Made by a program: the position numbers and the translations under genes | The notes under the pieces: model-generated | Told to the model about the DNA's origin: nothing | Seen by the model: the letters and a program-made list of their open reading frames with translations, nothing else | Database searches by the model: none | IMG/VR virus record: IMGVR_UViG_3300025138_000013 | Source of the DNA: a virus | DNA length: 64,000 nucleotides | Direction: 5' to 3' (one strand) | In this document: positions 1-64,000 of the stretch, one piece after another | Layout of the letters: each line of letters opens with the position of its first letter | How positions within the stretch are numbered: position 1 is the first letter of the stretch

Positions 1-1
1 C

Positions 2-730
2 GAAAGAAGAATATTCTACATCGATGTAGGTAACCTTCCAAAAGCAAAAGCAGAACAGTATCTTGCTGATGTAATGAACCGATACAAGAACAAGTTGGTT
101 TACAATGCAGATACAGGTGAAATCAAAGATGATAGAAAACATATGAGTATGTTAGAAGATTTTTGGTTACCTAGAAGAGAAGGTGGTAGAGGAACAGAGA
201 TTACTACATTGCCAGGCGGACAAAACCTAGCAGATATAGATGATATCGAATACTTCAAGAAGAAGTTATATCAGTCTCTAAACGTACCTTCATCTAGAAT
301 GGAAGCAGACAATGGGTTTAACATGGGTCGTGCTTCAGAGATTTCTAGAGATGAACTTAAGTTTAATAAGTTCACAAACAGACTTCAGAAGAAGTTTGGA
401 AGAGTTTTTACAGACATTCTTAAGACACAATTAGTACTTAAGGAAGTCGTAACAGGTGAAGAGTTCGATAAAATAAAGGACTTTTTCCTGTATGATTATG
501 CAACAGACAACCACTTTACAGAGTTGAAAGATGCAGAAATTTTAAGAGAGAGATTAGATACTCTCGGTCAGGCAGCTGATTACATTGGTAAATACTACTC
601 AGATGAATATATCAGAAAGTATGTACTAAGACAAACAGAAGAAGACATAAAAATAATTGATGCCCAAATCAAAAAAGAAGGAAGTGATGAGGGTGGAGAC
701 GATAACGAAGATGACTTCGGTGGATTTTAG
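2..730 (+). CDS. gp20: Portal vertex protein, C-terminal part (5' truncated by window)
   Basis: Frame open from base 2 (ERRIFYIDVGNLPKAKAEQYL); EDFWLPRREGGRGTEITTLPGGQNL is the T4-type portal signature. Confidence 0.97.
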   Translation, partial: ERRIFYIDVGNLPKAKAEQYLADVMNRYKNKLVYNADTGEIKDDRKHMSMLEDFWLPRREGGRGTEITTLPGGQNLADIDDIEYFKKKLYQSLNVPSSRMEADNGFNMGRASEISRDELKFNKFTNRLQKKFGRVFTDILKTQLVLKEVVTGEEFDKIKDFFLYDYATDNHFTELKDAEILRERLDTLGQAADYIGKYYSDEYIRKYVLRQTEEDIKIIDAQIKKEGSDEGGDDNEDDFGGF

Positions 731-739
731 GAGTAAATT

Positions 740-916
740 ATGAGTAGCGAAATAGCAAAACAAATCGTTGACCAAATAGAAGCAGGTCAACTTGAAGCTG
801 CAAAAGGTTCTATCGGTGATGGAATTAAGAAAGCAGCTGCAGATGCAGTAGACATGAAGAGAGTTAATGCTCAAGTCGACTGGATGGATGCACCACAGGA
901 ACCTACAGGAGAGTAG
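740..916 (+). CDS. gp67: Small prohead core protein, gp67-like (58 aa, not in ORF track)
   Basis: AGGAG SD, ATG at 740, MSSEIAKQIVDQIEAGQLEAAK...; syntenic position right after portal. Confidence 0.7.
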   Translation: MSSEIAKQIVDQIEAGQLEAAKGSIGDGIKKAAADAVDMKRVNAQVDWMDAPQEPTGE

Positions 917-917
917 A

Positions 918-1220
918 GTGAAGTCCTTTAAAACAGTACAACTAGAACTTAACGAGGCAAAAATTAAATTGCCAAGTGGTTCCAAAGAACTTAAAGTTGA
1001 TGTTGCAAAGGTCGGTGGTAAGAAGATATCTGTATCTTATGTTCAGAACAAAAGAAATAAGGTAGATGTATATCTAGATGGTAATCTCTTTAGTGGAGAT
1101 TCACCATATAAAGATTTAAAAGCTGCAGAGAAAGAAATGAAAGACATTAAAAAAATAATGTCAAACATGTCCGAAGAAGGTATAAACATAGAGGAAATTA
1201 TAAATGAAATTAATATCTGA
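918..1220 (+). CDS. gp68: Prohead core protein at the gp68 position
   Basis: GTG start at 918 after AGGAG; MKSF...LNEA protease-type motif; lies between gp67-like gene and gp21. Confidence 0.55.
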   Translation: MKSFKTVQLELNEAKIKLPSGSKELKVDVAKVGGKKISVSYVQNKRNKVDVYLDGNLFSGDSPYKDLKAAEKEMKDIKKIMSNMSEEGINIEEIINEINI

Positions 1221-1857
1221 ATATAATGACTATCAAATGTCACCAGTAATCATTGAAGCAAATGAGAAAGGACAGAAGGAATACTTCATAGAAGGAGTGT
1301 TCATGCAGTCAGAAATTAAAAACCGTAACGGTAGAGTTTATCCTAAAGAGATAATGGAAAAAGAAGTTAACCGTTATAGAAAAGAATTCGTTGAGAAGGA
1401 TAGAGCATTTGGAGAACTCGGACATCCCGAGGGCCCGACTATTAATCTTGACAAAGTGTCCCATTTAATTACATCTTTAGAAGAAGATGGTAACAATTAT
1501 ATTGGACGTGCAAAGATTTTGAGCACACCCAACGGTCAGATTGTAAGAAATCTAATCGATGATGGTGCCAAATTGGGAGTATCATCTAGAGGATTAGGTT
1601 CCTTAGAAGAAAAAGGTGGTGCTCAATACGTAAAAGGTGACTTCCAATTGGCAACAGCAGCCGATATAGTTGCAGACCCATCTGCTCCCGAGGCCTTCGT
1701 TGAAGGTATATACGAGGGTGTAGAGTGGATTATGTCTAACGGTATATTGAAAGCAGTTGATTCGGAGAGCATGAGAACCCAATTAAGGGGTGCTAAACTG
1801 AATAAATTAGAAGAAACCAAGTTAAATCTATGGAAAAGGTTTGTTGAAAGCCTATAA
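1204..1857 (+). CDS. gp21: Prohead core protease
   Basis: NRNGRVYP, GELGHP, GVSSRGLGS, DIVADPSAP motifs. Confidence 0.97.
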   Translation: MKLISEYNDYQMSPVIIEANEKGQKEYFIEGVFMQSEIKNRNGRVYPKEIMEKEVNRYRKEFVEKDRAFGELGHPEGPTINLDKVSHLITSLEEDGNNYIGRAKILSTPNGQIVRNLIDDGAKLGVSSRGLGSLEEKGGAQYVKGDFQLATAADIVADPSAPEAFVEGIYEGVEWIMSNGILKAVDSESMRTQLRGAKLNKLEETKLNLWKRFVESL

Positions 1858-1895
1858 CATATAAATAAAAAAGTAAACTCAAACAGGAGAAAAAC

Positions 1896-3236
1896 ATGGC
1901 AGAGTTAGAAAATAACCTAGAAAGTACAGAAGTAGAAGTTTCTGAAGCGAAACAACCTACAGACGGTGCTCAAAAAGGTGACGCGAAACCTGTTAAGCAA
2001 GGTTCATCAGATGCCGAGAAAATCGAAAGCGGTAAAGCTGAAGTCGTCAAACCCGAAGAAAATCCTGTTGACAAAGCAGTTGATGCACAGAAGAAAGCAG
2101 AAAATGTGAAACCAGTTAAGTCTGACCCACATCAAAAGAATGCTGGAAAAGGTGACAGTCAACCTAAACTTGCAAAAGTTTCAGAAGAAGAAGACTCTAA
2201 AGATGTTGTTAAGGCAACAAAAATGGAATCAATCAAAGCTATCGTCAACAACATGAAGGAAATGACTAAGGAAGAACTTCAAACTAGATTCAGTTCTATA
2301 TCAGAAGAAGAAGTTGACGAAACCTTGACTAAAGCAGAAGTAGCTAGAAAAATTGTTGAATCACTAAAGTCTATGGACGAAGAAGCAGTATCAGATATTG
2401 CTGAGAAGTGGTCTAAGGAAGAAGAAGAGGAAGAAGAAGTCAAAGAGGAAATCGTTGACGAAGAAACTTCTGCAGAGCTCGAAGCAAATCTAGTCGAGAT
2501 TGAAGTAGAAGACGACCTATCTAAAATCTCAGAAGCATTAGATTTATCAGATGAAAATGCTGATAAAGCTAGAACTATCTTCAAGGCTGCAGTCTCATCT
2601 AAAGTAGAAGAGATTAAAGAGTCTTTAGAAAATCAATATTCAGAAGAATTAAAATCCTCAGTAGAAAAAGTCAAAGCCGACCTCGCAGAAGGCGTTGACA
2701 AGTATCTTTCTTATGTTGCGGAAGAGTGGACGAAAGAAAACGAACTTGCAATTGAAAGAGGATTGAGAGCTGAGATGACTGAAAACTTCATCGACGGATT
2801 GAAAACATTGTTCACAGAACATTATGTTGACGTTCCCGAAGATAAGTATAACGTTATCGATGAACTCGCAAATCGTCTCGACGAGATGGAACAGAAACTT
2901 GATGGTGAAGTCAGTAAAAATATTGACATTACAGAAGAGTTAGATGCCCTCAAGAGAAGTAACGTGGTAAAGACTGCTGGTGACAGTTTGTCTGAATCAC
3001 AAAAAGAGAAGCTAGAATCATTATCAAATGGTGTAGACTTCAAAGATGAAGCAGACTTCGCTGAGAAGATTGCAGAAATCGCTGAAGCTTACTTCCCAAG
3101 TGATATTGATAAACTAGTTGAGGATACTATTGTAGAAGAAGGAACAGGGGAAATTTCTGAAGAGAAAGAACCAGTACTTGCTCCCGATATGCAACAGTAC
3201 ACTCAAGCAATAACTAAACTAAATCCATTAGGATAA
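1896..3236 (+). CDS. gp22: Prohead core scaffold protein
   Basis: Acidic helical protein with KARTIFKAAV and VDKYLSYVAEEW...ENELAIERGL; preceded by TATAAATA and AGGAG; between gp21 and gp23. Confidence 0.95.
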   Translation: MAELENNLESTEVEVSEAKQPTDGAQKGDAKPVKQGSSDAEKIESGKAEVVKPEENPVDKAVDAQKKAENVKPVKSDPHQKNAGKGDSQPKLAKVSEEEDSKDVVKATKMESIKAIVNNMKEMTKEELQTRFSSISEEEVDETLTKAEVARKIVESLKSMDEEAVSDIAEKWSKEEEEEEEVKEEIVDEETSAELEANLVEIEVEDDLSKISEALDLSDENADKARTIFKAAVSSKVEEIKESLENQYSEELKSSVEKVKADLAEGVDKYLSYVAEEWTKENELAIERGLRAEMTENFIDGLKTLFTEHYVDVPEDKYNVIDELANRLDEMEQKLDGEVSKNIDITEELDALKRSNVVKTAGDSLSESQKEKLESLSNGVDFKDEADFAEKIAEIAEAYFPSDIDKLVEDTIVEEGTGEISEEKEPVLAPDMQQYTQAITKLNPLG

Positions 3237-3252
3237 TTTAAAGGAAAATAAA

Positions 3253-4554
3253 ATGTTTTTATCAGAAAACTTACAAGAGAAGTGGCAACCGATTCTAGAA
3301 CACTCCGATTTACCAAAAATCGAAGATAACTACAAGCGTGCTGTTACTGCTGTTATTCTTGAAAACCAAGAGAAGGCCCTTTTCGAAGAAGGCCAAACCC
3401 TTGAAGAAGCAGCACCTTTAAATGCTACTGGAAGTTCTGCAGTTGCTAACTGGAATCCAATCTTGATTTCATTAGTACGTAGAGCTATGCCAAATCTCGT
3501 TGCATACGACATTTGTGGTGTTCAGCCTATGACAGGCCCAACAGGACTTATATTTGCTATGAAAGCAAGATATAACGACTATCCATCTGTAGGAAGAGAA
3601 GGTAAAACTGAAGCATTACATGCTGAAGCAGATACTAAATATTCCAATGACAACCAAGTTGTCGCAGACGGCCCTTTAGCAACACGTAATAGTGACCCAT
3701 TCAATGGTTCATATGCGTCTGATACAGGTGCGGGAATGTCTACAGCAAGTGCAGAAGCACTTGGTGATGTTGAAGCATCAAACGGTTTCGCTCAAATGGC
3801 ATTCACCATTGAGAAAGCAACTGTTACAGCACAATCCAGAGCATTAAAAGCTGAGTACACACTCGAATTAGCACAAGACCTCAAAGCAATCCACGGTCTT
3901 GATGCAGAATCAGAACTAGCAAATATTCTTTCATCAGAAATTCTTGCTGAAATCAACCGTGAAGTTATCAGAAATGTTAACATCCAAGCAAAAACTGGTG
4001 CAGCTGCAACAGCTGTTGCAGGAACGTTCAACTTAGACGTTGACGCAAACGGAAGATGGTCAGTTGAGAAATTCAAAGGATTATTGTTCCAAATAGAAAG
4101 AGAAAGCAACTTCATCGCTAAAGATACACGTAGAGGAAAAGGTAACTTTATCCTATGTTCATCTGATGTAGCTTCTGCTCTATCTATGGCAGGTGTATTA
4201 GATTACGCTCCTGCTCTTAACACTAACTTAAACGTTGACGACACAGGCAATACATTTGCTGGTATCTTAAACGGAAGAGTTAAAGTATATGTTGACCCAT
4301 ATGCTGGTGTTGACTACTTAACAGTAGGTTATAGAGGAACTAACCCTTATGATGCTGGTATGTTCTACTGCCCTTACGTTCCATTACAAATGGTTCGTGC
4401 AGTTGGCGAGAACACATTCCAACCAAAAATCGGTTTCAAAACTAGATATGGTATGGTTTCAAATCCATTTGTCGGTGCTACACCAGCAAACGGACTTGCA
4501 TCAGCAGGTACTAACCAGTACTACAGAAAATTTGCAGTGTCAAACATTCTGTAA
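3253..4554 (+). CDS. gp23: Major capsid protein
   Basis: LVRRAMPNLVAYDICGVQPMTGPTGLIFAM, ELAQDLKAIHGLDAE, FQPKIGFKTRYG. Confidence 0.99.
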   Translation: MFLSENLQEKWQPILEHSDLPKIEDNYKRAVTAVILENQEKALFEEGQTLEEAAPLNATGSSAVANWNPILISLVRRAMPNLVAYDICGVQPMTGPTGLIFAMKARYNDYPSVGREGKTEALHAEADTKYSNDNQVVADGPLATRNSDPFNGSYASDTGAGMSTASAEALGDVEASNGFAQMAFTIEKATVTAQSRALKAEYTLELAQDLKAIHGLDAESELANILSSEILAEINREVIRNVNIQAKTGAAATAVAGTFNLDVDANGRWSVEKFKGLLFQIERESNFIAKDTRRGKGNFILCSSDVASALSMAGVLDYAPALNTNLNVDDTGNTFAGILNGRVKVYVDPYAGVDYLTVGYRGTNPYDAGMFYCPYVPLQMVRAVGENTFQPKIGFKTRYGMVSNPFVGATPANGLASAGTNQYYRKFAVSNIL

Positions 4555-4614
4555 GGACTTCGGTTCTAATTCCTTCGGGAATACTAAAAACCCCTCTCAC
4601 GAGGGGTTTTTTTT
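4554..4614 (+). terminator. Two UUCG-capped hairpins followed by an intrinsic terminator after gp23
   Basis: AGGAC-TTCG-GTTCT (4554-4567), ATTCC-TTCG-GGAAT (4569-4582), AAAAACCCCTC-TCAC-GAGGGGTTTTT plus T-run (4586-4614). Confidence 0.9.
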
Positions 4615-4630
4615 GGCGATAAATACCTGT

Positions 4631-5422
4631 ATGAAGATGATTAAGTATGGTGAAGGGTTGGAAGGTTTCTTTAAATGGAAGAATGAAACTACAGGTCAAA
4701 TAGATACAATGTACCTACCAACAGAAAAAAGAGTTCAAAAAGTTATTGATTGTAAAGGCGAAGACTGGTTTGATGGGAAGACTATCCTAGAACTAGGAAC
4801 TGCACATGGATTGATTGGTAGACACTTTGAGAAACTAGGTGCAACGGTTTCCTATGCAGATGCAAGACAAGAACTACTGGATTCCATAGAAACAGACTCA
4901 GAGAAGTTGTGTATCAATCATAATGAAGAGTGGTCATTTAATAGAAAGTGGGATTTGATTATTCACTTTGGTACTCTATATCATGTCCAAAATATATATG
5001 ATGATTTGAGAAGAGCATTCAATCATGCAGACGAAATGTTTTTGGAAACTGCAGTTAATACATTACCAACAGCTGAACCGTGGTTCAGACAAGAAGAGAT
5101 GTCTACAGTTTGGGTAGATACAGGCATGCAGAAAAAAAATTCTAGGATATTTAATGGGTTTGATATGTGGGAAGCTATGTTCAATGATACTCATGTAGAA
5201 ACATACTTAGACGAGATAGGTAAGACTTATACAAGGTACGATGATGAAGATTTGAATACCGACTTTGGTATAATCGTACCTAACGAAGTGTATAGAAGAG
5301 ATGTATACGATTGGACACTGGAAGATGTACATCCTAAAAACCCAAACCAACCAGTCAAACATGCATCCATACCACCAAATTATGTTCACTTCCGTAGGTT
5401 CTGGCATATCCAAACACCATAA
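4631..5422 (+). CDS. Class I SAM-dependent methyltransferase
   Basis: KTILELGTAHGLIG motif I, WDLIIHFGTLYH; start set at 4631 because the longer track ORF overlaps gp23 and its terminator; TAAATA box 5 nt upstream. Confidence 0.75.
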   Translation: MKMIKYGEGLEGFFKWKNETTGQIDTMYLPTEKRVQKVIDCKGEDWFDGKTILELGTAHGLIGRHFEKLGATVSYADARQELLDSIETDSEKLCINHNEEWSFNRKWDLIIHFGTLYHVQNIYDDLRRAFNHADEMFLETAVNTLPTAEPWFRQEEMSTVWVDTGMQKKNSRIFNGFDMWEAMFNDTHVETYLDEIGKTYTRYDDEDLNTDFGIIVPNEVYRRDVYDWTLEDVHPKNPNQPVKHASIPPNYVHFRRFWHIQTP

Positions 5423-5470
5423 ATACAAGGTACAATACAGTACATTACACATACACACACAGGAGAAAAT

Positions 5471-5686
5471 ATGAGTAATTCAAAATCGGGGTTCGAAATC
5501 AGAGCCGACTTATTATCACAAGCAGAAGGTCTTTTGACCTCTAATTATCAGAGGGAAGTTGACGCTATCTATGCACACAACGATTCATTCCCAAATGATA
5601 AGAAACCTTTACCACTAAGAGAAATCACTGGTGAAGAGGTTATTAGAACTGCAAGACAACTTAATGAGTTTGTAACTGAGAAGTAA
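5471..5686 (+). CDS. Hypothetical small protein
   Basis: AGGAG SD, late box CATAAATA near 5418, GFEIRADLL...ARQLNEFV. Confidence 0.8.
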   Translation: MSNSKSGFEIRADLLSQAEGLLTSNYQREVDAIYAHNDSFPNDKKPLPLREITGEEVIRTARQLNEFVTEK

Positions 5687-5737
5687 CCTAAATACTATTG
5701 TGGGATGAATTATTCATCCCCTTTAAAGAGAAATATT

Positions 5738-5950
5738 ATGTACGATAAACAAATCAATGTGAAAGAAGGCCCATGGGAGAAATCAGTTTTTCCTAATGGA
5801 GTTGAAACAACAAATGTATTGAGTCGCAAGACCATTACAACATTCATAAAAGATGGATATCTTTGTGAAGAAACAACAACAAGAGAGTATAGAGGAGAAG
5901 ACTATCATGACACTACCTCTAACAAAAGGATAACTAGAGTACATGGTTGA
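5738..5950 (+). CDS. Hypothetical protein
   Basis: ATG at 5738 after AAGAG; downstream of CTAAATA (5688) and a leader hairpin. Confidence 0.65.
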   Translation: MYDKQINVKEGPWEKSVFPNGVETTNVLSRKTITTFIKDGYLCEETTTREYRGEDYHDTTSNKRITRVHG

Positions 5951-6479
5951 TATTAATAAATCCATTCTCAATAAGAATAATTTTAGACTTCTTATTGATA
6001 AGATACCCACAACAGAATACTATATTAAGAAGTGTAATATTCCTGGCGTGCAGTTTACAGAAATTGCACAAGGTGCTGGTGTTGGATTGGATGCATATTT
6101 TCCAGGCGACAAGGTTACGTTTGAAAATCTCTCAGTAGATTTCTTAGTCGATGAAGACTTATCAAACTTTAAAGAAGTATATGATTGGATGAATGCAATC
6201 GTACCAATCAAAGACCCATCTGATTATGCATCCTATGTTGGTAGTAAACAAACTGCAACTGGTACCTCTGCATCCCTAGGTGGAACTGATAAAGAGATGT
6301 CAGACATAACTTTGATTACAACAACCAACAAAAATATACCTAATAAATACTTTAGATTTCATGACTGTTTCCCAATCAGTTTGAGTGGTTTAGAGTTTGA
6401 ATCGGGTGCAGACGGAGAGGCTGTAGTAGCCACTATTGAATTTAAGTTTACTTACTACGACATAGAAACCACTAGTTAA
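5943..6479 (+). CDS. gp3: Tail completion / tube terminator protein
   Basis: NIPGV, PGDKVTFENLSVDFLVDEDLSNFKEVYDWM, FHDCFPISLSGLEF; synteny with uvsY-uvsW. Confidence 0.85.
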   Translation: MVDINKSILNKNNFRLLIDKIPTTEYYIKKCNIPGVQFTEIAQGAGVGLDAYFPGDKVTFENLSVDFLVDEDLSNFKEVYDWMNAIVPIKDPSDYASYVGSKQTATGTSASLGGTDKEMSDITLITTTNKNIPNKYFRFHDCFPISLSGLEFESGADGEAVVATIEFKFTYYDIETTS

Positions 6480-6508
6480 AACCCACCTTTTGTGGTATAA
6501 TATACATT

Positions 6509-6952
6509 ATGACTTTAGATGAATTGAAAGCCCAATGGGCAAATGACTGTGAAATAGATGACATTGAATTGGATACAGCATCCTTGGCTGTTCCTCAACT
6601 CCATGCAAAATATCAAGACTTACTTACCAGTAAGATTCTAGTCCTTAAAAAATACCAAGAAAATTATAACTCTTTACTTAAAGATAAGTGGTTGTGGTTC
6701 AATGGAAAAATGGATGACGATAGAATTAAAGAATTAGGTTGGGAACCCGACCCATTCAATGGTCTAAAAATAATGAAGAACGATATGAGTATCTTCTTCA
6801 ACGCAGATAAAGATTTACAAGAACTCAATGCAAAGATTGAGTACCTCAAGGTTACTGTAGACTTTCTCAAAGAATGTATGCAGAACATAACATGGAGACA
6901 CCAAACGATTAAGAACACTATCGATTGGAGAAAGTTTATGGCTGGACAATAA
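6509..6952 (+). CDS. uvsY: Recombination mediator UvsY
   Basis: PQLHAKY, FNADKDL, IKNTIDWRKFMAG. Confidence 0.92.
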   Translation: MTLDELKAQWANDCEIDDIELDTASLAVPQLHAKYQDLLTSKILVLKKYQENYNSLLKDKWLWFNGKMDDDRIKELGWEPDPFNGLKIMKNDMSIFFNADKDLQELNAKIEYLKVTVDFLKECMQNITWRHQTIKNTIDWRKFMAGQ

Positions 6953-7665
6953 TGAATCTAAAAAATCACTTATGGACATACCCCTCACTACTAACTTCAG
7001 ACGAAGTTGAATTTATTAATGGTAAGGCAATGGAGTTTCCTCTAGAGGAAGGTGCAGTTGGGCAAGGTGGAAGACTAGACTTAGACCCCGATGGAGAAGA
7101 CAGGGGTAAAGAAAGAGCTGCTGGTGGAGACGGTGGTAAGGTTGTAGATAATATTAGAGCATCTGATATTAGATGGATTTTTGGTAATGCACAAGAAAAC
7201 TTAGGTGATGTTTGGACAAAGATTAATGATGCAGTAACAATGGGAATGAAGCAAAGTGGTTGGAATGTTGAGATAGAAAATGTAGAACCATTGCAACATA
7301 CAACCTATCATGCAAAACAAGGTTCACGTGGTGGGTTCTACACATGGCATACAGATGCTAGTGATGAACCATATGCAAATAGTGGTATGATTAGAAAACT
7401 AAGTTTCTCTCTACAGTTAACAGACCCCGATGAATATGAGGGTGGTAACTTTCAATGGATAGAAGATGTCCGTGCAAAGGATACACTCACACCTAATGAT
7501 TATACAAGAGACATGAGAGATTACTATAGACAGATTCCAAATTCTGCAAAACAAAAAGGTTCATTAGTATTGTTCCCTTCATTTGTACACCATCAAGTAA
7601 CACCAGTTACACAAGGATGTAGAACTTCCCTAGTGGGATGGTTCATAGGATATCCATACAAATAA
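6952..7665 (+). CDS. 2OG-Fe(II) oxygenase (PKHD/prolyl-hydroxylase type)
   Basis: FYTWHTD, RKLSFSLQL, YEGG, FPSFVHHQVTPVTQGCRTSLVGW; TAATG coupling to uvsY. Confidence 0.9.
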   Translation: MNLKNHLWTYPSLLTSDEVEFINGKAMEFPLEEGAVGQGGRLDLDPDGEDRGKERAAGGDGGKVVDNIRASDIRWIFGNAQENLGDVWTKINDAVTMGMKQSGWNVEIENVEPLQHTTYHAKQGSRGGFYTWHTDASDEPYANSGMIRKLSFSLQLTDPDEYEGGNFQWIEDVRAKDTLTPNDYTRDMRDYYRQIPNSAKQKGSLVLFPSFVHHQVTPVTQGCRTSLVGWFIGYPYK

Positions 7666-7666
7666 A

Positions 7667-9067
7667 ATGAAAGTCACAGTCTCGAAGGTAGATGAGTGTT
7701 TCATGAGGGTAGACTGTGATGATGGTTTAGCCAAAGACCTACATGATTACTTTTCCTTTACCGTACCAAACGCAAAATTCATGCCAAGTTATAAGAACAA
7801 ATGGTGGGATGGTAAGGTATATCTTTTCTCAATCAAAACACACAAAATTTATATTGGATTACTACCATACGTAGATGAGTTCTGTAGAGAAAGAGGATAT
7901 GCATTTGCTGGTATTGGTGATGTCATTGGACATAAACACAAATTAAAAGATTGGAACATCAAAGATTTAAACTTACCGTTTGAACCTAGAGACTATCAGA
8001 TAGATGCATTTGAGTCCACAGTTAAGTACGGTAGACAACTATTGTTATCACCCACTGCAAGTGGTAAGTCTCTTATCATTTATATGTTGGCCAGATACTA
8101 TAACATGAAAACAATAATAATTGTTCCTACTACATCATTAGTGGAACAGATGGCAGGAGACTTTAAGGAGTATGGATATGATAAAGAGATATGTAAAATT
8201 TATAGTGGTAAACCTGTTTTCCCTTCTGACATTACGATATCAACATGGCAAAGTTTTAGTAAAGCACCTAAAGAAGTCATGCAATCGTTTGATGTAGTTA
8301 TAGGAGACGAAGCACATCTATTTAAAGCAAACGTATTGAAAGGTATTCTTGAGAAGATGAAGACTACTGCAGTACGAATTGGTTGTACTGGTACACTAGA
8401 CGGAACAGAAGTACATAGATTACAACTAGAAGGTTTGTTTGGCCCAGTCAAGAAAGTCATATCAACAAAAGAATTAATGGACAAAGGTACGATTGCAAAT
8501 CTTTCTATAGATTGTGTCATACTCCGTCATACAAAACAAAAGAAAATGTCATACCAAGATGAGATGGATTACCTAGTATCAAATGAATTACGTAATGACT
8601 TCTTATGCAACCTTGTCTATTCTCTGAAAGGAAATACTTTAGTATTGTTTCAGTTTGTAGAGAAACATGGTAGTCTACTACATCAAAAGATGTTTAAAAG
8701 ACTGGGTGACAAGCTTCATTATGTTTACGGTGGTACAGATGTTGCAGACCGTGAGGCTGTAAGAGAGTATGTAGAAAAGGCAGATGACAATGTCATACTT
8801 GCATCATACGGAACCTTCTCAACTGGTGTAAACATTAAACGTATAGACAATATTGTCTTTGCATCACCATCAAAAAGTCGAATTAGAAACCTTCAATCTA
8901 TAGGTAGAGGTCTTCGTAAGGTCGATGGTAAAGATTCCATGAGGTTGTTTGATATATCAGATGATTTGCAGTGTGAGAATCATACTATCAATCACCTTAA
9001 AGAACGTATAAATATATACAACGAGGAAAACTTTAACTACGAGATAAGGCAGTTCGACTTAAAATGA
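7667..9067 (+). CDS. uvsW: SF2 helicase UvsW
   Basis: SPTASGKS, GDEAH, QSIGRGLR. Confidence 0.96.
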   Translation: MKVTVSKVDECFMRVDCDDGLAKDLHDYFSFTVPNAKFMPSYKNKWWDGKVYLFSIKTHKIYIGLLPYVDEFCRERGYAFAGIGDVIGHKHKLKDWNIKDLNLPFEPRDYQIDAFESTVKYGRQLLLSPTASGKSLIIYMLARYYNMKTIIIVPTTSLVEQMAGDFKEYGYDKEICKIYSGKPVFPSDITISTWQSFSKAPKEVMQSFDVVIGDEAHLFKANVLKGILEKMKTTAVRIGCTGTLDGTEVHRLQLEGLFGPVKKVISTKELMDKGTIANLSIDCVILRHTKQKKMSYQDEMDYLVSNELRNDFLCNLVYSLKGNTLVLFQFVEKHGSLLHQKMFKRLGDKLHYVYGGTDVADREAVREYVEKADDNVILASYGTFSTGVNIKRIDNIVFASPSKSRIRNLQSIGRGLRKVDGKDSMRLFDISDDLQCENHTINHLKERINIYNEENFNYEIRQFDLK

Positions 9068-9525
9068 CATCACCACAAGATTTAACAAACAGAAAGTACG
9101 AGGTTGTAAAGCTGAAGACTGGTAGTGAGATTGTAGGTATGGTAAGAGATACAAACAACGGTGTTGAAATAACTTTACCTATGATATGTCAACTAACTGT
9201 TCAAGACAAACTCAATACACTTGCTACGTTTTATCCGTATGCACCCTTGAGTGAAGACCCAATTATTATGTTACCAGTAGACCAAGTGTTATATAGAAGT
9301 GTAATGAATCAACAATTCATTCCCTTTTATGATGAGGCTTCCTCTAGATGGTTGGAGATGGTTGAAACACAATCAATCCCTTTAACTAATCAAAAAATAA
9401 CCACGGACGATGTGAGGCGTGATTACTTGAATAAAGTAATGGAGTCTCTAATCCCCGAAGACTTAGAGTTAATTGAAGAAGATTTTGAAATTGAAGACTT
9501 CGACCCGAAGAAAACAATTCATTAG
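9064..9525 (+). CDS. Hypothetical protein typical of the uvsW-gp55 interval
   Basis: ATGA-type overlap with uvsW; VVKLKTGSEIVG N-terminus; acidic tail ending KKTIH. Confidence 0.75.
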   Translation: MTSPQDLTNRKYEVVKLKTGSEIVGMVRDTNNGVEITLPMICQLTVQDKLNTLATFYPYAPLSEDPIIMLPVDQVLYRSVMNQQFIPFYDEASSRWLEMVETQSIPLTNQKITTDDVRRDYLNKVMESLIPEDLELIEEDFEIEDFDPKKTIH

Positions 9526-9609
9526 GTTTTTTATTTGTCTAAATAAGTGCGTATCATCCATGGTTATAACAGGATATACAAAATTTTTATATAACTTTAC
9601 AGGAAAACT

Positions 9610-9771
9610 ATGTCCACAGCAACATTATTTGCAAAGAGCATGGTGCGAAAAGCTAGAGAAGTTTCAGATAACAAATTCGTTTGTGAAATCTGTGACACTA
9701 TCGAATTTCTAGTTCTATTGACTCTTCCATTTGCGTTACCATTTTTGATTATTCTATCATCTGCTGGTTAA
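9610..9771 (+). CDS. Membrane microprotein (53 aa, not in ORF track)
   Basis: AGGA SD; MSTATLFAKSMVRKAREV...FLVLLTLPFALPFLIILSSAG; first gene after CTAAATA at 9539. Confidence 0.7.
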   Translation: MSTATLFAKSMVRKAREVSDNKFVCEICDTIEFLVLLTLPFALPFLIILSSAG

Positions 9772-9872
9772 TGCTTAAGCACAAACTACATAAACTACGA
9801 GAACAGACAGAGGTAGTATTTCTCTGTCTGATTTTCTGTGCGTCTATCGCAGCGTTGGTACCTAATGTCTGA
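9771..9872 (+). CDS. Membrane microprotein (33 aa)
   Basis: TAATG coupling; MLKHKLHKLREQTEVVFLCLIFCASIAALVPNV. Confidence 0.55.
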   Translation: MLKHKLHKLREQTEVVFLCLIFCASIAALVPNV

Positions 9873-9948
9873 TATATGGTTCTTAGTCAGTGGTCTTTCC
9901 TTACAAGTAATAATACTAATAGCAATTTATATATACAACCCCAAATGA
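9865..9948 (+). CDS. Membrane microprotein (27 aa)
   Basis: 8-nt overlap with previous gene; MSDIWFLVSGLSLQVIILIAIYIYNPK. Confidence 0.5.
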   Translation: MSDIWFLVSGLSLQVIILIAIYIYNPK

Positions 9949-10064
9949 AATATACATTTATTTTTATACTCTTAACATCATGGGTCTTTAGTGACAGAGA
10001 GCCTGGAGCTTTAAGAGCAGTTAGAGATTTGGAAAAATTCAAACAACACATTCAAATGATATGA
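9945..10064 (+). CDS. Membrane or secreted microprotein (39 aa)
   Basis: ATGA overlaps on both sides; MKYTFIFILLTSWVFSDREPGALRAVRD. Confidence 0.55.
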   Translation: MKYTFIFILLTSWVFSDREPGALRAVRDLEKFKQHIQMI

Positions 10065-10504
10065 GAGAATTAGGAATGTCACTAGTAGGATGCATGGTAA
10101 TATTTGCATTCTTTTCACTTAAAATTTACCCCAACCTAGAGTACACAGGATATAGCAGTAATCAGTCTTGCACTGGTATGTGTTATGCAGAGTATGTGGA
10201 ACTAAACGGAACTGTGGTAGAACAGTTACAAGCAAAACAAGCTCTTGCAAACTTAGATGAGTTTAGTCAAATTAGAAGTTTATGGAGTGGTTGTGCAGCT
10301 TGTCATGGTCAAGAAGGTCAAGGTATGGCAGTCTTCCCAAAACTTGCTGGTCAATCTGCAGATTACATAGTTAACAGACTTAACACTTATAAGAATAGAG
10401 GTGAGGTCGGTGCAATGAGTTCCACGATGTGGGCTCAAGCAGGTATGTTGTCAGATGCAGATATCAATATGATTGGTAAATTCATTGAGGTTGAACTTAA
10501 GTGA
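10061..10504 (+). CDS. Membrane-anchored class I c-type cytochrome (c553/c4-like)
   Basis: N-terminal hydrophobic anchor, CAACHG heme motif, FPKLAGQ, candidate axial Met in STMWAQA. Confidence 0.92.
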   Translation: MRELGMSLVGCMVIFAFFSLKIYPNLEYTGYSSNQSCTGMCYAEYVELNGTVVEQLQAKQALANLDEFSQIRSLWSGCAACHGQEGQGMAVFPKLAGQSADYIVNRLNTYKNRGEVGAMSSTMWAQAGMLSDADINMIGKFIEVELK

Positions 10505-10764
10505 AGCACGACTCTTGGAAGAGACCCGTAGTCAGACAATCAGTATACGACTTGACATCTTTAAAACAGGGTGAATTAACCTTACTAAATAATACTGTGA
10601 AGGAAGCAACAGACGAACAACTAGAAGCATGGCAAGATGAAGACTTCTTTATGAAGGGAGACTTTTCTGCAATGCAATTATTTGTCGTCGTCCCAGCAGT
10701 TATACAGATTACTGTATTCTTTATGATGCTCGGTATGTTTTGGATGAATGAAAAACTATTTTAA
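10501..10764 (+). CDS. Small membrane protein
   Basis: GTG start overlapping cytochrome stop; C-terminal TM LFVVVPAVIQITVFFMMLGMFW. Confidence 0.7.
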   Translation: MKHDSWKRPVVRQSVYDLTSLKQGELTLLNNTVKEATDEQLEAWQDEDFFMKGDFSAMQLFVVVPAVIQITVFFMMLGMFWMNEKLF

Positions 10765-10915
10765 AATTGTCGCGAAGCTGTTACTAGGACTTGGTAAAGA
10801 GGAAAAGGTCGACCTAAATCCCCTCGATATTATGTTTATCTGCATCTTCCTCGGGATTTCATTCTTTTTGTTAATCGGTACGTTACAGTTTATACTCGTT
10901 CTATTGATTAGCTAA
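10748..10915 (+). CDS. Membrane microprotein, DUF2970-like (55 aa, not in ORF track)
   Basis: MKNYFKIVAKLLLGLGKEEKVDLNPLDIMFICIFLG...; LG...LNPL plus TM pattern recalls DUF2970. Confidence 0.55.
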   Translation: MKNYFKIVAKLLLGLGKEEKVDLNPLDIMFICIFLGISFFLLIGTLQFILVLLIS

Positions 10916-11002
10916 GTATATCCCCCTTGGGACATATTCATTTTATCACACATTTTCTATTTGTCTATAGGCTTTTATAAATAAATTTAATTTAAAAAGC
11001 CC

Positions 11003-11031
11003 CTTACAATACTACGATAAACAGGTATAAT
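11003..11031 (+). promoter_or_regulatory. Sigma70-type promoter of gp55
   Basis: TTACAA (11003-11008) - 17 nt - TATAAT (11026-11031); ATG 6 nt downstream. Confidence 0.65.
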
Positions 11032-11037
11032 GTATAC

Positions 11038-11595
11038 ATGACTACAAAAAAAGACCCTAAAAAAGCAGAACATTACGTCAATAACAAAGAGTTTACAGCT
11101 GCAGTTGCAGAGTTTAATGGACTTGTTAGAGAAGCAAAAGATGCTGGGAACGAACCCCCTCGAATGACTGAATATATTGGTGAGTGTATCTATAAGATTG
11201 CTACCCGATTATCCACTCGACCTAATTTCATCAACTATACTTACCGTGACGAAATGATTTGTGATGCAATCGAAAATTGTATCCAATACATTGGTAACTT
11301 CAACGTTGAAAAATCAAACAATGCATTTGCATATGTTACTCAGATTTGTTATTACGCTTTCCTAAGAAGGATTCAGAAAGAAAAGAAACAAGTCTACATC
11401 AAACAAAAACAAATCATGGAATCATCTATTACAATGGATTCATTTGCAACTATCGATGGTCAACATGACCCATCATTAGTCAACTCTAACGTAGAGTGGC
11501 TGCAAGAGAATATGAATCGTGTAGAGTATGAACCACGTAAATCAAAAAACAAAAAAAAGAAAACTAATAAGAACTTAGAAAACTTTACTGAATGA
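11038..11595 (+). CDS. gp55: Late-transcription sigma factor
   Basis: HYVNNKEF, RPNFINYTYRDEMICDAIENC, AFAYVTQICYYAFLRRIQKEKKQ. Confidence 0.96.
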   Translation: MTTKKDPKKAEHYVNNKEFTAAVAEFNGLVREAKDAGNEPPRMTEYIGECIYKIATRLSTRPNFINYTYRDEMICDAIENCIQYIGNFNVEKSNNAFAYVTQICYYAFLRRIQKEKKQVYIKQKQIMESSITMDSFATIDGQHDPSLVNSNVEWLQENMNRVEYEPRKSKNKKKKTNKNLENFTE

Positions 11596-12662
11596 AGATA
11601 GCAATATTAAACGACACCCACTGTGGTGTCCGTTCAGATATGGTTGAAATGTCCAAGTATCAAGGACGTTTCTATAAAGAGATATTCTTTCCATACCTAG
11701 ACGAGCATAACATCAAACAGATTATCCATATGGGTGATTACTTTGATAGACGTAAGTACGTAAACTTTGCATCGATGAAAGCAAACATCGAACACTTTGT
11801 AGACCCACTTAATGAAAGGGGAATCAAGATGGACTTGATTCTAGGTAACCATGATACATATTATAAGAACACGAATGATGTTAATTCACCCGAGTTACTT
11901 CTTTATAATCAACCTAATATTACCGTATATGCCGACCCTATTGTAAAGGAATATGACGACTTCCCAATTGCATTAGTTCCATGGATTAACAATGATAACT
12001 ATGCAGACATGGTAGACTTCATGCAGACTGCAGCTGCAACTCATTGTATGGGTCACTTCGAGATAGAAGGTGCATTACTATTACCTAACATGACATGTCA
12101 ACATGGACTCGACATATCGTATCTCAAGAGATTTGAACAAGTATACAGTGGACATTTCCATCACAAATCAGAAGTAAAGAATGTTAGATACTTAGGTTCA
12201 CAAATGGAATTCACTTGGTCAGATTATAATGACAAGAAGTACTTCCACATTTTTGATACAGAAACAAAAGAACTTACACCAGTTCACAATCCTTTAACCA
12301 TGTTTGAGAAAGGATATTATGATGATGGTAAGATAGAAAATTTCGAGGCCTTGCAAGATATTGACTACTCAAGATTTGAGGGTAAATTTGTAAAGGTTAT
12401 TGTTGTTAATAAAGACAATCCTTATTGGTTTGATTCATTCCTAGACAAGGTACATGCATCCAACCCTTTACATGTTGCAATCGTAGATGATAATAAACAT
12501 ATGGATTTCTTTGACGATGATGAAATCGAAGGAGTCGACGATACCCTAACCATATTATCCAAGTATGTTGATGGGTTAGAGATACAAGGTAAGAAAGAAA
12601 AGCTAGACGAGATTATGAAGACCTTATATAATGAAGCATTGGACGAACACACTTACTTATGA
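11592..12662 (+). CDS. gp47: Recombination endonuclease subunit (Mre11/SbcD-like)
   Basis: DTH, GDYFDRR, GNHD, SGHFH metallophosphoesterase motifs. Confidence 0.96.
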   Translation: MKIAILNDTHCGVRSDMVEMSKYQGRFYKEIFFPYLDEHNIKQIIHMGDYFDRRKYVNFASMKANIEHFVDPLNERGIKMDLILGNHDTYYKNTNDVNSPELLLYNQPNITVYADPIVKEYDDFPIALVPWINNDNYADMVDFMQTAAATHCMGHFEIEGALLLPNMTCQHGLDISYLKRFEQVYSGHFHHKSEVKNVRYLGSQMEFTWSDYNDKKYFHIFDTETKELTPVHNPLTMFEKGYYDDGKIENFEALQDIDYSRFEGKFVKVIVVNKDNPYWFDSFLDKVHASNPLHVAIVDDNKHMDFFDDDEIEGVDDTLTILSKYVDGLEIQGKKEKLDEIMKTLYNEALDEHTYL

Positions 12663-14374
12663 TAAATTTTACAAAGGTAAGATGGAAGAATTTACTTTCA
12701 TCGGGAAACAAATTTACTGAAATAGAATTAAATAGTCATCAAACTACTCTTATCCTTGGAGAGAATGGTGCTGGTAAATCCACACTATTAGATGCATTAT
12801 GTTTTGGATTATACGGACGTGGATTTAGGAACCTAAAAAAAGAATTACTTATTAATAGTATTAACGAGAAAGCTTTAGTCGTTGAGGTTGAATTTTATAT
12901 CGGTAAAAAAGAATACAAAATAATCCGTGGCGCAAAACCAAATATATTTGAACTCTATGTTGATGATATACTTGTTAACCAAGACGCAACAGTGAGAGAC
13001 TATCAAGACCATCTTGAGAAACATATTCTTAAAATGTCTTACCGTTCATTTACACAGGTTGCAATTCTTGGTTCTGCTAACTTTACACCCTTCATGCAAC
13101 TTAGAGCAAAAGACCGTAGAAAACTAGTAGAAGATTTACTGGATATCAATATCTTCACAACAATGATGCAGCTTCTTAGAAAGAAAAAGGCTGCACATAT
13201 CATTGAAGTTAAAGATACACAACATGCAGTTGAAATCTTAGAGGAAAGACTCAATGGATTGAACGAACAAGTAAAAGTCATGACAGAAAATAGAATGACA
13301 AAGATTACTCAGTTTGAAAAAACGGTAGTGGATACTAACATTCATATAGGTGAGCTATTAGAAGTTATAGATACTAACAGTGAAGAGATTGCAACTATAC
13401 AGTTAACAATTTCAGATAAAGATTCCATTAGTAAGAAGTTAAAAGACTTACAAGATATGGAGAAACAACTTACCAATGCAAGAAAGAAAGCATTAAAAGA
13501 AGTTGAGTTCTATGAAGAGAACGATGAATGTCCAGTATGTAAACAGGGTTTAGATGAGGAACATAAGAAAGAACATCTCGAATCAAAGACTAAGAAGGCA
13601 ACGGAGATTGCATCTGCATTGCAACAGATTGAAGACGGAGTTTCCAGTGCCTCAAAACGAATCATCGAAATCAGTGACATCCAGTCAGACATCGACAACA
13701 TCCAAAGACAAGTAGGGTTACATCAAACAGAAATCCTATCCAATCAAAAATACATCCAAAAAATTAATGGTGAAATAGAGACATTAAAAATTGAATCCGA
13801 TGGTGGTACAGATGTACATGAAAGAATCACCAAAGGTGAAGATGACTTAGATGTGCTACACACCAAACATAAAGCTCTTATAGACAGAACACATTACTAT
13901 GAGATTGCAACCATGTTGCTCAGAGACCAAGGTGTTAAAGAGAAGATTATTAAACAGTACGTTCCCATCATGAACAAACTTATTAATAAGTATCTAGCAC
14001 AACTTGAGTTCTATGTTGGGTTCGAACTAGATGAATCCTTCGACGAAACAATCAAATCAAGATTCCGTGACGTATTCAAATATGAAAACTTTTCACAAGG
14101 TGAGAAGATGAGAATCGACCTTGCACTACTATTCACATGGAGAAGTGTTGCAAGAATGAAGAACAGTGTAAACACTAACTTACTTATTCTAGATGAGGTA
14201 TTCGACTCGTCACTAGACGTTACAGGAACAGATGAATTCTTAAAGCTGTTAAACACCTTGACAGATGGAGTAAATGCATTTATCATTAGTCATAAAGGTG
14301 ATACATTATATGATAAGTTCAGTAATGTGTTAAGATTTGAGAAGTATAAAAATTTCTCTAGACTAGCAGAATAG
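12659..14374 (+). CDS. gp46: Recombination ATPase subunit (Rad50/SbcC-like)
   Basis: GENGAGKS, CPVC zinc hook, FSQGEKMR signature, LILDEVFD. Confidence 0.97.
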   Translation: MINFTKVRWKNLLSSGNKFTEIELNSHQTTLILGENGAGKSTLLDALCFGLYGRGFRNLKKELLINSINEKALVVEVEFYIGKKEYKIIRGAKPNIFELYVDDILVNQDATVRDYQDHLEKHILKMSYRSFTQVAILGSANFTPFMQLRAKDRRKLVEDLLDINIFTTMMQLLRKKKAAHIIEVKDTQHAVEILEERLNGLNEQVKVMTENRMTKITQFEKTVVDTNIHIGELLEVIDTNSEEIATIQLTISDKDSISKKLKDLQDMEKQLTNARKKALKEVEFYEENDECPVCKQGLDEEHKKEHLESKTKKATEIASALQQIEDGVSSASKRIIEISDIQSDIDNIQRQVGLHQTEILSNQKYIQKINGEIETLKIESDGGTDVHERITKGEDDLDVLHTKHKALIDRTHYYEIATMLLRDQGVKEKIIKQYVPIMNKLINKYLAQLEFYVGFELDESFDETIKSRFRDVFKYENFSQGEKMRIDLALLFTWRSVARMKNSVNTNLLILDEVFDSSLDVTGTDEFLKLLNTLTDGVNAFIISHKGDTLYDKFSNVLRFEKYKNFSRLAE

Positions 14375-14387
14375 GATAAATAGTATT

Positions 14388-15731
14388 ATGAAATCATTCA
14401 ATCAACTACTCGACCCAAAACTGGAAGATATCAAACTTGATATCCCAACACTGGATGAAGCATTAGAAGTTAAAGACTTACCTTCAGAAGTAACCGATGG
14501 GTTGACCATTGAGAAACATAAAAAATCTAATAGTAAGACTACAGTTTTTGTTGTCAAGACACAAGATAGAGATAGTGATAGAGACGAGGTAGAAAAGAAG
14601 TTAAGGAATGCAGATATCACTGCAGAGGTGAAGGGAAGTTCATTATCAAGTTTTGACCCTATCTTTATTCCATCATTGAATGGAGACCGTGCAATCATCA
14701 TGTTTAAACCCAAGAGTGGTGGCATGAATGAGACAACACTAAACTCAAGTATCACAGAGTTGTTTCCTTGTATTGCATGGGAGAAGAACTACAAACCCAA
14801 ATCAGTTTCATCATTCTATGAGTGGATACTTCAACAGGATGTAGACAAGTTAAAGTGTGTTGGTAGTACAGACAAACAATCTGCAAAAGACTTCATTGCA
14901 CAAGCAGAAGATTCATCTAAGTTTCAAGAGAAAGTAGAGAATGCAATAGGTATTACAAAGTACATTTACGATGAAATGAAAGCGAAGTCAATCAAGAATG
15001 TTTTTTGGGGATACCGTGCAAAACCAGCTGGTGTTCCATCCAAACATCCAGGCGACATCTTCCTTCAGTTTACGGATGGTGCAATCTTAGGAACCTCTCT
15101 TAAAGCAGGTGGTAAGAAAACTTCAGAACCTAAACTCAACACATACGTAAACCCAATCTTCCAAGCATTTAAAGAGGGTAATCAAGTACCTAAGTTATCT
15201 GCAAAGTTACATAAAGAAGTATTCTCTAAGATTGAGGGTATGCCTTCTGCAAAAACCTATGATAGTAAAGATAGAAAAATTACCCAACAAGTCCTAAAGG
15301 ATTTTGACAAGAATAATAATGGTAAGTACGAACAGTACTATAACGAACACTTAGAGATAGTCAGACAAGCACTGATAGACCTATTCAATAAGAATGGTAA
15401 ACAGGGTGGTAAATCATTTGACTATATAAAGAAAGAAATTTTACGTGAAGCACCAGGCGTCCCAACTAAAGTTATTAAAGGAATTGGTTCCACGTATGAA
15501 CAGGTTACAGATGATGATGAACTCGGAGTATTTTTACCAGTAGTTAAGTTCATTAAAGCAGAAGCTTCTAAATCATCGAAACAGAATTGGTTCCTACACC
15601 TTGCATCGAAAGATACAACGTACACCATGCAAATGTCAGTGAGGACTAACAAAGCAGGACATGCTGGACTTAAGAAACTCGGACAATTTTATAACCTTGC
15701 CGTAAAATATAACGGTCTACTAAAGAAATAA
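14388..15731 (+). CDS. Hypothetical late protein with PD-(D/E)xK-like motif
   Basis: HPGDIFLQF...GTSLKAG; N-terminal MKSF...LDEA; TAAATA 5 nt upstream. Confidence 0.5.
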   Translation: MKSFNQLLDPKLEDIKLDIPTLDEALEVKDLPSEVTDGLTIEKHKKSNSKTTVFVVKTQDRDSDRDEVEKKLRNADITAEVKGSSLSSFDPIFIPSLNGDRAIIMFKPKSGGMNETTLNSSITELFPCIAWEKNYKPKSVSSFYEWILQQDVDKLKCVGSTDKQSAKDFIAQAEDSSKFQEKVENAIGITKYIYDEMKAKSIKNVFWGYRAKPAGVPSKHPGDIFLQFTDGAILGTSLKAGGKKTSEPKLNTYVNPIFQAFKEGNQVPKLSAKLHKEVFSKIEGMPSAKTYDSKDRKITQQVLKDFDKNNNGKYEQYYNEHLEIVRQALIDLFNKNGKQGGKSFDYIKKEILREAPGVPTKVIKGIGSTYEQVTDDDELGVFLPVVKFIKAEASKSSKQNWFLHLASKDTTYTMQMSVRTNKAGHAGLKKLGQFYNLAVKYNGLLKK

Positions 15732-15733
15732 TT

Positions 15734-16348
15734 ATGTATCAATTGATAGAAGAAGCCTCTAAGGTTTTAAGAACACCCCCACAACTATTCAACTTTGAAG
15801 AAAGAAAGGATGCAGAAGAAATAGAAACTGCACTCAGTGAAGCAATGGATAGATTTGGTGGAATAGGTTTGAGTGCAAACCAAGTAGGATTGGATGCAAG
15901 AGTTTTTGTAATGAAATCTCAAGACCAAGGAAACGTTTGTTTTTTTAATCCCGAGATAACAAAGGTATCACAAGAAACAGATTTAATGAAAGAAGGTTGC
16001 TTATCGTTTCCCGATATGTACCTTATGATTAAACGTGCAAAAATGATAGAACTAAAATATCAAACTGCACAAGGTGAAGAAAAAGTTATAAGTCTAGATG
16101 GACTTGCATCAAGATGTGTTCAACATGAAGTCGACCATCTTAATGGTATCATCTTCTTACAACGTGCTTCAAAATTGAAATTAGACCGTGCATTAAAATC
16201 ACGACCTAAAGAAAGAGCTAAGAGAATAGAGTATGAGAAACGACAAGCACTTGCAAAATACATTCAAAGTGTATCAGCCGATAACAATTCAGAACATGTT
16301 GAGTCCACAGGACAGCATGAGTCTGATAAAGTATCATCTAACGCATAA
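15734..16348 (+). CDS. def: Peptide deformylase
   Basis: GIGLSANQVG, EGCLS, QHEVDHLNG. Confidence 0.95.
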   Translation: MYQLIEEASKVLRTPPQLFNFEERKDAEEIETALSEAMDRFGGIGLSANQVGLDARVFVMKSQDQGNVCFFNPEITKVSQETDLMKEGCLSFPDMYLMIKRAKMIELKYQTAQGEEKVISLDGLASRCVQHEVDHLNGIIFLQRASKLKLDRALKSRPKERAKRIEYEKRQALAKYIQSVSADNNSEHVESTGQHESDKVSSNA

Positions 16349-16901
16349 ACATTTAAGAACAGTTGGTGACGGTACAGACTACCGTGCCATAGACTTCTGT
16401 CACATAAAAACATCATGGGTACGTGACTGTTTTAGACGTGCAGCTCAGCAATGTACATCATATATATTTCAAGTAACAGGACAACATTTCTATCCCGAAA
16501 TGATGGCACTCAATGAATGGGACATAGGTGGAGTTCAGAATCCACACCTAGATACCTATTCTAACTCAGAGATTAATGAGAATGCAGTACCCGAGACAGG
16601 AAATTCAAGAGAATGGACATGCATTTTATATCTAAACGATAATTTTAGAGGTGGTGAGACCTACTTTCCACCCAGTGAAACCTATCCAATAGGCCATACG
16701 CATCCCATAGAGACCGCTGGGGGACTTCTATTCCAAGGTCTTTACCTTGAACATGGCGTGAATGCTGTAAGAAGAGGCCCTAGACACACCATTTCAATGT
16801 GGTTTACAGACATCGAAGACAAAATGATTATCGATGAGAGAATAAACCTAGACGAAAACCAACACCAAATCCAAAGAAAAAACTCCTACATCCCACGCTA
16901 A
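16269..16901 (+). CDS. 2OG-Fe(II) oxygenase (prolyl 4-hydroxylase-like)
   Basis: HLD, ILYLNDNFRGGETYF, HGVNAVRRGPRHTISMW; start uncertain (GTG 16269 chosen). Confidence 0.85.
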   Translation: MYQPITIQNMLSPQDSMSLIKYHLTHKHLRTVGDGTDYRAIDFCHIKTSWVRDCFRRAAQQCTSYIFQVTGQHFYPEMMALNEWDIGGVQNPHLDTYSNSEINENAVPETGNSREWTCILYLNDNFRGGETYFPPSETYPIGHTHPIETAGGLLFQGLYLEHGVNAVRRGPRHTISMWFTDIEDKMIIDERINLDENQHQIQRKNSYIPR

Positions 16902-16905
16902 TCAT

Positions 16906-16938
16906 GCCTTGACGATGCCTCTGGCTTTTTGTTATACT
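16906..16938 (+). promoter_or_regulatory. Early promoter, GCCTTGACRATGCC class (copy 1)
   Basis: TTGACG - 18 nt - TATACT. Confidence 0.75.
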
Positions 16939-16968
16939 ATGTATATAATGAAAAATCAAGAGGTAATT

Positions 16969-17286
16969 ATGTGGGATGAATGGTTAGAAGAGTACGAACA
17001 AGTACAGTGGAAACAGAATGGTGACTATTACATTGGTTACATTAAGAGTATGGAAGACAAACATCCAGTGACAGGTGATTCTGGCTTAACTGTTAAGGTC
17101 GTATCAATCAATCACGAGAATGACTGGAATTCTAAACAAAAACACCCTATCGTTTATATCCCTTGTACTGCATATGACAAAATCGAGTTAGAGATTTGGA
17201 CTGATGGAAGAGGTTGTGATAACTCTGCAATTGGTGTCAGTGGTTGTTATGAGTCATACAAATACTACTTAAAGGAAGTTGCATAA
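16969..17286 (+). CDS. Hypothetical early protein
   Basis: GAGGT SD then ATG 16969, downstream of early promoter. Confidence 0.7.
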   Translation: MWDEWLEEYEQVQWKQNGDYYIGYIKSMEDKHPVTGDSGLTVKVVSINHENDWNSKQKHPIVYIPCTAYDKIELEIWTDGRGCDNSAIGVSGCYESYKYYLKEVA

Positions 17287-17474
17287 TGAATACTTACTTA
17301 AAAGAAATTACAGATTGGTCTGAGTCTAAAGTCTCAGTACCAAATCATACCTACATTGTAAACAAACAATTACAACTCGTAGGATATATCAAGACTGGAA
17401 CCAAAGAAGAAATCATCTTCAAATCTCCAATGAAACAATTTTCTAAATCAAGGAGAAAATTTATTACGCTCTAG
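17286..17474 (+). CDS. Hypothetical early protein
   Basis: TAATG coupling; LKEITDW...PNHTYIVN...QFSKSRRKF. Confidence 0.7.
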   Translation: MNTYLKEITDWSESKVSVPNHTYIVNKQLQLVGYIKTGTKEEIIFKSPMKQFSKSRRKFITL

Positions 17475-17507
17475 GCCTTGACAATGCCATGCAGCTAATG
17501 ATAGCAT
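17475..17507 (+). promoter_or_regulatory. Early promoter, GCCTTGACRATGCC class (copy 2)
   Basis: TTGACA - 18 nt - TAGCAT with TGn extension; ATG 6 nt downstream. Confidence 0.7.
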
Positions 17508-17513
17508 ATACTT

Positions 17514-19904
17514 ATGACTGAGACAAAAAGAAACCAAAAAGACCAACTTGCCAAACTAATGGCAACCGAGAACATTACTATTGTTCATAAACCAATACCA
17601 ACTGCATACTTCGATGTAAAGAATAGGATACTTGCTTGTCCTACTTTCAAAGATGATATCAGTGACGAACTTTATGACTTGTTCATGGGTCACGAAGTTG
17701 GACATGCATTGAATACACCTTACGAGGGTCTTCATAATGCATTGACAAAAAACAAAACACTTAAGGGATATCTTAACGTTGTTGAAGATGTTAGGATTGA
17801 GAAAGCAATCAAGAACAAATTCCAAGGATTGAGAAAATCTTTCTACACTGCATACAATGAGTTGATGGAAAAAGATTTCTTTGGTCTTAAAGGAAGAGAC
17901 TTAAACACACTTTCATGCATTGACAAAATCAACTTGATTACTAAGTGTGGTTCAAGAGTTCAAATTGCATTAACAGAACAAGAACAAAAATTCTTAGACA
18001 TGGCAGAGGCTTGTACTTCTTGGGAAGAAGTTGAAGTTTGTGCTGAAGCAATCTATAACTGGTCAAAAGAAAATGAGACTAGGGATGAGAGTGACGAATC
18101 AATTGTTCCTAAAATGTTCGACCTTGGTGACGAAGAAGAAGGTGACGAAGAAGAGAATGAGTTCCAAGATGGTGAAGGTGGTGATGACCAATATGATGAT
18201 GATACTTCAGATGGTGAAGAAGATTCAGATGAAGATGGTGAAGAGGAAGACAAACTTCCCGAAGCTCCCGAGTATGGTGACGGTGACCAAGACGAAGATG
18301 GTGAAGAAGACGATGTAGAAGGTGAGACAGAGAAAAAAACTACTGGCACTTCTAAAGAAGGTGGTGTTGCAAGTCCCGAAGATTACGATGGTGAGAATGG
18401 TGCTAGAGAATCTATCACTGAACATCATGCACATAACAATGAAGAAATGTTTCTTGATGACAAACCAGCATGGAGAGAACAAATCAATTTGAGAGAGAGA
18501 TTCAAAAATGTTGAGTCAACTGATATCGTCATTGGTCACAATCAAGTTCTTACAGATTGGAATGATTACTGGGCAGAAGAAGCTAAAAATGGTAGAGCAA
18601 CTGCTGAGAAAAACAAAAAGAAGTCAATCTTCACTGGAAAGAAATTGATTGAGAGAAACAAAAAGATTGTTGCTCACATGGTGAAAGAATTTGAAATGAA
18701 GCAGACTGCACAAAGAAGTGTTAAAGCTTTCAGTGGTAAAACTGGTAAGTTAGATATGAACAAACTTGCAAAATACCAAATCGTTGATGATGTTTTTAAA
18801 AGAGTTACTTACTTGCCTGATGGACAGAATCATGGTCTGAATGTTTTACTTGATTGGAGTGGTTCGATTGGAAACAGTTGTGCTGAGTTATTAGAACAAG
18901 CAGTTATTCTTTCAGAGTTCTGCAGAAAAGCAAACATCCCTCACAGAGTTTATCTCTTCAGTGATGCATACTCTAAGAATAGTGATGACTACTATACTCA
19001 TGATGATGGATACCTTGTTGAATTATTCTCTAATGAAATGAATAACAAGAAGTATCAAGAAATGATGACTAACGTTGGAGCTCTTTGGATGAATCACTTC
19101 CTAGGAAAGTTCGGTTGGAGAAGCAGTCTAAAAATGGAGAAGGCTCACAATAGTTTTTACGATGGTGAGTATGCAATCGATTATGAAAACGACCCTTACT
19201 TCTACTTCGATACTAATGTCAGACCAATGAGTTACAGATTAGGTGGTACACCTCTTGACCATTGTTTAGTTGTCATGAGAAAATTACTTCCCGAGTTCAA
19301 CAGAGCTTATGGAATTGAGAAGTCAATCCTAACAGTAATAACAGATGGATTCTCACATAGAAGTTCTTTACTCAATGTTGATTCTTCAGAAAAGAATGCA
19401 TGGGCAAGAGGAGAAGGTATTGACCCTTGGGATATTTCTGAAGTAACTGAGATACTTGACCCATTCGATAATAAAGTTTTTCCTCTAAAGAATAATACAA
19501 GAAGTAGATATAACAGATACGATGACTCTTTCAAAAAAACTCAGAACCTATTGTCTTGGTTATCTAAAACTTGTAACGTCACTGTGACTGGTTACTTTGT
19601 TCTTGATAAGAAGAGAGACTTGAATGACATCATGGGTTACACTTCTCTGAAAGATACATGGTGGGACAATGACAGACAAATCTGGGCTGAGATTAGAAAG
19701 AATGGATTAGTTGTTGACTGTCACGGTTACAACAAAATGTTTTTGACTGCAACTTCTTCACTTGGTGTTGATGGTTCAGACGAATTAGATGATGACTTGG
19801 TCGATGCCAAGAAGTCTAGAGTGTTGGCTGCTTTCAAAAAGAATCAGAAAGCCAAGACCACATCAAGATTTTTAACAAATGAATTTATCAAGGAGATATC
19901 ATGA
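17514..19904 (+). CDS. HEXXH metallopeptidase-like + vWA domain protein (CobT-like partner of MoxR ATPase)
   Basis: HEVGH and NVVEDVRIE; long acidic linker; MIDAS LLDWSGS, GGTPL, ITDG. Confidence 0.8.
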   Translation: MTETKRNQKDQLAKLMATENITIVHKPIPTAYFDVKNRILACPTFKDDISDELYDLFMGHEVGHALNTPYEGLHNALTKNKTLKGYLNVVEDVRIEKAIKNKFQGLRKSFYTAYNELMEKDFFGLKGRDLNTLSCIDKINLITKCGSRVQIALTEQEQKFLDMAEACTSWEEVEVCAEAIYNWSKENETRDESDESIVPKMFDLGDEEEGDEEENEFQDGEGGDDQYDDDTSDGEEDSDEDGEEEDKLPEAPEYGDGDQDEDGEEDDVEGETEKKTTGTSKEGGVASPEDYDGENGARESITEHHAHNNEEMFLDDKPAWREQINLRERFKNVESTDIVIGHNQVLTDWNDYWAEEAKNGRATAEKNKKKSIFTGKKLIERNKKIVAHMVKEFEMKQTAQRSVKAFSGKTGKLDMNKLAKYQIVDDVFKRVTYLPDGQNHGLNVLLDWSGSIGNSCAELLEQAVILSEFCRKANIPHRVYLFSDAYSKNSDDYYTHDDGYLVELFSNEMNNKKYQEMMTNVGALWMNHFLGKFGWRSSLKMEKAHNSFYDGEYAIDYENDPYFYFDTNVRPMSYRLGGTPLDHCLVVMRKLLPEFNRAYGIEKSILTVITDGFSHRSSLLNVDSSEKNAWARGEGIDPWDISEVTEILDPFDNKVFPLKNNTRSRYNRYDDSFKKTQNLLSWLSKTCNVTVTGYFVLDKKRDLNDIMGYTSLKDTWWDNDRQIWAEIRKNGLVVDCHGYNKMFLTATSSLGVDGSDELDDDLVDAKKSRVLAAFKKNQKAKTTSRFLTNEFIKEIS

Positions 19905-20170
19905 GAGACCCACTAAGAGTAGACGAAGCTTATTACATTAACCACCAAACAGATTATTCGAAATTTGCAGATGCAGTTATGGATGTTGGGCCTGCCCCAT
20001 GCACCTTCCATAATTGTTCCAAGTATCAAGAATGTAAAACAGAAGAAAAGGAATGTTTTGCATTTAGAATATGGGTCAACAAAGGTGAGAAATATTTGAC
20101 TGAGAAAAATAAAAAAGGTGTAGTAAAATGCCTAGAGAAGATGGGAACTAGATTTGAAGAGCTTAAATAA
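19901..20170 (+). CDS. Cys-rich small protein (possible metal binding)
   Basis: PCTFHNCSKYQECKTEEKECFAF; ATGA overlap. Confidence 0.65.
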   Translation: MRDPLRVDEAYYINHQTDYSKFADAVMDVGPAPCTFHNCSKYQECKTEEKECFAFRIWVNKGEKYLTEKNKKGVVKCLEKMGTRFEELK

Positions 20171-20172
20171 CA

Positions 20173-20205
20173 GCCTTGACAATGCCATCAGCTTTTTAGT
20201 ATACT
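20173..20205 (+). promoter_or_regulatory. Early promoter, GCCTTGACRATGCC class (copy 3)
   Basis: TTGACA - 18 nt - TATACT. Confidence 0.75.
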
Positions 20206-20242
20206 ATAAAAGATGAGAAAACAAATTGAAAACGGAGACTAT

Positions 20243-21481
20243 ATGACAAATTCAATTGATGTAAACGGTAAGAAATTTTCTTACACACCCGACAGGGCTG
20301 AGTTTTTGGGAGAACTCGTTACGAAATTCCCTAACCAAACTTCCTTTGGAAGGAAAGAAATCAAAGATGCCTTTGATGGATATTTCCCTTCATGGATTAA
20401 ATCCTCGAAGTATGACTTCAAAGAAGCTCAAGAGACTGGGCCTTTGATGTACAATCTTCATGCAGTTATCACTGGTTATAATGGTGGGTATTCAGATGAT
20501 GCCAACGTTGTTCCAATGAAACCTGCTCCAATTGCAGCTGTTGCTTCCCCAAGTAACATGCCAGTTGCAGCTCAAACAGAGTCAGTCAATCTACTCGACG
20601 ATGGTGTAAAAATTATTCCCGAGAAGATGTCTAACTATGTTCCTTTCGGACATTTCAAAGATGTCAAGAACATTATTAAATCCAAAATCTTCTTTCCAGT
20701 ATTCGTTACTGGTTTGAGTGGTAATGGTAAAACTCTTATGATTGAACAAACATGTGCTCAATTGAGGAGAGAACTCTACAGGGTTAACATCACCATCGAG
20801 ACAGATGAAGATGACCTAATGGGTGGTCACACTTTAGTCAACGGTAACGTTGTCTTCAGAGAAGGGCCAGTTATCAAAGCAATGAGAAAAGGTGCTGTAC
20901 TTCTATTAGACGAAGTCGACCTTGGTTCAAACAAGTTGATGTGTCTACAATCAGTTCTTGAAGGTAAAGGATACCTAATCAAGAAAACTGGTGAGTGGGT
21001 TTCACCTACTGCTGGGTTTACAATCCTTGCAACTGCAAACACTAAAGGACAAGGTTCCGATGATGGAAAGTTCATAGGAACTCAAATCATGAATGAAGCC
21101 ATGTTGGAAAGATTTGCAATCACAATGCAACAAGAATATCCACCAGTGAAAACTGAGAAGTCAATCCTTTCAAAAGAAATGGAATTGACTGGTGACGTTG
21201 ATGCAGACTTCGTTGAGAAGCTTGTTGACTGGGCTGACATTATCAGAAAAACATATTACGAAGGTGGTATTGATGATGTTGTTACGACTAGAAGATTGGT
21301 TCACATTGTCAATGCATTCAGAATGTTTAATGACAAACTCAAGTCAATCACCATGTGTATTTCAAGGTTCGACGAAGAGACTAGAAATAGTATCCTCGAC
21401 CTCTACTCCAAGATTGATGCTGGAATTGATTTGAATGCTGAAGATAATTCAGAAAACCCTGTTGACGAAACAGGGTACTAG
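20243..21481 (+). CDS. cobS: CobS-like MoxR-family AAA+ ATPase
   Basis: GLSGNGKT, LLLDEVD, ATANTKG, LERF; GGAG SD before 20243 (20213 is an alternative start). Confidence 0.88.
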   Translation: MTNSIDVNGKKFSYTPDRAEFLGELVTKFPNQTSFGRKEIKDAFDGYFPSWIKSSKYDFKEAQETGPLMYNLHAVITGYNGGYSDDANVVPMKPAPIAAVASPSNMPVAAQTESVNLLDDGVKIIPEKMSNYVPFGHFKDVKNIIKSKIFFPVFVTGLSGNGKTLMIEQTCAQLRRELYRVNITIETDEDDLMGGHTLVNGNVVFREGPVIKAMRKGAVLLLDEVDLGSNKLMCLQSVLEGKGYLIKKTGEWVSPTAGFTILATANTKGQGSDDGKFIGTQIMNEAMLERFAITMQQEYPPVKTEKSILSKEMELTGDVDADFVEKLVDWADIIRKTYYEGGIDDVVTTRRLVHIVNAFRMFNDKLKSITMCISRFDEETRNSILDLYSKIDAGIDLNAEDNSENPVDETGY

Positions 21482-21496
21482 GAGTATACTAGTAAC

Positions 21497-21793
21497 ATGT
21501 TCGGTAAAAAAGTTCAAACAATTGATTACAAATACAATGAGCAAGAACTCCTCAAGGAGTTCAAGCTCTATGTTGACAAAACATACGGTGAACATTATTC
21601 CAAAGATAAGTTTCAGGCAACTGAGTTTATCATGGATGGTGGTCACGGTGAAGGATTCTGTATCGGGAACGTGATGAAATATGCACAACGATATGGCAAG
21701 AAGGGTGGTTATAATCGTGCTGACCTTCTCAAGGTAATTCATTATGGATTCCTTGCTTTGTACAATCACGATAATTATAAGGAGACTAACTAG
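21497..21793 (+). CDS. DUF3310-like protein (T7 gp1.7-related)
   Basis: HYS...GFCIGNVMKYAQRYGKK...DLLKVIHY. Confidence 0.75.
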   Translation: MFGKKVQTIDYKYNEQELLKEFKLYVDKTYGEHYSKDKFQATEFIMDGGHGEGFCIGNVMKYAQRYGKKGGYNRADLLKVIHYGFLALYNHDNYKETN

Positions 21794-21795
21794 TG

Positions 21796-22461
21796 ATGAA
21801 AATTAGTAATGATACAAAAGATGTTCTAAAGAACTTCTCAACAATCAACTCGGGCATTCGAGTCAAAACAGGCAACAAACTGGAAACTATTTCCAATATG
21901 AAAAACATTCTTGCAGTAGCAACTGTGGCTGAGGATTTCCCTCAAGACTTCAGTATCTACAACCTGCCAGAATTCTTAGGTGCGACATCTTTAATGGATG
22001 ACCCCGACTTCCAATTCAATGATTCTTCATTGTCTGTGGCAGATAACAATTCTTCTCTTGCGTATTTCTATGCAGCGGAAGGTATGGTGACTGCACCCGA
22101 CAAGATGATAACTATGCCAGATGCAGAGATTGAATTCAAAGTAACGTCAACACTATTGACTGACCTTAAGAAAGCTGCAGCTGTCCTAGGTGTTAACGAT
22201 TTGATTCTCAAATCAGATGGAACTAACGTAACATTAGTTGTTACAGATAAGAAGAGTCCTACTTCAAATACATTCTCAAGAATTGTAGGTGAAGGTGATG
22301 GAACTACTTATGACATGAATTTCAAGATGGAGAATCTTAAAATTCTAGACGGTAACTATGATGTTCAAGTATCATCAAAAGGTATATCTCATTTCAATAA
22401 TGCAGATGTAGACTTAGAGTACTTTATTGCACTGGAGCCTGACAGCAAATACAATGCCTAA
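21796..22461 (+). CDS. gp45: Sliding clamp
   Basis: LKNFSTINSGI, FSIYNLPEFLG, YFIALEPDS. Confidence 0.95.
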   Translation: MKISNDTKDVLKNFSTINSGIRVKTGNKLETISNMKNILAVATVAEDFPQDFSIYNLPEFLGATSLMDDPDFQFNDSSLSVADNNSSLAYFYAAEGMVTAPDKMITMPDAEIEFKVTSTLLTDLKKAAAVLGVNDLILKSDGTNVTLVVTDKKSPTSNTFSRIVGEGDGTTYDMNFKMENLKILDGNYDVQVSSKGISHFNNADVDLEYFIALEPDSKYNA

Positions 22462-22475
22462 CCTATATAATAATA

Positions 22476-22572
22476 GTGTGAATATTGTGCCAGTCTCTGC
22501 AATATACGCGGGAGTAGTCCTCACTCATCATTGGGTGGACTGCACTGCAAACTCGGTGGGGGGTTTGCTCCT
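22476..22572 (+). promoter_or_regulatory. Structured 5' leader of gp44 (candidate cis-regulatory RNA)
   Basis: Stems ATATTGT/GCAATAT, GTAGTCC/GGACTGC, GCAAACTC/GGGTTTGC and GGAG/CTCC; GC-rich island in AT-rich DNA. Confidence 0.65.
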
Positions 22573-23511
22573 ATGAATGAATTTCTCTATGTAGAAAAGT
22601 ATCGTCCTCAAACTATTGATGACACTATACTTCCGAAGGAACTTAAAGAAACCTTTAAGGAGTTCGTAAAGAACGGAGAGATACCTAACCTATTATTGTG
22701 TGGGTCAGCAGGTGTTGGTAAGACGACAGTTGCAAAAGCATTGTGTAATGAACTCAATGCAGACTTTATAGTAATCAATGGTTCCGATGAAGGACGATTG
22801 ATTGACACACTCAGAACAAAGATTAAGAACTTTGCATCCTCGGTTTCATTATCGGGTGGTGCAAAAGTTGTTATCTTAGACGAAGCAGATTACATATCTG
22901 CAGACTCAGTTCAACCAGCTTTGAGAAACTTCATAGAAGAGTTCTCGTCCAACTGTAGATTTATCTTTACATGTAATTACAAGAATAGAATTATTCCACC
23001 ATTGCATTCTAGAACTACGGTTATAGATTTTGGTATTACACCATCACAAAAACCTAAACTTGCACAGCAGATGTTACTTAGATGTAAAAACATTTGTGAG
23101 ATAGAAAACATTCAGGCAGATGAACGTGTCCTTGCAGAACTTATTATGAAGTTCTTCCCCGACTTTCGAAGATGTCTAAATGAGATTCAACGTTATGGTG
23201 TAAGTGGAGTTATAGATAGTGGATTGATATCAACCCTATCCGAAGAGAAACTAACTCCATTGATAAATAATATCAAAGAAAAGAATTGGTCTGCCATGAG
23301 AAAGTGGGTTGGTTCAAACTCTGATAATGATTTCAATTCATTATTCAGAAAAGTTTTTAATGCACTGGAACAGAAATTGGAACCCCAATCAATTCCAGCT
23401 GCCGTGTTAATAATTGCAGACTATCAATACAAGTCTGCATTTGCAATGGATTCAGAGATAAACTTTGTTGCTTGTCTAACTGAAATCATGGGAGAATGTA
23501 AATTCAAATGA
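22573..23511 (+). CDS. gp44: Clamp loader large subunit
   Basis: VEKYRP, GSAGVGKT, ILDEAD, LHSR. Confidence 0.96.
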   Translation: MNEFLYVEKYRPQTIDDTILPKELKETFKEFVKNGEIPNLLLCGSAGVGKTTVAKALCNELNADFIVINGSDEGRLIDTLRTKIKNFASSVSLSGGAKVVILDEADYISADSVQPALRNFIEEFSSNCRFIFTCNYKNRIIPPLHSRTTVIDFGITPSQKPKLAQQMLLRCKNICEIENIQADERVLAELIMKFFPDFRRCLNEIQRYGVSGVIDSGLISTLSEEKLTPLINNIKEKNWSAMRKWVGSNSDNDFNSLFRKVFNALEQKLEPQSIPAAVLIIADYQYKSAFAMDSEINFVACLTEIMGECKFK

Positions 23512-23774
23512 GTGAATATGATGATGTAGTAGATAGACAAAGGAGATTACTCCTTGCAGAAGAATGGGCAAAAGGTGTTAAGTCACTTCATGCACATGCA
23601 CTAACTTCCTGCTGGTACGATACTAGGGGTAACGATGGTTCAGTATTGGACATTGAATACAACAACGGTGTTGTTATGAGAGAGATTAGAGAGACAGGTG
23701 AAACTGTATTCTTTGGTGAACCTCTTAAAGGTGATGCACTCCTCTCAGCTTTCGGACAGAATACAGGAAAGTAA
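23508..23774 (+). CDS. Hypothetical protein inserted between gp44 and gp62
   Basis: ATGA overlap with gp44, abuts gp62. Confidence 0.7.
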   Translation: MSEYDDVVDRQRRLLLAEEWAKGVKSLHAHALTSCWYDTRGNDGSVLDIEYNNGVVMREIRETGETVFFGEPLKGDALLSAFGQNTGK

Positions 23775-24167
23775 ATGCAGAAACGAAATCCTTTCGATTT
23801 TGTTAAGTCGGTCTCTTCCGATAAAACTGATATCATGGTTGATGATATCGAAGAGAAAGCATATCAGCCATTTCTAATTAACAAATCTTTGTCTTACCAC
23901 CAAGATTCTGTTTTCTTTACTAACGAAATGAATTGTCGCCACGGTCTAGATAACCGTCTTCAGTATGTATTTTTCCTAAATACTTTACGAAAACGACAGA
24001 GATTTTCTAAATGGTCTAAACCATATGTTAGTAAAAAACTCGATGTCGTAAAAGAATATTATCAGATGTCAACAAGAGAAGCTAAAGAATTATACGTTCT
24101 CTTATCTGATAAAGAACTACGTGAGTTGAAGAACAGAATGAATACTGGTGGTAATAACAATGGATGA
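23775..24167 (+). CDS. gp62: Clamp loader small subunit
   Basis: YQPFLINKSLS, NEMN, LRKRQRFSKW. Confidence 0.93.
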   Translation: MQKRNPFDFVKSVSSDKTDIMVDDIEEKAYQPFLINKSLSYHQDSVFFTNEMNCRHGLDNRLQYVFFLNTLRKRQRFSKWSKPYVSKKLDVVKEYYQMSTREAKELYVLLSDKELRELKNRMNTGGNNNG

Positions 24168-24570
24168 TGCACAAGAAAAAATAGTTTCAGAATTAGTCGA
24201 AGTAACCTTTCCCGAAAAAGATGATTTCCTAAAGATTAGGGAAACACTTTCACGCATAGGTGTTGCATCAAGAAGAGACCAAGAACTATTCCAGTCATGT
24301 CACATACTACACAAACGTGGTAAGTATTACATCACTCACTTCAAAGAGTTATTCAAACTCGATGGTAAACCAACTAACATAGATGAGTCAGATATCGGTA
24401 GAAGAAATACTATCTGCAAGCTTCTAGCACAATGGAAACTTGTAACTTTGGTTGACCCTTCTAAGATAGAAGAACCAAATGCACCCCTTTCTCAAATCAA
24501 AATCATACCTTACAAAGAGAAAACTAACTGGAAATTGACAACTAAATACTCTATTGGTGGTTCTAAATAG
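24160..24570 (+). CDS. regA: Translational repressor RegA
   Basis: DDFLKIRETLSRIGVAS, QSCHILHKRGKYYITHFKELF. Confidence 0.97.
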   Translation: MDDAQEKIVSELVEVTFPEKDDFLKIRETLSRIGVASRRDQELFQSCHILHKRGKYYITHFKELFKLDGKPTNIDESDIGRRNTICKLLAQWKLVTLVDPSKIEEPNAPLSQIKIIPYKEKTNWKLTTKYSIGGSK

Positions 24571-24606
24571 ATAAATACTTCTGTTAAACTTTAATAGGAG
24601 AAACTT

Positions 24607-24801
24607 ATGTGGGACTTTATTAGTAGTATCTGGGCATTTATGTCAGCGATACCAGCAATTATATCTATATGTTCAGTCATTGTCATGATGACCGACACAC
24701 CAAAGGACGATGCTCTTTGGGCAAAGTGCTATAAATACATAGAAGTCTTTGCACTAGCAATAGGAAAGGCAAAGGACAAAAATCCATTATTGGATAAGTA
24801 A
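24607..24801 (+). CDS. Small membrane protein (possible holin-like)
   Basis: Hydrophobic N-half, TPKDD...IEVFALAIGKAK; late box plus AGGAG. Confidence 0.6.
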   Translation: MWDFISSIWAFMSAIPAIISICSVIVMMTDTPKDDALWAKCYKYIEVFALAIGKAKDKNPLLDK

Positions 24802-24818
24802 ATAATTAGGAGAACATT

Positions 24819-25070
24819 ATGGACGGTACAACAGGATTAGTATTACTACTCGTATTGGCGTTTGTGTTTTTCGTTGTTAAAGGAAAAGATAAAAAGGTTA
24901 AACCTAAATCTGTTCCTTCCAAAGCAAAACCTAAAGCACCTACAGTTGCAGAGTTAAAGAAACTCACAAAGAATCAACTAGTAGAGCTTGCAGAAAAGAA
25001 AAACCTTAAGGTTAAAAAATCTGGCGCAAAGGCTGCAGTTATCAACGAAATCCGTGAACAATTGAAGTAA
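24819..25070 (+). CDS. Membrane-anchored protein with Rho-N/HeH-like helix pair
   Basis: TM helix, Lys/Pro linker, ELKKLTKNQLVELAEKKNL...KAAVINEI. Confidence 0.6.
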   Translation: MDGTTGLVLLLVLAFVFFVVKGKDKKVKPKSVPSKAKPKAPTVAELKKLTKNQLVELAEKKNLKVKKSGAKAAVINEIREQLK

Positions 25071-25086
25071 CTCTTAATAGAGTTTG

Positions 25087-25117
25087 AAAAAGAGGGACGT
25101 TTATCGTCCCTTTTTTT
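25087..25117 (+). terminator. Intrinsic terminator
   Basis: AGGGACG-TTTAT-CGTCCCT followed by T-run. Confidence 0.85.
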
Positions 25118-25151
25118 GGCTTACAAGAAAGTAAAAAGAATAAATAATTGC

Positions 25152-25448
25152 ATGAATGAGATATTTGAGTTGATAGGTGAAGTGGGAGCCCCAATTGCTG
25201 GAAGCATAGTCATGGGATTTTTTATCTTTACTGTTATCAAACAAATCCTTGAGGGTGTTGTTGACGATATAAAAACGTTAACGATGTTCTGCAAGTCCTT
25301 AGAAAACCGTGCGAGAACAATGTCAAATGAAATGATTAAGATTGACATGTTAGTCTCGTCAGCACTTGAATTGAGACCCGATATAGAACGTATTGCACGT
25401 GCAGAAAACTTTATAGAAGACGGTAAGCTCGACGTAAGAAGGGATTAA
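25152..25448 (+). CDS. Small single-TM coiled-coil protein, first gene of curli operon
   Basis: TAAATA-N5-ATG; GAPIAGSIVMGFFIF TM. Confidence 0.7.
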   Translation: MNEIFELIGEVGAPIAGSIVMGFFIFTVIKQILEGVVDDIKTLTMFCKSLENRARTMSNEMIKIDMLVSSALELRPDIERIARAENFIEDGKLDVRRD

Positions 25449-25449
25449 C

Positions 25450-25767
25450 ATGGAAACTGAAGTTGTTGAAGTTGTAGCAAATACAGACCCCACGTTAGTT
25501 ACTCTACTTAATGAATATGGTTTTCCTATTGTCATGATGGTTGGACTAGGATATTTCATTTATTATATTTGGTGGTTCGTAGGTGAAAAACTAGAACCCG
25601 AAATAGAGAAACAACATTTTGCACTCATCAAAGTGATTGACCAAGTCAGAATGTTAGACCAAGATTTAATTCGTTTACAACAGAAGGTAGACGTGGTTCT
25701 CGAATATAAAGAGAACGCAAAAAAGAAAGAGGTTATGAATGCAGAAAATAGCAGCGATAATAATTAG
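25450..25767 (+). CDS. Small single-TM coiled-coil protein, probable paralogue of previous gene
   Basis: YGFPIVMMVGLGYFIYYIW; RMLDQDLIRLQQKV aligns with RTMSNEMIKIDMLV. Confidence 0.7.
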   Translation: METEVVEVVANTDPTLVTLLNEYGFPIVMMVGLGYFIYYIWWFVGEKLEPEIEKQHFALIKVIDQVRMLDQDLIRLQQKVDVVLEYKENAKKKEVMNAENSSDNN

Positions 25768-26200
25768 TGTTTGTTTTGCACTTAGTGTAAGTGCAGATGA
25801 AATTGTACACAAGTTTAAGAGTCCATCCTTTAATGGGATAGGAATATCTGCACATTATCTTACGATTGAGAACCAAGAAAAGTCAAGACGTGACAAGATA
25901 AAGCAAGACCTTGAAGATGCAATTGCAAAAGCAGATAGAGAAGCACAGAATACAACGCTTGCAAAATTTTTAAGAAACGTAGAGAGTAGAATCTACGCTC
26001 AGTTAGCAAAACAGTTAGTGGAGAATATGTTCTCTAATGGAACTGCAGCTGCATACGGTACATTTGTAATGGAAGGAAATACTGTTACATATGAAAGAAT
26101 GACTGGGGAAGATGGGGTTGATTTCATACGATTAACAATTGTTACTGAAGATGGGACAACAACGGTTTTAGATATACCAGTTGGTACAGGAAGCTTCTAA
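25739..26200 (+). CDS. csgF: Curli assembly component CsgF
   Basis: Signal peptide, mature N-terminus DEIVHKFKSPSFNG, FLRNVESRIYAQL, TTTVLDIP; directly before csgG. Confidence 0.85.
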   Translation: MQKIAAIIISVCFALSVSADEIVHKFKSPSFNGIGISAHYLTIENQEKSRRDKIKQDLEDAIAKADREAQNTTLAKFLRNVESRIYAQLAKQLVENMFSNGTAAAYGTFVMEGNTVTYERMTGEDGVDFIRLTIVTEDGTTTVLDIPVGTGSF

Positions 26201-26203
26201 ACA

Positions 26204-27112
26204 ATGAAAAATATACTAACAGTAGGACTACTAGTTCTACTCATGAGTGGATGTGCTAGTATTCCTAGCATGACAGACTCATGTGAATCTCTTGTTATGT
26301 CAAGAGTCGGCGAGTGTATTGAGAAGGCAGAAGTAGTAAATATACCTACTTATAGAGAGTTGGCTGATTTACCACCAGCGGATACGATGCCAGTTGTTGC
26401 AGTATATGCTTTCCAAGATAAGACAGGACAACGTAAGAGTAAAGATGGAATTGCATCTTTCTCTACTGCAGTAACCCAAGGTGCAGAATCATTTTTGATT
26501 GATGCCTTGAAGACTGCTGGAAAAGGTAAATGGTTTAGAGTAGTAGAAAGAACAAGTCTCGATGCACTTGTAAGAGAACGTCAGATTATTCGTTCTACTA
26601 GAGAAGACTTTGCAAACCAAGAAGGTAATGAAGATGCCCCAACAGGTATTCAACCTTTGCTGTTTGCTGGAATCCTACTGGAAGGTGGGATTATTGGTTA
26701 TGATACTAACATTGAAAGCGGTGGACGAGGCGCAAGATACTTAGGTATTGGTTCAAGTGTGTCCTACCGTAGAGATGTTATCACTGTATCGTTGAGAGGA
26801 ATATCAACTTTAACTGGTGAGATTTTACTGAATGTACAGACTCAGAAGACGATTCTAAGTACAGGCGGTGGTTATGATGTATTCCGCTTCGTTGATATGG
26901 ATACGAAGTTAGTGGAAATGGAAGATGGTAAAGCAGAGAATGAAGGAGTTACAAGAGCAACTCGTTCTGCAATTGAACTTGCCGTCTTGGAACTAATATA
27001 CCAAGGACACGATAGAAGTTTTTGGGTAATTAAAGATGGACATCGTCACCCACATGGAAGTCATGGTAGGAACGAACTACATCAAATAGAGGAAAAACAG
27101 GATGAAGAATAA
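26204..27112 (+). CDS. csgG: Curli secretion channel lipoprotein CsgG
   Basis: Lipobox LMSGC, VAVYAFQDKTGQRK, STAVTQG, WFRVVER..LDALVRERQIIR, GGIIGYDTN, GGRGARYLGIG. Confidence 0.95.
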   Translation: MKNILTVGLLVLLMSGCASIPSMTDSCESLVMSRVGECIEKAEVVNIPTYRELADLPPADTMPVVAVYAFQDKTGQRKSKDGIASFSTAVTQGAESFLIDALKTAGKGKWFRVVERTSLDALVRERQIIRSTREDFANQEGNEDAPTGIQPLLFAGILLEGGIIGYDTNIESGGRGARYLGIGSSVSYRRDVITVSLRGISTLTGEILLNVQTQKTILSTGGGYDVFRFVDMDTKLVEMEDGKAENEGVTRATRSAIELAVLELIYQGHDRSFWVIKDGHRHPHGSHGRNELHQIEEKQDEE

Positions 27113-27830
27113 ATTATTACTCATTATGTTAGCATTAGGAATGTCGGGGACAGCATTTGCTGGAGCTGATGATAACGAAGTATGGTTACAGCAAAGTGGT
27201 ACTGCATTGACATTGAACATAACTCAAAAGGGTTATGGAAACAAAGTTGGTGGTAATGACTTTAGTGGAACATCAATAGATATGCTATTGACTGGTGCTA
27301 CTAACAGTTTAACATTAGTACAATTCGGTGACAGTAACAAACTATACGGGCCTTTCATTGCAGATTCTTCAACAGTAAATTTAACTTTTACTGGTGACTC
27401 TAACTCAATGGATTGGAACGTTGGTTATCAAGGTTCAGCAGATAACTTAAATATGTTAGGAGCTGTTACAGGTTCATCTAACACATTTGATATTGATGTT
27501 GGATACGACCAGTCTGCAGAATACTTAAACTGGGACTTAGTAGTAGGTGGTTCAAGTAATGTATTCACTACTAAAATAGATAGTGACAATGCTGTTTGGA
27601 ATTGGACTGTTACAGGTTCAACAAATGACATCAATACTATACAGGCAGACGCAACAGATAATAAAATTACTGCAGTCTTAACTGGTTCAGGCAATGATAT
27701 AGATATCATTCAGAAATCGGGTTCAGATACAGGTTGTCCAAGTGGTCAATCATGTAGTGGTATTATTGATGTAAGCTTCGTGACTTCTAATGCAAATATT
27801 GACATCGTTCAAAAAGACGATAACGATTAA
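27102..27830 (+). CDS. Curlin-like beta-repeat secreted protein (CsgA/B-like)
   Basis: Signal peptide (..AFA), repeated hydrophobic-x-hydrophobic-x-Q/T-x-G-x-x-N units, C-terminal Cys pair. Confidence 0.75.
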   Translation: MKNKLLLIMLALGMSGTAFAGADDNEVWLQQSGTALTLNITQKGYGNKVGGNDFSGTSIDMLLTGATNSLTLVQFGDSNKLYGPFIADSSTVNLTFTGDSNSMDWNVGYQGSADNLNMLGAVTGSSNTFDIDVGYDQSAEYLNWDLVVGGSSNVFTTKIDSDNAVWNWTVTGSTNDINTIQADATDNKITAVLTGSGNDIDIIQKSGSDTGCPSGQSCSGIIDVSFVTSNANIDIVQKDDND

Positions 27831-28929
27831 TTTTCTTCTGATTGGTTCACTTGCAATTGCAGCTGAACCAATTGGTGAAATAGTCGAACAGAAAGGATAC
27901 GCGGGTTTACAGAGAGACGGTTCACAAACCATTCTCTCTGCATCCGAGTTACCCGATGTGCTGATGTATGATACAGCACAAACCGTAAACGGTAGAATGA
28001 AAATCCAGTTCAAAGGAACTGAAGAGTTGGATTTAACAGAACATACCAAGGTTTGGATAGACGAGGTTTATTACGACCCCGACCCATCCAAGTCCAAAAT
28101 GGCCATAAGAATGGCCCAAGGCACCGCCCGATTTGCTTCGGGTTTTGGTGGAAAAATTAAGAAAGCTAACATAAATATAACTACCCCGACTGCACAGATA
28201 ACAGTCAACGGCACCGACTTCACTACAAGTATTGATGAAATCGGAAGGTCACTTGTTATATTGCTGCCTGATAAATGGGGAGCTCCTTCGGGAAGTATTT
28301 TAGTTAGTAATGCAGGCGGTGAAGTATTATTAGATGAGGCCTATCAAGCAACTATGGTTTCTACATATGACTCATCACCAACTAAACCAGTAGTGGTTAA
28401 TGGGATTACACCCAGTTTAATTGACAACTTATTCATTGTCAGTCCACCCGACGAGGTGAATGAACAAGTTGCAGAAGAACAAAGAAGTAACGAGAATGAT
28501 AGTAACAATGTTCTTGATGTAGATTTCTTAGAGTTCAATGACCTAGAAGAAAATTACTTTGAGGATGATGAATTAGAATACACGGAACTCGACAGAGACT
28601 TATTAGATGTCGATTTCCTACAGGATTTACTAGATGTTGTCTTGGATATTGACCGTAAGGTTGGTATTGATAGAGAAGTATCTAATGCCTTCGGAGTGGT
28701 TCGTATTGACGGAACTCTACCAGGCTTTGATAAAGACACTCAATACAATACAATTGTAGACAAGGGTCTTGGTCAGATATGGTTCTACAGGGAAGTGAAT
28801 GGAATTATTTCTATTAGACTCCCTATATATGCTCAAGCAAGTATTAGAACTATAACAGACGAAAAAGAGTCACTAATTAGGGTGGGTGATGGTTCGTCTC
28901 TAAATATCACCATCACACAAACAAACTAG
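27790..28929 (+). CDS. FecR-domain exported protein with acidic linker
   Basis: DTAQTVNGRMKIQF, GTARFASG, ITTPTAQITVNGTDF, GSILVSN; start uncertain. Confidence 0.8.
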   Translation: MQILTSFKKTITINFLLIGSLAIAAEPIGEIVEQKGYAGLQRDGSQTILSASELPDVLMYDTAQTVNGRMKIQFKGTEELDLTEHTKVWIDEVYYDPDPSKSKMAIRMAQGTARFASGFGGKIKKANINITTPTAQITVNGTDFTTSIDEIGRSLVILLPDKWGAPSGSILVSNAGGEVLLDEAYQATMVSTYDSSPTKPVVVNGITPSLIDNLFIVSPPDEVNEQVAEEQRSNENDSNNVLDVDFLEFNDLEENYFEDDELEYTELDRDLLDVDFLQDLLDVVLDIDRKVGIDREVSNAFGVVRIDGTLPGFDKDTQYNTIVDKGLGQIWFYREVNGIISIRLPIYAQASIRTITDEKESLIRVGDGSSLNITITQTN

Positions 28930-28937
28930 GAGAATAT

Positions 28938-29084
28938 ATGAATATCATAGAAAAGTTCCGCTCATGGCATGAAACTCAAATCTTTGGATTTCAAAAAGCT
29001 ATGAGACTAGATGACTACCACATGATGTGGTTGGCATTCGGTGAGGGAGTTGTCTTATGTTTATTATTTCAATGGTTATTTTAA
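28938..29084 (+). CDS. Membrane microprotein (48 aa, not in ORF track)
   Basis: AGGAG SD; MNIIEKFRSWHETQ...WLAFGEGVVLCLLFQWLF. Confidence 0.7.
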   Translation: MNIIEKFRSWHETQIFGFQKAMRLDDYHMMWLAFGEGVVLCLLFQWLF

Positions 29085-29090
29085 ACTAAA

Positions 29091-29894
29091 ATGAAAAGAA
29101 TTTTATCATTATTAATAATGCTTCCCTTGTTAGTCATTGCAGATGATGACAACAAGGTTGATGTTAACACTACTGGGAGTCAGTCTAATGATTCCCTAGT
29201 GTTTAATCTAACACAAATAGGTTATAACAACGATACCGTCTTTACAATCGGTGGTTCCAATAACACATTTCTAATTAAACAAGAAGGAAACAACAACGAG
29301 ATTTCCTTCGTAGATTACTTTGGTTCGGGAGAAACTTGGGGTGGAGACCTCGATGGTAATAACAATGCATTACACTTCGAACAAAATTGTACTCGTGGTT
29401 CCAGTTGTGGTAAATCTGATATAGGATTTCACATTCAAGGAGATGGTAACTCAGTTCGATGGGGTCAAGGAAAGGTTCTATCAAACGCTTCAGATGAGAC
29501 ATTTTCACTCGATTCGGATGAGGGTGGTAATCATAAACTAAACCTAGACATTCACGGTAATAATAATTCAGTCGCAGGGTTTCAAAGAAATGGTGCTCAA
29601 AATCAATACTCAGGTCACACTGCAACCTTATACATCTATGCAAATGACAATTCACTTTGGGTGAAACAAGAGAATGATGGTGCAAAGACTTTAAACTACA
29701 TTAGTAGAACAGATGATAATACAGGACATATAGTTCAAATGGGTAGTGGGAGTCACACTTCAACCATAAATCTCACTGGTACATACCCATCAACTTTAAA
29801 TTTATTGCAAAACTCAAGTACAAATCAATCATATACACTCACACAAAACTGCGTTACAGTAGGTGGATGTAGTGTTACAATAACTCAAGAGTAA
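29091..29894 (+). CDS. Second curlin-like beta-repeat secreted protein
   Basis: Signal peptide; TQIGYNN, KQEGNNN, DGNNN...EQ, HGNNNSV..FQ repeats; ends CVTVGGCSVTITQE. Confidence 0.72.
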   Translation: MKRILSLLIMLPLLVIADDDNKVDVNTTGSQSNDSLVFNLTQIGYNNDTVFTIGGSNNTFLIKQEGNNNEISFVDYFGSGETWGGDLDGNNNALHFEQNCTRGSSCGKSDIGFHIQGDGNSVRWGQGKVLSNASDETFSLDSDEGGNHKLNLDIHGNNNSVAGFQRNGAQNQYSGHTATLYIYANDNSLWVKQENDGAKTLNYISRTDDNTGHIVQMGSGSHTSTINLTGTYPSTLNLLQNSSTNQSYTLTQNCVTVGGCSVTITQE

Positions 29895-31753
29895 TGTACT
29901 CTTGGAAAGCGTGTCTTGTTACGATACTTGCCCTCTTTGCATTAAAGGTTACTAATCCTTATTTCATAGAGAACATATCTTGGACATGGTTCGATTACTT
30001 ACATCAACAACAAGGAGAATTTTATGTGGATGACATCGTTCTTGTCGACATCGACGAGAAGTCTCTTGAAACTTTTGGACAATATCCTATACGTCGTGGT
30101 ATTTACCGTGACCTTCTTCTTGATACCCATTATAGCAATACTCATATTTTTGGTATGTTATTTTCTAAACCCGACAGAGACCCCACACAAGACGCGATAT
30201 TTGCAGAGGGATTAGTCAACCGTCTCACAATCCTTGGAGCTGCTCCAACATCACAAACTCAAAAAGGTTCTGCACCATTCGTAGGTAACTCAACGTTTGG
30301 GGGTGGTAATCCTAAAGATTTTCTGTGGAACTTCGATGGAATTGTATCGCCCATCGCGATGCTGAAAGATAATACTTATGGGGTTGGAGTTGTGACGGCT
30401 ACTCCAGCTGTCACTGGAACACCAAATTTTGATGGGACTACGCGGTCTGTACCCCTATTGGTTACGGCAAACGATGAAGTATATCCCTCACTAATGTTAG
30501 AAGCTTTACGAGCCTTACGTAACGAACCAAGTTATCAAACTAAAATTACTCCCGAGACTGGTGTAGAGTGGGTTCGGATGGGAAGAGACAAACCGATAAC
30601 CACCACTCCAACCAGTGATGTAATGATATCCTATTGGAACAAATTCCATAGAATTTCTGCAGTAGACTTACCCGATTCTAATTTCGAGAATAAAATACTT
30701 GTATGGGGTTTGACTGCAGAGGGTTTGAATAATCCAGTTTCAACCCCAAGGGGAGTAATGTATCCCCATGAAGTGCAAGCGAACCTGCTCCAAACCGTTT
30801 TGACAGGAGTTCAAATACAACAATCCTACTATCTTGAATCACTAGAGTCTGTTCTTCTTCTGTTAGTTCTGCTAATGATAGTTGCGATGGTTTACAAGCT
30901 TCCCACAGTTCTTTCGGGGACAGGGTTTCTATTACTTGTAGTATGCCAGATTGGCGGGAGTTATTATATTTGGACTTCAGAGCTCGTTCTTTTCGATACC
31001 TTCTTTTCATCGTTGGCCTCCTTAGTAGTTTTCGGTCATGCTTCGTTCAACAAATACTATGTGACTTTCCAAGAAAAGCAACAAATAAAGAAGCAGTTCC
31101 AAAAGTATTTATCTCCCGACATGATTGAAGAGCTACAAAAACACCCCGAAAAATTGAGACTTGGTGGAGATAGAAAGGAGATGACCTTCATGTTTATGGA
31201 CATCATCGGATTCACTCCTATAAGCGAACATTACATGAAACAGGATGACCCCGAAGGATTAGTAGAATTGATTAACAAATTCCTTGATATGCAGACTAAG
31301 ATAATCCTAAATAATGGTGGAACCATCGACAAGTACATGGGCGATTGTATAATGAGTTTTTGGAATGCTCCTATGGAGTGTAAGAACCATGCAGACCTTG
31401 CCGTTAAATCAGCACTGGAAGTGCTAGAAGCAACAAAGGAATTAAATGAAGAACTTAAACCTCTCGAACTGCCTCCTATTAATGTTGGGATTGGTATCTC
31501 TACAGGCGAATGCATCGTTGGAAACATGGGGTCAGAACTTAGATTTGACTATTCCGTCATTGGAGATGCAGTTAACCTCGGAGCTAGACTCGAAGGACAA
31601 ACGAGAAATTATGATGGGGTGGACTTGTTGTTATCACAAAGAACTTATAAACAGTGTAAGGTTGGAGCATACATTGAAGTCGATAGAATACACGTCAAGG
31701 GGAAAAGTGAAAAGGTCACTATCTACACTCCAATTAAAGGAACCCATAACTGA
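29894..31753 (+). CDS. CHASE2-domain class III adenylate cyclase
   Basis: TM, IVLVDIDEKSL..FGQYPIRR, DGTTRSVPL, TPRG..YPHEVQANLL (CHASE2), 3 TMs, FMDIIGFT, DKYMGDCIM, FDYSVIGDAVNLGARLEG; Lys and Asp ATP-specifying residues. Confidence 0.93.
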   Translation: MYSWKACLVTILALFALKVTNPYFIENISWTWFDYLHQQQGEFYVDDIVLVDIDEKSLETFGQYPIRRGIYRDLLLDTHYSNTHIFGMLFSKPDRDPTQDAIFAEGLVNRLTILGAAPTSQTQKGSAPFVGNSTFGGGNPKDFLWNFDGIVSPIAMLKDNTYGVGVVTATPAVTGTPNFDGTTRSVPLLVTANDEVYPSLMLEALRALRNEPSYQTKITPETGVEWVRMGRDKPITTTPTSDVMISYWNKFHRISAVDLPDSNFENKILVWGLTAEGLNNPVSTPRGVMYPHEVQANLLQTVLTGVQIQQSYYLESLESVLLLLVLLMIVAMVYKLPTVLSGTGFLLLVVCQIGGSYYIWTSELVLFDTFFSSLASLVVFGHASFNKYYVTFQEKQQIKKQFQKYLSPDMIEELQKHPEKLRLGGDRKEMTFMFMDIIGFTPISEHYMKQDDPEGLVELINKFLDMQTKIILNNGGTIDKYMGDCIMSFWNAPMECKNHADLAVKSALEVLEATKELNEELKPLELPPINVGIGISTGECIVGNMGSELRFDYSVIGDAVNLGARLEGQTRNYDGVDLLLSQRTYKQCKVGAYIEVDRIHVKGKSEKVTIYTPIKGTHN

Positions 31754-32045
31754 TTTTCAATGGGGTACATTTGTATCACTTCAACTTCTTGATATGTACA
31801 CTACCTATAAAGGATTGCAATACGATTGTGTATTTGAAACGAATCCTCTCTTTGGTGAAAGACCTTCAGTAATGACAATGGGTGTAAGAAAGATTGTTAT
31901 ACTTGCCCCAGCAATAGTTTCTGAACAGAACAATCAAACATTAAGTATAGAAGACATGAGAGATATTAACCTTCTTATGGGTTTAGTTGTCCTTAACAAT
32001 GCAAGTATTTCAAACAAATCATCAAAAAGATGCAATAAATTGTAA
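31446..32045 (+). CDS. Hypothetical exported/membrane protein overlapping the cyclase 3' end
   Basis: C-terminal LQLLDMYTTYKGL...ETNPLFG domain lies mostly beyond the cyclase stop; true start uncertain. Confidence 0.55.
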   Translation: MKNLNLSNCLLLMLGLVSLQANASLETWGQNLDLTIPSLEMQLTSELDSKDKREIMMGWTCCYHKELINSVRLEHTLKSIEYTSRGKVKRSLSTLQLKEPITDFQWGTFVSLQLLDMYTTYKGLQYDCVFETNPLFGERPSVMTMGVRKIVILAPAIVSEQNNQTLSIEDMRDINLLMGLVVLNNASISNKSSKRCNKL

Positions 32046-32051
32046 AAACCC

Positions 32052-32079
32052 CTTGAAATTTCTAAATCAGTCCCCATAT
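32052..32079 (+). promoter_or_regulatory. Sigma32 (RpoH) heat-shock promoter
   Basis: CTTGAAA - 13 nt - CCCCATAT upstream of hsp20. Confidence 0.85.
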
Positions 32080-32096
32080 ATGCTATATATACTATT

Positions 32097-32149
32097 GTAA
32101 TTGCCTTCGGGGATTACATAACATAACTTGCTTAATAAAGGAGAAAACT
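32097..32149 (+). promoter_or_regulatory. ROSE-like RNA thermometer leader
   Basis: UUCG-capped 5' hairpin, then CUU(G)CUU-AAUA-AAGGAG pairing over the SD with a bulged G. Confidence 0.7.
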
Positions 32150-32587
32150 ATGACAAGTAAACAGCTCGGAGACTTCGATGTCTTCAATTTCGGGAAATCA
32201 TTCCCATTCGCAATCGGGTTCGACAGAACTCTTCAACTATTAGAACGTGCCAATCAGTCACCGACTAATACAAACTATCCACCTTACAATATTGTAAAAC
32301 ACGATGCAGAGAACTTCAGTATCGAACTTGCATTAGCTGGATTTGATAAAAAGGACATCACAATCTCAAAAGAGAAAGAGGTTCTTAATATCGAAGGTAA
32401 ACAAAAGGAAGGGGAAAACCTTGAGTACGTCCATAGAGGACTTGCAGCTCGTTCATTCAAAAGAACATTCACACTTGCAGACGACATTGTCGTTAAAGGT
32501 GCAGACATGAAGAATGGTATTTTGAGTGTATCTTTGGAAAGGATTATACCCGAAGAAGATAAACCCCAAAAAATCAAAATTTCTTAA
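32150..32587 (+). CDS. hsp20: Small heat-shock protein Hsp20 (IbpA-like)
   Basis: NYPPYNI, ELALAGF, HRGLAARSFKRTF, NGILSV. Confidence 0.96.
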   Translation: MTSKQLGDFDVFNFGKSFPFAIGFDRTLQLLERANQSPTNTNYPPYNIVKHDAENFSIELALAGFDKKDITISKEKEVLNIEGKQKEGENLEYVHRGLAARSFKRTFTLADDIVVKGADMKNGILSVSLERIIPEEDKPQKIKIS

Positions 32588-32658
32588 CAAAGCCTCTTAC
32601 AGATACACCTGTTATGTTATATAATAGGTGTATCTATTATTATGGAGTATAGATTATT

Positions 32659-33186
32659 ATGACAGAAGAAAGAAGAATGGGATTAGAAATTATCGAAGGG
32701 GAAACTAAAGTACCCGAAGTAGTCCTACCTCAGAGAATTGATGGTGAATTCGTAACACTAGACACACAACAACAGTTTGCTGGTAAAAGAGTAATTGTAT
32801 TTGGTTTGCCTGGCGCATTCACTCCAACATGTTCAACACAACAATTGCCTAGCTTTGATGAGAGATTTGAAGAGTTTAGAGAAAAGGGAATTGATGAGAT
32901 TTATTGTGTATCAGTGAATGATACATTCGTAATGAACTCATGGTTCGAATCATTAGGTATCAAAAATGTTTACCCTCTTCCCGATGGTAACGGTGAGTTT
33001 ACTCACTTGATTGGTGCAGAATGTTCTAAATCAAATCTTGGTTTTGGATATAGGTCTTGGAGATATGCAGTTGTAATCAACGATGGTGTAATTGAAAAAG
33101 CATTCATTGAAGATGGCTATCAAGACAATGCAGAGTCCGACCCTTATGAGACTTCAAGCCCAGAAAATATATTGAAAAATCTTTAG
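32659..33186 (+). CDS. Peroxiredoxin (Prx5 type)
   Basis: LPGAFTPTCS, CVSVNDTFVM, DGNGEFT, RSWRYA. Confidence 0.95.
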   Translation: MTEERRMGLEIIEGETKVPEVVLPQRIDGEFVTLDTQQQFAGKRVIVFGLPGAFTPTCSTQQLPSFDERFEEFREKGIDEIYCVSVNDTFVMNSWFESLGIKNVYPLPDGNGEFTHLIGAECSKSNLGFGYRSWRYAVVINDGVIEKAFIEDGYQDNAESDPYETSSPENILKNL

Positions 33187-33230
33187 AAATCGCCTTGACA
33201 GAGTTGTGCTAAATATAGTATAATGGAGTC

Positions 33231-34508
33231 ATGATGAGTGATAATAAATATTTTCAATACAATCTAGAAGACCTTCACCGTAACAGTGAAAGTAAACAGT
33301 TTAATTACATTACTTTCTTTGCAGGCGGTGGTGGTTCTTCATGTGGTTACAAACTAGCAGGTGGTGACGTTCGTTACATGAACGAGTTCCAACAGTTACA
33401 TGTTGACACCTACCTAGAAAACTTCCCTAACACAGTACATGAATGTAGAGACATCAAAGAAGTCACTGCAGAAGGTATCATGGAGCTTAGTGGACTTAAG
33501 AAATACGAATTAGATATCATGGATGGGTCACCACCTTGTCCACCATTTTCTATGGCAGGTTCCAAGAAAGAAGGATGGAACCAAGAGAAGATGGCATATG
33601 GTATGAAGCAACAGAACATTGAAGACCTAACATGGGAAATGATTAGGATTGCCGAAGGGTTAATGCCTAAAGTTATAATATGTGAGAACGTGAAAGGTCT
33701 TTCAATGGACTATGCAAGAGACCATCTAAACAGGATGGTAAACGATTTCGAAGCACTAGGATACTCAGTGACTTGGAAAATCATGAAGGGACATCAGCAT
33801 GGTGTACCTCAGAAGAGAGAAAGAGTATTCATGGTTGGTGTACGTGACGATGTACTTGAAGGTATTGGAATGCCTTGGATGTGCATGTCATCTGTATTCC
33901 CCGACCCAGTAAAAGAATTTGCATCTATAGAAGATGCAATCCATGATTTAGAAACCGATGAAGATAACATGAAAGATGCAGCTTATCTAGAGACTGCCAT
34001 GGACGATTCTTCAAAAGGTCATTGGGTAAATGGATTTGATGTTCATCCCGATGAAAAGTTTGAAGGTTGTGTTCCATGTAAAGGTCTTACACCAGTATTA
34101 AAAGAAAGAGACAACCAAGCATATACCTCTATTGGAGACCATATTGTAAAACCATGGTTCCAAGAGAACATTGCACTAGGACATATCAAACCCGAAGATG
34201 AGAAACATTCTTACTATATGTCAAGAATAGTTCCTAAACATCTACCAGCTCATTCATTGACTGAACAAGGTTGTCAACCTAAGTTTATGGGTGGTAATCA
34301 TTTCCACCACAGTGGTAAAAGAATTTACACACCAAAAGAAATGGTAAGATTAATGACTCTACCAAACGACTATAAAATGACTGGTGATTACAATGATAAA
34401 GGTGCAAGAATAGGATTGATGGTAGCACCATTGTGTATGTACTACTTAGTTGAAAACATTAAAGGACAAATATTAGAACCATGGAATTCACTGCAACAAA
34501 AGACTTAG
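33231..34508 (+). CDS. DNA (cytosine-5) methyltransferase
   Basis: FAGGGG (I), GSPPC (IV), ENV (VI), QKRER (VIII). Confidence 0.95.
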   Translation: MMSDNKYFQYNLEDLHRNSESKQFNYITFFAGGGGSSCGYKLAGGDVRYMNEFQQLHVDTYLENFPNTVHECRDIKEVTAEGIMELSGLKKYELDIMDGSPPCPPFSMAGSKKEGWNQEKMAYGMKQQNIEDLTWEMIRIAEGLMPKVIICENVKGLSMDYARDHLNRMVNDFEALGYSVTWKIMKGHQHGVPQKRERVFMVGVRDDVLEGIGMPWMCMSSVFPDPVKEFASIEDAIHDLETDEDNMKDAAYLETAMDDSSKGHWVNGFDVHPDEKFEGCVPCKGLTPVLKERDNQAYTSIGDHIVKPWFQENIALGHIKPEDEKHSYYMSRIVPKHLPAHSLTEQGCQPKFMGGNHFHHSGKRIYTPKEMVRLMTLPNDYKMTGDYNDKGARIGLMVAPLCMYYLVENIKGQILEPWNSLQQKT

Positions 34509-35482
34509 GATTTAAAGAAACATTCAAAGAATGGAACGGTAAGTATCTTACTGAAGATTCTTATGATACTGTTATATCATCCATTGGTGTCGAGGATGAC
34601 ATCATTAAAATCTATAAACCTCATGGTACACTCATGGGTGAAACCTTACTTGCATGTATTGTAAAGAGAGCATATACAGGTACGACTTATCAAACAGTTA
34701 AAGACACTTTGTTCTCTATCGATGATACATCTACAATGAGAGCAAATGCAGCCGGGCCTATCGACCATGAAGAGATGAAGGCAAAAGGATTAATCGAAGG
34801 AAAGGACTATGTCCTAAGAACTCCAAACAGTTACTACCCACTTAAGAAGAACGGTGAGTTCAATCGTATTGCAGAAGCAAACGAGATTCATTCAGTTCTA
34901 ATCGGGTATAAACGTGGCAGATTCACAGGAATGATTAAGGCAAGTGGATGGATGGATAAGAAATCCAACAAAGAAAAGTTTGAAACCTTATCACAGATTG
35001 CAAACGTCAATGAACAAGCATTGAAGACTGCAGTTCCCGAAGTATACAACTTACAAAAAACTTTTGCAGATGAATGTATAGATGAGAAGTATCACATTGG
35101 TGGTTCACCGATGACAGCTTTATCTGCAAACAAATATTCAACTGGTGGGACTGCAAAGATGTCTGCACATTTGGATGGAAAAGATTTAGAGTTCGGAATG
35201 ACAACTATGTGTGTCTTCCGTATTGGAGAATTTGGGGGTGCATACTTATGTTTCCCTAGATATGGTATTGCTATTGAAGCAGATGATGGAGACGTACTGA
35301 TTGCAGATTCAAATGAATTGCACGGTGTATCACCTATCACTGGTGAAGGAGTAAGGTTATCATGTGTTGCATATTGTGATGAACATGTTGCAACTAAAGG
35401 GAGAGCTGGAAAGACTGAGAATCCTATCGGCCCACATGCTGGAAAGTATGAGGAGAAAGGTTCACTCGACAGCTTTTTCTAG
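34481..35482 (+). CDS. TET/JBP-family 2OG-Fe(II) dioxygenase
   Basis: AHLDGKD, GGAYLCFPRYGIA...GDVLIAD..ELHGVSP...RLSCVAY; overlaps the C5-MTase gene. Confidence 0.85.
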   Translation: MEFTATKDLGFKETFKEWNGKYLTEDSYDTVISSIGVEDDIIKIYKPHGTLMGETLLACIVKRAYTGTTYQTVKDTLFSIDDTSTMRANAAGPIDHEEMKAKGLIEGKDYVLRTPNSYYPLKKNGEFNRIAEANEIHSVLIGYKRGRFTGMIKASGWMDKKSNKEKFETLSQIANVNEQALKTAVPEVYNLQKTFADECIDEKYHIGGSPMTALSANKYSTGGTAKMSAHLDGKDLEFGMTTMCVFRIGEFGGAYLCFPRYGIAIEADDGDVLIADSNELHGVSPITGEGVRLSCVAYCDEHVATKGRAGKTENPIGPHAGKYEEKGSLDSFF

Positions 35483-35567
35483 ACCTAAATAATAATGTAT
35501 CAACTGGAACGTTTCCTTTTGGACATCAACGTTATAACATATCCCTCGTAGGGATAAGGAAAAAAAT

Positions 35568-36704
35568 ATGACAACACAAAATCACCTGTTCGCAGGTTTA
35601 AAAAAGAGCTACGATATAGAACTCACCCGAGAACTATGTCCACCCAAAGAAACTTATCAAACTTGTAAATTCAAGAAAAGACTTGTAGTACACAAGGATA
35701 AGATTCACATCATTGACCCTATTACAGGGGAACCATTGCAACCGAGAGAAGAAATCAATCTCACTCAAAATGTTATTGAGATTAAAACTTCATTCAAGTA
35801 CAGAGGTTGGTTACATTCAGAAGAACCACTATTTGTACAAGTCGCTGCTGATGGAAACTTCATTCTAAGAAGTGGATTCAACAGATACAAAGCTGCAACG
35901 GAAAGTGGTTGGGAATATCTATTAGTAGATGTGTATGAAGATGCACCAGTCCAAAAGGACAACATTGCATTTAAGTATGTTTGTAACAATACTAACCTAC
36001 CATCTAAACCTAATAAAGATATTGACTTCATTAGAGGTGTAGTAGAAGCGATTGATGCAAATGCAATCAATCAAGAAGTCGAAGCAGAGATAATCTCATT
36101 CTTAAAACAAATCACATCAACAGATGATGGTATGCGTTTAAAGACAGATGAAGAGATTGTCAACTATGTCGATGTAACGGAAGTAAATGACGATGGTTCA
36201 GAGAGTACTATTCAAGAACTATCATCTTCATGTTTACTATATAAAGTCTATAGACAAAGAGGAAAGAACAGAAACATTCTACCATTAGATGGTAAGGGTG
36301 CAAACCAAATTCTAAACTCTCTTAAAAAAGGATGGGCTGGAGCAAGAAACAAAGATGTTACTGAGTTAGGTTATTGTTTTGAGAAGAAGACTACATGTCA
36401 CAGGATATTGTGGGATGGTATGAAACTTTATAGTAAATATCAAACACCTATCATGTTATATGGTTATGTTGAGAATCCCTCATCAATGACTTTAAAGTCT
36501 GATAGAATAGAAACACTTGCAAGATACGAGTGGTTCATAGAAGAATGTGTAAGAAGATTTACGGATTCTCTTGACTATCACAAGATGGGACTTAACTTCA
36601 TGGAACTTGAATGGAAGTTCAGAGAAATCTTTCAGTGGGGTGGATTTATACCTCAAGATAAAACACCACATTGTGATGAAAGTGGAAGGATAGTAGAACT
36701 ATGA
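35568..36704 (+). CDS. Hypothetical protein with ParB/Srx-like N-terminal domain
   Basis: PLFV...FILRSGFNRYKAA resembles the ParB GxxR motif; late box CTAAATA at 35485. Confidence 0.55.
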   Translation: MTTQNHLFAGLKKSYDIELTRELCPPKETYQTCKFKKRLVVHKDKIHIIDPITGEPLQPREEINLTQNVIEIKTSFKYRGWLHSEEPLFVQVAADGNFILRSGFNRYKAATESGWEYLLVDVYEDAPVQKDNIAFKYVCNNTNLPSKPNKDIDFIRGVVEAIDANAINQEVEAEIISFLKQITSTDDGMRLKTDEEIVNYVDVTEVNDDGSESTIQELSSSCLLYKVYRQRGKNRNILPLDGKGANQILNSLKKGWAGARNKDVTELGYCFEKKTTCHRILWDGMKLYSKYQTPIMLYGYVENPSSMTLKSDRIETLARYEWFIEECVRRFTDSLDYHKMGLNFMELEWKFREIFQWGGFIPQDKTPHCDESGRIVEL

Positions 36705-37237
36705 TTATAATGGTTGGTGGAGTTCCATGTTCGGGAAAGTCAACTCTCATGAGAAGACTTATCTCTAGGTTAGATGAACCCAATCTAATTGAACCGATGA
36801 AACTATTTAAGTGCCAAGAACATGGTGACATATTAGTAGTCGGTCAATATCCCGAGGGAGAGACATTCGGCGGAACTGATAAGCTCTCTCACGGTTCTAT
36901 CCCACAGTTTAGAGAGTTCATTGAAGCAATGAACATTGCATACAAACATGTTCTAATAGAAGGTGATAGATACTTTAGAGGAGTAGACATAGAATGGTTG
37001 ATGCAAAACCATGAAGCATTAGTTTACGTTCTAACAGTAGACATATCCGAAGAACACAATCGTCACACAGAACGTGGAGACACACAATCAGAAGTATGGC
37101 TGAAGGGAAGACGAACACAGATAAATAACATACTAACAAACATGAATCTTTTAGGACAACTAAATATTCGTGATAATGATTCAATAGAATCATCTATGAA
37201 AATAGAAGAGGAGATATATGCCAAAATTATTCAATAA
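36701..37237 (+). CDS. P-loop nucleotide kinase-like protein
   Basis: GGVPCSGKST, FGGTDKLS, LIEGDR. Confidence 0.75.
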   Translation: MIIMVGGVPCSGKSTLMRRLISRLDEPNLIEPMKLFKCQEHGDILVVGQYPEGETFGGTDKLSHGSIPQFREFIEAMNIAYKHVLIEGDRYFRGVDIEWLMQNHEALVYVLTVDISEEHNRHTERGDTQSEVWLKGRRTQINNILTNMNLLGQLNIRDNDSIESSMKIEEEIYAKIIQ

Positions 37238-37532
37238 TAAAGTCTACATGGTAGTAGAGAACCCATCTGAAGAAGATGCAGCTATTGAATTGACTGGTGG
37301 TGAATGGGATGGACTAGTATACCAATATGGTAAGCTACAATTCGAAGAAGGTAAACCAAATATTAACTTCCAAAGAACAATAAGAAGGTTCCCTCACGGG
37401 CAACAGAAGACAGATATTGGACTTGAGGAACTCCTAAATAATAGTGAATTAAACGACCTCATGGGTGAAATACTCATGGAATTAGTCGATGAACAAATGA
37501 AAAGAGAACAAGATGAAATCAAGACAAGCTAA
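37218..37532 (+). CDS. Hypothetical protein
   Basis: AIELTGGEWDGLVYQYGK...LMGEILMELV. Confidence 0.7.
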   Translation: MPKLFNNKVYMVVENPSEEDAAIELTGGEWDGLVYQYGKLQFEEGKPNINFQRTIRRFPHGQQKTDIGLEELLNNSELNDLMGEILMELVDEQMKREQDEIKTS

Positions 37533-37665
37533 AATCGAAGACTCAGAGAGTAATATACACTATCCTATAATAAATTATACGGATGAATCAGATTACGACG
37601 CTAAAGTCGCACAAATTGTCACCGATATGGGTGGTAAATACTTAGGAGAGTATCAAGAATTATGA
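37513..37665 (+). CDS. Hypothetical 50-aa protein (not in ORF track)
   Basis: Fills the gap exactly; ATGA overlap with lysozyme. Confidence 0.5.
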   Translation: MKSRQAKIEDSESNIHYPIINYTDESDYDAKVAQIVTDMGGKYLGEYQEL

Positions 37666-38111
37666 ACAGAGAAGTATTGAAAGAACAAATTAAAAGACAC
37701 GAAGGTGAGGTATTAGAAGTCTATGCAGACTCACTAGGATACTTAACTTTTGGTGTAGGACACCTAATTAAAGAAGGCGACCCCGAACATGGTAAACCAG
37801 TAGGAACACCAGTATCACAACAAAGAGTTGATGATATATATGATTATGATTTTGATAAACATGTTGCAGAAGCAATTCATGTTTTTGGTACAGAGGAAGC
37901 ATTTTATAATCTACCCGAAGATATACAACATGTATTAGTCAACATGACTTTTAACTTAGGTGCAACAAGACTAGGATACTTTAAAGGTATGATGGGTGCA
38001 GCTAGGTCTCATGATTGGAAAAAAATGGCATATGAAATGGAAGATTCCAAATGGTTTGGACAGGTCGGAAGACGTTCGAAAGAACTACAGGAGCTTGTAT
38101 TAAATGTCTAA
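37662..38111 (+). CDS. Lysozyme (GH24, T4-lysozyme-like)
   Basis: HEG..EVYADSLGYLTFGVGH (E/D/T triad), NMTFNLG, SKWFGQVGRR. Confidence 0.9.
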   Translation: MNREVLKEQIKRHEGEVLEVYADSLGYLTFGVGHLIKEGDPEHGKPVGTPVSQQRVDDIYDYDFDKHVAEAIHVFGTEEAFYNLPEDIQHVLVNMTFNLGATRLGYFKGMMGAARSHDWKKMAYEMEDSKWFGQVGRRSKELQELVLNV

Positions 38112-38370
38112 TCTTATCAAGTGCCTACGTTTAGAAAACGGAGACGTTGTTATTGGTAAAGTGAAAGAGTCATTTTTTAAATATACTGTAGAAGAAGCAC
38201 ATGCTTGTATCGTATCAGTAGAAGGGGAACAAATGGAAGTAGGTCTAGCTCCATGGATTCCTTATGCAAAGGATTTTACCTTTGACATATCAAAAGTCAG
38301 AGTAGTGACATGTTTTGAACCTAGACCAAACCTTGCAACAAACTACAAGGTTCTAACAGGAAATAAATAA
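38104..38370 (+). CDS. Hypothetical protein (Sm-like fold suspected)
   Basis: IKCLRLENGDVVIG...LAPWIPY. Confidence 0.7.
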   Translation: MSNLIKCLRLENGDVVIGKVKESFFKYTVEEAHACIVSVEGEQMEVGLAPWIPYAKDFTFDISKVRVVTCFEPRPNLATNYKVLTGNK

Positions 38371-38371
38371 T

Positions 38372-38608
38372 ATGGTAGATTTTATGGATAGAGTCTTAAT
38401 GGCTCAAGTACAAAACGCAAACGCTCAGATTGCAAAACACAAAATCAATGTTGAAGTGTTAACAAAAAATGCAAGTGGTACAGCAGACCACCCCGACCTT
38501 ATGGCTTCAGTTGAAAGTGAACTGAACAAGATAGGACACTGGGAAGAAATCAAATCTGTAATCAAAAAGAATTTCGACTTTGAGAGTAAAAAAACACTTG
38601 TAGAATAG
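38372..38608 (+). CDS. Hypothetical protein
   Basis: KHKINVEVL...G.ADHPDLMASVESEL. Confidence 0.7.
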   Translation: MVDFMDRVLMAQVQNANAQIAKHKINVEVLTKNASGTADHPDLMASVESELNKIGHWEEIKSVIKKNFDFESKKTLVE

Positions 38609-38632
38609 AAGACTTTCTGTTATAATAACAGT

Positions 38633-41125
38633 ATGGATTTTTATACTAATGTGTGTCGTACTCGCGACAAGATACTCGTAAAAGGTTACCAAGGTAAAAA
38701 ACAGGTTCAGATGTCTGTGGATTACCGTCCCAACCATTACGTCCCAACAAAGAAACCCTCTGCATTCAAGTCATTGGATGGAAAGAACCTTGAGGTTGTC
38801 AATCTCAGTTCAATGGGCGGTGCAAGAAAGTTCCGTGAGAAGTTTGCTGGAACAGCAGGGATGGAAATCCATGGATATGATAGATACATCTATACATATA
38901 TTGCAGACAAGTTTCAAGGTGATATCAAGTATGACCCAAAGGTCATCAAGATTGCAACACTCGACATTGAGTGTGAATGTGAAGATGGGTTCCCCGAACC
39001 CATGCAAGCTTTGGAAAAGGTCAATGCAATCACAATCAAACCGTTCAGATTCATGGCTCACACATTCGGGATTGGGCCGTGGGATGACAAACCAGCAAAC
39101 GTAACATATCATGAAGCACAGGATGAGAAAGACCTACTTGAACAATTCATCAAGTACTGGAGAAAAGAGAAGTTCGATATCATCACAGGCTGGAATGTTA
39201 ATACTTTTGATATTACTTATTTGTGTAATCGTGTCGACAGAGTCTTTGGTGCTGACTCACATAGAAAATTCTCACCATGGAACATGTGTGATGTCAGAGA
39301 ATTTAAAACCAATTGGGGCTCTCAACAACAGGTTTTTAATCTGTATGGAATCAATGTAATTGATTACCTAGAACTATACAAAAAACATACATTCGTAAAT
39401 CAAGAGTCCTACAGACTAGACCATATTGCTATGGTTGAACTGGGTAAGGCTAAGATTGATTACTCAGAAGAAGGTTCACTCCATCATTTATACAGACTAA
39501 ACTATTCCAAGTTCCTTGCATACAATGTAAAGGATGTTACCTTGGTAGAAGACCTAGAAGAGAAACTAGGATTGATGGAATTGATTCTTGCCATGTCTTA
39601 CAATGCAAAGTGTAACTACAATGATACATTTGGTATGGTCAAGTATTGGGAGACAATCATCTATAACTTCCTTAAGGAACAGAAGATTGCAACACCACCA
39701 CAGAGACTATCACAAACAAAAGGTGATAGAATTCAAGGTGCATACGTTAAAGAACCATTGGTGGGTAAACATGAATGGGTCGTTTCATTCGACTTGAACT
39801 CACTGTATCCACACATCATCATGCAGTACAATATCTCACCCGAGAAGATGCAGAGAGGATTGACAGACACATCCGTAGAGAAACTATTCAACAAAGAAAC
39901 AGTAGTTGATGGTGCATTCGGTATCACACCAAACGGTGCTAGATTCTCTAACGACAGACAAGGTTTCCTTCCCGAACTTATGCAGAAGTTCTATGACGAA
40001 CGTAAGATGTGGAAGGGTAAAATGATTGAGTATCAGAAGGAACTACAAACTTGTACAGACAGGAAACGTAAGAATGAACTCAACACATTAATCAAACGTT
40101 CTTACAACAACCAACAGGTTAGAAAGATTGCACTTAACTCAGCTTATGGTGCCTTGGCAAATCAATACTTTGCATTCTTTGACCCACAACTTGCAGAGGC
40201 AATCACATTGTCGGGTCAGTTGATTATCAAACATGCAGAGAAAACAATCAATGATTGGTTGAATACCACACTCAAGACAGATGAAGATTATGTTGTTGCA
40301 ATGGATACTGATTCTGTTTACATAACACTAGACAAACTGATACAGAAGGTAATGCCTAATGAAACTGATAAAACCAAAATCACAAACTTTATCGACTCAA
40401 TTGCAAAATCCCACATGGAAGAAGTTCTTGAAGAGGGCTTCAAAGAACTTGCAGAGTACACCAATGCCTACGAACAGAAGATGGAAATGGGGAGAGAGGT
40501 CATCGCAGACCGTGGGATTTGGACTGCAAAGAAAAGATACATCCTCAACGTCATCGACAACGAAGGAGTCAGACTAGCCGAACCCAAACTCAAGATGATG
40601 GGTATTGAGACTGCAAAGTCCAGTACACCACAATGGGTCAGAGGTAAACTTACAGATGCATTCAAGATTGTGATGCAAGGAACTGAAGAAGAACTATGGG
40701 ATTTTGTTGAAGGTGCTCGTATGGACTTCCGTAGGTTACCACCCGAAGAAATGTCTTCACCAAGAGGTTGTAATAATCTCGGACAGTATGCAGACCCAAC
40801 AATGATTTACACCAAGGGTACACCCATACACGTACGCGGTGCCTTACTTTACAATCATCATCTAAAACAAAAGAACATTCACAAACGTTATGAGTTGATT
40901 AAGAGTGGAGAGAAACTACACTTTACATATCTCACAACACCTAACCCAATCAACGAGAACGTCATATCTTTTCTAAACGTGTTACCAAGAGAAATGGATT
41001 TACACAAGTATTTGAATTATGACATGCAATTTGACAAGTCATTCATAGAACCACTGAAGGTGGTTATAGAAAAGATTGGCTGGAATGTCGAACCAGTTGC
41101 TTCGCTTGATTCGTTTTTCGGATAA
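38633..41125 (+). CDS. gp43: Family B DNA polymerase
   Basis: DIE exonuclease, SFDLNSLYPHII, KIALNSAYG, DTDS, C-terminal clamp peptide SLDSFFG. Confidence 0.98.
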   Translation: MDFYTNVCRTRDKILVKGYQGKKQVQMSVDYRPNHYVPTKKPSAFKSLDGKNLEVVNLSSMGGARKFREKFAGTAGMEIHGYDRYIYTYIADKFQGDIKYDPKVIKIATLDIECECEDGFPEPMQALEKVNAITIKPFRFMAHTFGIGPWDDKPANVTYHEAQDEKDLLEQFIKYWRKEKFDIITGWNVNTFDITYLCNRVDRVFGADSHRKFSPWNMCDVREFKTNWGSQQQVFNLYGINVIDYLELYKKHTFVNQESYRLDHIAMVELGKAKIDYSEEGSLHHLYRLNYSKFLAYNVKDVTLVEDLEEKLGLMELILAMSYNAKCNYNDTFGMVKYWETIIYNFLKEQKIATPPQRLSQTKGDRIQGAYVKEPLVGKHEWVVSFDLNSLYPHIIMQYNISPEKMQRGLTDTSVEKLFNKETVVDGAFGITPNGARFSNDRQGFLPELMQKFYDERKMWKGKMIEYQKELQTCTDRKRKNELNTLIKRSYNNQQVRKIALNSAYGALANQYFAFFDPQLAEAITLSGQLIIKHAEKTINDWLNTTLKTDEDYVVAMDTDSVYITLDKLIQKVMPNETDKTKITNFIDSIAKSHMEEVLEEGFKELAEYTNAYEQKMEMGREVIADRGIWTAKKRYILNVIDNEGVRLAEPKLKMMGIETAKSSTPQWVRGKLTDAFKIVMQGTEEELWDFVEGARMDFRRLPPEEMSSPRGCNNLGQYADPTMIYTKGTPIHVRGALLYNHHLKQKNIHKRYELIKSGEKLHFTYLTTPNPINENVISFLNVLPREMDLHKYLNYDMQFDKSFIEPLKVVIEKIGWNVEPVASLDSFFG

Positions 41126-41133
41126 ATACTAGT

Positions 41134-41616
41134 ATGGCATACTCAGATGAAGTAGTAAAACGATTCGAATCCGTTCTTGCAAACCCAAAAAAACACTCAG
41201 TTGGTTCACTAGATAGGAAAGACCCCAAGGTCGCAACAGGACTTGCAGGAGCTCCTGCTTGTGGTGATGTGATGCAACTTCAACTATTACTAGATGACAA
41301 CGAAAAAATTGTCGATGTAAAATTCAAGACTTACGGATGTGGAAGTGCAATTGCATCTTCGTCATTGTTCGTAGACATGATGATGGGTAAGACTATTGCA
41401 GAAGCAAAACTCATCAAGGACAAAGATATTGCAGAGGTGTTACAATTACCACCGATAAAATTACATTGCAGTGTACTAGCAGAAGACGCTATCAGACAAG
41501 CGATGGTGGACTATGAGACAAAACAAACAGAAGGTTATACACATCCTATTTTAGACCAATCAATGATAGGTCATAACAACCCGCCACCCCTTTCAAGAGA
41601 AGACTTCATCGAGTGA
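41134..41616 (+). CDS. iscU: Fe-S cluster scaffold IscU
   Basis: GAPACGDVM, FKTYGCGSAIASSS, LPPIKLHCSVLAEDAI. Confidence 0.95.
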   Translation: MAYSDEVVKRFESVLANPKKHSVGSLDRKDPKVATGLAGAPACGDVMQLQLLLDDNEKIVDVKFKTYGCGSAIASSSLFVDMMMGKTIAEAKLIKDKDIAEVLQLPPIKLHCSVLAEDAIRQAMVDYETKQTEGYTHPILDQSMIGHNNPPPLSREDFIE

Positions 41617-41637
41617 AGAAAAAAACTAAATAAGTTT

Positions 41638-42096
41638 ATGGCTATATTCAAACAAAGTGAATTTCACGTTAAGGTAACAAAAATCGTAGACGGCGATACA
41701 GTTGATGTCGATATCGACTTAGGCTTTTCTACAGTTCTAAAAAAACAAAGAGTGCGTCTTATGGGAATCGATACCCCCGAGTCACGTACAAGAGATTTAG
41801 TGGAGAAATTATTTGGTAAAGCATCTAAGAAACATCTTACACATCTTTTATCAGAAGGTGATATCACCCTCATTAGTCACGACAAAGGAAAATTCGGAAG
41901 AATACTTGGAGAGTTATTTGTTCATAACGAAGATGAGTCAGTCATCAATATCAATAAACAAATGATTCTTGACCATCATGCAGTAGAATATACTGGTGAG
42001 AACAAAGATACTACTACAGAACGTCACATGGAACATAGACAACTTCTTTTAGAGAAAGGAACTGTTACTCAAGAACAGATTGACGAGGTATCCTAG
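41638..42096 (+). CDS. Staphylococcal-nuclease-like (thermonuclease) protein
   Basis: VDGDTV, RVRLMGIDTPE, GKFGRILG. Confidence 0.9.
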   Translation: MAIFKQSEFHVKVTKIVDGDTVDVDIDLGFSTVLKKQRVRLMGIDTPESRTRDLVEKLFGKASKKHLTHLLSEGDITLISHDKGKFGRILGELFVHNEDESVININKQMILDHHAVEYTGENKDTTTERHMEHRQLLLEKGTVTQEQIDEVS

Positions 42097-42097
42097 A

Positions 42098-42277
42098 ATG
42101 ATTATCACCGCTATGGACTGTTTTTATATAGCAATGATATTAACTATATTCGGTTTTATAATGCATCTAGAAGTGTCAATGACTAAGTTAACATCAATGA
42201 TGAAAGAGCATACTAAGTTTGATATGAAGATGTCACAAGTTGGTAAACAGCTTACAAAAATAGAAAAAAAACTCTAA
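42098..42277 (+). CDS. Small membrane protein
   Basis: N-terminal TM plus basic coiled tail. Confidence 0.55.
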   Translation: MIITAMDCFYIAMILTIFGFIMHLEVSMTKLTSMMKEHTKFDMKMSQVGKQLTKIEKKL

Positions 42278-42337
42278 AACCCCCTTGCATAAACCCCGAA
42301 CATAGTCTATAATGGATATACATTATGGAGAAGTGTT

Positions 42338-43393
42338 ATGTCATTTATTAAAGATTTAGTAAAAGCATCGGGAAACGAATATGCAAATATTGTTTCGGAC
42401 GGTGTTGCAGCTGGAGATGTTGATACCTTTGTAGACACAGGTAGTCACATTTTCAATGCACTATTAAGTGGTTCACTATACGGTGGACTCCCCGACAACA
42501 AAATTACTGCAATCGCAGGAGAATCAGCAACAGGTAAAACTTACTTTGCATTAGGCATGGTAAAACAATTCCTATCTGATAACCCCGAATCTGCAGTTAT
42601 TTACTTTGAGTCTGAGTCAGCAATATCAAAAGATATGATTGAATCTAGAGGAATTGATTCCAATAGAATGGTAATCGTACCAGTTGTTACTGTACAAGAA
42701 TTCAGAAATCAAGCAATCAGCATACTAGATAAGTATGCAGAAACCCCAAAATCAAAACGTCCACCTATGATGATGTGTTTAGATTCACTTGGTATGTTAT
42801 CAACTACTAAAGAAATCGAAGATACTGCAGAAGGTAAAGAGACTAAAGATATGACGAGAGCCCAAGTAGTAAAAGGTGCATTCAGAGTATTGACTCTTAA
42901 ACTAGGACGTGTTGGTGTTCCTATGATAGTTACGAACCACACATATGATGTGATTGGTTCTATGTTCCCTCAGAAAGAAATGGGTGGTGGTAGTGGACTC
43001 AAGTACGCTGCATCATCAATCATTTATCTTTCAAAGAAGAAAGAGAAAGATGGAACAGAAGTTATTGGAAATATAATTCACTGTAAGAATGCAAAGTCAA
43101 GATTGACGGTTGAGAATAGAATAGTGGATGTTAGACTTTCTTATGAGAAAGGATTGGATAGGTACTATGGTCTATTAGACATGGCACTTGCATTTGGCGT
43201 CTTTACAAAAGAAGGAACTCGTGTTAAACTACCTACAGGTAAAACCGAATTCGGTAAGACAATTAATAACAATCCCGAGAAACACTTTACCCCCGAGGTA
43301 ATGGGACTTCTTGAAGAGAAAGCACAGGAATATTTCAAATATGGAAACAGTGAGACTAGAACAGACGATACTGAACAACCTAGTTCAGAGTGA
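42338..43393 (+). CDS. uvsX: RecA-like recombinase UvsX
   Basis: [26 protein letters not shown]. Confidence 0.96.
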
Positions 43394-44738
43394 AGAGTTT
43401 ACAAGGAAGGTAATACCATTCCTTAAGGAAGAGTATTTCTCCGAGTCGGACGAGAAGACCGTGTTCAACGAAGTAGGTTCCTATTTCGATAAGTACACTA
43501 AACCACCTACAGTGGAAGCACTTCTCATAAATCTAGATAACAACTCGTCACTCAATGACAGTGTTTTATCTAGTGCAAAAACTATTGTAGATAGTATTAG
43601 TAAGGACAAAGAAGACACACCAATCGATTGGTTGGTGGAAGAGACTGAAAAGTGGTGTCAAGATAGAGCAATCTATATTGCAGTCATGGATAGTATCGAA
43701 GTCATCGACAAAAAGTCCCAACGCTCGACTGGGGAAATACCCGACCTTTTAAAAGAAGCTTTATCTGTATCGTTTGACACTAATATCGGTCACGATTTCA
43801 TTGAGAACTCAGACGATAGATTTGAATTCTATCACACTGAAGAAGAGAAACTTCCATTCGATTTAGAATACTTCAACAAAGTCACCAAAGGTGGATTACC
43901 AAACAAAACTTTAAACATATGTCTTGCTGGTACTGGTGTTGGTAAGTCATTATTCATGTGTCATATGGCATCTGCAAACTTAATGATGAACAAGAATGTG
44001 TTATACATTACATTAGAAATGTCAGAGGAAAGGATTGCAGAAAGAATCGATGCAAACACATTGAATATTCCTATGCAAGATTTACCCGACTTATCTAAGA
44101 AAATGTTTGATAAGAAGATTGACAAGATTAAAGAAAAGACTAAAGGTAAACTTATCGTAAAGGAATATCCAACTGCATCAGCTCATGTAGGTCACTTCAG
44201 ACATCTACTTCAAGAGTTGAATATCAAGAAAGATTTTAAACCCGATATGATTTATATCGACTATCTAAATATATGTTCAAGTGCAAGAGTCAAGCCAGGA
44301 GCTGGTGCAAACTCATACACATTAGTGAAGAGTATTGCAGAAGAACTTAGAGGACTTGCAGTTGAGTTTGATGTACCAATCATGAGTGCAACACAAACAA
44401 CACGTAGTGGTTATGGTTCTACAGATGTGGAACTAACAGATACTTCAGAATCATTTGGATTACCAGCGACTGCAGACTTTATGTTTGCACTGATTACATC
44501 CGATGAACTGGAAGAACTAGACCAAATGGTAGTAAAACAATTAAAGAATAGATACAATGACCCAACCGTATTTAAAAGGTTTGTCATAGGTGTCGACAGA
44601 AGTAGAATGAAACTCTATGACTGTGAACAAGAAGCACAGGAAGAACTCATTGACTCAGCAGTCAACGATGATGTTCCAGTGTTTGATAGAGGAAGAAATG
44701 ATGGACAGAAACGAGATTTCTCAGAATTCAAGGTCTGA
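43341..44738 (+). CDS. gp41: Replicative helicase
   Basis: [38 protein letters not shown]. Confidence 0.97.
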
Positions 44739-45348
44739 CGATTTGTTATGGGGACATCCTATAACTGCAATACAAATAAATTCAGACCCAATTGATGAAT
44801 GGTTTAAAACCATAGACCTTGATGAGTTATGTAAAGAAGAATTTACATTTAGTAAATGTAAAACATCACAAGGAGTAGAAGACAATAACCATGTAGATTA
44901 CAATGTTGTAACTGATATTATTTTTGATAAGTTTACAACTTATCTAGAATCTCTAGGCCCAAAGGAAATGTTAAAAAGTGTATTAGAAGTTCCTTGGATT
45001 AACATATATGAAGAACATGGATTCCAAGATTCACATGACCATCAAGGCAGTAAGTTTTCTGATTTTGCATGGTGTTATGTACATCAAGCTGGTGACTCAC
45101 ATATTGTATTTAAGAACAAACATGCTTCTAATAGTGAAGTCTGTTTACAAGAATTTCTACAAGCTTACGACACCTCAGTAAATTATGTTCCATCCATAAA
45201 AGGTAAAGGAACCGTATACTTTTTCCCAGCACATATCTATCATGCAGTATCACCAAACTTAAGTACTACTCCTAGGATAACAATATCGGGAAACATTAGA
45301 ATAAAGGGAACTGGTGTCTTGAGAATTGGAGAAACTAAATTAACATAA
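44698..45348 (+). CDS. 2OG-Fe(II) oxygenase
   Basis: WINIY...HDH, FFPAHIYHAVSPN, RITISGN. Confidence 0.82.
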   Translation: MMDRNEISQNSRSDDLLWGHPITAIQINSDPIDEWFKTIDLDELCKEEFTFSKCKTSQGVEDNNHVDYNVVTDIIFDKFTTYLESLGPKEMLKSVLEVPWINIYEEHGFQDSHDHQGSKFSDFAWCYVHQAGDSHIVFKNKHASNSEVCLQEFLQAYDTSVNYVPSIKGKGTVYFFPAHIYHAVSPNLSTTPRITISGNIRIKGTGVLRIGETKLT

Positions 45349-45377
45349 TTTATAGATGCTATAAATACTATTATATT

Positions 45378-45554
45378 ATGACTACTAACTTGAAATCAAC
45401 AGACGTGATAAGTGCAATTGAGGAAAAGATTGCACTGAAGAAGAAACTCCGAGAAGCTAAAAGAAAACATGATGACTCGGCCTCAAAGAAATTATCAAAA
45501 AAAATTGATAAAATTGACGATAAATTACATTCGACACCGCTCTCTAAACCATAA
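45378..45554 (+). CDS. Small basic coiled-coil protein (58 aa, not in ORF track)
   Basis: After TATAAATA at 45360; MTTNLKSTDVISAIEEKIALKKKLREAKRK. Confidence 0.6.
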   Translation: MTTNLKSTDVISAIEEKIALKKKLREAKRKHDDSASKKLSKKIDKIDDKLHSTPLSKP

Positions 45555-45584
45555 ATAATTACGTAAACACATACGGAGTTATAC

Positions 45585-45974
45585 ATGTCAGAACTTACAG
45601 ACCTACTTGCAGTTCAAACTGCAGCTAAAAACAAATTACTAAATCAATTAGATTGGCATAATGGAGTCGATAAGACTTATTTTGTAGGTGAATCTAAATC
45701 AGATACAACTCCAGCAGAGTGGAATGGAGCTGGTAGAAAGGCCTTCTTAATTTGGCATAATGCACAGGGTGTAAACGAAAACGATTTAGACCAACAGTTT
45801 GTAGACATGTATGCAGAAATGCAATCAACAGATAACTCTTCTCCATCAAATGACTTCCAATATAATTCAGAACTCGTATCAACCATTCAAGGTTCAATAG
45901 ATTCGTATACAGCAGACATGGCTAACATCCAAGCAAGAATCGACGCAGGTGACACAACTATAGCAGACAGCTAA
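45585..45974 (+). CDS. Hypothetical late protein
   Basis: CATAAATA and GGAG upstream. Confidence 0.7.
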   Translation: MSELTDLLAVQTAAKNKLLNQLDWHNGVDKTYFVGESKSDTTPAEWNGAGRKAFLIWHNAQGVNENDLDQQFVDMYAEMQSTDNSSPSNDFQYNSELVSTIQGSIDSYTADMANIQARIDAGDTTIADS

Positions 45975-46025
45975 AAAATGCATAAATAGTAGACAAGGAC
46001 ACCATTTTGGTGTATAATACCTACT

Positions 46026-47228
46026 ATGAGTGCAAAAAACTTACATTTAGAACATCTAGAAGACGAAATCATCAATCAAGGAATTGATGGTGGTCGTGGT
46101 GCAATTAACTTTCTTCAAGGTTTAAGAGACATGATGAAGGGCAATTCTTCTAGTTCTGTAAACATGACTGTTAAATGGGATGGAGCTCCTGCAATCTTTT
46201 GTGGAAGACATCCCGAAACAAATCAATTTTTTGTTGCAAAGAAATCATTATTCAATAAGACACCATTGTTCTATACTTCTGAACATGATATAAAAAATGC
46301 AGAAGAACTAAGTGGACAACTCAAAGAGAAATTCTTAACATCATTCAAATATCTATCTAAACTATCTTGGTCAAATGTCATGCAAGGTGACTTGATGTAT
46401 ACAAACGATAAGAAAACACAAAAGATAGATGGTAAATCATTCATAACATTTCAACCAAACACAATCTTATATGCAGTTGACGAAACCTCAAACCTTGGTA
46501 AAGTTATAGCTGGTTCTAAGATGGGTATTGTATTCCATACCACATACGAGGGTAGTACTATAGAAGGATTGGGTGCATCATTTGGTGCAAACATATCTAA
46601 GTTAGGTTCTAGTAGTGATGTATGGATAGATGATGCATCATACAAAGATGTCAGTGGTAATAGTTCAATGACTTCAAAGGAGACACTCAAACTAACACAA
46701 GAGTTGACTGCAACAGGTAAAGCATTCCACGGTATCACTAAGAAAGACCTACAGAAGTTCCAAGACATACAGATGACTATCACAAAGAAAGGTGCTGGTG
46801 CATCCTATAAGACTTACTGCAACTCATTAATCAGACAAGGTAAGTTCAATCCATCATTCGATGGTTACATTAAACACTTTGAAGGATATTGGAAAGATAA
46901 AGTTGTTGGTGGTGTTAAAACAGAGAAACACAAATTAATTAAAACAGAGATTGGTGAAGACCTTTCAAGAGAACTTAGAGGTCTTAAAAAGTTTATTACT
47001 AATCTCACTAGTTTCATGGGTCACTTGGTAGTTGCAAAACAGATTATTATTGTTGCCCTAAATAGAGTAAAGAGTATCGGAACATTCAAAAAGACTGCAA
47101 ACGGATTCGAAGCAGTTAACCCCGAAGGTTACGTTGCAATCGACAGAACAGGTAAAGCTGTTAAACTTGTAGACCGTATGGAATTTGCATTTAACAACTT
47201 CACTGCAATCAAAAATTGGGATAAGTAA
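46026..47228 (+). CDS. Conserved phage protein with ATP-dependent ligase-like motifs
   Basis: TVKWDG (motif I KxDG), QGDL, PEGYV (IV), VKLVDR (V). Confidence 0.6.
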   Translation: MSAKNLHLEHLEDEIINQGIDGGRGAINFLQGLRDMMKGNSSSSVNMTVKWDGAPAIFCGRHPETNQFFVAKKSLFNKTPLFYTSEHDIKNAEELSGQLKEKFLTSFKYLSKLSWSNVMQGDLMYTNDKKTQKIDGKSFITFQPNTILYAVDETSNLGKVIAGSKMGIVFHTTYEGSTIEGLGASFGANISKLGSSSDVWIDDASYKDVSGNSSMTSKETLKLTQELTATGKAFHGITKKDLQKFQDIQMTITKKGAGASYKTYCNSLIRQGKFNPSFDGYIKHFEGYWKDKVVGGVKTEKHKLIKTEIGEDLSRELRGLKKFITNLTSFMGHLVVAKQIIIVALNRVKSIGTFKKTANGFEAVNPEGYVAIDRTGKAVKLVDRMEFAFNNFTAIKNWDK

Positions 47229-48511
47229 TGAAAGAATTCGGTAAATTTTTAACAGAAGCAAAAGACAAGGGTGTTGTATTTACATTCGGTAGATTCAACC
47301 CACCCACAACAGGTCATGCAAAATTAGTAGACAAGCTTAAAAAAGAAACCAGCGGTGGTTATCAACCAATGCTTTTCTCATCTCATTCAAACGACAAAAA
47401 GAAAAATCCATTAGACCATAAACTCAAAGTAAAATATCTTAAGAAATTCTTTGGTAAGATAGTTGCAGATGTACAAGCACGTACTGTATTTGAGATTGCA
47501 AATGAATTACATAAACAAAATTTCAAACGTGTTAAGATGGTAGTTGGTTCAGACAGAATTAAAGAATTTGAAATGTTACTGAAGAAGTACAACGGAGTTA
47601 AAGCAAGGCACGGCTACTATAAATTTGATGATATACAAATTGTATCAGCAGGGGAGAGAGACCCCGATGCAGATGACCTAAGTGGAATGAGTGCATCTAA
47701 ATTAAGAGCTCTTGCAGAAGTCGGTGATTTTAAAGCATTTGCACAAGGTGTTCCGACTAGGAATAAAAAAGATATTGAACAACTATACAAAGACATCCGT
47801 AGAGGGATGGGAATTGTTGAGTCATCTTTACCCGACTATATGATTGAAGATTTAATTACTGAAGGAGTCTATGACCAAGGAACATTCAAAGCAGTGTTTT
47901 TCTCGGGTGGCCCAGGCAGTGGTAAGTCAACAGTGGTACAAAAGTTATCACTAAAGGCATTAGGACTGAAGATGGTAAACACCGATGCAGCTTTTGAAAA
48001 TGGATTAAAAAAGGCAGGAATGTCACTTGATTTACGTGGTGCAGACTTTGATAAAGTTGACCCTATTCGTGCAAAAGCAAAGAGTATCACTACAAAGAAT
48101 ATGAACAACTATATTGGTGGTAGACTTGGAATGATATTTGATACTACTAGTGCAAACATTGCTAAAGTACAGAAATATAAGAAGTCATTAGATGCATTAG
48201 GATATGAATCTAAAATGATATACGTAAGTGCATCACTAGACAATGCACAAAAGAGAAATGCATCAAGACCTAGAAAATTACCAGCTGAGATAGTAAAATC
48301 AGATTGGGAAAAATCTAGAAAGAATGCAGCTGCACTGAAAAAAATCTTTAGTAGAGATTATATAGAAGTCACAAACGATGAAGGATTAAAGGAACTAGAT
48401 AAAGCTGCAACTAAGATGTACACAAAATTACTTGGTTGGACTGGTGCATTCCCAAGTAATAAGAAAGCACTTGCATGGAAACAAGCAGAACTGGATGCTA
48501 AAAAACGATAA
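47228..48511 (+). CDS. Cytidylyltransferase-family nucleotidyltransferase fused to a P-loop kinase
   Basis: FGRFNPPTTGH, VGSDR, MSASKLR; second domain GGPGSGKS, IFDTT, KRNASRPR. Confidence 0.85.
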   Translation: MKEFGKFLTEAKDKGVVFTFGRFNPPTTGHAKLVDKLKKETSGGYQPMLFSSHSNDKKKNPLDHKLKVKYLKKFFGKIVADVQARTVFEIANELHKQNFKRVKMVVGSDRIKEFEMLLKKYNGVKARHGYYKFDDIQIVSAGERDPDADDLSGMSASKLRALAEVGDFKAFAQGVPTRNKKDIEQLYKDIRRGMGIVESSLPDYMIEDLITEGVYDQGTFKAVFFSGGPGSGKSTVVQKLSLKALGLKMVNTDAAFENGLKKAGMSLDLRGADFDKVDPIRAKAKSITTKNMNNYIGGRLGMIFDTTSANIAKVQKYKKSLDALGYESKMIYVSASLDNAQKRNASRPRKLPAEIVKSDWEKSRKNAAALKKIFSRDYIEVTNDEGLKELDKAATKMYTKLLGWTGAFPSNKKALAWKQAELDAKKR

Positions 48512-48519
48512 ATAGTATT

Positions 48520-49470
48520 ATGGACATATTAGAATCTATACTTAACGAAAGAAAGGTCAAACAAGACAAAGACATTGAAGACCGTAAAGGTACTCAACCA
48601 TCCAAGTATTACGCAAAGGATGCTGATGGTGACGAAATGTCTAAGTCTACCAAACAAAAACGTGCAGCTCATTTTGCACAGAAAAAAGACGGCCCTGCAC
48701 CTGGCGACCATGATGCAGATACTAAACCTTCCAAACATACTAAAAAGTACAAAGATATGTACGAAGATGCTGGTAAGTCACTTGCAAAGAAAGCTGATAA
48801 ATCGGGGATATCAAAAGGTATTCTACAACAGGTTTATAACAGAGGTGTGGCTGCATGGAAGACTGGTCATAGGCCAGGCACTACTCCAGAGCAGTGGGGA
48901 CATGCAAGAGTAAATTCATTCATCACCAAAGGTAAAGGAACATGGGGTGGTGCAGACAAAGACCTTGCAAAGAAAGCTGGTGCATCTGAATCAGTCCAAG
49001 AAGGTAAATTAGTTACTAGTGCTCAAGACATCATTGCTCTAATTTTGAAAAAAGTTGGTCAAAAAATGGAAGATGAGTTTACAAAGAATCCCGAAAAAGG
49101 TATTGGCCTTATCAATACAATCGGTGCAATGGTTAAACATAAAGTTACCAATAAGAAACAAGAGAAAGGTAAACTATTTCTTAAATTCGGTGACAATCTA
49201 GAGGGTGATTTATTAGAAGATGCAGCCGTAGATGCAGCGGAGTTAAAAGCAAAACAAGCAGGTGAACTCGAACGTCTTAAACTAAGACAAGAGGACGAAC
49301 TCGAAGCATTGACTAAAAGACACGAAAGAGAAACAGAAAGAGTCGATGGTCAGAAAGAGAAAGAGACTGCAGACAAACAAATTCAATCAAAACGTGATGC
49401 AGACAGAAAGAAAGCAGAAACGAAATCAGAAAGTTATAAAACTATTTTAAAGGTAAGGGGAATAAAATGA
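48520..49470 (+). CDS. Probable internal head protein
   Basis: KSGISKGILQQVYNRGVAAW...WGHARVNSF module; several L/V-x-E sites. Confidence 0.65.
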   Translation: MDILESILNERKVKQDKDIEDRKGTQPSKYYAKDADGDEMSKSTKQKRAAHFAQKKDGPAPGDHDADTKPSKHTKKYKDMYEDAGKSLAKKADKSGISKGILQQVYNRGVAAWKTGHRPGTTPEQWGHARVNSFITKGKGTWGGADKDLAKKAGASESVQEGKLVTSAQDIIALILKKVGQKMEDEFTKNPEKGIGLINTIGAMVKHKVTNKKQEKGKLFLKFGDNLEGDLLEDAAVDAAELKAKQAGELERLKLRQEDELEALTKRHERETERVDGQKEKETADKQIQSKRDADRKKAETKSESYKTILKVRGIK

Positions 49471-49961
49471 GTGGGAACAAACATGATAACGGAGTCCATG
49501 AAGTTGGAACAGACGAAACCAAAAAGGCATATCAAGAAGATACTCCAGGCCAACAGGTAGAGGAATATCTATCACAGGTCAAGGTTGTCAATGAAGAGAG
49601 ACAAAAGAAACACTTCTCTACTAAGTACCCTAATCCATTAAAAGGATTCCCTTACAATGAAGAGAAACTAGAAGAAGCATGTTGGGATGGTTACGTTCAG
49701 AAAGGATTCAAAACAAAAAATGGTAAACAAGTACCAAACTGTGTCCCTATAGGTGAAGAAATACAAGAAGCATTTAGACCTAACCCCGAATTAAGAGATG
49801 TTAAGAAACTTGATAAAATGCTAGAGAGTGCATACAAAAGTATGAACAAATTACAAAATGGTAAATCCCTCTATCTGAGAAAATGCAATGATGGTATTGT
49901 AGACGCTAGAAGAGCTTTAGACGAATATGTTGATGCTATTGAGAGCGGAAAGCTTGACTAA
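49467..49961 (+). CDS. Probable internal head protein
   Basis: LEEACWDGY...VPNCVP, IQEA. Confidence 0.6.
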   Translation: MSGNKHDNGVHEVGTDETKKAYQEDTPGQQVEEYLSQVKVVNEERQKKHFSTKYPNPLKGFPYNEEKLEEACWDGYVQKGFKTKNGKQVPNCVPIGEEIQEAFRPNPELRDVKKLDKMLESAYKSMNKLQNGKSLYLRKCNDGIVDARRALDEYVDAIESGKLD

Positions 49962-50494
49962 TGAAGACCTTTCACGAACTGGCTATACACGAGACAGTTG
50001 ATAGTCTACAAGAGACTAACACTAATATAACCGACAATCCTTTTAGATTGGGTTCTATGATGTATTTTGAAGTCATCAAAGAGGCAAGGAAGAGATTAAG
50101 TGAGGATAGATACGTACTTACAGAGGTTGATAAACAAATCCTAGAGACAGACTTAGGTGAGTTTGAGGTCTATGAGGGTAACATGGTTCCTCTAGATTGT
50201 CCTATGATTATAGAAGAAGAAGAAAAGGAACCCGAACTCAATAAACCCAAAGTCGGTGGTAGTAAGAAATACTATGTCTATGTAAAGGACGGTGACAAGA
50301 TTAAGAAGATATCTTGGGGTGATACTACAGGGTTAAAAGTAAAGTTAAAAAATGACAAAGCAAGAAAGAGCTTTGTTGCAAGACACCAGTGTTCTACTAA
50401 GAACGACAAGACTACGGCAGGCTATTGGGCATGTCGATTACCATACTACGCAAAACAATTAGGTTTGAGTGGTGGGGGAGATTTTTTTTGGTAG
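49961..50494 (+). CDS. Conserved hypothetical protein
   Basis: MKTF start; KKYYVYVK...WGD...RKSFVARHQC...AGYWAC. Confidence 0.7.
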   Translation: MKTFHELAIHETVDSLQETNTNITDNPFRLGSMMYFEVIKEARKRLSEDRYVLTEVDKQILETDLGEFEVYEGNMVPLDCPMIIEEEEKEPELNKPKVGGSKKYYVYVKDGDKIKKISWGDTTGLKVKLKNDKARKSFVARHQCSTKNDKTTAGYWACRLPYYAKQLGLSGGGDFFW

Positions 50495-50521
50495 TCTAAA
50501 TATAGGTGTAGGTTATACATT

Positions 50522-50782
50522 ATGAAAGAATTATATCACACATACGTGAAAGATGCAAGAGAAGCAAAGGTCTATAAAACTTCAAAAGGATTTGAAGTTG
50601 ACCTCAAAGAATTAGGTACAGGTAAGAAAGGACGCAGAGCGGTCTATGACCATTCTGAATCGTATGCAGAGAATTTAGCAGAGAACTTCGTCGAAGGAAT
50701 GTTCGACTTAGAACCGAACGATATTGGGTACTATGGTTACAAACAAAAGTCAAACAACTATGTTAAAGGACTTGACGACTAA
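50522..50782 (+). CDS. Hypothetical protein
   Basis: HSESYAENLAENFVEG; CTAAATA upstream. Confidence 0.65.
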   Translation: MKELYHTYVKDAREAKVYKTSKGFEVDLKELGTGKKGRRAVYDHSESYAENLAENFVEGMFDLEPNDIGYYGYKQKSNNYVKGLDD

Positions 50783-51059
50783 ACCTTATACCGAAAGGGT
50801 AGAGGAACAACATGGTACAGGTGTACCTTACGTTATAAGAGAGTTCGAGGACAGTGTATTGGAAGAAGAACTGGTCTGGCATAGAGACAAAGAGTCTCGA
50901 CAGGTTAGCGTATTAAGTGGTAGTAACTGGTCATTACAACATGATGACGAGTTACCTATATTATTAAATCAAGGAGAAGAGTATTATATTCCTAAAATGA
51001 CCTACCACAGGTTGATAAAAGGACAAGGAAATCTTGTTGTTAGGATACGAATTACATAA
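50760..51059 (+). CDS. Small cupin-like protein
   Basis: ELVWHRD...IPKMTYHRLIKG; start uncertain. Confidence 0.6.
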   Translation: MLKDLTTKPYTERVEEQHGTGVPYVIREFEDSVLEEELVWHRDKESRQVSVLSGSNWSLQHDDELPILLNQGEEYYIPKMTYHRLIKGQGNLVVRIRIT

Positions 51060-51067
51060 ATAAGACT

Positions 51068-51613
51068 ATGAGTTATAAATCAGAAAATTGGAAGGACAAA
51101 CTGGATGAAGTCCGTAACTACGTGGAACCACGTAAAGATGGCACGTTAGAAAAGACTGCAGAAGACATCATTTCAGACGAAATTGAGGCCTTAGTAGCTC
51201 ATCTTGAGGAAGATTTAAGTACTGAAGACACTCTTCCCGAAGTAGAAGATATAGAAGAATTTATTGTTGAAGAGGGAATGGGAGATAAAATCTCTAAACT
51301 TTTCAAAACTAAGGACAAAAAAGAAGTCAATGGTATTGCAAATCTTATGAACATGACAGATGTCAAAGTTCTACAAGCTATGCAGAAACAAAATCCTAAA
51401 GGATTCAAAAGAATGACTGCAAAGATGGGTGAACTTCCAGCAATGGAAGAGGTTCAAGAAGAAGTCATAGAAGAGAACACATCTCTCGAAAAGACAGTTG
51501 AAAAATTAACAGAAAAAAACATGTTAGGTAGACTTGCAAAGTCTTTACGTCTTGATGAAGAAGGTAAAGAAAAAATGTTTGACTACTTCAAAAAAGGAGA
51601 ATTAGAACAATGA
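51068..51613 (+). CDS. Probable internal head protein
   Basis: TAAATA-N5-ATG; acidic, many I/L/V-x-E sites. Confidence 0.6.
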   Translation: MSYKSENWKDKLDEVRNYVEPRKDGTLEKTAEDIISDEIEALVAHLEEDLSTEDTLPEVEDIEEFIVEEGMGDKISKLFKTKDKKEVNGIANLMNMTDVKVLQAMQKQNPKGFKRMTAKMGELPAMEEVQEEVIEENTSLEKTVEKLTEKNMLGRLAKSLRLDEEGKEKMFDYFKKGELEQ

Positions 51614-52794
51614 AATTTGAAGGATTAGGACATGGTTTATCCGACTCTTTACTCGCAGCTGCTAACGCAATTGTATTGGAAAGTGGTGATTATAAGAAGT
51701 TCTTTCAAGCTGCACTAAAGAAGTTTGGAGTAACATCTCCAGCAGAACTTAAGGGTGACAAAGAGAAAGAATTCTATGATTACATCGATAAGAACTGGGA
51801 CGGTAAAGACGAGAAGAAAGAAGCAAAGATAGACGAAGATGTTCGAGATATGAAAAACTTCAAAAATAAAGACCGTAGAGGTCATGAGGCTAGTTTATAT
51901 ATCGAAACAAAGGGTAAAATTTCCAAAGATGAATTAACAGTTATAGATAAACTAATTAGTAAAATTAGGAAAATGCATGTAACTAGTTTTGATGGTGCAT
52001 CTGATGAACCAAATTCTTTAGAATTTTACGGTGACGAAAAGTCTTTAGACAAATTTATTTCTGATAGAAATGTACAAAAGATTGTTAAAAAGTATAAGGG
52101 TAAGGTAAACGGCCCAACGAAAAACGAATCAGTTAGAATTGAAGAAGTCTTACCAACACCAATTGACGGTGTCGCAGAATCAGAAACATTTAACGAGAAG
52201 GCTGGAAAGTATGCAAAATACTCAGACCTTCTTATGCAAAAAGCAAGACTAGTTGCACAAGGCCCAGCTGCCACAAAAGAAGTTGGTGACATCAACAAGA
52301 AGATTGCATCCGAGATTAAGAAACTTGGTATCAAAGAAGACAAAGGATTTGAAAGAATTCTTATGGCTGTATTCGAAGGACAGATAGAAGAGAAAGCAAA
52401 ACCTTCAAAAAAGTTTATTAAACTTGGTGACGAAAAAAAAAATGTAAATGAAGGTAGTAGAGATTACTACAAACAAGCTGATGCTTTAATCTCTAAACAT
52501 GGTGAAGAAAAAGCATTTGTATACAAAGCACCTAAACTTAATAAAATAGTAAAGGAACTACAAAACCTCATCAAAAAAGAAGTTAAAGCAGGTTTCAAAG
52601 AGTCTAAAAAACAAGGTGAGACAGTAATAAAACAATTACAAAAGTTAGAAGTAATGGGTTATGATGAGAATATCGTTATGACAAACAAACAGCATTCTAA
52701 GTTTAAGTTTGATGGTGATACTGCATTTAGAGAAGAGATGGCAGAAATCATCATGCAAGATGCGATTCTATCATACGCAATATTTGGAGAGTAG
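51610..52794 (+). CDS. Probable internal head polyprotein
   Basis: YKKFF..ALKKFGV.SP.EL...KKEFYDYIDKNW module; VLES, IDED, FNEK, IEEK, VNEG junctions. Confidence 0.6.
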   Translation: MKFEGLGHGLSDSLLAAANAIVLESGDYKKFFQAALKKFGVTSPAELKGDKEKEFYDYIDKNWDGKDEKKEAKIDEDVRDMKNFKNKDRRGHEASLYIETKGKISKDELTVIDKLISKIRKMHVTSFDGASDEPNSLEFYGDEKSLDKFISDRNVQKIVKKYKGKVNGPTKNESVRIEEVLPTPIDGVAESETFNEKAGKYAKYSDLLMQKARLVAQGPAATKEVGDINKKIASEIKKLGIKEDKGFERILMAVFEGQIEEKAKPSKKFIKLGDEKKNVNEGSRDYYKQADALISKHGEEKAFVYKAPKLNKIVKELQNLIKKEVKAGFKESKKQGETVIKQLQKLEVMGYDENIVMTNKQHSKFKFDGDTAFREEMAEIIMQDAILSYAIFGE

Positions 52795-52795
52795 A

Positions 52796-54202
52796 ATGAA
52801 TTTATTTCATGAAGCAAAGAAAGTTTTAGATAAGGATGGTAAAGTCAATCCTTTGGGCCCATATGGGAAACAAAAACTTACAGGTAGAGAGGTATCTACA
52901 TACTTCAGAAGAAATAAAGTCAGTGACCCCGAAGTTAAGAAAGCTGTAGAAGTTGCACTTGACCTTGGTGGTGCAGACACTATTGCAAGACAAGAAATTA
53001 AAAAGTTCTACGGTGATAAGATTCTAAAATCAAAAGAAGTTCAGAATGCATTGAAGTATGCAAACGAAGAATTCCAATTTCAAGAAGATTACAAAAAAGT
53101 AATCAAAATGTATCCAAGAGATAAAGACTGGAAGAAACTCATCACAAAACACAGAAAAGCAATTGATGATTTCAGAAAGAACAACAAAGATTTACCTAAA
53201 AAGGTAGAAGACGATTTAATAGGTTGGGCATCAACAACTGGAGCAGTTGGTCATAAAGACGATGTAGAAGACTTCATAATGGACATCCTTGATGAAGGCA
53301 TCATTTCCGAGAAGTTCAAACCTTACAGTGACAAACAGTATCCTAGATGTGTAGACTTCTACATTCAATTCAGAGGTGGTAAAGGAGACAGAATCACTTC
53401 AGAAGAGAATAAGAAAGACTTCATTAAAGCAACAGATATGATTGATGCATACTGTAAGAAAAACAAAATCAAACAAAAACCAGTTTACTCAACACCAATG
53501 GAAGGTTCAAGTGCATACAAAGTCGGTCTTATGATTGACAAATCTTACAGCAAAACAACCGATTATGATGATGGTAAGGACTTACAACCTTTATATGTTG
53601 CATTAAGTAAACTAAAGACTGCAGAAGACCACGGTGGTGGTTGGAGTGTTATGGTACCTAAAGGATTAGGCCCAGTTAAAGAAGACGAAGTAGAAGAAGG
53701 TAAAGATAAAATCAAATACCGTGGTAATCTAAAAGGATTAAAAGAAGGAACTATAACAGAAGCTAAGAACCTTATGCCTGCAATTCAAAAGATTGTAGAC
53801 ACTAAAGGTGCAGCCAAAGTTGGTGGAGTCATGTTAGATATGTTTACTGCATCTATGATTACAACAGTTTATGATAAAGTAAACGACCAAAACAAGAGTA
53901 GAATGGAGAAATCAAACATTCAAACTCTAGTACACATTGCACATAAAGTAATGGGTGTTAAAGAATCAATTAATGAAGAGATGATTTCTTACAGAGTTAA
54001 AGGAATGCAGAGACCCGAAGAAGAAAAATTTAAAAAGTCTGCAAAGATGATGGGTCTAAAGATTACTATGGATAAAGGTAAGAAAGATACAGTAATCGTT
54101 ATGAGTGGAACTAAGAAGAAACTCAGAGACTTTGATGCAGTTGCAAGAGGCAAATCATCATATGGTGACCCTTCAACAATTATGCATTTTGACGAGAAGT
54201 AG
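52796..54202 (+). CDS. Probable internal head polyprotein
   Basis: MNLFHEAK start; modules separated by FQED, ISEK, LKEG/ITEA, INEE. Confidence 0.6.
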   Translation: MNLFHEAKKVLDKDGKVNPLGPYGKQKLTGREVSTYFRRNKVSDPEVKKAVEVALDLGGADTIARQEIKKFYGDKILKSKEVQNALKYANEEFQFQEDYKKVIKMYPRDKDWKKLITKHRKAIDDFRKNNKDLPKKVEDDLIGWASTTGAVGHKDDVEDFIMDILDEGIISEKFKPYSDKQYPRCVDFYIQFRGGKGDRITSEENKKDFIKATDMIDAYCKKNKIKQKPVYSTPMEGSSAYKVGLMIDKSYSKTTDYDDGKDLQPLYVALSKLKTAEDHGGGWSVMVPKGLGPVKEDEVEEGKDKIKYRGNLKGLKEGTITEAKNLMPAIQKIVDTKGAAKVGGVMLDMFTASMITTVYDKVNDQNKSRMEKSNIQTLVHIAHKVMGVKESINEEMISYRVKGMQRPEEEKFKKSAKMMGLKITMDKGKKDTVIVMSGTKKKLRDFDAVARGKSSYGDPSTIMHFDEK

Positions 54203-54205
54203 GTA

Positions 54206-54751
54206 ATGAGTGTCAAAGGTGATGCAAGATACAAACTTTTTAAGGAGAAACTTAAGAAGTTAGGGTACATCAAAGATGCTGCAAAGAAGACCAATGCCGT
54301 AATGGAGAAGGCTTCAGATTTTGCAATGATGAGTGACGGTGGCAATAAGAAGATTGCACGTGCAGTATCAAAGGCAAAATCAGAAAAAGAATTGCGTGCG
54401 ATGATACAGAAAATCAGTACAATGGCTGGTGGAAAGTATTCAGAAGCACAAGAGGATGAGGTAGTCGATAGAGCAATTGATGCTTTTAACTCAAAAGCAG
54501 CGGGAATGCAATTAAGACCCGATGCAAATGTTCTTGTTCAGTTATCAAAAATGATTGATACTAAACGAGATACAGAAGTAAGAACGGACGACATGAAAAA
54601 GTTGAAGGTAAAGCATCAAGATGCAGAAAAAGTTTATCAGGCATTAATGTCTGTTAAGCCCGCCTTAAGAGATAAATACTCACGACTTTTACAAAAAGAT
54701 ATAAAATCTTTTAAAAAGACTTTTGATACAATATTAAGAGTCGCTAAATAA
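54206..54751 (+). CDS. Hypothetical basic protein
   Basis: DARYKLFKEKLKKLGY...NVLVQL. Confidence 0.6.
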   Translation: MSVKGDARYKLFKEKLKKLGYIKDAAKKTNAVMEKASDFAMMSDGGNKKIARAVSKAKSEKELRAMIQKISTMAGGKYSEAQEDEVVDRAIDAFNSKAAGMQLRPDANVLVQLSKMIDTKRDTEVRTDDMKKLKVKHQDAEKVYQALMSVKPALRDKYSRLLQKDIKSFKKTFDTILRVAK

Positions 54752-54771
54752 ATCTATAACGGAGAAATAAA

Positions 54772-55344
54772 ATGGCACTTTGGGGACATACAAGTGGTTC
54801 AGAATCAAAACCTAACTGGTTAACTGACGCCGAAAAAACAAACACTCAAGCTAAACCATATGGTTGGGAATTAAAAAAAGTAGTGGGTTCAAGAACATTG
54901 ACTGAAACATTAGTCGCATGGTCTAGTTCTGCACTTACAACTGCTCTTGGAGCAGCTAATATCACTGATATTGATTGGATTTCCACTGCACATGATGTGT
55001 CTAATGGTTCTACACTATCTGCAAAAGTTATCTTTAACGAAGCAGTAGACGTTACTGGAACACCTCAACTATCAGTTACCAACGGTAACCAAGGTACTGG
55101 AAGTGGAAGAGGCCCACATGTATTATCATATGCAAGTGGAACAGGTACTAACGAACTAACGTTCAATCTAGTAGTTGGAGCTGCATCAGCTTCAATCGCT
55201 GCAGATGACCAGTTAGTCTTTGGTGCAAACCCAGTATCACTAAACAGTGGAACTATTAAAGACAAAGGTACCTCAACTGTATCAACAATTACCTCAGTAG
55301 CAGGTATTGGAACTGCAGCTGGGAAAATTACTGCAGTAGCTTAA
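54772..55344 (+). CDS. Probable virion structural protein (Ig-like beta-rich)
   Basis: MALWG start, FNEAVDVTGTPQL, YASGTGTNELTF; late box plus GGAG. Confidence 0.65.
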   Translation: MALWGHTSGSESKPNWLTDAEKTNTQAKPYGWELKKVVGSRTLTETLVAWSSSALTTALGAANITDIDWISTAHDVSNGSTLSAKVIFNEAVDVTGTPQLSVTNGNQGTGSGRGPHVLSYASGTGTNELTFNLVVGAASASIAADDQLVFGANPVSLNSGTIKDKGTSTVSTITSVAGIGTAAGKITAVA

Positions 55345-55351
55345 TTAAGTA

Positions 55352-55579
55352 ATGGCGTACGTAGCAGTCACAGGTTCGGGCGGAATTTGGGAGTATGAAA
55401 ACTCTGCAACTAAATCAGATGCAGATACATACTCCGAATCTAACGGAACTGTTACGGCGGGTATTAGAACATTTACATCGATTGGTGGTAACACTGAAAG
55501 ATACTACATTAAATGTAGAAAGGTCGGTGAAACAATAGTTCGTGGTGAATTAAATAAAAACTACTACGACGCAAAATAG
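55352..55579 (+). CDS. Hypothetical small protein
   Basis: Co-oriented ORF filling the gap. Confidence 0.6.
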   Translation: MAYVAVTGSGGIWEYENSATKSDADTYSESNGTVTAGIRTFTSIGGNTERYYIKCRKVGETIVRGELNKNYYDAK

Positions 55580-55591
55580 GAATAAAAAATT

Positions 55592-55999
55592 ATGAAAAAA
55601 TTCAGACAATTCATTGCAGAGACCCATGGGTCAAAGCAAGTCGGTGGACTTTCTTCAAATCAGATACCACATGACATTGATGATGCAGACGTTAAAGCTA
55701 GCATCAATGCAGTCTTAGGACACACAGCAAGTTCAGAATACATGAACCCACAAGCTGCAGTCGAACAGATGAAGGCAAAACTCGAGCAACTTGGACTTGC
55801 AATGATGCAACATGACAATGTTGAGTTCAATGAAAGTGGAGAGTTTGACCTTTCTTTCTCAAGATATGGTGAAACATTCGGAAAAACAGTTGATACACCA
55901 CACGACGAGTTCGAAAAAGAAGAAAAAATAGTTTCACTTAACGTGAAATACGAACGGTTAATGAACAACAGTTACAAAGTATACGGTTCATTGGTCTAA
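55592..55999 (+). CDS. Protein with capsid-targeting-like N-terminus
   Basis: MKKFRQFIAE resembles T4 internal-protein targeting peptide MKTYQEFIAE. Confidence 0.65.
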   Translation: MKKFRQFIAETHGSKQVGGLSSNQIPHDIDDADVKASINAVLGHTASSEYMNPQAAVEQMKAKLEQLGLAMMQHDNVEFNESGEFDLSFSRYGETFGKTVDTPHDEFEKEEKIVSLNVKYERLMNNSYKVYGSLV

Positions 56000-56055
56000 A
56001 ACCTTCCTTAGAGGTCTACTAAATACCATGGTAGACCACTATTTTAAATTATATT

Positions 56056-56427
56056 ATGAGTCTTTTTGACAAACTAACAGCAAAAAACTTTTCTGCATTC
56101 GCTCTGAAGCATTACGATGACCCTCAATGTGAGGACATGGAAGACTTCCAAGAAGATTTACGCAGATTCAGATACCTTAAACGATTACTATTCAGATACC
56201 ATGAAAGTGGTGAACTAAGGGAACGCCTTTTACTCAATCATCTTATATGCCTATTCAATGTATTTGGATATGAACCATGTATGAGAATGTTAAGATTCAA
56301 AATAAAAGAAGATAGATATTGGTCTTCAATCAAAACCTTACTACTATACCTAGATTACATCACACAGGACTTCAAACCCGAATTACCAATTGATGATGTA
56401 ATTGCACAAAGATTGAGAGAACTATAG
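56056..56427 (+). CDS. Conserved hypothetical protein of T4-like phages
   Basis: FALKHYDDPQC...FQEDLRRFRYLKRL...ERLLLNHLI. Confidence 0.8.
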   Translation: MSLFDKLTAKNFSAFALKHYDDPQCEDMEDFQEDLRRFRYLKRLLFRYHESGELRERLLLNHLICLFNVFGYEPCMRMLRFKIKEDRYWSSIKTLLLYLDYITQDFKPELPIDDVIAQRLREL

Positions 56428-56503
56428 GCTCCCATAGCTCAGCTGGTAGAGCAACTGATTTGTAATCAGTAGGTCAACCGTTCGAATCGGTTTGGGAGCT
56501 CCA
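56428..56503 (+). tRNA. tRNA-Thr (UGU)
   Basis: Acceptor GCTCCCA/TGGGAGC, D-arm GCTC/GAGC, anticodon arm ACTGA-TTTGTAA-TCAGT, T-arm AACCG-TTCGAAT-CGGTT, encoded CCA. Confidence 0.97.
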
Positions 56504-56528
56504 CTGCTCAAAAGACCTAAATAGATAT

Positions 56529-57113
56529 ATGAGAATAGTAGATACTTTAATAGTCTTTAGAATGCTCAAGATGTTAACAACACCTTGGGAGAAAATGCAG
56601 GCATATAAATTTGGGTTCATCGACAACAAAGGGACAAGAATCAAAAAGATAGAAGTCGAAGGTAAGATGGTCGACAACAAACCCGAAACTTCTGCAGAAA
56701 AATCTTCCTTGACACCTTTACATCGTGTAGTATTCAATCTAAAGAAAATAATAAACAAGGTACCGTTTGGTAAATCACAATTTGCATCTTACGCTGTTGC
56801 ACTTCTCATGCTCAAAGAGCAGAATGAGATGGATGAAGACCAAATGGAAGAATTATGTGAGAAGTTCTATAGACATCTAAAAGAACTAGGTAAGGTAGAT
56901 GCAGAGGTTCTAGAAGAATCTATGTCAGTCGGTAAATTACAGGCTGGTGGAGTGTATCACTTACGTAGAAGACTAGAACAGTTAGATATAGAACACCCAC
57001 ACAAATCAGAAATCACAATCATGGAACATCATTCCAAAGTATATGGAATTGACGTTTACATTGGTTATATCAACGAAGATAGAGTCTTGGTAACAGAAGA
57101 TGACGTATACTAA
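56529..57113 (+). CDS. Conserved hypothetical protein
   Basis: FRMLKMLTTPW...AYKFGFID...HRVVFNLKKI...SYAVALLMLKE. Confidence 0.75.
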   Translation: MRIVDTLIVFRMLKMLTTPWEKMQAYKFGFIDNKGTRIKKIEVEGKMVDNKPETSAEKSSLTPLHRVVFNLKKIINKVPFGKSQFASYAVALLMLKEQNEMDEDQMEELCEKFYRHLKELGKVDAEVLEESMSVGKLQAGGVYHLRRRLEQLDIEHPHKSEITIMEHHSKVYGIDVYIGYINEDRVLVTEDDVY

Positions 57114-57888
57114 ACATCTCTCAGTTTTCCTAAAGGAAGACATAGACCATATGGTCTTTAATTCTCAAGAAGAATTGAAGAAACCAAAGTACGAAAACCT
57201 AGAGATATGGAATGAAGGTTGGGAGACTATAATGTTAGGACAATTTCCTAAAGGTAATGCAGTTGTTAAAGAGTTGCAAGAAATACAGAAATACGTTGCA
57301 GCTACAACAGACGAACAAAAAGAAGAATACCTTAACTGTGACGAAGATACAACTTACTATATCAAAGAGTATATGAATAAAGAGGGGTTGGATTATGATG
57401 TGGATACTGTAGAGTATCTTGAAGACCAGTGTAAACCTATAATCAAACATCATAAGAATCACTTCAATCGTGCAAGACCATATCAAGTTGCAGAAGAATT
57501 AGATATGGATTTTGAAAGATACAAAACTGATACTGCAAAGACACCTTCATATCCAAGTGGACATACAGTCCAACCATTTATAGTTGCAGAATATTACAGT
57601 AAACTATACCCACAACACCGTGCTGGATTAATGAATGGTGCAAAGATTAGTGGGTTTGGTAGAGTTGTAGCGGGATTACACTACCCTTCAGATTATGAAG
57701 CAGGAGTAAAACTTGCATCCGAACTCATGGAATTCATGAACTTCGGAAAATTAAAAGAAGATGCACCTATGAATGCCACTGGTGCAGCTGTTTCAACCGA
57801 TGCAAATAGTATTGGTTTCAAGAAGAGGAATAAGAAGTATGAACCAAATGCTCTATACACTCTCTTGCGTAGAAACATCAAGAGATAG
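57100..57888 (+). CDS. PAP2-superfamily phosphatase / haloperoxidase-like protein
   Basis: KNHFNRARP, PSYPSGH, RVVAGLHYPSD. Confidence 0.88.
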   Translation: MTYTKHLSVFLKEDIDHMVFNSQEELKKPKYENLEIWNEGWETIMLGQFPKGNAVVKELQEIQKYVAATTDEQKEEYLNCDEDTTYYIKEYMNKEGLDYDVDTVEYLEDQCKPIIKHHKNHFNRARPYQVAEELDMDFERYKTDTAKTPSYPSGHTVQPFIVAEYYSKLYPQHRAGLMNGAKISGFGRVVAGLHYPSDYEAGVKLASELMEFMNFGKLKEDAPMNATGAAVSTDANSIGFKKRNKKYEPNALYTLLRRNIKR

Positions 57889-57891
57889 ATT

Positions 57892-59067
57892 ATGAACAGA
57901 TTTTTGAATTACCTCGCGGTAATTACGTCCCTAGGAATTGCATCAATCGCTGCATATTTCTCAGTATTAGGTCTTGCAACAATATTTGCTGGTGCCTTTA
58001 TGGGTGTTGTAATTATGGCTGGTGCTTTAGAATTCGGTAAAGTTGTAACTGCAGCTTATCTGCATCTTGCATGGGAAAAACTAAATTACATGAAATACTA
58101 TCTTGTATTTTCAGTATTCGTTCTCATGTTAATCACATCATTGGGTATATTTGGATACCTATCAAAAGCACATTCAGAACAAACAGGGGATACTGCACAA
58201 GCACAATCTATTGTTGATAGAATCGAGAATCAGATTGCAAGGGAAGAGAACAAGATACAAACCTATCTAGACAGGATAAGTAATCTTGGGGGTGCAAAGA
58301 TAGATGTATCAGAGTCTATCAAACAACAAGAAACTATTAGAGATGGTGCATGGGACAGGGTTCAAGGGGATATAGACTATGCAAAGGGTCAGATAACATC
58401 TCTTAGGGGTCAGACAACGGCCTTAGACACCGCTGTAAGCAATCTTAGAGAGAAAGGGGTTGAGACTATCACCACACAAGAAGGTGGAGTATTCACACAG
58501 GACGAATTAGAAGTCATAGACTATGTCCAACAGGCAAATACATTGTTTGACCAACAATCAACTCAGAGAGAACAAATAAGAGATGACATTGCAGAACAAC
58601 AAGGTAACATAGACAACTACAGGTCACAAGCACAGACTACAATTGATGATGCAAACATTGAGATAAAGAGATTACAACAATCATCTACAGGTGATGCAGA
58701 TGAAATAATTGTAAAGACCGATGAATTCAACTTGTTGATTGACAAATCCTATGATATAATAGATGGATACAAAGACGAAATGTTTGAGAGTAAACAGATT
58801 ATACTCTCATTAGAACGTGAAGTAGGCCCTATTAAGTATATTGCAGAAGTTATATACGGTCAAGAGGATTCTGTCAAGTACCTTGACAACGCCGTTCGAT
58901 GGGTAATTTACATGCTGATATTCGTATTTGACCCGCTGGCAATCTTATTGTTGGTTACATCATTAGGATTGATACAGGGTAAAGGACATACGAAAAAGTT
59001 ACGAGAAACACAAAGAATTGTGCTTCAAGTACCAAAAAAGAGAGTGAAGAAGTTACAAAAAGACTAA
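57892..59067 (+). CDS. Multi-TM membrane protein with long coiled-coil loop
   Basis: Three N-terminal TMs, Gln/Glu-rich coil, EVGPIKYIAE, IFVFDPLAILL. Confidence 0.75.
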   Translation: MNRFLNYLAVITSLGIASIAAYFSVLGLATIFAGAFMGVVIMAGALEFGKVVTAAYLHLAWEKLNYMKYYLVFSVFVLMLITSLGIFGYLSKAHSEQTGDTAQAQSIVDRIENQIAREENKIQTYLDRISNLGGAKIDVSESIKQQETIRDGAWDRVQGDIDYAKGQITSLRGQTTALDTAVSNLREKGVETITTQEGGVFTQDELEVIDYVQQANTLFDQQSTQREQIRDDIAEQQGNIDNYRSQAQTTIDDANIEIKRLQQSSTGDADEIIVKTDEFNLLIDKSYDIIDGYKDEMFESKQIILSLEREVGPIKYIAEVIYGQEDSVKYLDNAVRWVIYMLIFVFDPLAILLLVTSLGLIQGKGHTKKLRETQRIVLQVPKKRVKKLQKD

Positions 59068-59097
59068 ATACAATTATAAATATTTCTAGGAGAAATC

Positions 59098-59574
59098 ATG
59101 CCAGACAATGACAATAAGCACTTAGACCCTCGTCTAAAAATCGAACATTTATTATACGACATTCGTGGAATGTTGTTAGATATCGAACACACACTTGGTA
59201 ATATACCACACGAAGAAGAAAACGTCGAGGACTATTCTGTAGTATTCGTAGAATCTACAGAAGGTGATTATATCCATCCCGAGACACCAACTCACCCATG
59301 CCCAGAAGGGTTTGGTGAAGATGCCTATTGGGATTGTATCTACCAGTGTTGGATGCAACCAAATGACATGGAAGAAGACGAGTATAACTTGGCTACTAAC
59401 ATAGATACAGATGCATGTTACGACACAGTAGCAGGTGAATGGATGAGAACTGAAGAAGATGATTGGTCAAACGAGTATGCTTCTTACATGGCTCCTATTC
59501 ATGAGATGGAAGAAGAAATGACTCATGAAGAACCAACAACAGAACCAACAACAGAACATAACGGAGAAGTATAA
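59098..59574 (+). CDS. Highly acidic hypothetical late protein
   Basis: CTAAATA plus AGGAG; Asp/Glu-rich with Cys/Trp cluster. Confidence 0.65.
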   Translation: MPDNDNKHLDPRLKIEHLLYDIRGMLLDIEHTLGNIPHEEENVEDYSVVFVESTEGDYIHPETPTHPCPEGFGEDAYWDCIYQCWMQPNDMEEDEYNLATNIDTDACYDTVAGEWMRTEEDDWSNEYASYMAPIHEMEEEMTHEEPTTEPTTEHNGEV

Positions 59575-59759
59575 TGGCAATATCAGATTCTATGACTCTT
59601 GCTGAATTCAAAGCAGAACTAATTGCAACAGAACCAACAATGACTGGAGCTCCTGCAGAAGGAACAGACGGTAGAGCATTAGCTCAGACATCTTACGATA
59701 CGTCTAAAGCTGCTTGGGACACTGAACTTGCACGAGTTCAAACTCTAATCGACGGTTAA
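59574..59759 (+). CDS. Small hypothetical protein
   Basis: TAATG coupling, GGAG SD. Confidence 0.6.
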   Translation: MAISDSMTLAEFKAELIATEPTMTGAPAEGTDGRALAQTSYDTSKAAWDTELARVQTLIDG

Positions 59760-59812
59760 TTTAGTTTAAAAAACACCTTGTATTTTAGCATGTATTCATG
59801 TATAATGAATGT

Positions 59813-60850
59813 ATGCTATGGTTAGAAAGAAAATATCTTTCTATGTGTGTGAGTTCTCTAGAACTTGCAAAATGGAAAGGTGATACAACACTGAATCACA
59901 GGTGTATATATTGTGGAGATTCTCAAAAGAATCAACATAAAGCACGTGGGTATCATTTCGTTGTAGAACAAAGTTTTATATACAAATGTCACAATTGTGG
60001 TAAATCCACATCCAGTGTAAATTTTATCAAAGACCATTTCCCTGTACTACATAAAGAGTACATTAAAGAATGGTTAACAGAGAGTGGTAAAAAACCTAAG
60101 AAACATGCATCGAATCATAAGATGCCGAGTGCAAATGTTTTCAAGTTCACTCCAAAAACAGAATTACTAAATATGATTAAAGTTGATTTATCAGCGATTA
60201 TGTTCCCTGCCAAGGAGAAAAGAGTTGCACGAGAATACTTACAAGCACGTAAGATTCCCGAAGATAAAATCAATGATTTATGGTTCGTTGAATCAGCTCA
60301 GACTCTAAGTCTCTTATCACCTAAGTATAAGGACAGAGTTCTTGGTAACGACCCAAGAATCATTTTACCATTCTTTAGAGAGGATGGGGAACTCGTAGGA
60401 GTATCGGGTAGAGCAATTAATAACTCACCCCTTAGATACCTTACAATGAGGTTCCTAGATGATGACCCACTCATCTATAACATACAAAAAGTGGACAAAA
60501 CAAAAACTATCTATGTCACCGAAGGCCCATTAGATAGTTTATTCCTTCCCAACAGTATCGCAGTCGGGGGAAGTGACTTTAAGAAAATAGACGATGGTAT
60601 CAAAGACAATGCAATTATCATTTATGATAATGAACCTCGTAATGAAGAGATACTCAAGAAACTAGAAGAAGTGATTGAGTTAGGTTATAAAGTTTGCATA
60701 TGGGACGACAAACGTATTGCAGACTGTAAAGATATAAACGATATGATAGTAAGTGGATTGAGACAAAGTGAGATAGTAGATATCATTAATACTTGTACAT
60801 TTGAAGGTCTTTCGGCAAAATTAAAATTAATGGAGTACAAGAGAATATGA
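59813..60850 (+). CDS. gp61: DNA primase
   Basis: CIYCGDS...CHNCG zinc finger, TEGPLDS and YDNE, KDIND TOPRIM motifs; TTGTAT-17-TATAAT promoter 6 nt upstream. Confidence 0.95.
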   Translation: MLWLERKYLSMCVSSLELAKWKGDTTLNHRCIYCGDSQKNQHKARGYHFVVEQSFIYKCHNCGKSTSSVNFIKDHFPVLHKEYIKEWLTESGKKPKKHASNHKMPSANVFKFTPKTELLNMIKVDLSAIMFPAKEKRVAREYLQARKIPEDKINDLWFVESAQTLSLLSPKYKDRVLGNDPRIILPFFREDGELVGVSGRAINNSPLRYLTMRFLDDDPLIYNIQKVDKTKTIYVTEGPLDSLFLPNSIAVGGSDFKKIDDGIKDNAIIIYDNEPRNEEILKKLEEVIELGYKVCIWDDKRIADCKDINDMIVSGLRQSEIVDIINTCTFEGLSAKLKLMEYKRI

Positions 60851-63156
60851 ATTCAGAGTTCAAAGTAATTAAATCAGATGGGACAAAGAGACCTATTGAT
60901 TTAGATAAGATACACAGAATGGTAGAGAAAGCTTGTGACGGTATCACAGGTGTTTCAGAGTCATCCGTCGAGATGAACAGTGGTTTACAATTTTATGATG
61001 GAATCACTACACGTGATATCCAAAAGATACTTGTAAAAAGTGCAAGTGATTTAATCTCATTAGAGAATCCTAACTATCAGTTTGTCGCTGCAAGATTACT
61101 ACTATTTGGTGTACAGAAACAAGTGTTCAACACTAGATGGAAAGACAGTGAAATCTATCCACCACTAGGAGACATAGTTCTAAGAAACATAGACCACGGT
61201 GTGTATGATAAAGACATTCTTAATTATTATGAGAAGGAAGAGATAGACCAGTGTAATTCATTTATCAGACACAACAGAGATTTAACTTTTACATATGCTG
61301 GTCTACAACAGATAGTAGACAAGTATTTGGTACAAGACAGGTCATCCAATACATTATTTGAGACACCACAGTTCATGTACATGATGATTGCGATGACATT
61401 ATTTAAAGACTACGGAGAAAGTAGGTTACAATATGTCAGAGGATATTACGATGCAATATCACAATTTAAAATTAACATCCCCACACCAATTATGGCGGGG
61501 GTCAGAACACCACTTCGACAATTTGCAAGTTGTGTTCTCGTCGACAGTGACGACACCCTCGACTCAATCTTCTCCAGTGACATGGCAATCGGTAAGTACG
61601 TTGCTCAGAGAGCTGGAATTGGAATCAACGCAGGAAGAATTAGGGGAATTGGTAGTAAAATTAGAGGGGGTGAAGTCCAACATACTGGAGTCATACCATT
61701 TCTTAAAAAGTTTGAAGCAACCGTCCGAAGTTGTACACAGAATGGCGTCAGAGGCGGAAGTGCAACAGTACATTTCCCAATCTGGCACGCTGAAATCGAG
61801 GATATCCTTGTCCTTAAAAACAATAAGGGAACAGAAGATAATAGAGTCAGAAAGTTAGATTACTCTATTCAGTTATCAGAACTATTTTATAAGAGATTTC
61901 TGAAGAACGAGGACATATCATTGTTCTCACCGCATGATGTTAAGGGACTGTATGATGCATTTGGAACACCCGAGTTCGATGCATTATATGAGAAGTATGA
62001 ACGTGCAACTAGTATTCCAAAGAAGAAGATTGGTGCAAGACATCTATTTACAAGTTTATTAAAAGAAAGAGCAGAGACTGGCCGTATTTACATTATGAAT
62101 ATCGACCATTGCAATACGCATAGTAGTTTTATCGACAAGGTTAACATGAGTAATCTATGTCAAGAGATAACACTACCCACCGACCCTATCAGTCATATTG
62201 ATGGGGAAGGTGAGATTGCGTTATGTATTCTTTCTGCAATTAACGTAGGTATTATCAAGAACTTAGATGAACTTGGACACCTATGTGACCTTGCAGTTAG
62301 AGGGTTGGAAGAACTAATAGACTATCAGAAGTATCCAGTGATTGCAGCTGAGAAATCAACAAGAGCAAGACGTTCATTAGGAATAGGATACATTGGTCTC
62401 GCACATTTCCTTGCGAAGAACAAGGTTAAGTATGATGACCCCGAAGCACATAAACTAGTGCATGAACTAACAGAAAGATTCCAGTTCGAACTACTAAAAT
62501 CATCTAATCAGATTGCATCCGAGAAAGGTGCATGTGATTACTTTGATAGAACTAAGTACTCTCAAGGATTACTACCTATTGATACATACAAAAAGGATGT
62601 TGACACTATAACCCCACACGTGTTAAAATGTGACTGGGATAAACTAAGAACATGTATAAATGTGCATGGTTTAAGACACTCAACTCTTACTGCACAGATG
62701 CCTTCAGAGTCCTCTAGCGTCGTCTCTAATGCAACGAATGGTGTAGAACCACCAAGAGACTACCTCAGTGTCAAGAAAAGTAAAAAAGGAACCCTAAAAC
62801 AGGTAGTTCCACAATACAGTACACTTAAAAACAATTATACATTACTATGGGATATGCCTAGTAATGATGGATATATTAAAGTACTTGCAGTGATGCAAAA
62901 GTTCTTTGACCAAGCGATTAGTGGTAACTGGTCTTATAACCCCGAGAATTATGACAAGGGTGAAGTACCAGTATCAGTCATGGCTCAGGACATGTTGAAC
63001 ACATACAAGTATGGATGGAAGACATCATATTACCAAAACACAATGGATGGTAAGGTAGAGGATGTAATTACAGACCCTAATTCAGCGTCTAACGATTACA
63101 TACCACCAATGATGCACACTGAAGATGAGGAAGATTGCGATGCCTGTGCCATATGA
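60847..63156 (+). CDS. nrdA: Ribonucleotide reductase class Ia alpha subunit
   Basis: ATP-cone, PTPIMAG, QFASC, SNLCQEI, KTSYY, C-terminal CDAC. Confidence 0.97.
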   Translation: MNSEFKVIKSDGTKRPIDLDKIHRMVEKACDGITGVSESSVEMNSGLQFYDGITTRDIQKILVKSASDLISLENPNYQFVAARLLLFGVQKQVFNTRWKDSEIYPPLGDIVLRNIDHGVYDKDILNYYEKEEIDQCNSFIRHNRDLTFTYAGLQQIVDKYLVQDRSSNTLFETPQFMYMMIAMTLFKDYGESRLQYVRGYYDAISQFKINIPTPIMAGVRTPLRQFASCVLVDSDDTLDSIFSSDMAIGKYVAQRAGIGINAGRIRGIGSKIRGGEVQHTGVIPFLKKFEATVRSCTQNGVRGGSATVHFPIWHAEIEDILVLKNNKGTEDNRVRKLDYSIQLSELFYKRFLKNEDISLFSPHDVKGLYDAFGTPEFDALYEKYERATSIPKKKIGARHLFTSLLKERAETGRIYIMNIDHCNTHSSFIDKVNMSNLCQEITLPTDPISHIDGEGEIALCILSAINVGIIKNLDELGHLCDLAVRGLEELIDYQKYPVIAAEKSTRARRSLGIGYIGLAHFLAKNKVKYDDPEAHKLVHELTERFQFELLKSSNQIASEKGACDYFDRTKYSQGLLPIDTYKKDVDTITPHVLKCDWDKLRTCINVHGLRHSTLTAQMPSESSSVVSNATNGVEPPRDYLSVKKSKKGTLKQVVPQYSTLKNNYTLLWDMPSNDGYIKVLAVMQKFFDQAISGNWSYNPENYDKGEVPVSVMAQDMLNTYKYGWKTSYYQNTMDGKVEDVITDPNSASNDYIPPMMHTEDEEDCDACAI

Positions 63157-64000
63157 AGATAAGACTGTAATATATACGTATCCCGACGAGGAGAGGATGA
63201 AAAAAGATGGAGAGACTCCTCAAAGACTAAGTGGTAGAACTAATCAGTTGACTTGGGACTTGATGAAAGATAGGTTTGTTGTCTTACGTAATTTCATTCC
63301 TAAAGATATTATTAACATGTCATTAGATACATGGAAGACTATTGAACACAATGAATCATGGGATGAAGCAATATTCAACAGAGAACATGAAATCACTCAA
63401 AACTCACCTAAAGATTCTTTAGGAAAATCTAAAGCTAATTACTGCACTCCGATGGCAGTTTCCCTACATAGATGGCTAAAGGAAAAATTAGACAACGTAA
63501 TTGATATGGGATTAAGAGAAACATACTCTTATACTCGGAAATACGACAGAGGTGCATACCTAAGAGCTCACACTGATAGACCATCATGTGAAATAAGTGC
63601 AACCATATGTCTAGATTACAGGACAGATGACAATGCACCTTGGAAAATATGGGTACAGAACGATGGTAACTATGTCGACATGGGTAATATGGATGAAGTG
63701 TATGATATGTCTCAAGGATTACAACACAGAAATAGAAAAGGTATTCCAATAAGTTTAGAGCCTGGTGATGTTTTATTATATCAAGGGCCCAATGTAATAC
63801 ACTGGAGAGATTATTTAGTAGGTGATTACTCATACCACATCTTCTTACATTTCTTCAATGAAGACAGTAAGTTATTGAATATAGACAAAATGCATACAGA
63901 CATAGAAGACCATTTTGCATTATCGTTTGATGGAAGACCACATAGATATGCAGATGAAAATAGTGAAGAAGTAGTTGGTAAAACCAAAGAAAAGTTTAGA
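63140..64000 (+). CDS. 2OG-Fe(II) oxygenase (3' truncated, not in ORF track)
   Basis: TYSYTRKY...HTDRPSCEISATICL, PGDVLLYQG...HWR...HIFLHF. Confidence 0.85.
   Translation, partial: MPVPYEDKTVIYTYPDEERMKKDGETPQRLSGRTNQLTWDLMKDRFVVLRNFIPKDIINMSLDTWKTIEHNESWDEAIFNREHEITQNSPKDSLGKSKANYCTPMAVSLHRWLKEKLDNVIDMGLRETYSYTRKYDRGAYLRAHTDRPSCEISATICLDYRTDDNAPWKIWVQNDGNYVDMGNMDEVYDMSQGLQHRNRKGIPISLEPGDVLLYQGPNVIHWRDYLVGDYSYHIFLHFFNEDSKLLNIDKMHTDIEDHFALSFDGRPHRYADENSEEVVGKTKEKFR

Follow-up and report, generated by a model that had tools for sequence, protein, structure and literature searches.

The window analysed here, a stretch of 64,000 nucleotides from a marine, T4-like phage, retains several short restriction-type words only, or nearly only, where a neighbouring base places an outer cytosine of the word in a GpC step. 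We regard it as highly probable that a phage mark at GC[C/T/G] shields the target words it overlaps at their edge, and that copies which could not be shielded were removed by selection from host nucleases. According to this scheme, freshly synthesised phage DNA would receive 5mC at G-C-[C/T/G] from the phage C5 methyltransferase, as suggested by homology, by the neighbouring genes and by the footprint itself. The adjacent TET dioxygenase, probably together with a P-loop kinase and a ParB-like protein, would turn this mark into 5hmC or a bulkier derivative. A modified outer C of a target word would block cutting even when present on one strand only, so that selection would have removed the copies unable to carry the mark. 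About a dozen target words of host restriction-type nucleases would thereby have lost all copies that cannot be marked: GATC and GGWCC altogether, and CCGG, CCNGG, CCWGA and CCTCC where unflanked. Copies forced by the protein sequence, mainly Pro-Gly, would be kept only where a rare GGC codon or a preceding G-ending codon makes a GCC step.

Conditional avoidance of target words

Expected counts were taken from 300 per-gene synonymous-codon shuffles of the window and split by GpC overlap, as a preliminary description of this DNA had proposed. The observed word pattern far exceeds chance, and the flank rule, by which a 5' G or a 3' C forms a GpC with the edge of the word, likewise lies well beyond it. 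GATC (174.7 expected, sd 10) and GGWCC (36.4 expected) are missing altogether, with neither GGACC nor GGTCC present, as previously stated; the counts of both words are far from normal. CCWGG is found 14 times with a GpC flank (6.9 expected), at exactly the positions listed before, and never without one (25.4 expected, shuffle minimum 13). The only CCGG (27.4 expected) is indeed the reported GCCGG. Flanked CCGG is itself depleted, both in the window (1 versus 7 expected) and in the pooled clade (36 versus 97 expected), suggesting that shielding is unequal among words.

CCWGA/TCWGG had been described as scarce and mostly flanked, with CCCGA used in its place, and this holds as well: 27 copies are present where 160 are expected, 8 of them unflanked (141 expected) and 19 flanked (18.6 expected), and CCCGA reaches 84 (31 expected). 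From an expected total of 63 CCTCC, two survive, both as GCCTCC. Shine-Dalgarno avoidance alone was ruled out as the cause of GGAGG loss, since CCTCC on the coding strand is purged too unless G-flanked. GTGCAC and GACGTC are absent from the whole window and GCGC is low (4 versus 16 expected). A nucleotide search of the window against phage records gave no match.

All 14 CCWGG sites lie in frame as Pro-Gly codon pairs with a 5' G or a 3' C, and 11 of them are served by the GGC codon, which has a usage of 6%. The Pro-Gly dipeptide itself is depleted to 0.34 of expectation (14 versus 41), compared with 0.87-1.42 in controls. The earlier view that unshieldable sites were purged by mutation is thus supported as regards the purge, but the Pro-Gly deficit points to selection and not to mutation alone. 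Gly-Pro is written as GGC-CCN or GGG-CCN in 24 of 24 cases, just as first noticed. Ahead of Asp or Glu, 76 of the 79 Pro codons that do not follow a G are CCC, and none of the six that do follow one is.

Features of the window discussed in the text
Feature	Positions	Strand	Remarks
Conditional word avoidance	1..64000	.	GATC, GGWCC, GTGCAC, GACGTC missing; CCGG, CCWGG, CCWGA, CCTCC (nearly) only with GpC-forming flank; TGCA enriched
CCAGG, Pro-Gly	212..216	+	5' G and 3' C
CCTGG, Pro-Gly	6042..6046	+	3' C (GGC codon)
CCAGG, Pro-Gly	6102..6106	+	3' C
CCTGG, Pro-Gly	10002..10006	+	5' G (preceding codon GAG)
CCAGG, Pro-Gly	15048..15052	+	3' C
CCAGG, Pro-Gly	15453..15457	+	3' C
CCAGG, Pro-Gly	28720..28724	+	3' C
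Hsp20 gene	32150..32587	+	PF00011, E 2.4e-18
Redoxin/AhpC-type gene	32659..33186	+	directly 5' of methylase; PF08534, E 3.9e-28
CCTGG, Pro-Gly, redoxin gene	32809..32813	+	both flanks; at least one flank kept in 53/53 orthologues
C5 cytosine DNA methyltransferase	33231..34508	+	proposed maker of the shielding mark; PF00145, E 1.2e-47
TET/JBP 2OG-Fe dioxygenase	34481..35482	+	overlaps methylase gene; PF12851, 49.3 bits vs cut-off 34.9
GCCGG, sole CCGG	34751..34755	+	inside TET gene; window-like relatives also retain 1-2 flanked copies
ParB/Srx-like protein, 378 aa	35568..36704	+	variable slot between TET and kinase; structure match
P-loop nucleotide kinase 3 (P-LK)	36701..37237	+	candidate 5hmC-DNA kinase; PF18751, 29.9 bits vs cut-off 27
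SNase homologue	41638-42096		one of the nucleases encoded in the window
CCAGG, Pro-Gly, DnaB-like helicase	44295..44299	+	5' G
CCAGG, Pro-Gly	47912..47916	+	3' C; orthologues vary in flank type
CCTGG, Pro-Gly	48700..48704	+	3' C
CCAGG, Pro-Gly	48874..48878	+	both flanks
CCAGG, Pro-Gly	49545..49549	+	3' C
CCTGG, Pro-Gly	63761..63765	+	5' G

Replication and covariation in relatives

Every lineage that has this methylase shows the flank rule again. The cultured phage Melnitz has 68 flanked and no unflanked CCWGG (25 and 65 expected), 15 flanked and no unflanked CCGG, and no GGWCC at all. Relatives from IMG/VR comprised 80 loci with this methylase (973 kb) and 71 loci fetched by polymerase, some contigs belonging to both sets. 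Across the 80 methylase loci, 129 CCWGG are flanked and none unflanked (94 and 323 expected), the corresponding numbers for CCGG being 38 and none (90 and 345 expected), and GGWCC is reduced to 5 copies against 516 expected. All 71 polymerase-anchored loci are free of unflanked sites. CTCGAG, CGTACG, CCTNAGG and CGCATT also obey the rule in relatives, which makes it common to about eight independent words, asymmetric ones included.

Orthologous positions offer a greater level of detail. At seven Pro-Gly positions (n = 194), a 5' G alone is found in 83 cases, a 3' C alone in 49 and both in 62, with no case of neither. The two flanks substitute for each other, which is compensatory covariation. 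At the helicase site, Pro-Gly is kept in 62 of 63 orthologues, and the 7 that have no 5' G all use GGC.

GpC contexts that probably shield

The footprint suggests GCC, GCT and GCG as shielding flanks, but not GCA. GTGCAC is missing from the pooled clade (0 versus 135 expected), a G flank gives no rescue to CACGTG, and CGTACG and CGCATT are rescued by GCG flanks in the window-like clade. TGCGCA, which contains GCG, is absent from the pool (0 versus 27 expected). CGCG is tolerated on the window's side (57 versus 68 expected) and purged in the clade II phage Melnitz (1 versus 54). Hence, not every GpC seems to shield. The original proposal that the methylase/TET pair shields GpC-touching sites is supported by the intact enzymes, replication, covariation and controls, but GCA contexts appear unshielded.

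TGCA, AGCT and GGCC are common, as noted before (575, 158 and 43 copies). Shielding is probably not the cause for TGCA, however, which seems to be the sole GpC context unmodified on both strands and would be common because it escapes modification. TGCA is enriched 1.6-fold through synonymous choice, a T-ending codon preceding GCA in 77% of cases and other G-starting codons in 27-60% (27-49% excluding GGT). X-Ala dipeptides with Lys, Glu or Gln as X show no depletion (0.86-1.02), so that the preference for T before GCA reflects synonymous choice, and Ala loss by 5mC deamination was rejected as its source. General selection against hemi-modifiable GpC was likewise rejected, since its depletion resembles that of fully modifiable contexts; only Ala-Ala pairs hint at such selection.

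It is possible, although we lean against it, that tuning works in two directions, with GC[C/T/G] placed where unavoidable nuclease sites need shielding and modifiable GpC removed elsewhere by synonymous change. The mark would then carry a real cost, for instance through modification-dependent restriction, and the phage would run a minimal, targeted modification economy.

The methylase/TET gene cluster

The genes for Hsp20, redoxin, C5-MTase, TET, a ParB-like protein and a P-loop kinase follow one another in the window. The C5-MTase scores 163 bits against a Pfam gathering cut-off of 22 and its catalytic motifs FAGGGG (motif I), SPPC (motif IV), ENV (motif VI) and QKRER (motif VIII) are intact in the alignment, in line with membership of PF00145. 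Compared with its Melnitz counterpart, of clade II architecture, it has a 22-residue insert in the variable region. The TET protein, with an HxD motif (HLD) at residue 230, falls into the TET/JBP family; the putative last His of the iron triad and the putative 2OG-binding Arg, both downstream, were read by eye in the sequence. Its C-terminus, SLDSFF, resembles that of the polymerase.

The 378-aa protein in the slot between TET and kinase, a slot that differs among relatives, has no Pfam or PHROG sequence-family match, and an Atlas search yielded just a weak ParB hint. Its AlphaFold model (pLDDT 78.6) matches the N-domains of ParB, Noc and KorB in Foldseek (E 2e-5 to 1e-4, probability 1.0) over only about 150 of the 378 modelled residues. 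Judged by this predicted structure, it has a ParB/Srx fold, matching the ParB N-terminal domain. The Pfam score of the kinase assigns it to the P-LK family of 5-hydroxymethylpyrimidine DNA kinase type, with 5hmC DNA as its candidate substrate.

Alternative explanations of the footprint

The phage's own nucleases might degrade unmarked host DNA, with the GC[C/T/G] mark identifying phage DNA as self, in the manner of chlorovirus restriction-modification systems, instead of shielding it from host restriction. The CC/GG-type purges (CCGG, CCNGG, GGWCC) are universal in the clade, across lineages that vary in their avoidance of GATC, ACGT, GTAC and CCWGA, which leaves some room for a phage-intrinsic cause, and the window encodes nucleases, the SNase homologue among them. 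However, at least five distinct palindromes would each call for a site-specific nuclease of its own, and no such nuclease can be recognised. S-RSM4, a phage without modification genes, also lacks GTGCAC, GACGTC and GGTACC, and the lineage-specific purges resemble differing host repertoires. We consider this explanation improbable and favour selection by host nucleases.

The shielding mark could also stem from a host methylase or from a further enzyme of the phage, the C5-MTase/TET pair being only correlated with it. Five large polymerase-anchored contigs display the footprint with no methylase detected; these are, however, fragments only 17-33% complete, which allow no conclusion and were rejected as natural knock-outs. 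Near-complete relatives encode a single C5 methylase and none of Dam type. In addition, host methylation would cover whole sites, not G-flanked copies alone, and the context read from the footprint, GC[C/T/G] but not GCA, coincides with the specificity measured for enzymes of this clade. Another source of the mark is therefore very improbable, and the window's own methylase is the likely writer.

The flank rule is limited to genomes carrying the enzyme pair. The related Kyanoviridae S-RSM4 and HTVC008M, whose complete genomes encode neither C5-MTase nor TET, show CCWGG flanks and GGWCC counts at expectation and no flank bias by the same method, and avoid the GpC-containing AGCT, GGCC and TGCA instead. 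This, and the identical 5' G/3' C rule followed by about eight unrelated words, asymmetric ones included, leaves hardly any likelihood for extended recognition sequences of host nucleases acting without modification, for which nothing speaks beyond the bare pattern. A by-product of mutation or codon-pair bias (5mC/CpG deamination, translational codon context) is just as implausible: CpG and GpC are indeed depleted and TpG and CpA over-represented, but deamination would erode flanked rather than unflanked sites, exact zeros stand against expectations of tens to hundreds, both strands are purged (CCTCC, for one, on the coding strand), orthologous sites covary in a compensatory manner, and X-Ala is undepleted as described above.

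Comparison with known systems

In classical avoidance combined with self-methylation, for example in Bacillus phages with multispecific C5-MTases, methylase-covered sites are tolerated and uncovered ones counter-selected. In contrast, the motif in the window is a step of two to three bases overlapping just the edge of unrelated target words. Because of this edge overlap, tolerance depends on the flanking base and is kept codon by codon, with covariation. A literature search did not find such edge-overlap, flank-dependent tolerance described.

The role of GpC-limited, post-replicative cytosine hypermodification is debated; in a follow-up preprint the discovering group doubted that GpC-limited marks protect broadly from restriction and gave the target, phage or host DNA, as not known (10.1101/2023.12.21.572611). 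Conditional avoidance offers evolutionary evidence that the mark would sit on phage DNA, that it would be nearly complete at its motif, and that one modified edge C would be enough to protect a site, while sites out of the mark's reach would be dealt with by sequence evolution. Genome sequence alone thus suggests that a sparse mark on phage DNA blocks cutting. The footprint further lets the methylase motif be read from a genome, separating GC[C/T/G] from GCY lineages.

The clade I/A C5-MT/TET enzymes of Burke 2021 methylate GC[C/T/G], not GCA; their clusters are recognised by the presence of HSP and redoxin genes and, 3' of TET, of a P-loop kinase or glycosyltransferase, and the target-recognition region of their methylases contains an insert when compared with clade II (PMC8256090). 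With Hsp20, redoxin and P-LK in place, the window shares with these 5mYOX clusters the gene order, running from Hsp20 and redoxin through C5-MT and TET to the P-loop kinase; the 22-residue insert of its methylase may correspond to the clade I/A insert. Its placement in clade I/A follows from gene neighbourhood and the published description. The context suggested by the footprint, GC[C/T/G] without GCA, is the EM-seq specificity of C5-MT43 and C5-MT88, both clade I/A (PMC8256090). That study (PMC8256090) characterised enzymes in E. coli and not phage genome composition, which is the kind of evidence the window provides.

The nearest solved structure to the window C5-MTase (E 1e-66) is the DNA C5-carboxymethyltransferase CmoX (8YF3, Synechococcus phage S-B43; PMC12783734), a GC-specific enzyme from a phage of the same virus family, with which it shares the SPPC motif. 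Assignment to CmoX was rejected because Leu aligns with the carboxymethyl-binding Arg350 (GLMV versus GRMV); moreover, the window enzyme is paired with TET, whereas CmoX is paired with CmoA in the CmoA/CmoX/CmoY 5-carboxymethylcytosine pathway. About 75% of GC in S-B43 is modified by the homologous enzyme (PMC12783734). Even so, the S-B43 genome, unlike the window, lacks the flank rule and still avoids both AGCT and GGCC. A footprint of this kind is therefore not a regular result of GpC modification, and the idea that any such modification would produce one was rejected.

The closest cultured relative is Melnitz (MZ577097; PMC9004378), a Methylophilales OM43 phage whose methylase is 53% identical to that of the window. 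Both share the cluster of MT, TET, unknown protein and kinase as well as the flank rule. Unlike the window, Melnitz has the polymerase 5' of the methylase (clade II/B architecture), is missing the 22-residue insert, and has purged CGCG and AGCT. Its original description annotated just a 'type II methylase', with TET and the footprint not noted (PMC9004378). Melnitz on OM43 strain H5P1 offers a cultured system in which the shielding idea is testable.

Flank-dependent word avoidance

Expected word counts were derived from 300 shuffles, in which synonymous codons were permuted within each of the 90 plus-strand genes called in the window (37% G+C, with nearly all genes on the plus strand), with proteins and per-gene codon usage kept. 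All 14 copies of CCWGG lie in frame as Pro-Gly, and all 14 are flanked by a 5' G or a 3' C, which places an outer C in a GpC step. Unflanked copies, with neither base, are absent (the lowest shuffle held 13), and flanked copies exceed expectation. The preliminary description had read this flank rule from the sequence alone, and every one of its counts and coordinates proved exact on recount.

Observed/expected word counts in the window, its relatives and control phages
Word	Sequence set	All copies	Flanked	Unflanked
GATC	window	0/175		
GGWCC	window	0/36		
CCGG	window	1/27		
CCWGG	window	14/32	14/6.9	0/25.4
CCWGA/TCWGG	window	27/160	19/18.6	8/141
CCTCC/GGAGG	window	2/63		
GTGCAC	window	0/7.5		
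GACGTC	window	0/6.8		
GGSCC	window	29/9		
GGCC	window	43/25		
TGCA	window	575/350 (z +16.7)		
CCWGG	Melnitz (cultured, 141.5 kb)		68/25	0/65
CCGG	Melnitz		15/22	0/47
GGWCC	Melnitz	0/62		
CCWGG	80 IMG/VR loci		129/94	0/323
CCGG	80 IMG/VR loci		38/90	0/345
GGWCC	80 IMG/VR loci	5/516		
TGCA	80 IMG/VR loci	8726/5586		
CTCGAG	pooled clade		16/15.5	5/44
CGTACG	pooled clade		11/6.3	0/16
CCTNAGG	pooled clade		25/20.5	2/55.5
CGCATT	window-like group		18/5.5	1/60.5
GTGCAC	whole clade	0/135		
CCWGG	S-RSM4		21/23	47/48
CCWGG	HTVC008M		9/9	41/39

Codon choice follows the same pattern. The GGC codon, 6% of window Gly codons, is used at 11 of the 14 CCWGG sites. Pro-Gly, the sole dipeptide obliged to spell CCNGG, is itself scarce (14 against 41 expected, ratio 0.34; 0.87-1.42 in three control phages). 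All 24 Gly-Pro pairs have GGC or GGG as the Gly codon before CCN, as had been noticed, and the controls use GGT or GGA. The reported scarcity of CCWGA/TCWGG holds as well, with flanked copies at expectation. Pro before Asp or Glu is written CCC in 76 of 79 cases without a preceding G and in 0 of 6 with one, CCC being 9% of Pro codons elsewhere. The depletion of CCTCC/GGAGG (both survivors GCCTCC), GTGCAC and GACGTC had escaped the preliminary description. On the plus strand GGAGG is absent (51 expected) and GAGG stands at 0.57 of expectation; the full GGAGG core is therefore closed to ribosome-binding sites of this phage.

Seven window Pro-Gly positions with conserved counterparts in relatives yielded 194 observations: 5' G only in 83, 3' C only in 49, both in 62 and neither in 0. 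At the helicase site (44295), all 7 orthologues without a 5' G carry GGC; where a 5' G is present, GGA, GGT, GGC and GGG occur freely. Since both flanks are never missing together and GGC appears where the 5' G is absent, the two flanks are interchangeable.

Relatives and control genomes

The family-B DNA polymerase of the window shares 47% identity with cyanophage gp43, and its methylase and a conserved 400-aa protein match best the OM43 myophage Melnitz (52-53%), then pelagiphage HTVC008M. Judged by these similarities, the window is an uncultured Melnitz-like marine member of Kyanoviridae. In Melnitz, csgF, csgG, curlin, FecR and cyclase genes show the arrangement seen in the window (25.7-31.8 kb).

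The flank rule recurs in Melnitz and in 80 IMG/VR loci with a window-type methylase (55-99% identity, 973 kb), and unflanked sites number zero in all 71 further loci fetched via the polymerase. Flanked CCGG is still below expectation, and TGCGCA is absent despite containing GCG. In Melnitz, AGCT (132 against 374) and AGCC/GGCT (144 against 325) are strongly depleted despite their GCY content, which lies outside what a shielding model explains.

Avoidance of GATC is lineage-dependent in the clade, ranging from 0 up to normal counts, as is that of ACGT, GTAC, CGCG, AGCT and CCWGA. Differences in host repertoires would produce such variation. Because CC/GG-type words are lost universally in the clade, there is a small chance that the purge has a phage-borne cause.

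No C5-MTase or TET was found anywhere in the complete genomes of S-RSM4 and HTVC008M. These phages, which calibrate the shuffle method, have normal CCWGG flanks and GGWCC counts, and avoid the GpC-containing AGCT, GGCC, GGSCC and TGCA instead; the clade with the enzyme pair thus shows the reverse spectrum of avoidance. At 80001-130000 of HTVC008M, even with no such enzymes in its genome, CCGG stands at 9 flanked (7 expected) and 1 unflanked (7.5 expected) and TCGA at 0 against 60, which may point to a different shielding modification. The freshwater cyanophage S-CRM01 shows essentially no word avoidance, and at 25080-26917 its C5 'methyltransferase' adjoins a 'tRNA methyltransferase' gene, resembling a CmoX/CmoA pair.

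Putative shielding GpC contexts

The preliminary description had proposed that modified GpC shields the surviving sites. This reading is supported for GC[C/T/G] and not for GCA: the putative shielding step has C, T or G after the G-C in every case. CACGTG is not rescued by a GCA flank (flanked 10 against 32, unflanked 11 against 41), and GTGCAC, whose GpC lies inside TGCA, is missing throughout the clade. CGCG offers a GCG context; the window-like group tolerates it (57 against 68), and Melnitz has purged it (1 against about 54-56).

TGCA is common, as described, although shielding is not the reason. It is the sole NGCN context of 16 that a GC[C/T/G] enzyme would leave unmodified on both strands, so its abundance would reflect escape from the putative mark. 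In the window, enrichment is strong for TGCA (1.64-fold) and is also seen for GGCC, where the factor of 1.73 comes from small counts. TGCC and GGCG occur about as often as expected, and every other context is depleted. The TGCA enrichment is a product of synonymous choice: within four-fold boxes, a T-ending codon precedes GCA in 77% of cases, against 27-60% before other G-starting codons (GGT 60%, others 27-49%) and 36% before GCA in HTVC008M. Simple Ala loss by deamination is ruled out, because dipeptides of Lys, Glu or Gln with a following Ala show no depletion. One inference is that modifiable GpC is minimised owing to a cost of the mark, e.g. modification-dependent restriction.

Ala-Ala codon pairs alternate in the window (GCA-GCT 26, GCT-GCA 23, GCT-GCT 6, and GCA-GCA 1 against ~29 expected), and GCAGCA/TGCTGC is rare (3 against 37; pooled, 93 against 399). 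The alternation could point to one more target word, or to avoidance of GpC steps that can be modified on just a single strand.

The methylase, TET and their neighbours

Features of the window
Feature	Position	Remarks
Curlin-repeat protein	29091-29894	upstream of hsp20
CHASE2 adenylate/guanylate cyclase	29894-31753	upstream of hsp20
Hsp20 and redoxin genes		upstream of methylase
Methylase	33231-34508	C5-MTase with all catalytic motifs
TET	34481-35482	TET/JBP dioxygenase with HxD motif; later His and Arg read by eye, unaligned to a solved TET
TET C-terminus	35462-35482	...GSLDSFF
ParB-like protein	35568-36704	no sequence-family match; N-terminal half with predicted ParB N-domain-like fold
Kinase	36701-37237	P-loop kinase 3
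DNA polymerase C-terminus	41102-41125	...ASLDSFFG
NifU/IscU-like gene and staphylococcal-nuclease homologue	41134-42096	directly after DNA polymerase gene

Near-complete relatives encode a single C5 methylase, the window-type one, and no Dam-type methylase was found in them. Among the relatives' loci, the slot between TET and kinase is empty or occupied by the 378-aa ParB-like protein, by a distant homologue of 330 aa (22-26% identity) or by a form of 390-420 aa, and the kinase is absent from several lineages. The methylase-TET pair is the constant core, and the footprint is the same across slot and kinase variants. The TET and polymerase tails (...NLNDFLGE and ...TLEDFFG, respectively, in Melnitz) look like a common sliding-clamp-binding tail; if so, TET would be tethered to replicating phage DNA.

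Comparison with known systems

The enzyme pair, its GpC preference and restriction-site avoidance in general are already published; we found no description of flank-conditional avoidance in the literature searched. Of the enzyme pair, the Melnitz paper names just a methylase (PMC9004378). The discoverers of the pathway thought it unlikely that GpC-limited marks protect against restriction, and did not settle whether the target is phage DNA (10.1101/2023.12.21.572611).

The window neighbourhood is exactly that of clade I/A of Burke et al. 2021; methylases of this clade carry an additional insert in the target-recognition region, and two of them, C5-MT43 and C5-MT88, methylate GC[C/T/G] but not GCA (PMC8256090). 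Relative to the Melnitz enzyme, the window methylase has a 22-residue insert in its variable region. In clade II the polymerase lies upstream, and the enzymes methylate GCY or GCN (PMC8256090); Melnitz, unlike the window, has this gene arrangement. The CGCG contrast between the window-like group and Melnitz fits this measured difference in clade specificity.

The nearest solved structure to the window methylase is CmoX of cyanophage S-B43 (8YF3), a GC-specific carboxymethyltransferase. Leu replaces its carboxymethyl-binding Arg350, and the window methylase is therefore not a CmoX. About 75% of GC is modified in S-B43 (PMC12783734), whose genome still avoids AGCT and GGCC and has no flank rule; the footprint probably requires near-complete modification.

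Follow-up and report, generated by a model that had tools for sequence, protein, structure and literature searches.

The window analyzed here is a 64,000-nucleotide stretch of viral DNA (IMG/VR record IMGVR_UViG_3300025138_000013) from a T4-like marine phage, whose lineage is not near any cultured phage; its DNA polymerase shows 45-47% identity to those of HTVC008M, Melnitz and cyanomyophages alike. An ORF check of the window delineates ten ORFs that share the + strand and form a single packed unit (25152-32045), with intergenic gaps of +1, +3, +8 and +6 nt and gene overlaps of 29, 11, 41, 1 and 308 nt. The unit belongs to the type VIII secretion (curli) modules known from marine phages. The parts list and gene order proposed from inspection of the letters (the sequence-only reading) are borne out by the ORFs and by Pfam and PHROG matches, but it placed the unit start at 25141, a position within the late box and out of frame; the true first ATG is at 25152. 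The features in their order along the module are:

25093..25117, + strand: intrinsic terminator (stem AGGGACG, loop TTTAT, stem CGTCCCT, T-run), closing the regA-side genes upstream
25139..25146, + strand: T4-type late promoter box AATAAATA, 5 nt ahead of the first ATG
25152..25448, + strand: TM1, 98 aa, one membrane helix and a C-terminal helical region (phrog_18771, 5e-24)
25450..25767, + strand: TM2, 105 aa, paralog of TM1 (phrog_18771, 2.7e-24)
25739..26200, + strand: CsgF, with signal peptide (Pfam CsgF, 1.7e-12; phrog_35372, 1e-38)
26204..27112, + strand: CsgG outer-membrane lipoprotein pore, lipobox LMSGC (Pfam CsgG, 9.3e-49)
27102..27830, + strand: curlin-like 1, signal peptide, about 8 repeats (S/T)GxxNxhxhxQ (AlphaFold, VIA, viral HMM)
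27790..28929, + strand: exported FecR-domain protein, 379 aa (Pfam FecR, 8.6e-9; phrog_37870)
28938..29084, + strand: 48-aa microprotein, C-terminal membrane helix, clade-specific
29091..29894, + strand: curlin-like 2, signal peptide (Pfam Curlin_rpt, 19.8 bits, just below the cut-off of 20.7)
29894..31753, + strand: CHASE2 class III adenylate cyclase (Pfam CHASE2, 1.4e-29; Guanylate_cyc, 2.1e-17)
31446..32045, + strand: overlapping gene, 199 aa, signal-peptide-like start, in the +1 frame and starting 308 nt inside the cyclase gene

The terminator and late box that had been noticed ahead of the module are both present and conserved: about 35 distinct relatives retain a hairpin and T-run with varying stem letters and, at constant spacing from the ATG, a (T)ATAAATA box, which is TATAAATA in most relatives. 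The box is probably active as a late promoter, and its position 5 nt from the ATG implies a candidate near-leaderless mRNA, which counts against the mechanism proposed below.

Components of the module

The predicted products span the cell envelope as had been envisaged, with a lipobox-bearing pore, signal peptides on CsgF, both curlins and the FecR protein, and a cyclase comprising, by Pfam and hydropathy, a membrane helix (residues 7-25), a periplasmic CHASE2 domain, helices at about 311-382 and a cytoplasmic catalytic domain (428-609). The paralogy suspected between TM1 and TM2 is upheld by their common PHROG family and by pairwise alignment; their orthologs are gp011 and gp012, respectively, of HTVC008M and gp97 and gp98 of Melnitz. 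TM1, the hydrophobic segment of which spans residues 7-37 by hydropathy, was named 'HK' in Wittmers 2022 (PMC9599517); a histidine kinase identity is unsupported for TM1 and TM2, and profile searches with TM1 matched no Pfam or NCBIfam family. The 48-aa microprotein is found in 46 of the 49 close relatives and was not detected in HTVC008M, Melnitz or a second viral clade.

The phage CsgG matches E. coli CsgG (3x2r) at 3.3e-45 and shares 43-49% identity with alphaproteobacterial copies; in the constriction, relative to 3x2r, the Phe is retained, a Ser substitutes for the Asn and the Tyr is lost. The CsgG channel is narrow and lets unfolded chains through. A search of five long relatives (69-81% complete) detected neither CsgE nor CsgC, in agreement with their absence as first noted in the window.

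No Pfam match was recovered for curlin-like 1 in a Pfam search. Its AlphaFold model is an all-beta solenoid (pLDDT 75.6) that scores a VIA Z of 16.8 against P. korlensis CsgA (8c50) at 20% identity, a score equaled by SufD-type beta-helices. Its Melnitz ortholog passes Pfam Curlin_rpt, and the viral HMM matches curlins adjoining bacterial csgG. Curlin-like 2, whose orthologs in HTVC008M and Melnitz both pass Pfam Curlin_rpt, is the most variable gene of the module, with only 30-40% identity where the cyclases of the same relatives show 71-90%.

The FecR protein consists of a signal peptide, the FecR domain (residues 66-152), an acidic linker and a C-terminal beta domain ending in ...NITITQTN. 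This C-terminal domain was recovered only in phage-type proteins of about 375-380 aa and is lacking in the bacterial partner proteins. The terminal motif [ILV][TDSN][ILV]xQx(1-5) is seen in only 3 of the 227 ORFs of the window, namely curlin 1, FecR and curlin 2, and this strand motif is kept in HTVC008M and Melnitz. Past the motif, hhalign detected no profile similarity between FecR and curlin 1 (probability 0.5), and the structure model of the FecR protein (pLDDT 43) is too poor for use.

Active-site residues of the cyclase were assigned by PDB alignments to CyaB (3r5g) and Cya2 (2w01). The metal-binding D436 and D484 as well as K480, N561 and R565 are as the sequence-only reading had claimed, but the Lys/Asp specificity pair is not, the partner of the Lys being S554; this residue aligns with a Thr of P. 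aeruginosa CyaB, giving a Lys/Ser pair. Of 56 viral sequences, 55 retain all six residues, and a Ser substitutes for the transition-state Asn in Melnitz. The alignment shows the catalytic residues to be intact, and the enzyme is predicted to be competent for catalysis rather than dead.

The gene overlapping the cyclase is real, yet accessory. In 60 distinct relatives a conserved ATG is followed by an uninterrupted +1 frame, and the five relatives without its downstream part have 4-8 stops across this stretch. It was not found in HTVC008M, Melnitz or the second viral clade, and its product weakly matches DUF5658 (0.018).

Phage and bacterial relatives

The linkage on which the sequence-only reading had staked its proposal proved very strong among phages. 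CsgF, CsgG, curlin 1, FecR, curlin 2 and the cyclase are present in identical order in 49/49 close viral loci with enough flank, while in the second viral clade FecR is present in 21/21 loci and the cyclase in 20/21, with module order kept in 20/21. HTVC008M and Melnitz likewise have the order seen in the window. One myophage locus (L258) has FecR and lacks the cyclase, and Wittmers et al. describe podophage modules with FecR in which the cyclase is often missing (PMC9599517); hence, FecR can work without the cyclase. The module itself is not a new discovery and is known from pelagiphages since 2020-2022 (Zaragoza-Solas 2020, PMC7029224; Buchholz 2022, PMC9004378; Wittmers 2022, PMC9599517), with FecR and adenylate cyclase named as its parts in the last of these studies. 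New here are the separation of FecR and CHASE2 from csgFG in bacteria, with the joined form observed in phages only, the extra FecR C-terminal domain, the Lys/Ser pair, the lack of support for a histidine kinase identity of TM1 and TM2, and the reality of the overlapping gene.

The linkage does not extend to bacteria, which keep FecR and CHASE2 together and apart from csgFG; we observed the joined form only in phages. Of the 80 nearest bacterial cyclase loci, 24 lie within 10 kb of a FecR-domain gene and none (0/80) within that distance of csgG or csgF. In bacterial genomes with csgG on another contig, Pfam FecR is found 1-2 kb upstream of 3/5 CHASE2 matches, and in eight bacterial curli loci no FecR or CHASE2 gene was found within about 10 kb. 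In a tree with 78 bacterial cyclases, the viral cyclases form one group (SH-aLRT 100). In S. meliloti, we take SMc02177 to adjoin cyaD1. This FecR-domain protein and the CHASE2 cyclase CyaD1 (PMC5498481, PMC13001267) join the published pairs of the Burkholderia BiofilmReg operon and P. aeruginosa PA4035/PA4036 (PMC5192318). The FecR-domain neighbor in S. meliloti is dispensable for signal perception (PMC5498481).

A putative envelope-to-cAMP relay and its alternatives

The data directly support the gene content and order, their conservation, the predicted topology, the catalytic residues, the presence of the promoter box and the descent of the FecR/CHASE2 pair from bacteria. We propose, at a probability of about 0.5, that the module is a curli exporter joined to a FecR/CHASE2 sensor pair, with cAMP set by the secretion or envelope state. 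The late promoter ahead of the first gene would drive one translationally coupled operon late in infection; CsgG and CsgF would form an outer-membrane channel; and the curlin-like beta-solenoid proteins would cross it and assemble into curli-like fibers on the infected cell, although Melnitz-infected cells did not clump in the study of Buchholz et al. (PMC9004378). The sensor pair, which derives from bacteria, would be coupled to this exporter through the C-terminal domain gained by the phage FecR, which most likely makes periplasmic contact with the curlins or with the CsgG/F channel. FecR would also act on the CHASE2 domain, as presumed for its bacterial relatives. Tied in this way to curlins or channel and to CHASE2, it would let the cyclase make cAMP according to the secretion or envelope state. 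Such a relay is plausible; a flow of information from surface to cAMP, and roles in lysis timing or CRP control as suggested in the sequence-only reading, are hypothetical. Five long relatives yielded no cNMP-binding protein, and because of this cAMP would act on host proteins. This negative result weighs against the proposal, as do the lack of profile similarity between FecR and curlin 1, the dispensable FecR neighbor of S. meliloti, the modules with FecR but no cyclase, and the Ser of the Melnitz cyclase.

A contact between FecR and curlins can also be read as that of a cargo. FecR might be exported by CsgG as a fiber-end or surface adhesin that docks on curlins via its terminal strand, with the separate cyclase raising cAMP for host takeover on an unrelated periplasmic cue. 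The terminal motif common to FecR and both curlins fits this, as do the constancy of FecR in viral modules where the cyclase is only frequent (PMC9599517), with L258 as an instance, a weak match of the FecR domain to the Leptospira surface adhesin Lsa33 (3.7e-5), and the adhesin-type PA14 domain borne by HTVC008M curlin 2, which points to surface-binding fibers. We consider it unlikely, since 379 aa with a folded FecR domain is large for the narrow channel, and the nearest bacterial cyclases often adjoin a FecR-domain gene without any curli genes, which argues that FecR and CHASE2 cooperate.

Wittmers et al. place FecR and the cyclase upstream of secretion, responding to a cue, for example iron, from the periplasm or the environment, with cAMP turning on the exporter or host genes, and cite the input of E. 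coli cAMP-CRP into csgD control (PMC9599517). With exporter and cyclase in one late operon under one promoter box, there would be little point in a cyclase that controls transcription of the exporter with which it is itself co-transcribed. No CsgD-like regulator was seen, the five long relatives have no detected cNMP-binding protein, and by Pfam the cassette has no partner for iron transport, no ECF sigma factor and no anti-sigma domain; taken together, this renders the scheme improbable. Slightly less probable still is the suggestion of Buchholz et al. (PMC9004378) that the CsgG/CsgF channel is a gated pore timing lysis, pinholin-like or secretin-like, with the other genes as gate parts. The late box and the partly altered CsgG constriction are compatible with it, but the match of TM1/TM2 to holin family phrog_4898 is weak and not significant (0.009), an outer-membrane pore cannot depolarize the inner membrane, and retention of two curlin-repeat subunits and CsgF in every lineage argues for real fiber export. 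Import of nutrients or cofactors through CsgG in infected cells, for which FecR would suggest iron compounds (PMC7029224, PMC9599517), is hardly credible despite the missing periplasmic plug CsgE in the five long relatives, as it leaves curlins, CsgF and cyclase unexplained and the FecR domain lacks all FecIRA partners in the cassette.

Comparison with known systems

With bacterial curli (E. coli csgBAC/csgDEFG and alphaproteobacterial loci) the phage module shares the CsgG lipoprotein pore, CsgF and curlin-repeat subunits, and with alphaproteobacterial loci also the order CsgF-CsgG-curlins; it differs in that the five long phage relatives (69-81% complete) have no detected CsgE or CsgC and in its very divergent curlins, which fall at or below the Pfam cut-off. 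The sequence-only reading had likened FecR to a relay of outer-membrane signals. The likeness to FecIRA signaling is confined to the Pfam FecR domain, as the phage protein has neither an N-terminal anti-sigma domain nor a membrane anchor, and its cassette neither an ECF sigma factor nor a TonB-dependent transducer; it is instead of the exported type that adjoins CHASE2 sensors in bacteria. Those bacterial pairs likewise have a signal-peptide FecR gene upstream of a sensor with helix, CHASE2, helices and cytoplasmic output, and a FecR neighbor is common among the nearest bacterial homologs of the phage cyclase (30-35% identity). In contrast, the phage pair is interleaved with curli genes and the phage FecR has the C-terminal domain ending in a curlin-type strand that bacterial partners lack, while rhizobial cyclases sense their signal via the outer-membrane barrel NsrA rather than a CsgG channel.

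The closest counterparts in gene set and order are the modules of HTVC008M (gp011-gp019), Melnitz (gp97-gp104) and HTVC023P-type podophages (PMC7029224, PMC9004378, PMC9599517). The HTVC008M/Melnitz type shares with the window the succession of two small membrane proteins, CsgF, CsgG, curlin, FecR, curlin and CHASE2 cyclase, all homologous at 24-47% identity. Its modules lie between gp32 and tail genes, whereas that of the window lies between regA and hsp20, and the clade of the window adds the 48-aa membrane microprotein and the gene overprinted on the 3' end of the cyclase.

Cassette layout and transcription signals

The ten ORFs of the cassette (25093-32045) are packed as a single unit on the + strand of a T4-like phage: neighbours are separated by 1-8 nt or overlap by 1-41 nt, and the tenth ORF begins 308 nt within the ninth. 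The features are as follows:

Upstream neighbours: gp45 clamp, gp44/62 clamp loader, RegA
25093-25117: hairpin and T-run, upstream of the cassette ORFs
25139-25146: late box AATAAATA, 5 nt 5' of the first ATG
25152-25448, + strand: TM1, small membrane protein of 98 aa
25450-25767, + strand: TM2, small membrane protein of 105 aa, paralogous to TM1
Between TM2 and curlin 1, + strand: CsgF, then CsgG
27102-27830, + strand: curlin 1
27790-28929, + strand: FecR-domain protein
28938-29084, + strand: micro48, a 48-aa microprotein
29091-29894, + strand: curlin 2
29894-31753, + strand: CHASE2 class III adenylate cyclase
31446-32045, + strand: overlapping gene of 199 aa
Downstream neighbours: hsp20, peroxiredoxin, DNA methyltransferase

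Pfam recovers CsgF (E-value 1.7e-12, above the cut-off), CsgG (9.3e-49), FecR (8.6e-9), CHASE2 (1.4e-29) and the class III cyclase domain (2.1e-17). The order of small membrane protein(s), CsgF, CsgG, curlin, FecR, curlin and adenylate cyclase is that of the type VIII secretion (T8SS) module of marine phages (Wittmers et al. 2022). The ten-gene parts list drawn up in a sequence-only reading was upheld by Pfam, PHROG and an ORF check with small corrections; the start that it placed at 25141 moves to the ATG at 25152. That list is nevertheless a rediscovery, as the module has already been described. Zaragoza-Solas et al. (2020) found clusters of csgF and csgG in pelagimyophages, for which they put forward 'sibling capture' (PMC7029224), and Buchholz et al. 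(2022) reported csg clusters in Melnitz, proposing a lysis-timing pore (PMC9004378). The complete module, with an 'HK', CsgF, CsgG, CsgA/B, FecR, a second CsgA/B and adenylate cyclase, was described from both podophages and myophages by Wittmers et al. (2022), who found it at all 65 GOV2.0 stations as well as in metatranscriptomes and interpreted FecR and the cyclase as putative regulators (PMC9599517). CHASE2 is mentioned in none of these three papers. The parts list and compartment span of the sequence-only reading stand, its interpretation is supported in part, and its relay idea is a sharper form of a published suggestion.

About 35 distinct relatives keep the upstream hairpin, though its sequence varies, as well as a (T)ATAAATA box whose spacing to the ATG is unchanged. 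This box is the consensus of T4 late promoters. There is no Shine-Dalgarno sequence between the box and the first ATG (25139-25154). Because the box lies only 5 nt from the ATG, T4 spacing implies a transcript start at or beside the ATG, and hence a predicted leaderless or near-leaderless late mRNA. The remaining TATAAATA boxes of the window lie farther upstream of their genes. Rfam detects no RNA family inside the cassette; likewise, the stretch upstream of hsp20 (32052-32152) has no ROSE or other RNA family at the gathering threshold, which a short divergent element could escape. The sole Rfam match in the window is a tRNA, a phage-encoded tRNA-Thr with anticodon TGT at 56428-56503.

Exporter, putative fibre subunits and small proteins

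CsgG is an outer-membrane lipoprotein channel by profile similarity (3x2r at 3.3e-45) with the lipobox LMSGC, and CsgF and both curlins have signal-peptide-like N-termini. Together with the similar start of the FecR protein and the helices of the cyclase, these features lead to the prediction that the unit crosses the envelope; the proposed span of cytoplasm, inner membrane, periplasm and outer membrane is thus borne out as predicted topology. The absence of CsgE and CsgC also holds, with no match to CsgE or CsgC/CsgH among the cassette ORFs or in five relatives that are 69-81% complete. These components are missing from many non-gammaproteobacterial curli systems too (PMC9599517).

The curlins are more divergent. 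Curlin 2 scores just under the Pfam Curlin_rpt cut-off (19.8 versus 20.7 bits) and curlin 1 has no Pfam match; their orthologues in Pelagibacter phage HTVC008M and in Melnitz exceed this cut-off, and an HMM built from a viral curlin matches curlins adjoining bacterial csgG. Curlin 1 is modelled as a confident all-beta solenoid (pLDDT 75.6). A Foldseek search of this model against the PDB gave no match at E <= 0.001, and in VIA-align many beta-helices matched alongside two CsgA structures, that of Pontibacter (8c50, among the top matches; Z 16.8, 20% identity, rmsd 8.8) and that of E. coli (8enq, Z 10.6). As the top CsgA match ties with SufD-type beta-helices, the fold by itself is no proof that the protein is a curlin. 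No other gene of the module varies nearly as much as curlin 2. Its HTVC008M counterpart (gp018, L001:6639-7961), annotated only as a hypothetical protein, has an N-terminal PA14 domain (27.7 bits versus a cut-off of 24) ahead of the curlin repeats, a predicted architecture that fits an adhesive surface fibre.

TM1 and TM2 have one membrane helix each, match phrog_18771 and align as paralogues. Across 14 members no Pfam or NCBIfam family was found at E-values up to 1, and matches of TM1 in the protein atlas are confined to viral clusters of unassigned function. The published 'HK' label (PMC9599517) is rejected for both, since neither HisKA/DHp nor HATPase_c is present and a PDB profile search returned nothing but coiled-coil noise. 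Micro48 is conserved within the window's clade only. In HTVC008M, a 41-aa protein encoded between TM2 and CsgF (gp013, L001:3429-3554) has a membrane helix at its C-terminus; this protein and micro48, which has such a helix too and is encoded between FecR and curlin 2, may be analogous components that occupy different positions in the module.

The 199-aa ORF is read in the +1 frame relative to the cyclase gene, within which it starts. This frame stays open after a conserved ATG in 60 distinct relatives, where the start resembles a signal peptide, and in five relatives with hsp20 directly after the cyclase the corresponding stretch contains 4-8 stops. Together, these two observations show that the overlap is maintained by selection, and the exported protein previously proposed at this position is a real gene with a predicted signal-peptide-like start. 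The stop-codon control is decisive here; synonymous-site diversity, which is not, is modestly lower in the overlap (0.29-0.31, compared with 0.34-0.49 for the majority of other cyclase segments). The lowest value, 0.235, belongs to the membrane-helix segment of the cyclase (residues 301-400, 30794-31093), below that of the overlap. As the 199-aa gene occurs in neither HTVC008M nor Melnitz nor the second clade, it is accessory and outside the core.

The cyclase and the spread of the module among viruses

The cyclase is predicted to comprise a helix at residues 7-25, a CHASE2 ectodomain of ~285 residues, clustered helices at 311-382 and a catalytic domain in the cytoplasm, the last of which aligns to Pseudomonas aeruginosa CyaB (3r5g, 2.5e-30) and Synechocystis Cya2 (2w01). 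In this alignment both metal-binding aspartates (D436 and D484) and the transition-state residues N561 and R565 are intact, as had been noted from the sequence alone, and K480 aligns with the nucleotide-selecting Glu/Lys of Cya2; 55 of 56 viral sequences share all five residues. The ATP-specifying pair had been read as Lys/Asp. Instead, the partner of K480 is S554, and since this residue stands at the position of the CyaB Thr, the enzyme resembles a subclass IIIb adenylate cyclase with a Lys/Ser pair. The Melnitz cyclase (L002:7826-9874) is the exception, unlike the remaining 55 viral copies at two positions of the catalytic set: Asp stands at 554, where the Lys partner is otherwise Ser, and Ser replaces the transition-state Asn at 561. 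It may differ in activity or substrate as well.

A near-identity DNA search with the window gave no match among isolate phages. Protein searches found the cyclase and CsgG in HTVC008M and four Melnitz genomes, whose annotated order matches (two hypothetical proteins of ~93 aa, CsgF, CsgG, curlin, FecR, curlin, cyclase) and whose copies are 24-47% identical to the window genes in tblastn. No curli genes are present in the published hosts of HTVC008M and Melnitz. The DNA polymerase of the window shares 96% identity with that of a 146-kb IMG/VR contig and only 45-47% with those of HTVC008M, Melnitz and cyanomyophages, and by such sequence comparison the window phage is a third T4-like lineage.

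In IMG/VR we found 291 relatives of the cyclase and at least 592 of CsgG, with matching gene order in 49 + 20 viral loci. In the window's clade, 49 loci have 5.2 kb or more of upstream sequence; TM2, CsgF, CsgG, curlin 1, FecR and curlin 2 are present in every one of them, TM1 in 48 and micro48 in 46. A scan of a second clade, seeded with Melnitz CsgG and confined to the 21 loci with at least 6.5 kb past CsgG, recovered curlin 1 and FecR in all 21, the cyclase in 20 and a detectable curlin 2 in 17. The co-occurrence check suggested earlier for csgFG, FecR and the cyclase thus finds them linked in phages (49/49 and 20/21). A myophage-type locus of the second clade (L258, 5745-16531) has TM1, TM2, CsgF, CsgG, curlin, FecR and curlin with no cyclase within 9 kb downstream, and is a natural cyclase-less variant. 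In a quick, midpoint-rooted tree of the cyclase only, the viral enzymes form one group against 78 bacterial homologues (SH-aLRT 100).

A secretion system joined to a bacterial sensor pair

The best 80 bacterial homologues of the cyclase share 30-35% identity with it along the full length and are mostly from Alphaproteobacteria, with some from SAR86. HMMs from the viral proteins detect no CsgG, CsgF or curlin within 10 kb of any of them. A FecR-domain gene lies within 10 kb in 24 of the 80 loci, often directly upstream or divergent, and Pfam confirmed the domain on four such neighbours. Conversely, eight alphaproteobacterial csgFG loci, with CsgG 43-49% identical, have the order CsgF-CsgG-curlins and neither FecR nor cyclase. 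Five of the genomes with these csgFG loci have Pfam matches to CHASE2 and FecR on contigs other than that of csgG, and three of these five CHASE2 matches have a FecR match 1-2 kb upstream. The FecR-domain/CHASE2 pair also occurs in Burkholderia and P. aeruginosa (PMC5192318), and in Sinorhizobium meliloti the FecR-domain protein SMc02177 is a member of the cAMP/Clr regulon driven by CHASE2 cyclases (PMC5498481). Hence the same co-occurrence check, run on these bacterial loci, finds the two sets of genes unlinked. In view of this separation, the phage module is a T8SS to which a FecR/CHASE2 sensor pair of bacterial type has been joined, and within the sampled set the joined form is seen in phages only.

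The phage FecR protein consists of a signal peptide, a FecR domain, an acidic linker and a beta-rich C-terminal domain of ~90 residues. The last turned up exclusively in phage-type proteins ~375-380 aa long, which form 426 clusters and lie on contigs of up to 177 kb, and it has no match in the protein atlas; the AlphaFold monomer model is poor (pLDDT 43) and unfit for a fold search. The protein ends in NITITQTN, curlin 1 in NIDIVQKDDND and curlin 2 in SVTITQE. The C-terminal pattern [ILV][TDSN][ILV]xQx(1-5) is found in 3 of the 227 ORFs of the window, exactly these three, and is kept in HTVC008M and Melnitz. It may represent a common docking or secretion strand. That the whole C-terminal domain is a curlin repeat was considered and dropped, as family-against-family hhalign of FecR and curlin 1 found no similarity beyond this terminal motif.

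What is new here is the fusion of a T8SS to a pre-existing bacterial FecR/CHASE2 pair, a FecR protein with a curlin terminal strand, and the occurrence of the fusion, as far as sampled, in phages only. Together, these observations turn a vague notion of regulators nearby into a testable model. In this model, to which we give about even odds (roughly 0.5), the late operon would build a curli-type exporter and fibres, and the FecR tail would tie the FecR/CHASE2 cyclase pair to the exporter, so that the cAMP output would follow the state of secretion or of the envelope. Counted against it are the presence of FecR without the cyclase in some phages, the dispensability of the S. meliloti FecR neighbour for sensing (PMC5498481) and a search of five long relatives that found no phage cNMP-binding effector or cAMP receptor. 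A particular form, partner switching, strikes us as rather improbable. Here the curlin-type C-terminal strand would keep FecR on unsecreted curlins or on the CsgG/F channel, exit of subunits or disturbance of the fibre or envelope would free or capture it, and the CHASE2 cyclase would then shift cAMP, such that the state of the cell surface would be reflected in infected-cell physiology or in when the infection ends. If true, it would be the first case of ligand logic for a CHASE2 domain and also the first virus-encoded secretion-coupled cAMP switch. CHASE2 domains are common bacterial sensors for which we know of no ligand. The module is widespread in the ocean, being present on hundreds of IMG/VR contigs, and supplies infected cells with a predicted surface-fibre exporter and a predicted cAMP source. 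As a compact ten-gene operon transferable to E. coli, it may also offer the simplest setting for working out how a FecR partner controls a CHASE2 domain.

Finally, the sequence-only reading had cast the FecR protein as a relay of outer-membrane signals. A relay of the FecIRA type is rejected, as PF04773 is the only Pfam domain found and the N-terminus is a signal peptide: the window's protein differs from FecIRA cell-surface signalling in having neither the cytoplasmic anti-sigma domain nor the membrane anchor, with no ECF sigma factor or TonB-dependent transducer among the ten cassette ORFs. The closer likeness is to the bacterial pairs, in which, as in the window, a signal-peptide FecR-domain protein is encoded upstream of a CHASE2 membrane sensor. 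In contrast to those pairs, two genes, micro48 and curlin 2, separate FecR from the cyclase in the phage; and whereas the bacterial partners end after the FecR domain and often an acidic tail, the phage FecR adds its C-terminal domain.

Follow-up and report, generated by a model that had tools for sequence, protein, structure and literature searches.

A methyltransferase, a TET dioxygenase, a ParB-fold protein and a P-loop kinase form a putative cytosine hypermodification module in T4-like marine phage DNA

The window, meaning the whole 64,000-nucleotide stretch of viral DNA analysed here, carries four co-directional genes on the + strand between positions 33231 and 37237. In order, these encode a cytosine C5-methyltransferase (MTase), a TET/JBP dioxygenase (TET), a 378-aa protein, which we call ParB-like, and a P-loop kinase (Table 1). 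The first-pass annotation had named these genes, together with a 28-nt overlap between the MTase and TET genes, and the open reading frame (ORF) map agreed exactly. The identities were also upheld, by Pfam for the MTase, TET and kinase, and by predicted structure for the ParB-like protein. The overlap is real, since TET residue D8, encoded within it, is invariant in an alignment of seven homologues. The ParB-like gene begins 85 nt downstream of TET, and the kinase start overlaps the ParB-like stop by 4 nt. Ahead of the block, a perfect match to a sigma-70-type promoter stops 6 nt short of the MTase ATG, with GGAG between them. This geometry would give a near-leaderless mRNA. The ORF at 37218-37532 was considered as a further member of the module and rejected; its homologues are found elsewhere in other phages, near UvsX or helicase genes.

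Table 1. Features of the modification locus and its surroundings.
Feature	Position	Strand	Evidence and context
gp45 sliding clamp	21793..22461	+	PF09116 gp45-slide_C E 7e-13
Hsp20 small heat-shock protein	32150..32587	+	PF00011 E 2.4e-18; flanking gene, published 'clade I/A' context
Redoxin/AhpC-type peroxiredoxin	32659..33186	+	PF08534 E 3.9e-28; phrog_2281 E 1e-65; flanking gene, same 'clade I/A' context
Sigma-70-type promoter match	33195..33224	+	TTGACA, 18 nt, TATAAT; 12/12 match; putative use
DNA cytosine-C5 methyltransferase, 425 aa	33231..34508	+	PF00145 E 1.2e-47; TIGR00675 E 1.3e-42
TET/JBP-type 5-methylpyrimidine dioxygenase, 333 aa	34481..35482	+	PF12851 E 4.2e-13, above cut-off
ParB/Srx-fold protein, 378 aa	35568..36704	+	AF2 model, VIA, Foldseek
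P-loop kinase, 178 aa	36701..37237	+	PF18751, above cut-off

The PF00145 match covers positions 1-323 of the 324 in the profile. The translation shows FAGGGG, PPCPPFS, ENV and QKRER, so that the motif IV catalytic cysteine and the SAM motifs of C5-methyltransferases are present. Burke et al. 2021 (PNAS, PMC8256090) reported that MT/TET pairs, including one from contig 88, which has a P-loop kinase (P-LK), yielded 5mC and 5hmC at GpC[C/T/G] in E. coli. Trinucleotide counts, covering three genomes in all, show that the window is depleted of the targets predicted for the MTase (GCC, GCG and GCT) and enriched in GCA. The genome of Methylophilales phage Melnitz has the pattern expected of a GC[C/T] enzyme, and phage HTVC008M, which has no C5-MTase, shows neither pattern. 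The MTase sites are probably GC[C/T/G].

TET scored 49.3 bits with Tet_JBP (PF12851), against a cut-off of 34.9. Residues H230-x-D232, H281 and R292 are invariant in seven homologues and supply the HxD...H iron ligands and the 2OG-binding arginine. The last residues of the protein, SLDSFF (35462-35479), copy the clamp-binding tail of the gp43 polymerase. Similarly, in 8/8 loci the TET tail, (S/N)L(D/E)xF(F/L/M), matches that of the polymerase. The window encodes the clamp, gp45, on which the TET C-terminal peptide presumably docks. A tail of this kind would offer a 'post-replicative' pathway a means of coupling to the replication fork. Searches of PDB sequences, with either TET or the kinase, returned matches at chance level only.

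At full length, the 378-aa protein has no match in Pfam, PHROGs or NCBIfam. Searching PDB sequences, with the single sequence or a profile, gave nothing usable. The N-terminal fragment alone matched Pfam ParB_N at E 0.0037 (17.7 bits, under the 26.3 cut-off), and just 3/67 family members reach E<0.01. The AF2 model, built from a 67-sequence alignment, has a pLDDT of 91 and a pTM of 0.83; a 16-sequence alignment gave a pLDDT of 65. In the model, a nucleotide-binding domain (~28-135) is followed by a ParB-type helical domain (~140-232) and an alpha/beta domain (241-378). By VIA-align, residues 32-231 match the pNOB8 ParB-N domain (5k5d_B) with a Z of 10.5 over 156 residues. Further matches include PadC (9.5), KorB (8.9) and Srx (8.2), with Srx, SerK and SbnI spanning Z 6.4-8.2. 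The top 29 Foldseek matches at E<=1e-3 all belong to the ParB/Srx superfamily (ParB/Noc/KorB/PadC/Srx), the best being MxParB (E 4e-6). The predicted structure confirms a ParB/Srx N-terminal fold. For the C-terminal alpha/beta domain, structural comparison gave no significant enzyme match (Z<=5.4).

Across the 67 family sequences, R60, G103, R106 and N140 vary little or not at all. From motif order, by eye, we paired these with R54, G92, R95 and N127 of MxParB, which would make them candidates for the phosphate-binding QPR arginine, GxxR motif and third-motif asparagine. The catalytic glutamate of the GERR motif, used in CTP hydrolysis, is absent; the motif reads S-G-F-N-R, with F104, and the family consensus is GFNR or GFxR. 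In the C-terminal domain, R313, Q363, E377 and a GFLPQ motif are strictly conserved at a mean family identity of 20%. We considered that the protein might be a sulfiredoxin acting on the neighbouring peroxiredoxin. This was rejected: where sulfiredoxins have F-G/S-G-C-H-R, the R-S-G-F-N-R motif has no catalytic cysteine, and the redoxin linkage is not conserved in other lineages.

The kinase passes the cut-off for PF18751, Ploopntkinase3 (E 4.8e-7; 29.9 bits against 27). That family was reportedly defined, by Iyer et al. in 2013, from phage DNA-modification loci. Invariant in 10 homologues are the Walker A residues G7..G12-K13-S14, GTD58-60, EGDR87-90 and R121/R125/R137. These comprise the Walker A, catalytic acidic and lid arginine positions of a P-loop kinase core. 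By tblastn against 50,697 phage records (E<=1e-3), the kinase matched only Melnitz, Cr30 and actinophages. The same search found no match to phages with a known 5-hmdU DNA kinase, of which M6, ViI and SP10 are presumably in the collection. The homologues in isolates occur in unrelated contexts, in Caulobacter phage Cr30 and as actinophage genes annotated 'adenylate kinase'.

The ParB-like and kinase genes are adjacent in 14/14 related loci, mostly with a 4-nt overlap. Linkage of the two in relatives had been set beforehand as the point on which the proposed locus could fail. In six of nine distinct lineages, MT-TET lies upstream of the pair. In the other three there is no TET: one (L013) lacks TET, and two (L017/L018 and L019) lack both MT and TET. 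Hence, the pair may not need TET-made 5hmC. The MT-TET-ParB-like-kinase block relocates as a unit: it follows redoxin here, DNA polymerase in L015/L020 and the clamp loader in L021. Elsewhere in T4-like marine phages, members of the ParB-like family adjoin methylases of the N6/N4 and C5 types, at loci that lack an activating enzyme. Others lie beside gp32, primase/RNR or UvsX, and one distant homologue pairs with an Asn-synthase-like PP-loop ATPase instead of the kinase. We conclude that the four-gene block is a real module, whose end product and ParB-like role remain putative.

The layout itself has been known since 2021. In the survey of Burke et al., HSP and redoxin genes adjoin clade I/A MT-TET pairs. 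Their clade I/A contigs with a P-loop kinase (49, 76 and 88) likewise run Hsp20, redoxin, C5-MT, TET and then P-LK, and the authors further list ParB, lysozyme and DNA polymerase genes on these contigs. Here too, MT and TET are parallel and within five genes, with Hsp20/redoxin upstream and P-LK downstream; note that the comparison covers gene order and context. Burke et al. also found that P-LK and glycosyltransferase (GT) genes alternate at the same slot, implying equivalent downstream roles, and proposed phosphorylation of 5hmC. Their experiments covered MT/TET, not kinase or ParB, and genes downstream of TET were treated as hypothetical. To this account our analysis adds a fold for the 378-aa protein and the finding that it pairs obligately with the kinase, as well as the clamp-binding TET tail and the depletion of target sites. 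The first-pass annotation mentioned neither the published architecture nor the TET-less ParB-like/kinase pairs of three lineages.

Melnitz (MZ577097) is the sole cultured phage with DNA similarity to the locus (68.7% identity over 39% of the query). Its counterpart, at genes 5-8, has DNA polymerase, an MT (53% amino acid identity), TET (52%), a 427-aa ORF and a kinase (56-59%), which is the clade II/B layout of Burke et al. In the Melnitz paper, the annotation goes no further than a 'type II DNA methylase', and TET and the kinase went unrecognised. The 427-aa ORF was a candidate ParB-like homologue, and inspection by eye shows a putative ParB-like motif in it. However, neither BLASTP nor two hhalign runs returned a match, and it was ruled non-homologous.

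The first-pass annotation had proposed the route from C to 5mC to 5hmC, as shown for the same contig class by Burke et al., and had seen no glycosyltransferase in the window. The latter held, with none in the 30 largest previously unscanned ORFs of the window (E<=1e-4) or in 10 ORFs around the locus; aGPT-Pplase3 was not seen in the window either. No AADT or GATase was recognised. It had also placed possible finishing enzymes outside the window. This found no support in profile searches of a 146-kb close relative (G001) and the complete Melnitz genome, where GT1, GT2 and aGPT-Pplase3 were absent, whereas Tet_JBP, run as a positive control, matched in each of them; note that the aGPT-Pplase3 model gave no match in any control genome either. 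Salvage of modified nucleotides, a further suggestion, is unsupported, because the modification would be made on the polymer and no enzyme in the locus handles free nucleotides.

The block most likely makes 5hmC on phage DNA and then phosphorylates it. We give even chances to the following full scheme, in which a T4-like marine myophage hypermodifies its cytosines after replication. First, the C5-methyltransferase would methylate GpC on phage DNA, probably at GC[C/T/G]. TET, tethered to gp45 by its polymerase-like C-terminal peptide, would then oxidise 5mC to 5hmC. By analogy, these two steps rest on the published experiments with the same contig class; the clamp tethering and what follows are inferred. 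Next, the P-loop kinase would phosphorylate the resulting hydroxymethyl group, in the manner of 5-hmdU DNA kinases. The ParB-fold protein, predicted to bind a nucleotide but lacking the catalytic glutamate of ParB CTPases, would assist the kinase, and perhaps TET too, by loading it onto DNA or activating it. Since no dedicated group-transferase was found, the end product would be either 5-phosphomethylcytosine or a derivative that an unrecognised activity makes from it. Counted against this scheme are the non-homologous 427-aa gene in the ParB-like slot of Melnitz and the TET-less ParB-like/kinase pairs. The lack of tblastn matches between the kinase and phages known to use a 5-hmdU DNA kinase, and the unrelated contexts of its homologues in isolates, count likewise.

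The scheme resembles the 5-hmdU DNA kinase pathways of M6, ViI, SP10, PhiW-14 and PaMx11 (Lee et al. 2018; PMC11472151), where a P-loop kinase also accompanies an enzyme creating a 5-hydroxymethylpyrimidine. The logic shared with thymidine hypermodification is activation of a hydroxyl as a phosphate ester. However, the substrate here would be post-replicative 5hmC derived from 5mC, rather than 5hmU incorporated in replication. Also unlike those pathways, no amino-acid:DNA transferase (aGPT-Pplase3) came up in the searches, and the kinases share no BLAST-level similarity. For the accessory, a parallel is provided by O'Toole et al. 2026 (PNAS, PMC13229309), who reported ParB homologues as activators of phage 5mYOX enzymes acting on dsDNA. 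As with 5mYOX176/ParB176, a ParB-fold gene sits beside a phage 5mYOX, MxParB and CcParB are the closest structures, and the locus has a P-loop kinase. [quoted passage not shown]

T4-like phages that infect SAR11, OM43 and related marine bacteria rank with the most abundant ocean viruses. Their DNA chemistry bears on restriction, on bias in sequencing and on the evasion of defences. Since 2021 the MT-TET-kinase branch of phage cytosine hypermodification has been awaiting a product, and this locus, its many metagenomic relatives and cultured Melnitz make the question directly testable. With the ParB-fold partner, the recruitment of ParB proteins to base modification would have a second case, this time for cytosine. 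More tentatively, at odds we place clearly short of even, the module may make a virus cytosine adduct not yet described, with the Pfam-invisible ParB-fold family acting as a general nucleotide-gated partner. The adduct may be a terminal, negatively charged 5-phosphomethylcytosine or bear a substituent from the ParB-fold C-terminal domain. In T4-like marine phages, the partners of the family may include clamp-tethered TET, the kinase, a PP-loop amidotransferase-like enzyme, and N6/N4 and C5 methylases.

Another explanation, which we think unlikely, casts the ParB-fold protein as the finishing enzyme, adding a second phosphate or other group to kinase-activated 5hmC. Its Srx/SerK-like or C-terminal alpha/beta domain would replace the missing amino-acid:DNA transferase or glycosyltransferase. 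The ParB/Srx fold does include true phosphotransferases, with Srx, SerK and SbnI among the structural matches. The strictly conserved C-terminal residues, the tight translational coupling to the kinase and the pairing of a distant homologue with a PP-loop ATPase, another group-activating enzyme, agree with this. However, the best structures are DNA-clamp ParBs, helical domain included (5k5d, with MxParB and CcParB topping Foldseek), and the C-terminal domain resembles no enzyme significantly. Furthermore, because family members occur beside methylases with no activating enzyme, a general accessory fits better.

It is similarly improbable, in our judgement, that 5hmC or a 5mC/5hmC mix is final, and that the ParB-like/kinase pair is a separate unit, for nucleotide metabolism, replication or packaging control, or counter-defence, sharing an insertion hotspot near DNA polymerase. 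The TET-less lineages, the kinase homologues in phages with no TET nearby and the family members beside gp32, primase/RNR and UvsX would be explained. So too would the finding of Burke et al. that 5hmC is the sole product of TET43. Against this, the four genes relocate as one block, P-LK and GT alternate in one slot, and the kinase passes the cut-off of a family said to come from phage DNA-modification loci.

Finally, the dioxygenase could be a ParB-dependent thymine dioxygenase of O'Toole clade C1, making 5hmU for the kinase, with the methylase an independent anti-restriction enzyme. O'Toole et al. describe such dioxygenases as 'consistently linked' with P-loop kinases, and C5-MT co-occurs with only 6% of 5mYOX pathways, but we consider this very improbable: the published thymine clusters have no adjacent C5-MT, whereas here MT and TET overlap and co-occur in six lineages, neither AADT nor GATase was recognised, and the Hsp20/redoxin surroundings match those of clade A, a group of 5mC-oxidising enzymes.

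The window comes from a T4-like marine myophage. Its GC content is 37%, the + strand carries nearly all genes, and those recognised include portal, prohead protease, gp23, UvsW, gp46/47-like genes, the gp45 clamp, the gp44 clamp loader, DNA polymerase gp43, UvsX, gp41 helicase and RNR, with a curli/CHASE2-cyclase block. At 33231-37237, the ORF map and Pfam searches bear out four genes called in the first-pass annotation, including a 28 nt overlap between the MTase and TET ORFs. The MTase translation has the usual C5-MTase motifs, including the catalytic PC dipeptide. TET residues H230-x-D232, H281 and R292 are kept in all seven aligned homologues and, because the TET N-terminus is conserved among homologues, the overlapping start is real. 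The kinase ORF overlaps the stop of the 378-aa ORF by 4 nt; its Walker A, GTD and EGDR motifs, and three lid arginines, are kept in ten homologues. Before the MTase, a perfect match to the sigma-70 consensus (TTGACA-18-TATAAT) ends 6 nt from the ATG, with GGAG between. If this putative promoter fires, the MTase mRNA would be near-leaderless, with the Shine-Dalgarno sequence upstream of the transcript start.

Positions of the features discussed, in the window unless a relative locus is named
Feature	Position	Strand	Basis or remark
C5-MTase	33231-34508	+	Pfam DNA_methylase, E 1.2e-47
TET	34481-35482	+	Pfam Tet_JBP, E 4.2e-13, above curated cut-off
ParB-like protein, 378 aa	35568-36704	+	ORF map
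P-loop kinase, 178 aa	36701-37237	+	Pfam Ploopntkinase3, E 4.8e-7, above curated cut-off
Putative promoter region	33195-33230		
TET C-terminus	35462-35479		SLDSFF
gp43 C-terminus	41102-41125		SLDSFFG
gp45 sliding clamp	21793-22461		
Melnitz gene 7, 427-aa ORF between TET and kinase	L001 6269-7552		no Pfam family
Family-less ORF	14388-15731		
Family-less ORF	17514-19904		
Family-less ORF	27102-27830		
Family-less ORF	29091-29894		
Family-less ORF	51610-52794		
Family-less ORF	52709-54202		
Family-less ORF	57892-59067		
Family-less ORF	59798-60850		
357-aa ORF	4349-5422		Methyltransf_23, E 8e-7
DUF6267 protein, then fusion protein	46026-48511		DUF6267, E 7e-100
DUF5824 protein	48520-49470		
PAP2-family phosphatase	57100-57888		E 1e-10
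2OG-Fe(II) oxygenase	6925-7665		
2OG-Fe(II) oxygenase	44617-45348		
2OG-Fe(II) oxygenase	L017 1452-2429		
2OG-Fe(II) oxygenase	L017 4448-4969		

In a set of 32 metavirome contigs that encode C5-MTase and TET, Burke et al. 2021 (PMC8256090) described exactly the layouts of the window and of the Methylophilales phage Melnitz. The locus is therefore a member of this published class. In the same study, clades I/A and II/B gave 5mC and 5hmC in E. coli. The target of the clade I enzymes 43 and 88 is GpC[C/T/G], with GpCA spared, and that of clade IIa is GpC[C/T]. Here, the C5-MTase would methylate GpC sites of phage DNA and TET would then oxidise 5mC to 5hmC; homology of context with the tested enzymes makes both steps well supported.

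Counts of GCN trinucleotides, with both strands pooled, were compared with a first-order Markov expectation. In the window, the predicted MTase targets are rarer than expected (observed/expected 0.67 for GCC, 0.56 for GCG and 0.78 for GCT) and non-target GCA is commoner (1.48). Other NCN trinucleotides range from 0.87 to 1.27. Depletion in Melnitz is confined to GCC (0.80) and GCT (0.69), with GCA at 1.33 and GCG at 1.05. These patterns match the published clade I and clade IIa methylase specificities, respectively. Phage HTVC008M, which has no C5-MTase, shows neither pattern (GCA 1.10, GCC 1.00, GCG 1.39, GCT 0.78). For GpC, observed/expected is 0.73 in the window, 0.91 in Melnitz and 0.96 in HTVC008M. 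In frame, 66% of window alanine codons end in A, compared with 45-51% for Thr, Pro and Ser, and GC has T before it in 57% of cases, compared with 32-34% for GT and GA. Across these three genomes, the pattern suggests long-term methylase activity, via 5mC deamination or selection.

The 378-aa protein has no match in Pfam, PHROGs, NCBIfam or PDB sequences. Folded by AF2 with 16 close homologues, it gave a low-quality model (pLDDT 65) whose N-terminal part already matched ParB/Srx proteins only. The hits of an exhaustive profile search fall into 96 clusters (50% identity) that consist mostly of 330-420-aa proteins, and a model built from 67 of these reached pLDDT 91 and pTM 0.83. In VIA-align, this model matched pNOB8 ParB-N over residues 32-231 (Z 10.5), followed by PadC (9.5), KorB (8.9), sulfiredoxin (8.2) and the serine kinase SerK (7.1). 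The best Foldseek matches were Myxococcus and Caulobacter ParB (E 4e-6 to 1e-5). Residues 241-378 form an alpha/beta domain with weak structural matches only (Z<=5.4). The label 'ParB-like' is thus correct for what is a divergent member, hardly visible to Pfam ParB_N: the isolated N-terminus scores only 17.7 bits, and just 3 of 67 relatives give E<0.01. Family members share 20% identity on average; R60, G103, R106 and N140 vary little or not at all among them. By motif order, these would correspond to the phosphate-binding residues of ParB CTPases: the QPR Arg (R60), the GxxR Gly and Arg (G103/R106) and the third-motif Asn (N140). Where GERR has its catalytic Glu, the 378-aa protein has Phe (GFNR). 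Hence the protein probably binds nucleotide without hydrolysing it in the ParB way.

The kinase scores above the cut-off of a Pfam family (Ploopntkinase3) that was drawn up from DNA-modification loci of phages. BLAST shows no similarity between the kinase and known 5-hmdU DNA kinases, and its homologues in Cr30 and actinophages occupy unrelated gene contexts. By analogy, the kinase may phosphorylate 5hmC on DNA; for P-loop kinase contigs 49, 76 and 88, Burke et al. (PMC8256090) proposed this reaction, then unknown steps. Among the other genes they reported in these contigs are ParB, lysozyme and clamp-loader genes. For a subclass of phage thymine dioxygenases, activity on dsDNA depends on a neighbouring ParB homologue (O'Toole et al. 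2026, PMC13229309). Those loci have P-loop kinases, as here but, unlike the window, no adjacent C5-MTase. The present locus joins the cytosine route to a ParB-fold partner. Our literature search found no test of the partner's role or of the kinase product. The locus is of moderate interest, since the product of the kinase branch is a genuine question that lends itself to experiment, and one relative is in culture.

We fetched 22 IMG/VR loci encoding ParB-like homologues at 40-99% identity. The expected linkage holds, with the kinase gene directly downstream of the ParB-like gene in 14 of the 14 loci with downstream DNA, mostly with the same 4-nt overlap. No further conserved gene follows the kinase among the fetched loci. 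MTase and TET genes lie immediately upstream of the ParB-like gene in six distinct lineages. Since the four-gene block follows a redoxin gene in the window, DNA polymerase in relatives L015/L020 and the clamp loader region in L021, its genes move together. Melnitz is the one cultured phage related at the DNA level and has the order polymerase, MTase, TET, 427-aa gene, kinase. No homology between the 427-aa gene and the window's ParB-like protein could be detected. By eye, the N-terminus of the 427-aa product looks GIY-YIG-like, and a 'QVRE ... GKNHTxxAG' stretch recalls ParB/DndB motifs. The Melnitz paper recognised only a 'methylase' here.

In three lineages, the ParB-like and kinase pair also occurs without TET, either with an MTase (L013) or with neither gene (L017/L018 and L019). 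This is the main fact that the favoured mechanism leaves unexplained, and it keeps two alternatives alive: the pair may be an independent unit, or the ParB-fold protein may itself be an enzyme. The L017/L018 pair adjoins a RimK-type ATP-grasp gene. Further 2OG-Fe(II) oxygenase genes (2OG-FeII_Oxy_3, Oxy_5), none of TET/JBP type, occur in the window and L017.

A distant ParB-like subgroup (23 loci fetched) is found among the replication genes of T4-like phages. One arrangement is Hsp20, a 269-aa ORF, C5-MTase, SAM-MTase, ParB-like gene, Asn-synthase-like PP-loop ATPase, then DNA polymerase. Another has DNA polymerase, an N6/N4-MTase-like gene, a GNAT-like gene, the ParB-like gene, MazG and UvsX. 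Elsewhere, the ParB-like gene precedes C5-MTase and SAM-MTase genes, or a kinase, and a few adjoin gp32 or primase/RNR. The shared theme is DNA-modifying enzymes, not TET specifically. An accessory role accords with this better than a fixed catalytic step does. That the ParB-fold protein may be a nucleotide-gated accessory is suggested by its fold, its conserved binding residues, the variety of partners in the family and the precedent of O'Toole et al. The Hsp20-led arrangement (L024, L047, L048, L051, L052) is a different candidate cytosine-modification block, with no TET recognised. Its 269-aa ORF has no family, its SAM methyltransferase is Methyltransf_12 and its ATPase is Asn-synthase/QueC-like; a NAD epimerase lies further on.

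The TET and gp43 of the window end alike. All eight TETs examined terminate in (S/N)L(D/E)xF(F/L/M), which resembles the polymerase tails seen in these phages; in the five loci that include a polymerase end, the two tails were compared within the same locus. Similar tails occur on the Asn-synthase-like (L024) and N6/N4-MTase-like (L038) neighbours of distant ParB-like genes (tail loci: window, L001, L014, L015, L020, L021, L024 and L038). Among the C-termini compared, those of the MTase, ParB-like protein and kinase lack it. In T4 and RB69, the gp43 C-terminal peptide docks the polymerase onto the gp45 clamp. We infer that TET may be tethered likewise to gp45, which the window encodes.

Overall, the observation in the first-pass annotation is confirmed and its interpretation is supported in part. 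In line with its statement that no glycosyltransferase is seen, glycosyltransferase families are absent among the 40 window ORFs scanned. Its suggestion that finishing enzymes may lie outside the window found no backing: Glycos_transf_1, Glycos_transf_2 and aGPT-Pplase3, the models searched, are absent from both the complete Melnitz genome and G001, a 146-kb IMG/VR relative (80% complete, with proteins ~95% identical across the locus). Both yielded the Tet_JBP positive control. No family could be assigned to eight window ORFs of 242-796 aa. A 357-aa ORF with a SAM methyltransferase domain (Methyltransf_23) and a putative start shares ~200 nt with the end of gp23, the major capsid gene. After the DUF6267 protein come a protein in which a cytidylyltransferase-like domain is joined to an AAA_33/Zeta-toxin-type kinase, and then the DUF5824 protein. 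The PAP2-family phosphatase gene sits amid unassigned 350-497-aa ORFs at 51610-60850, the largest unannotated genes in the window.
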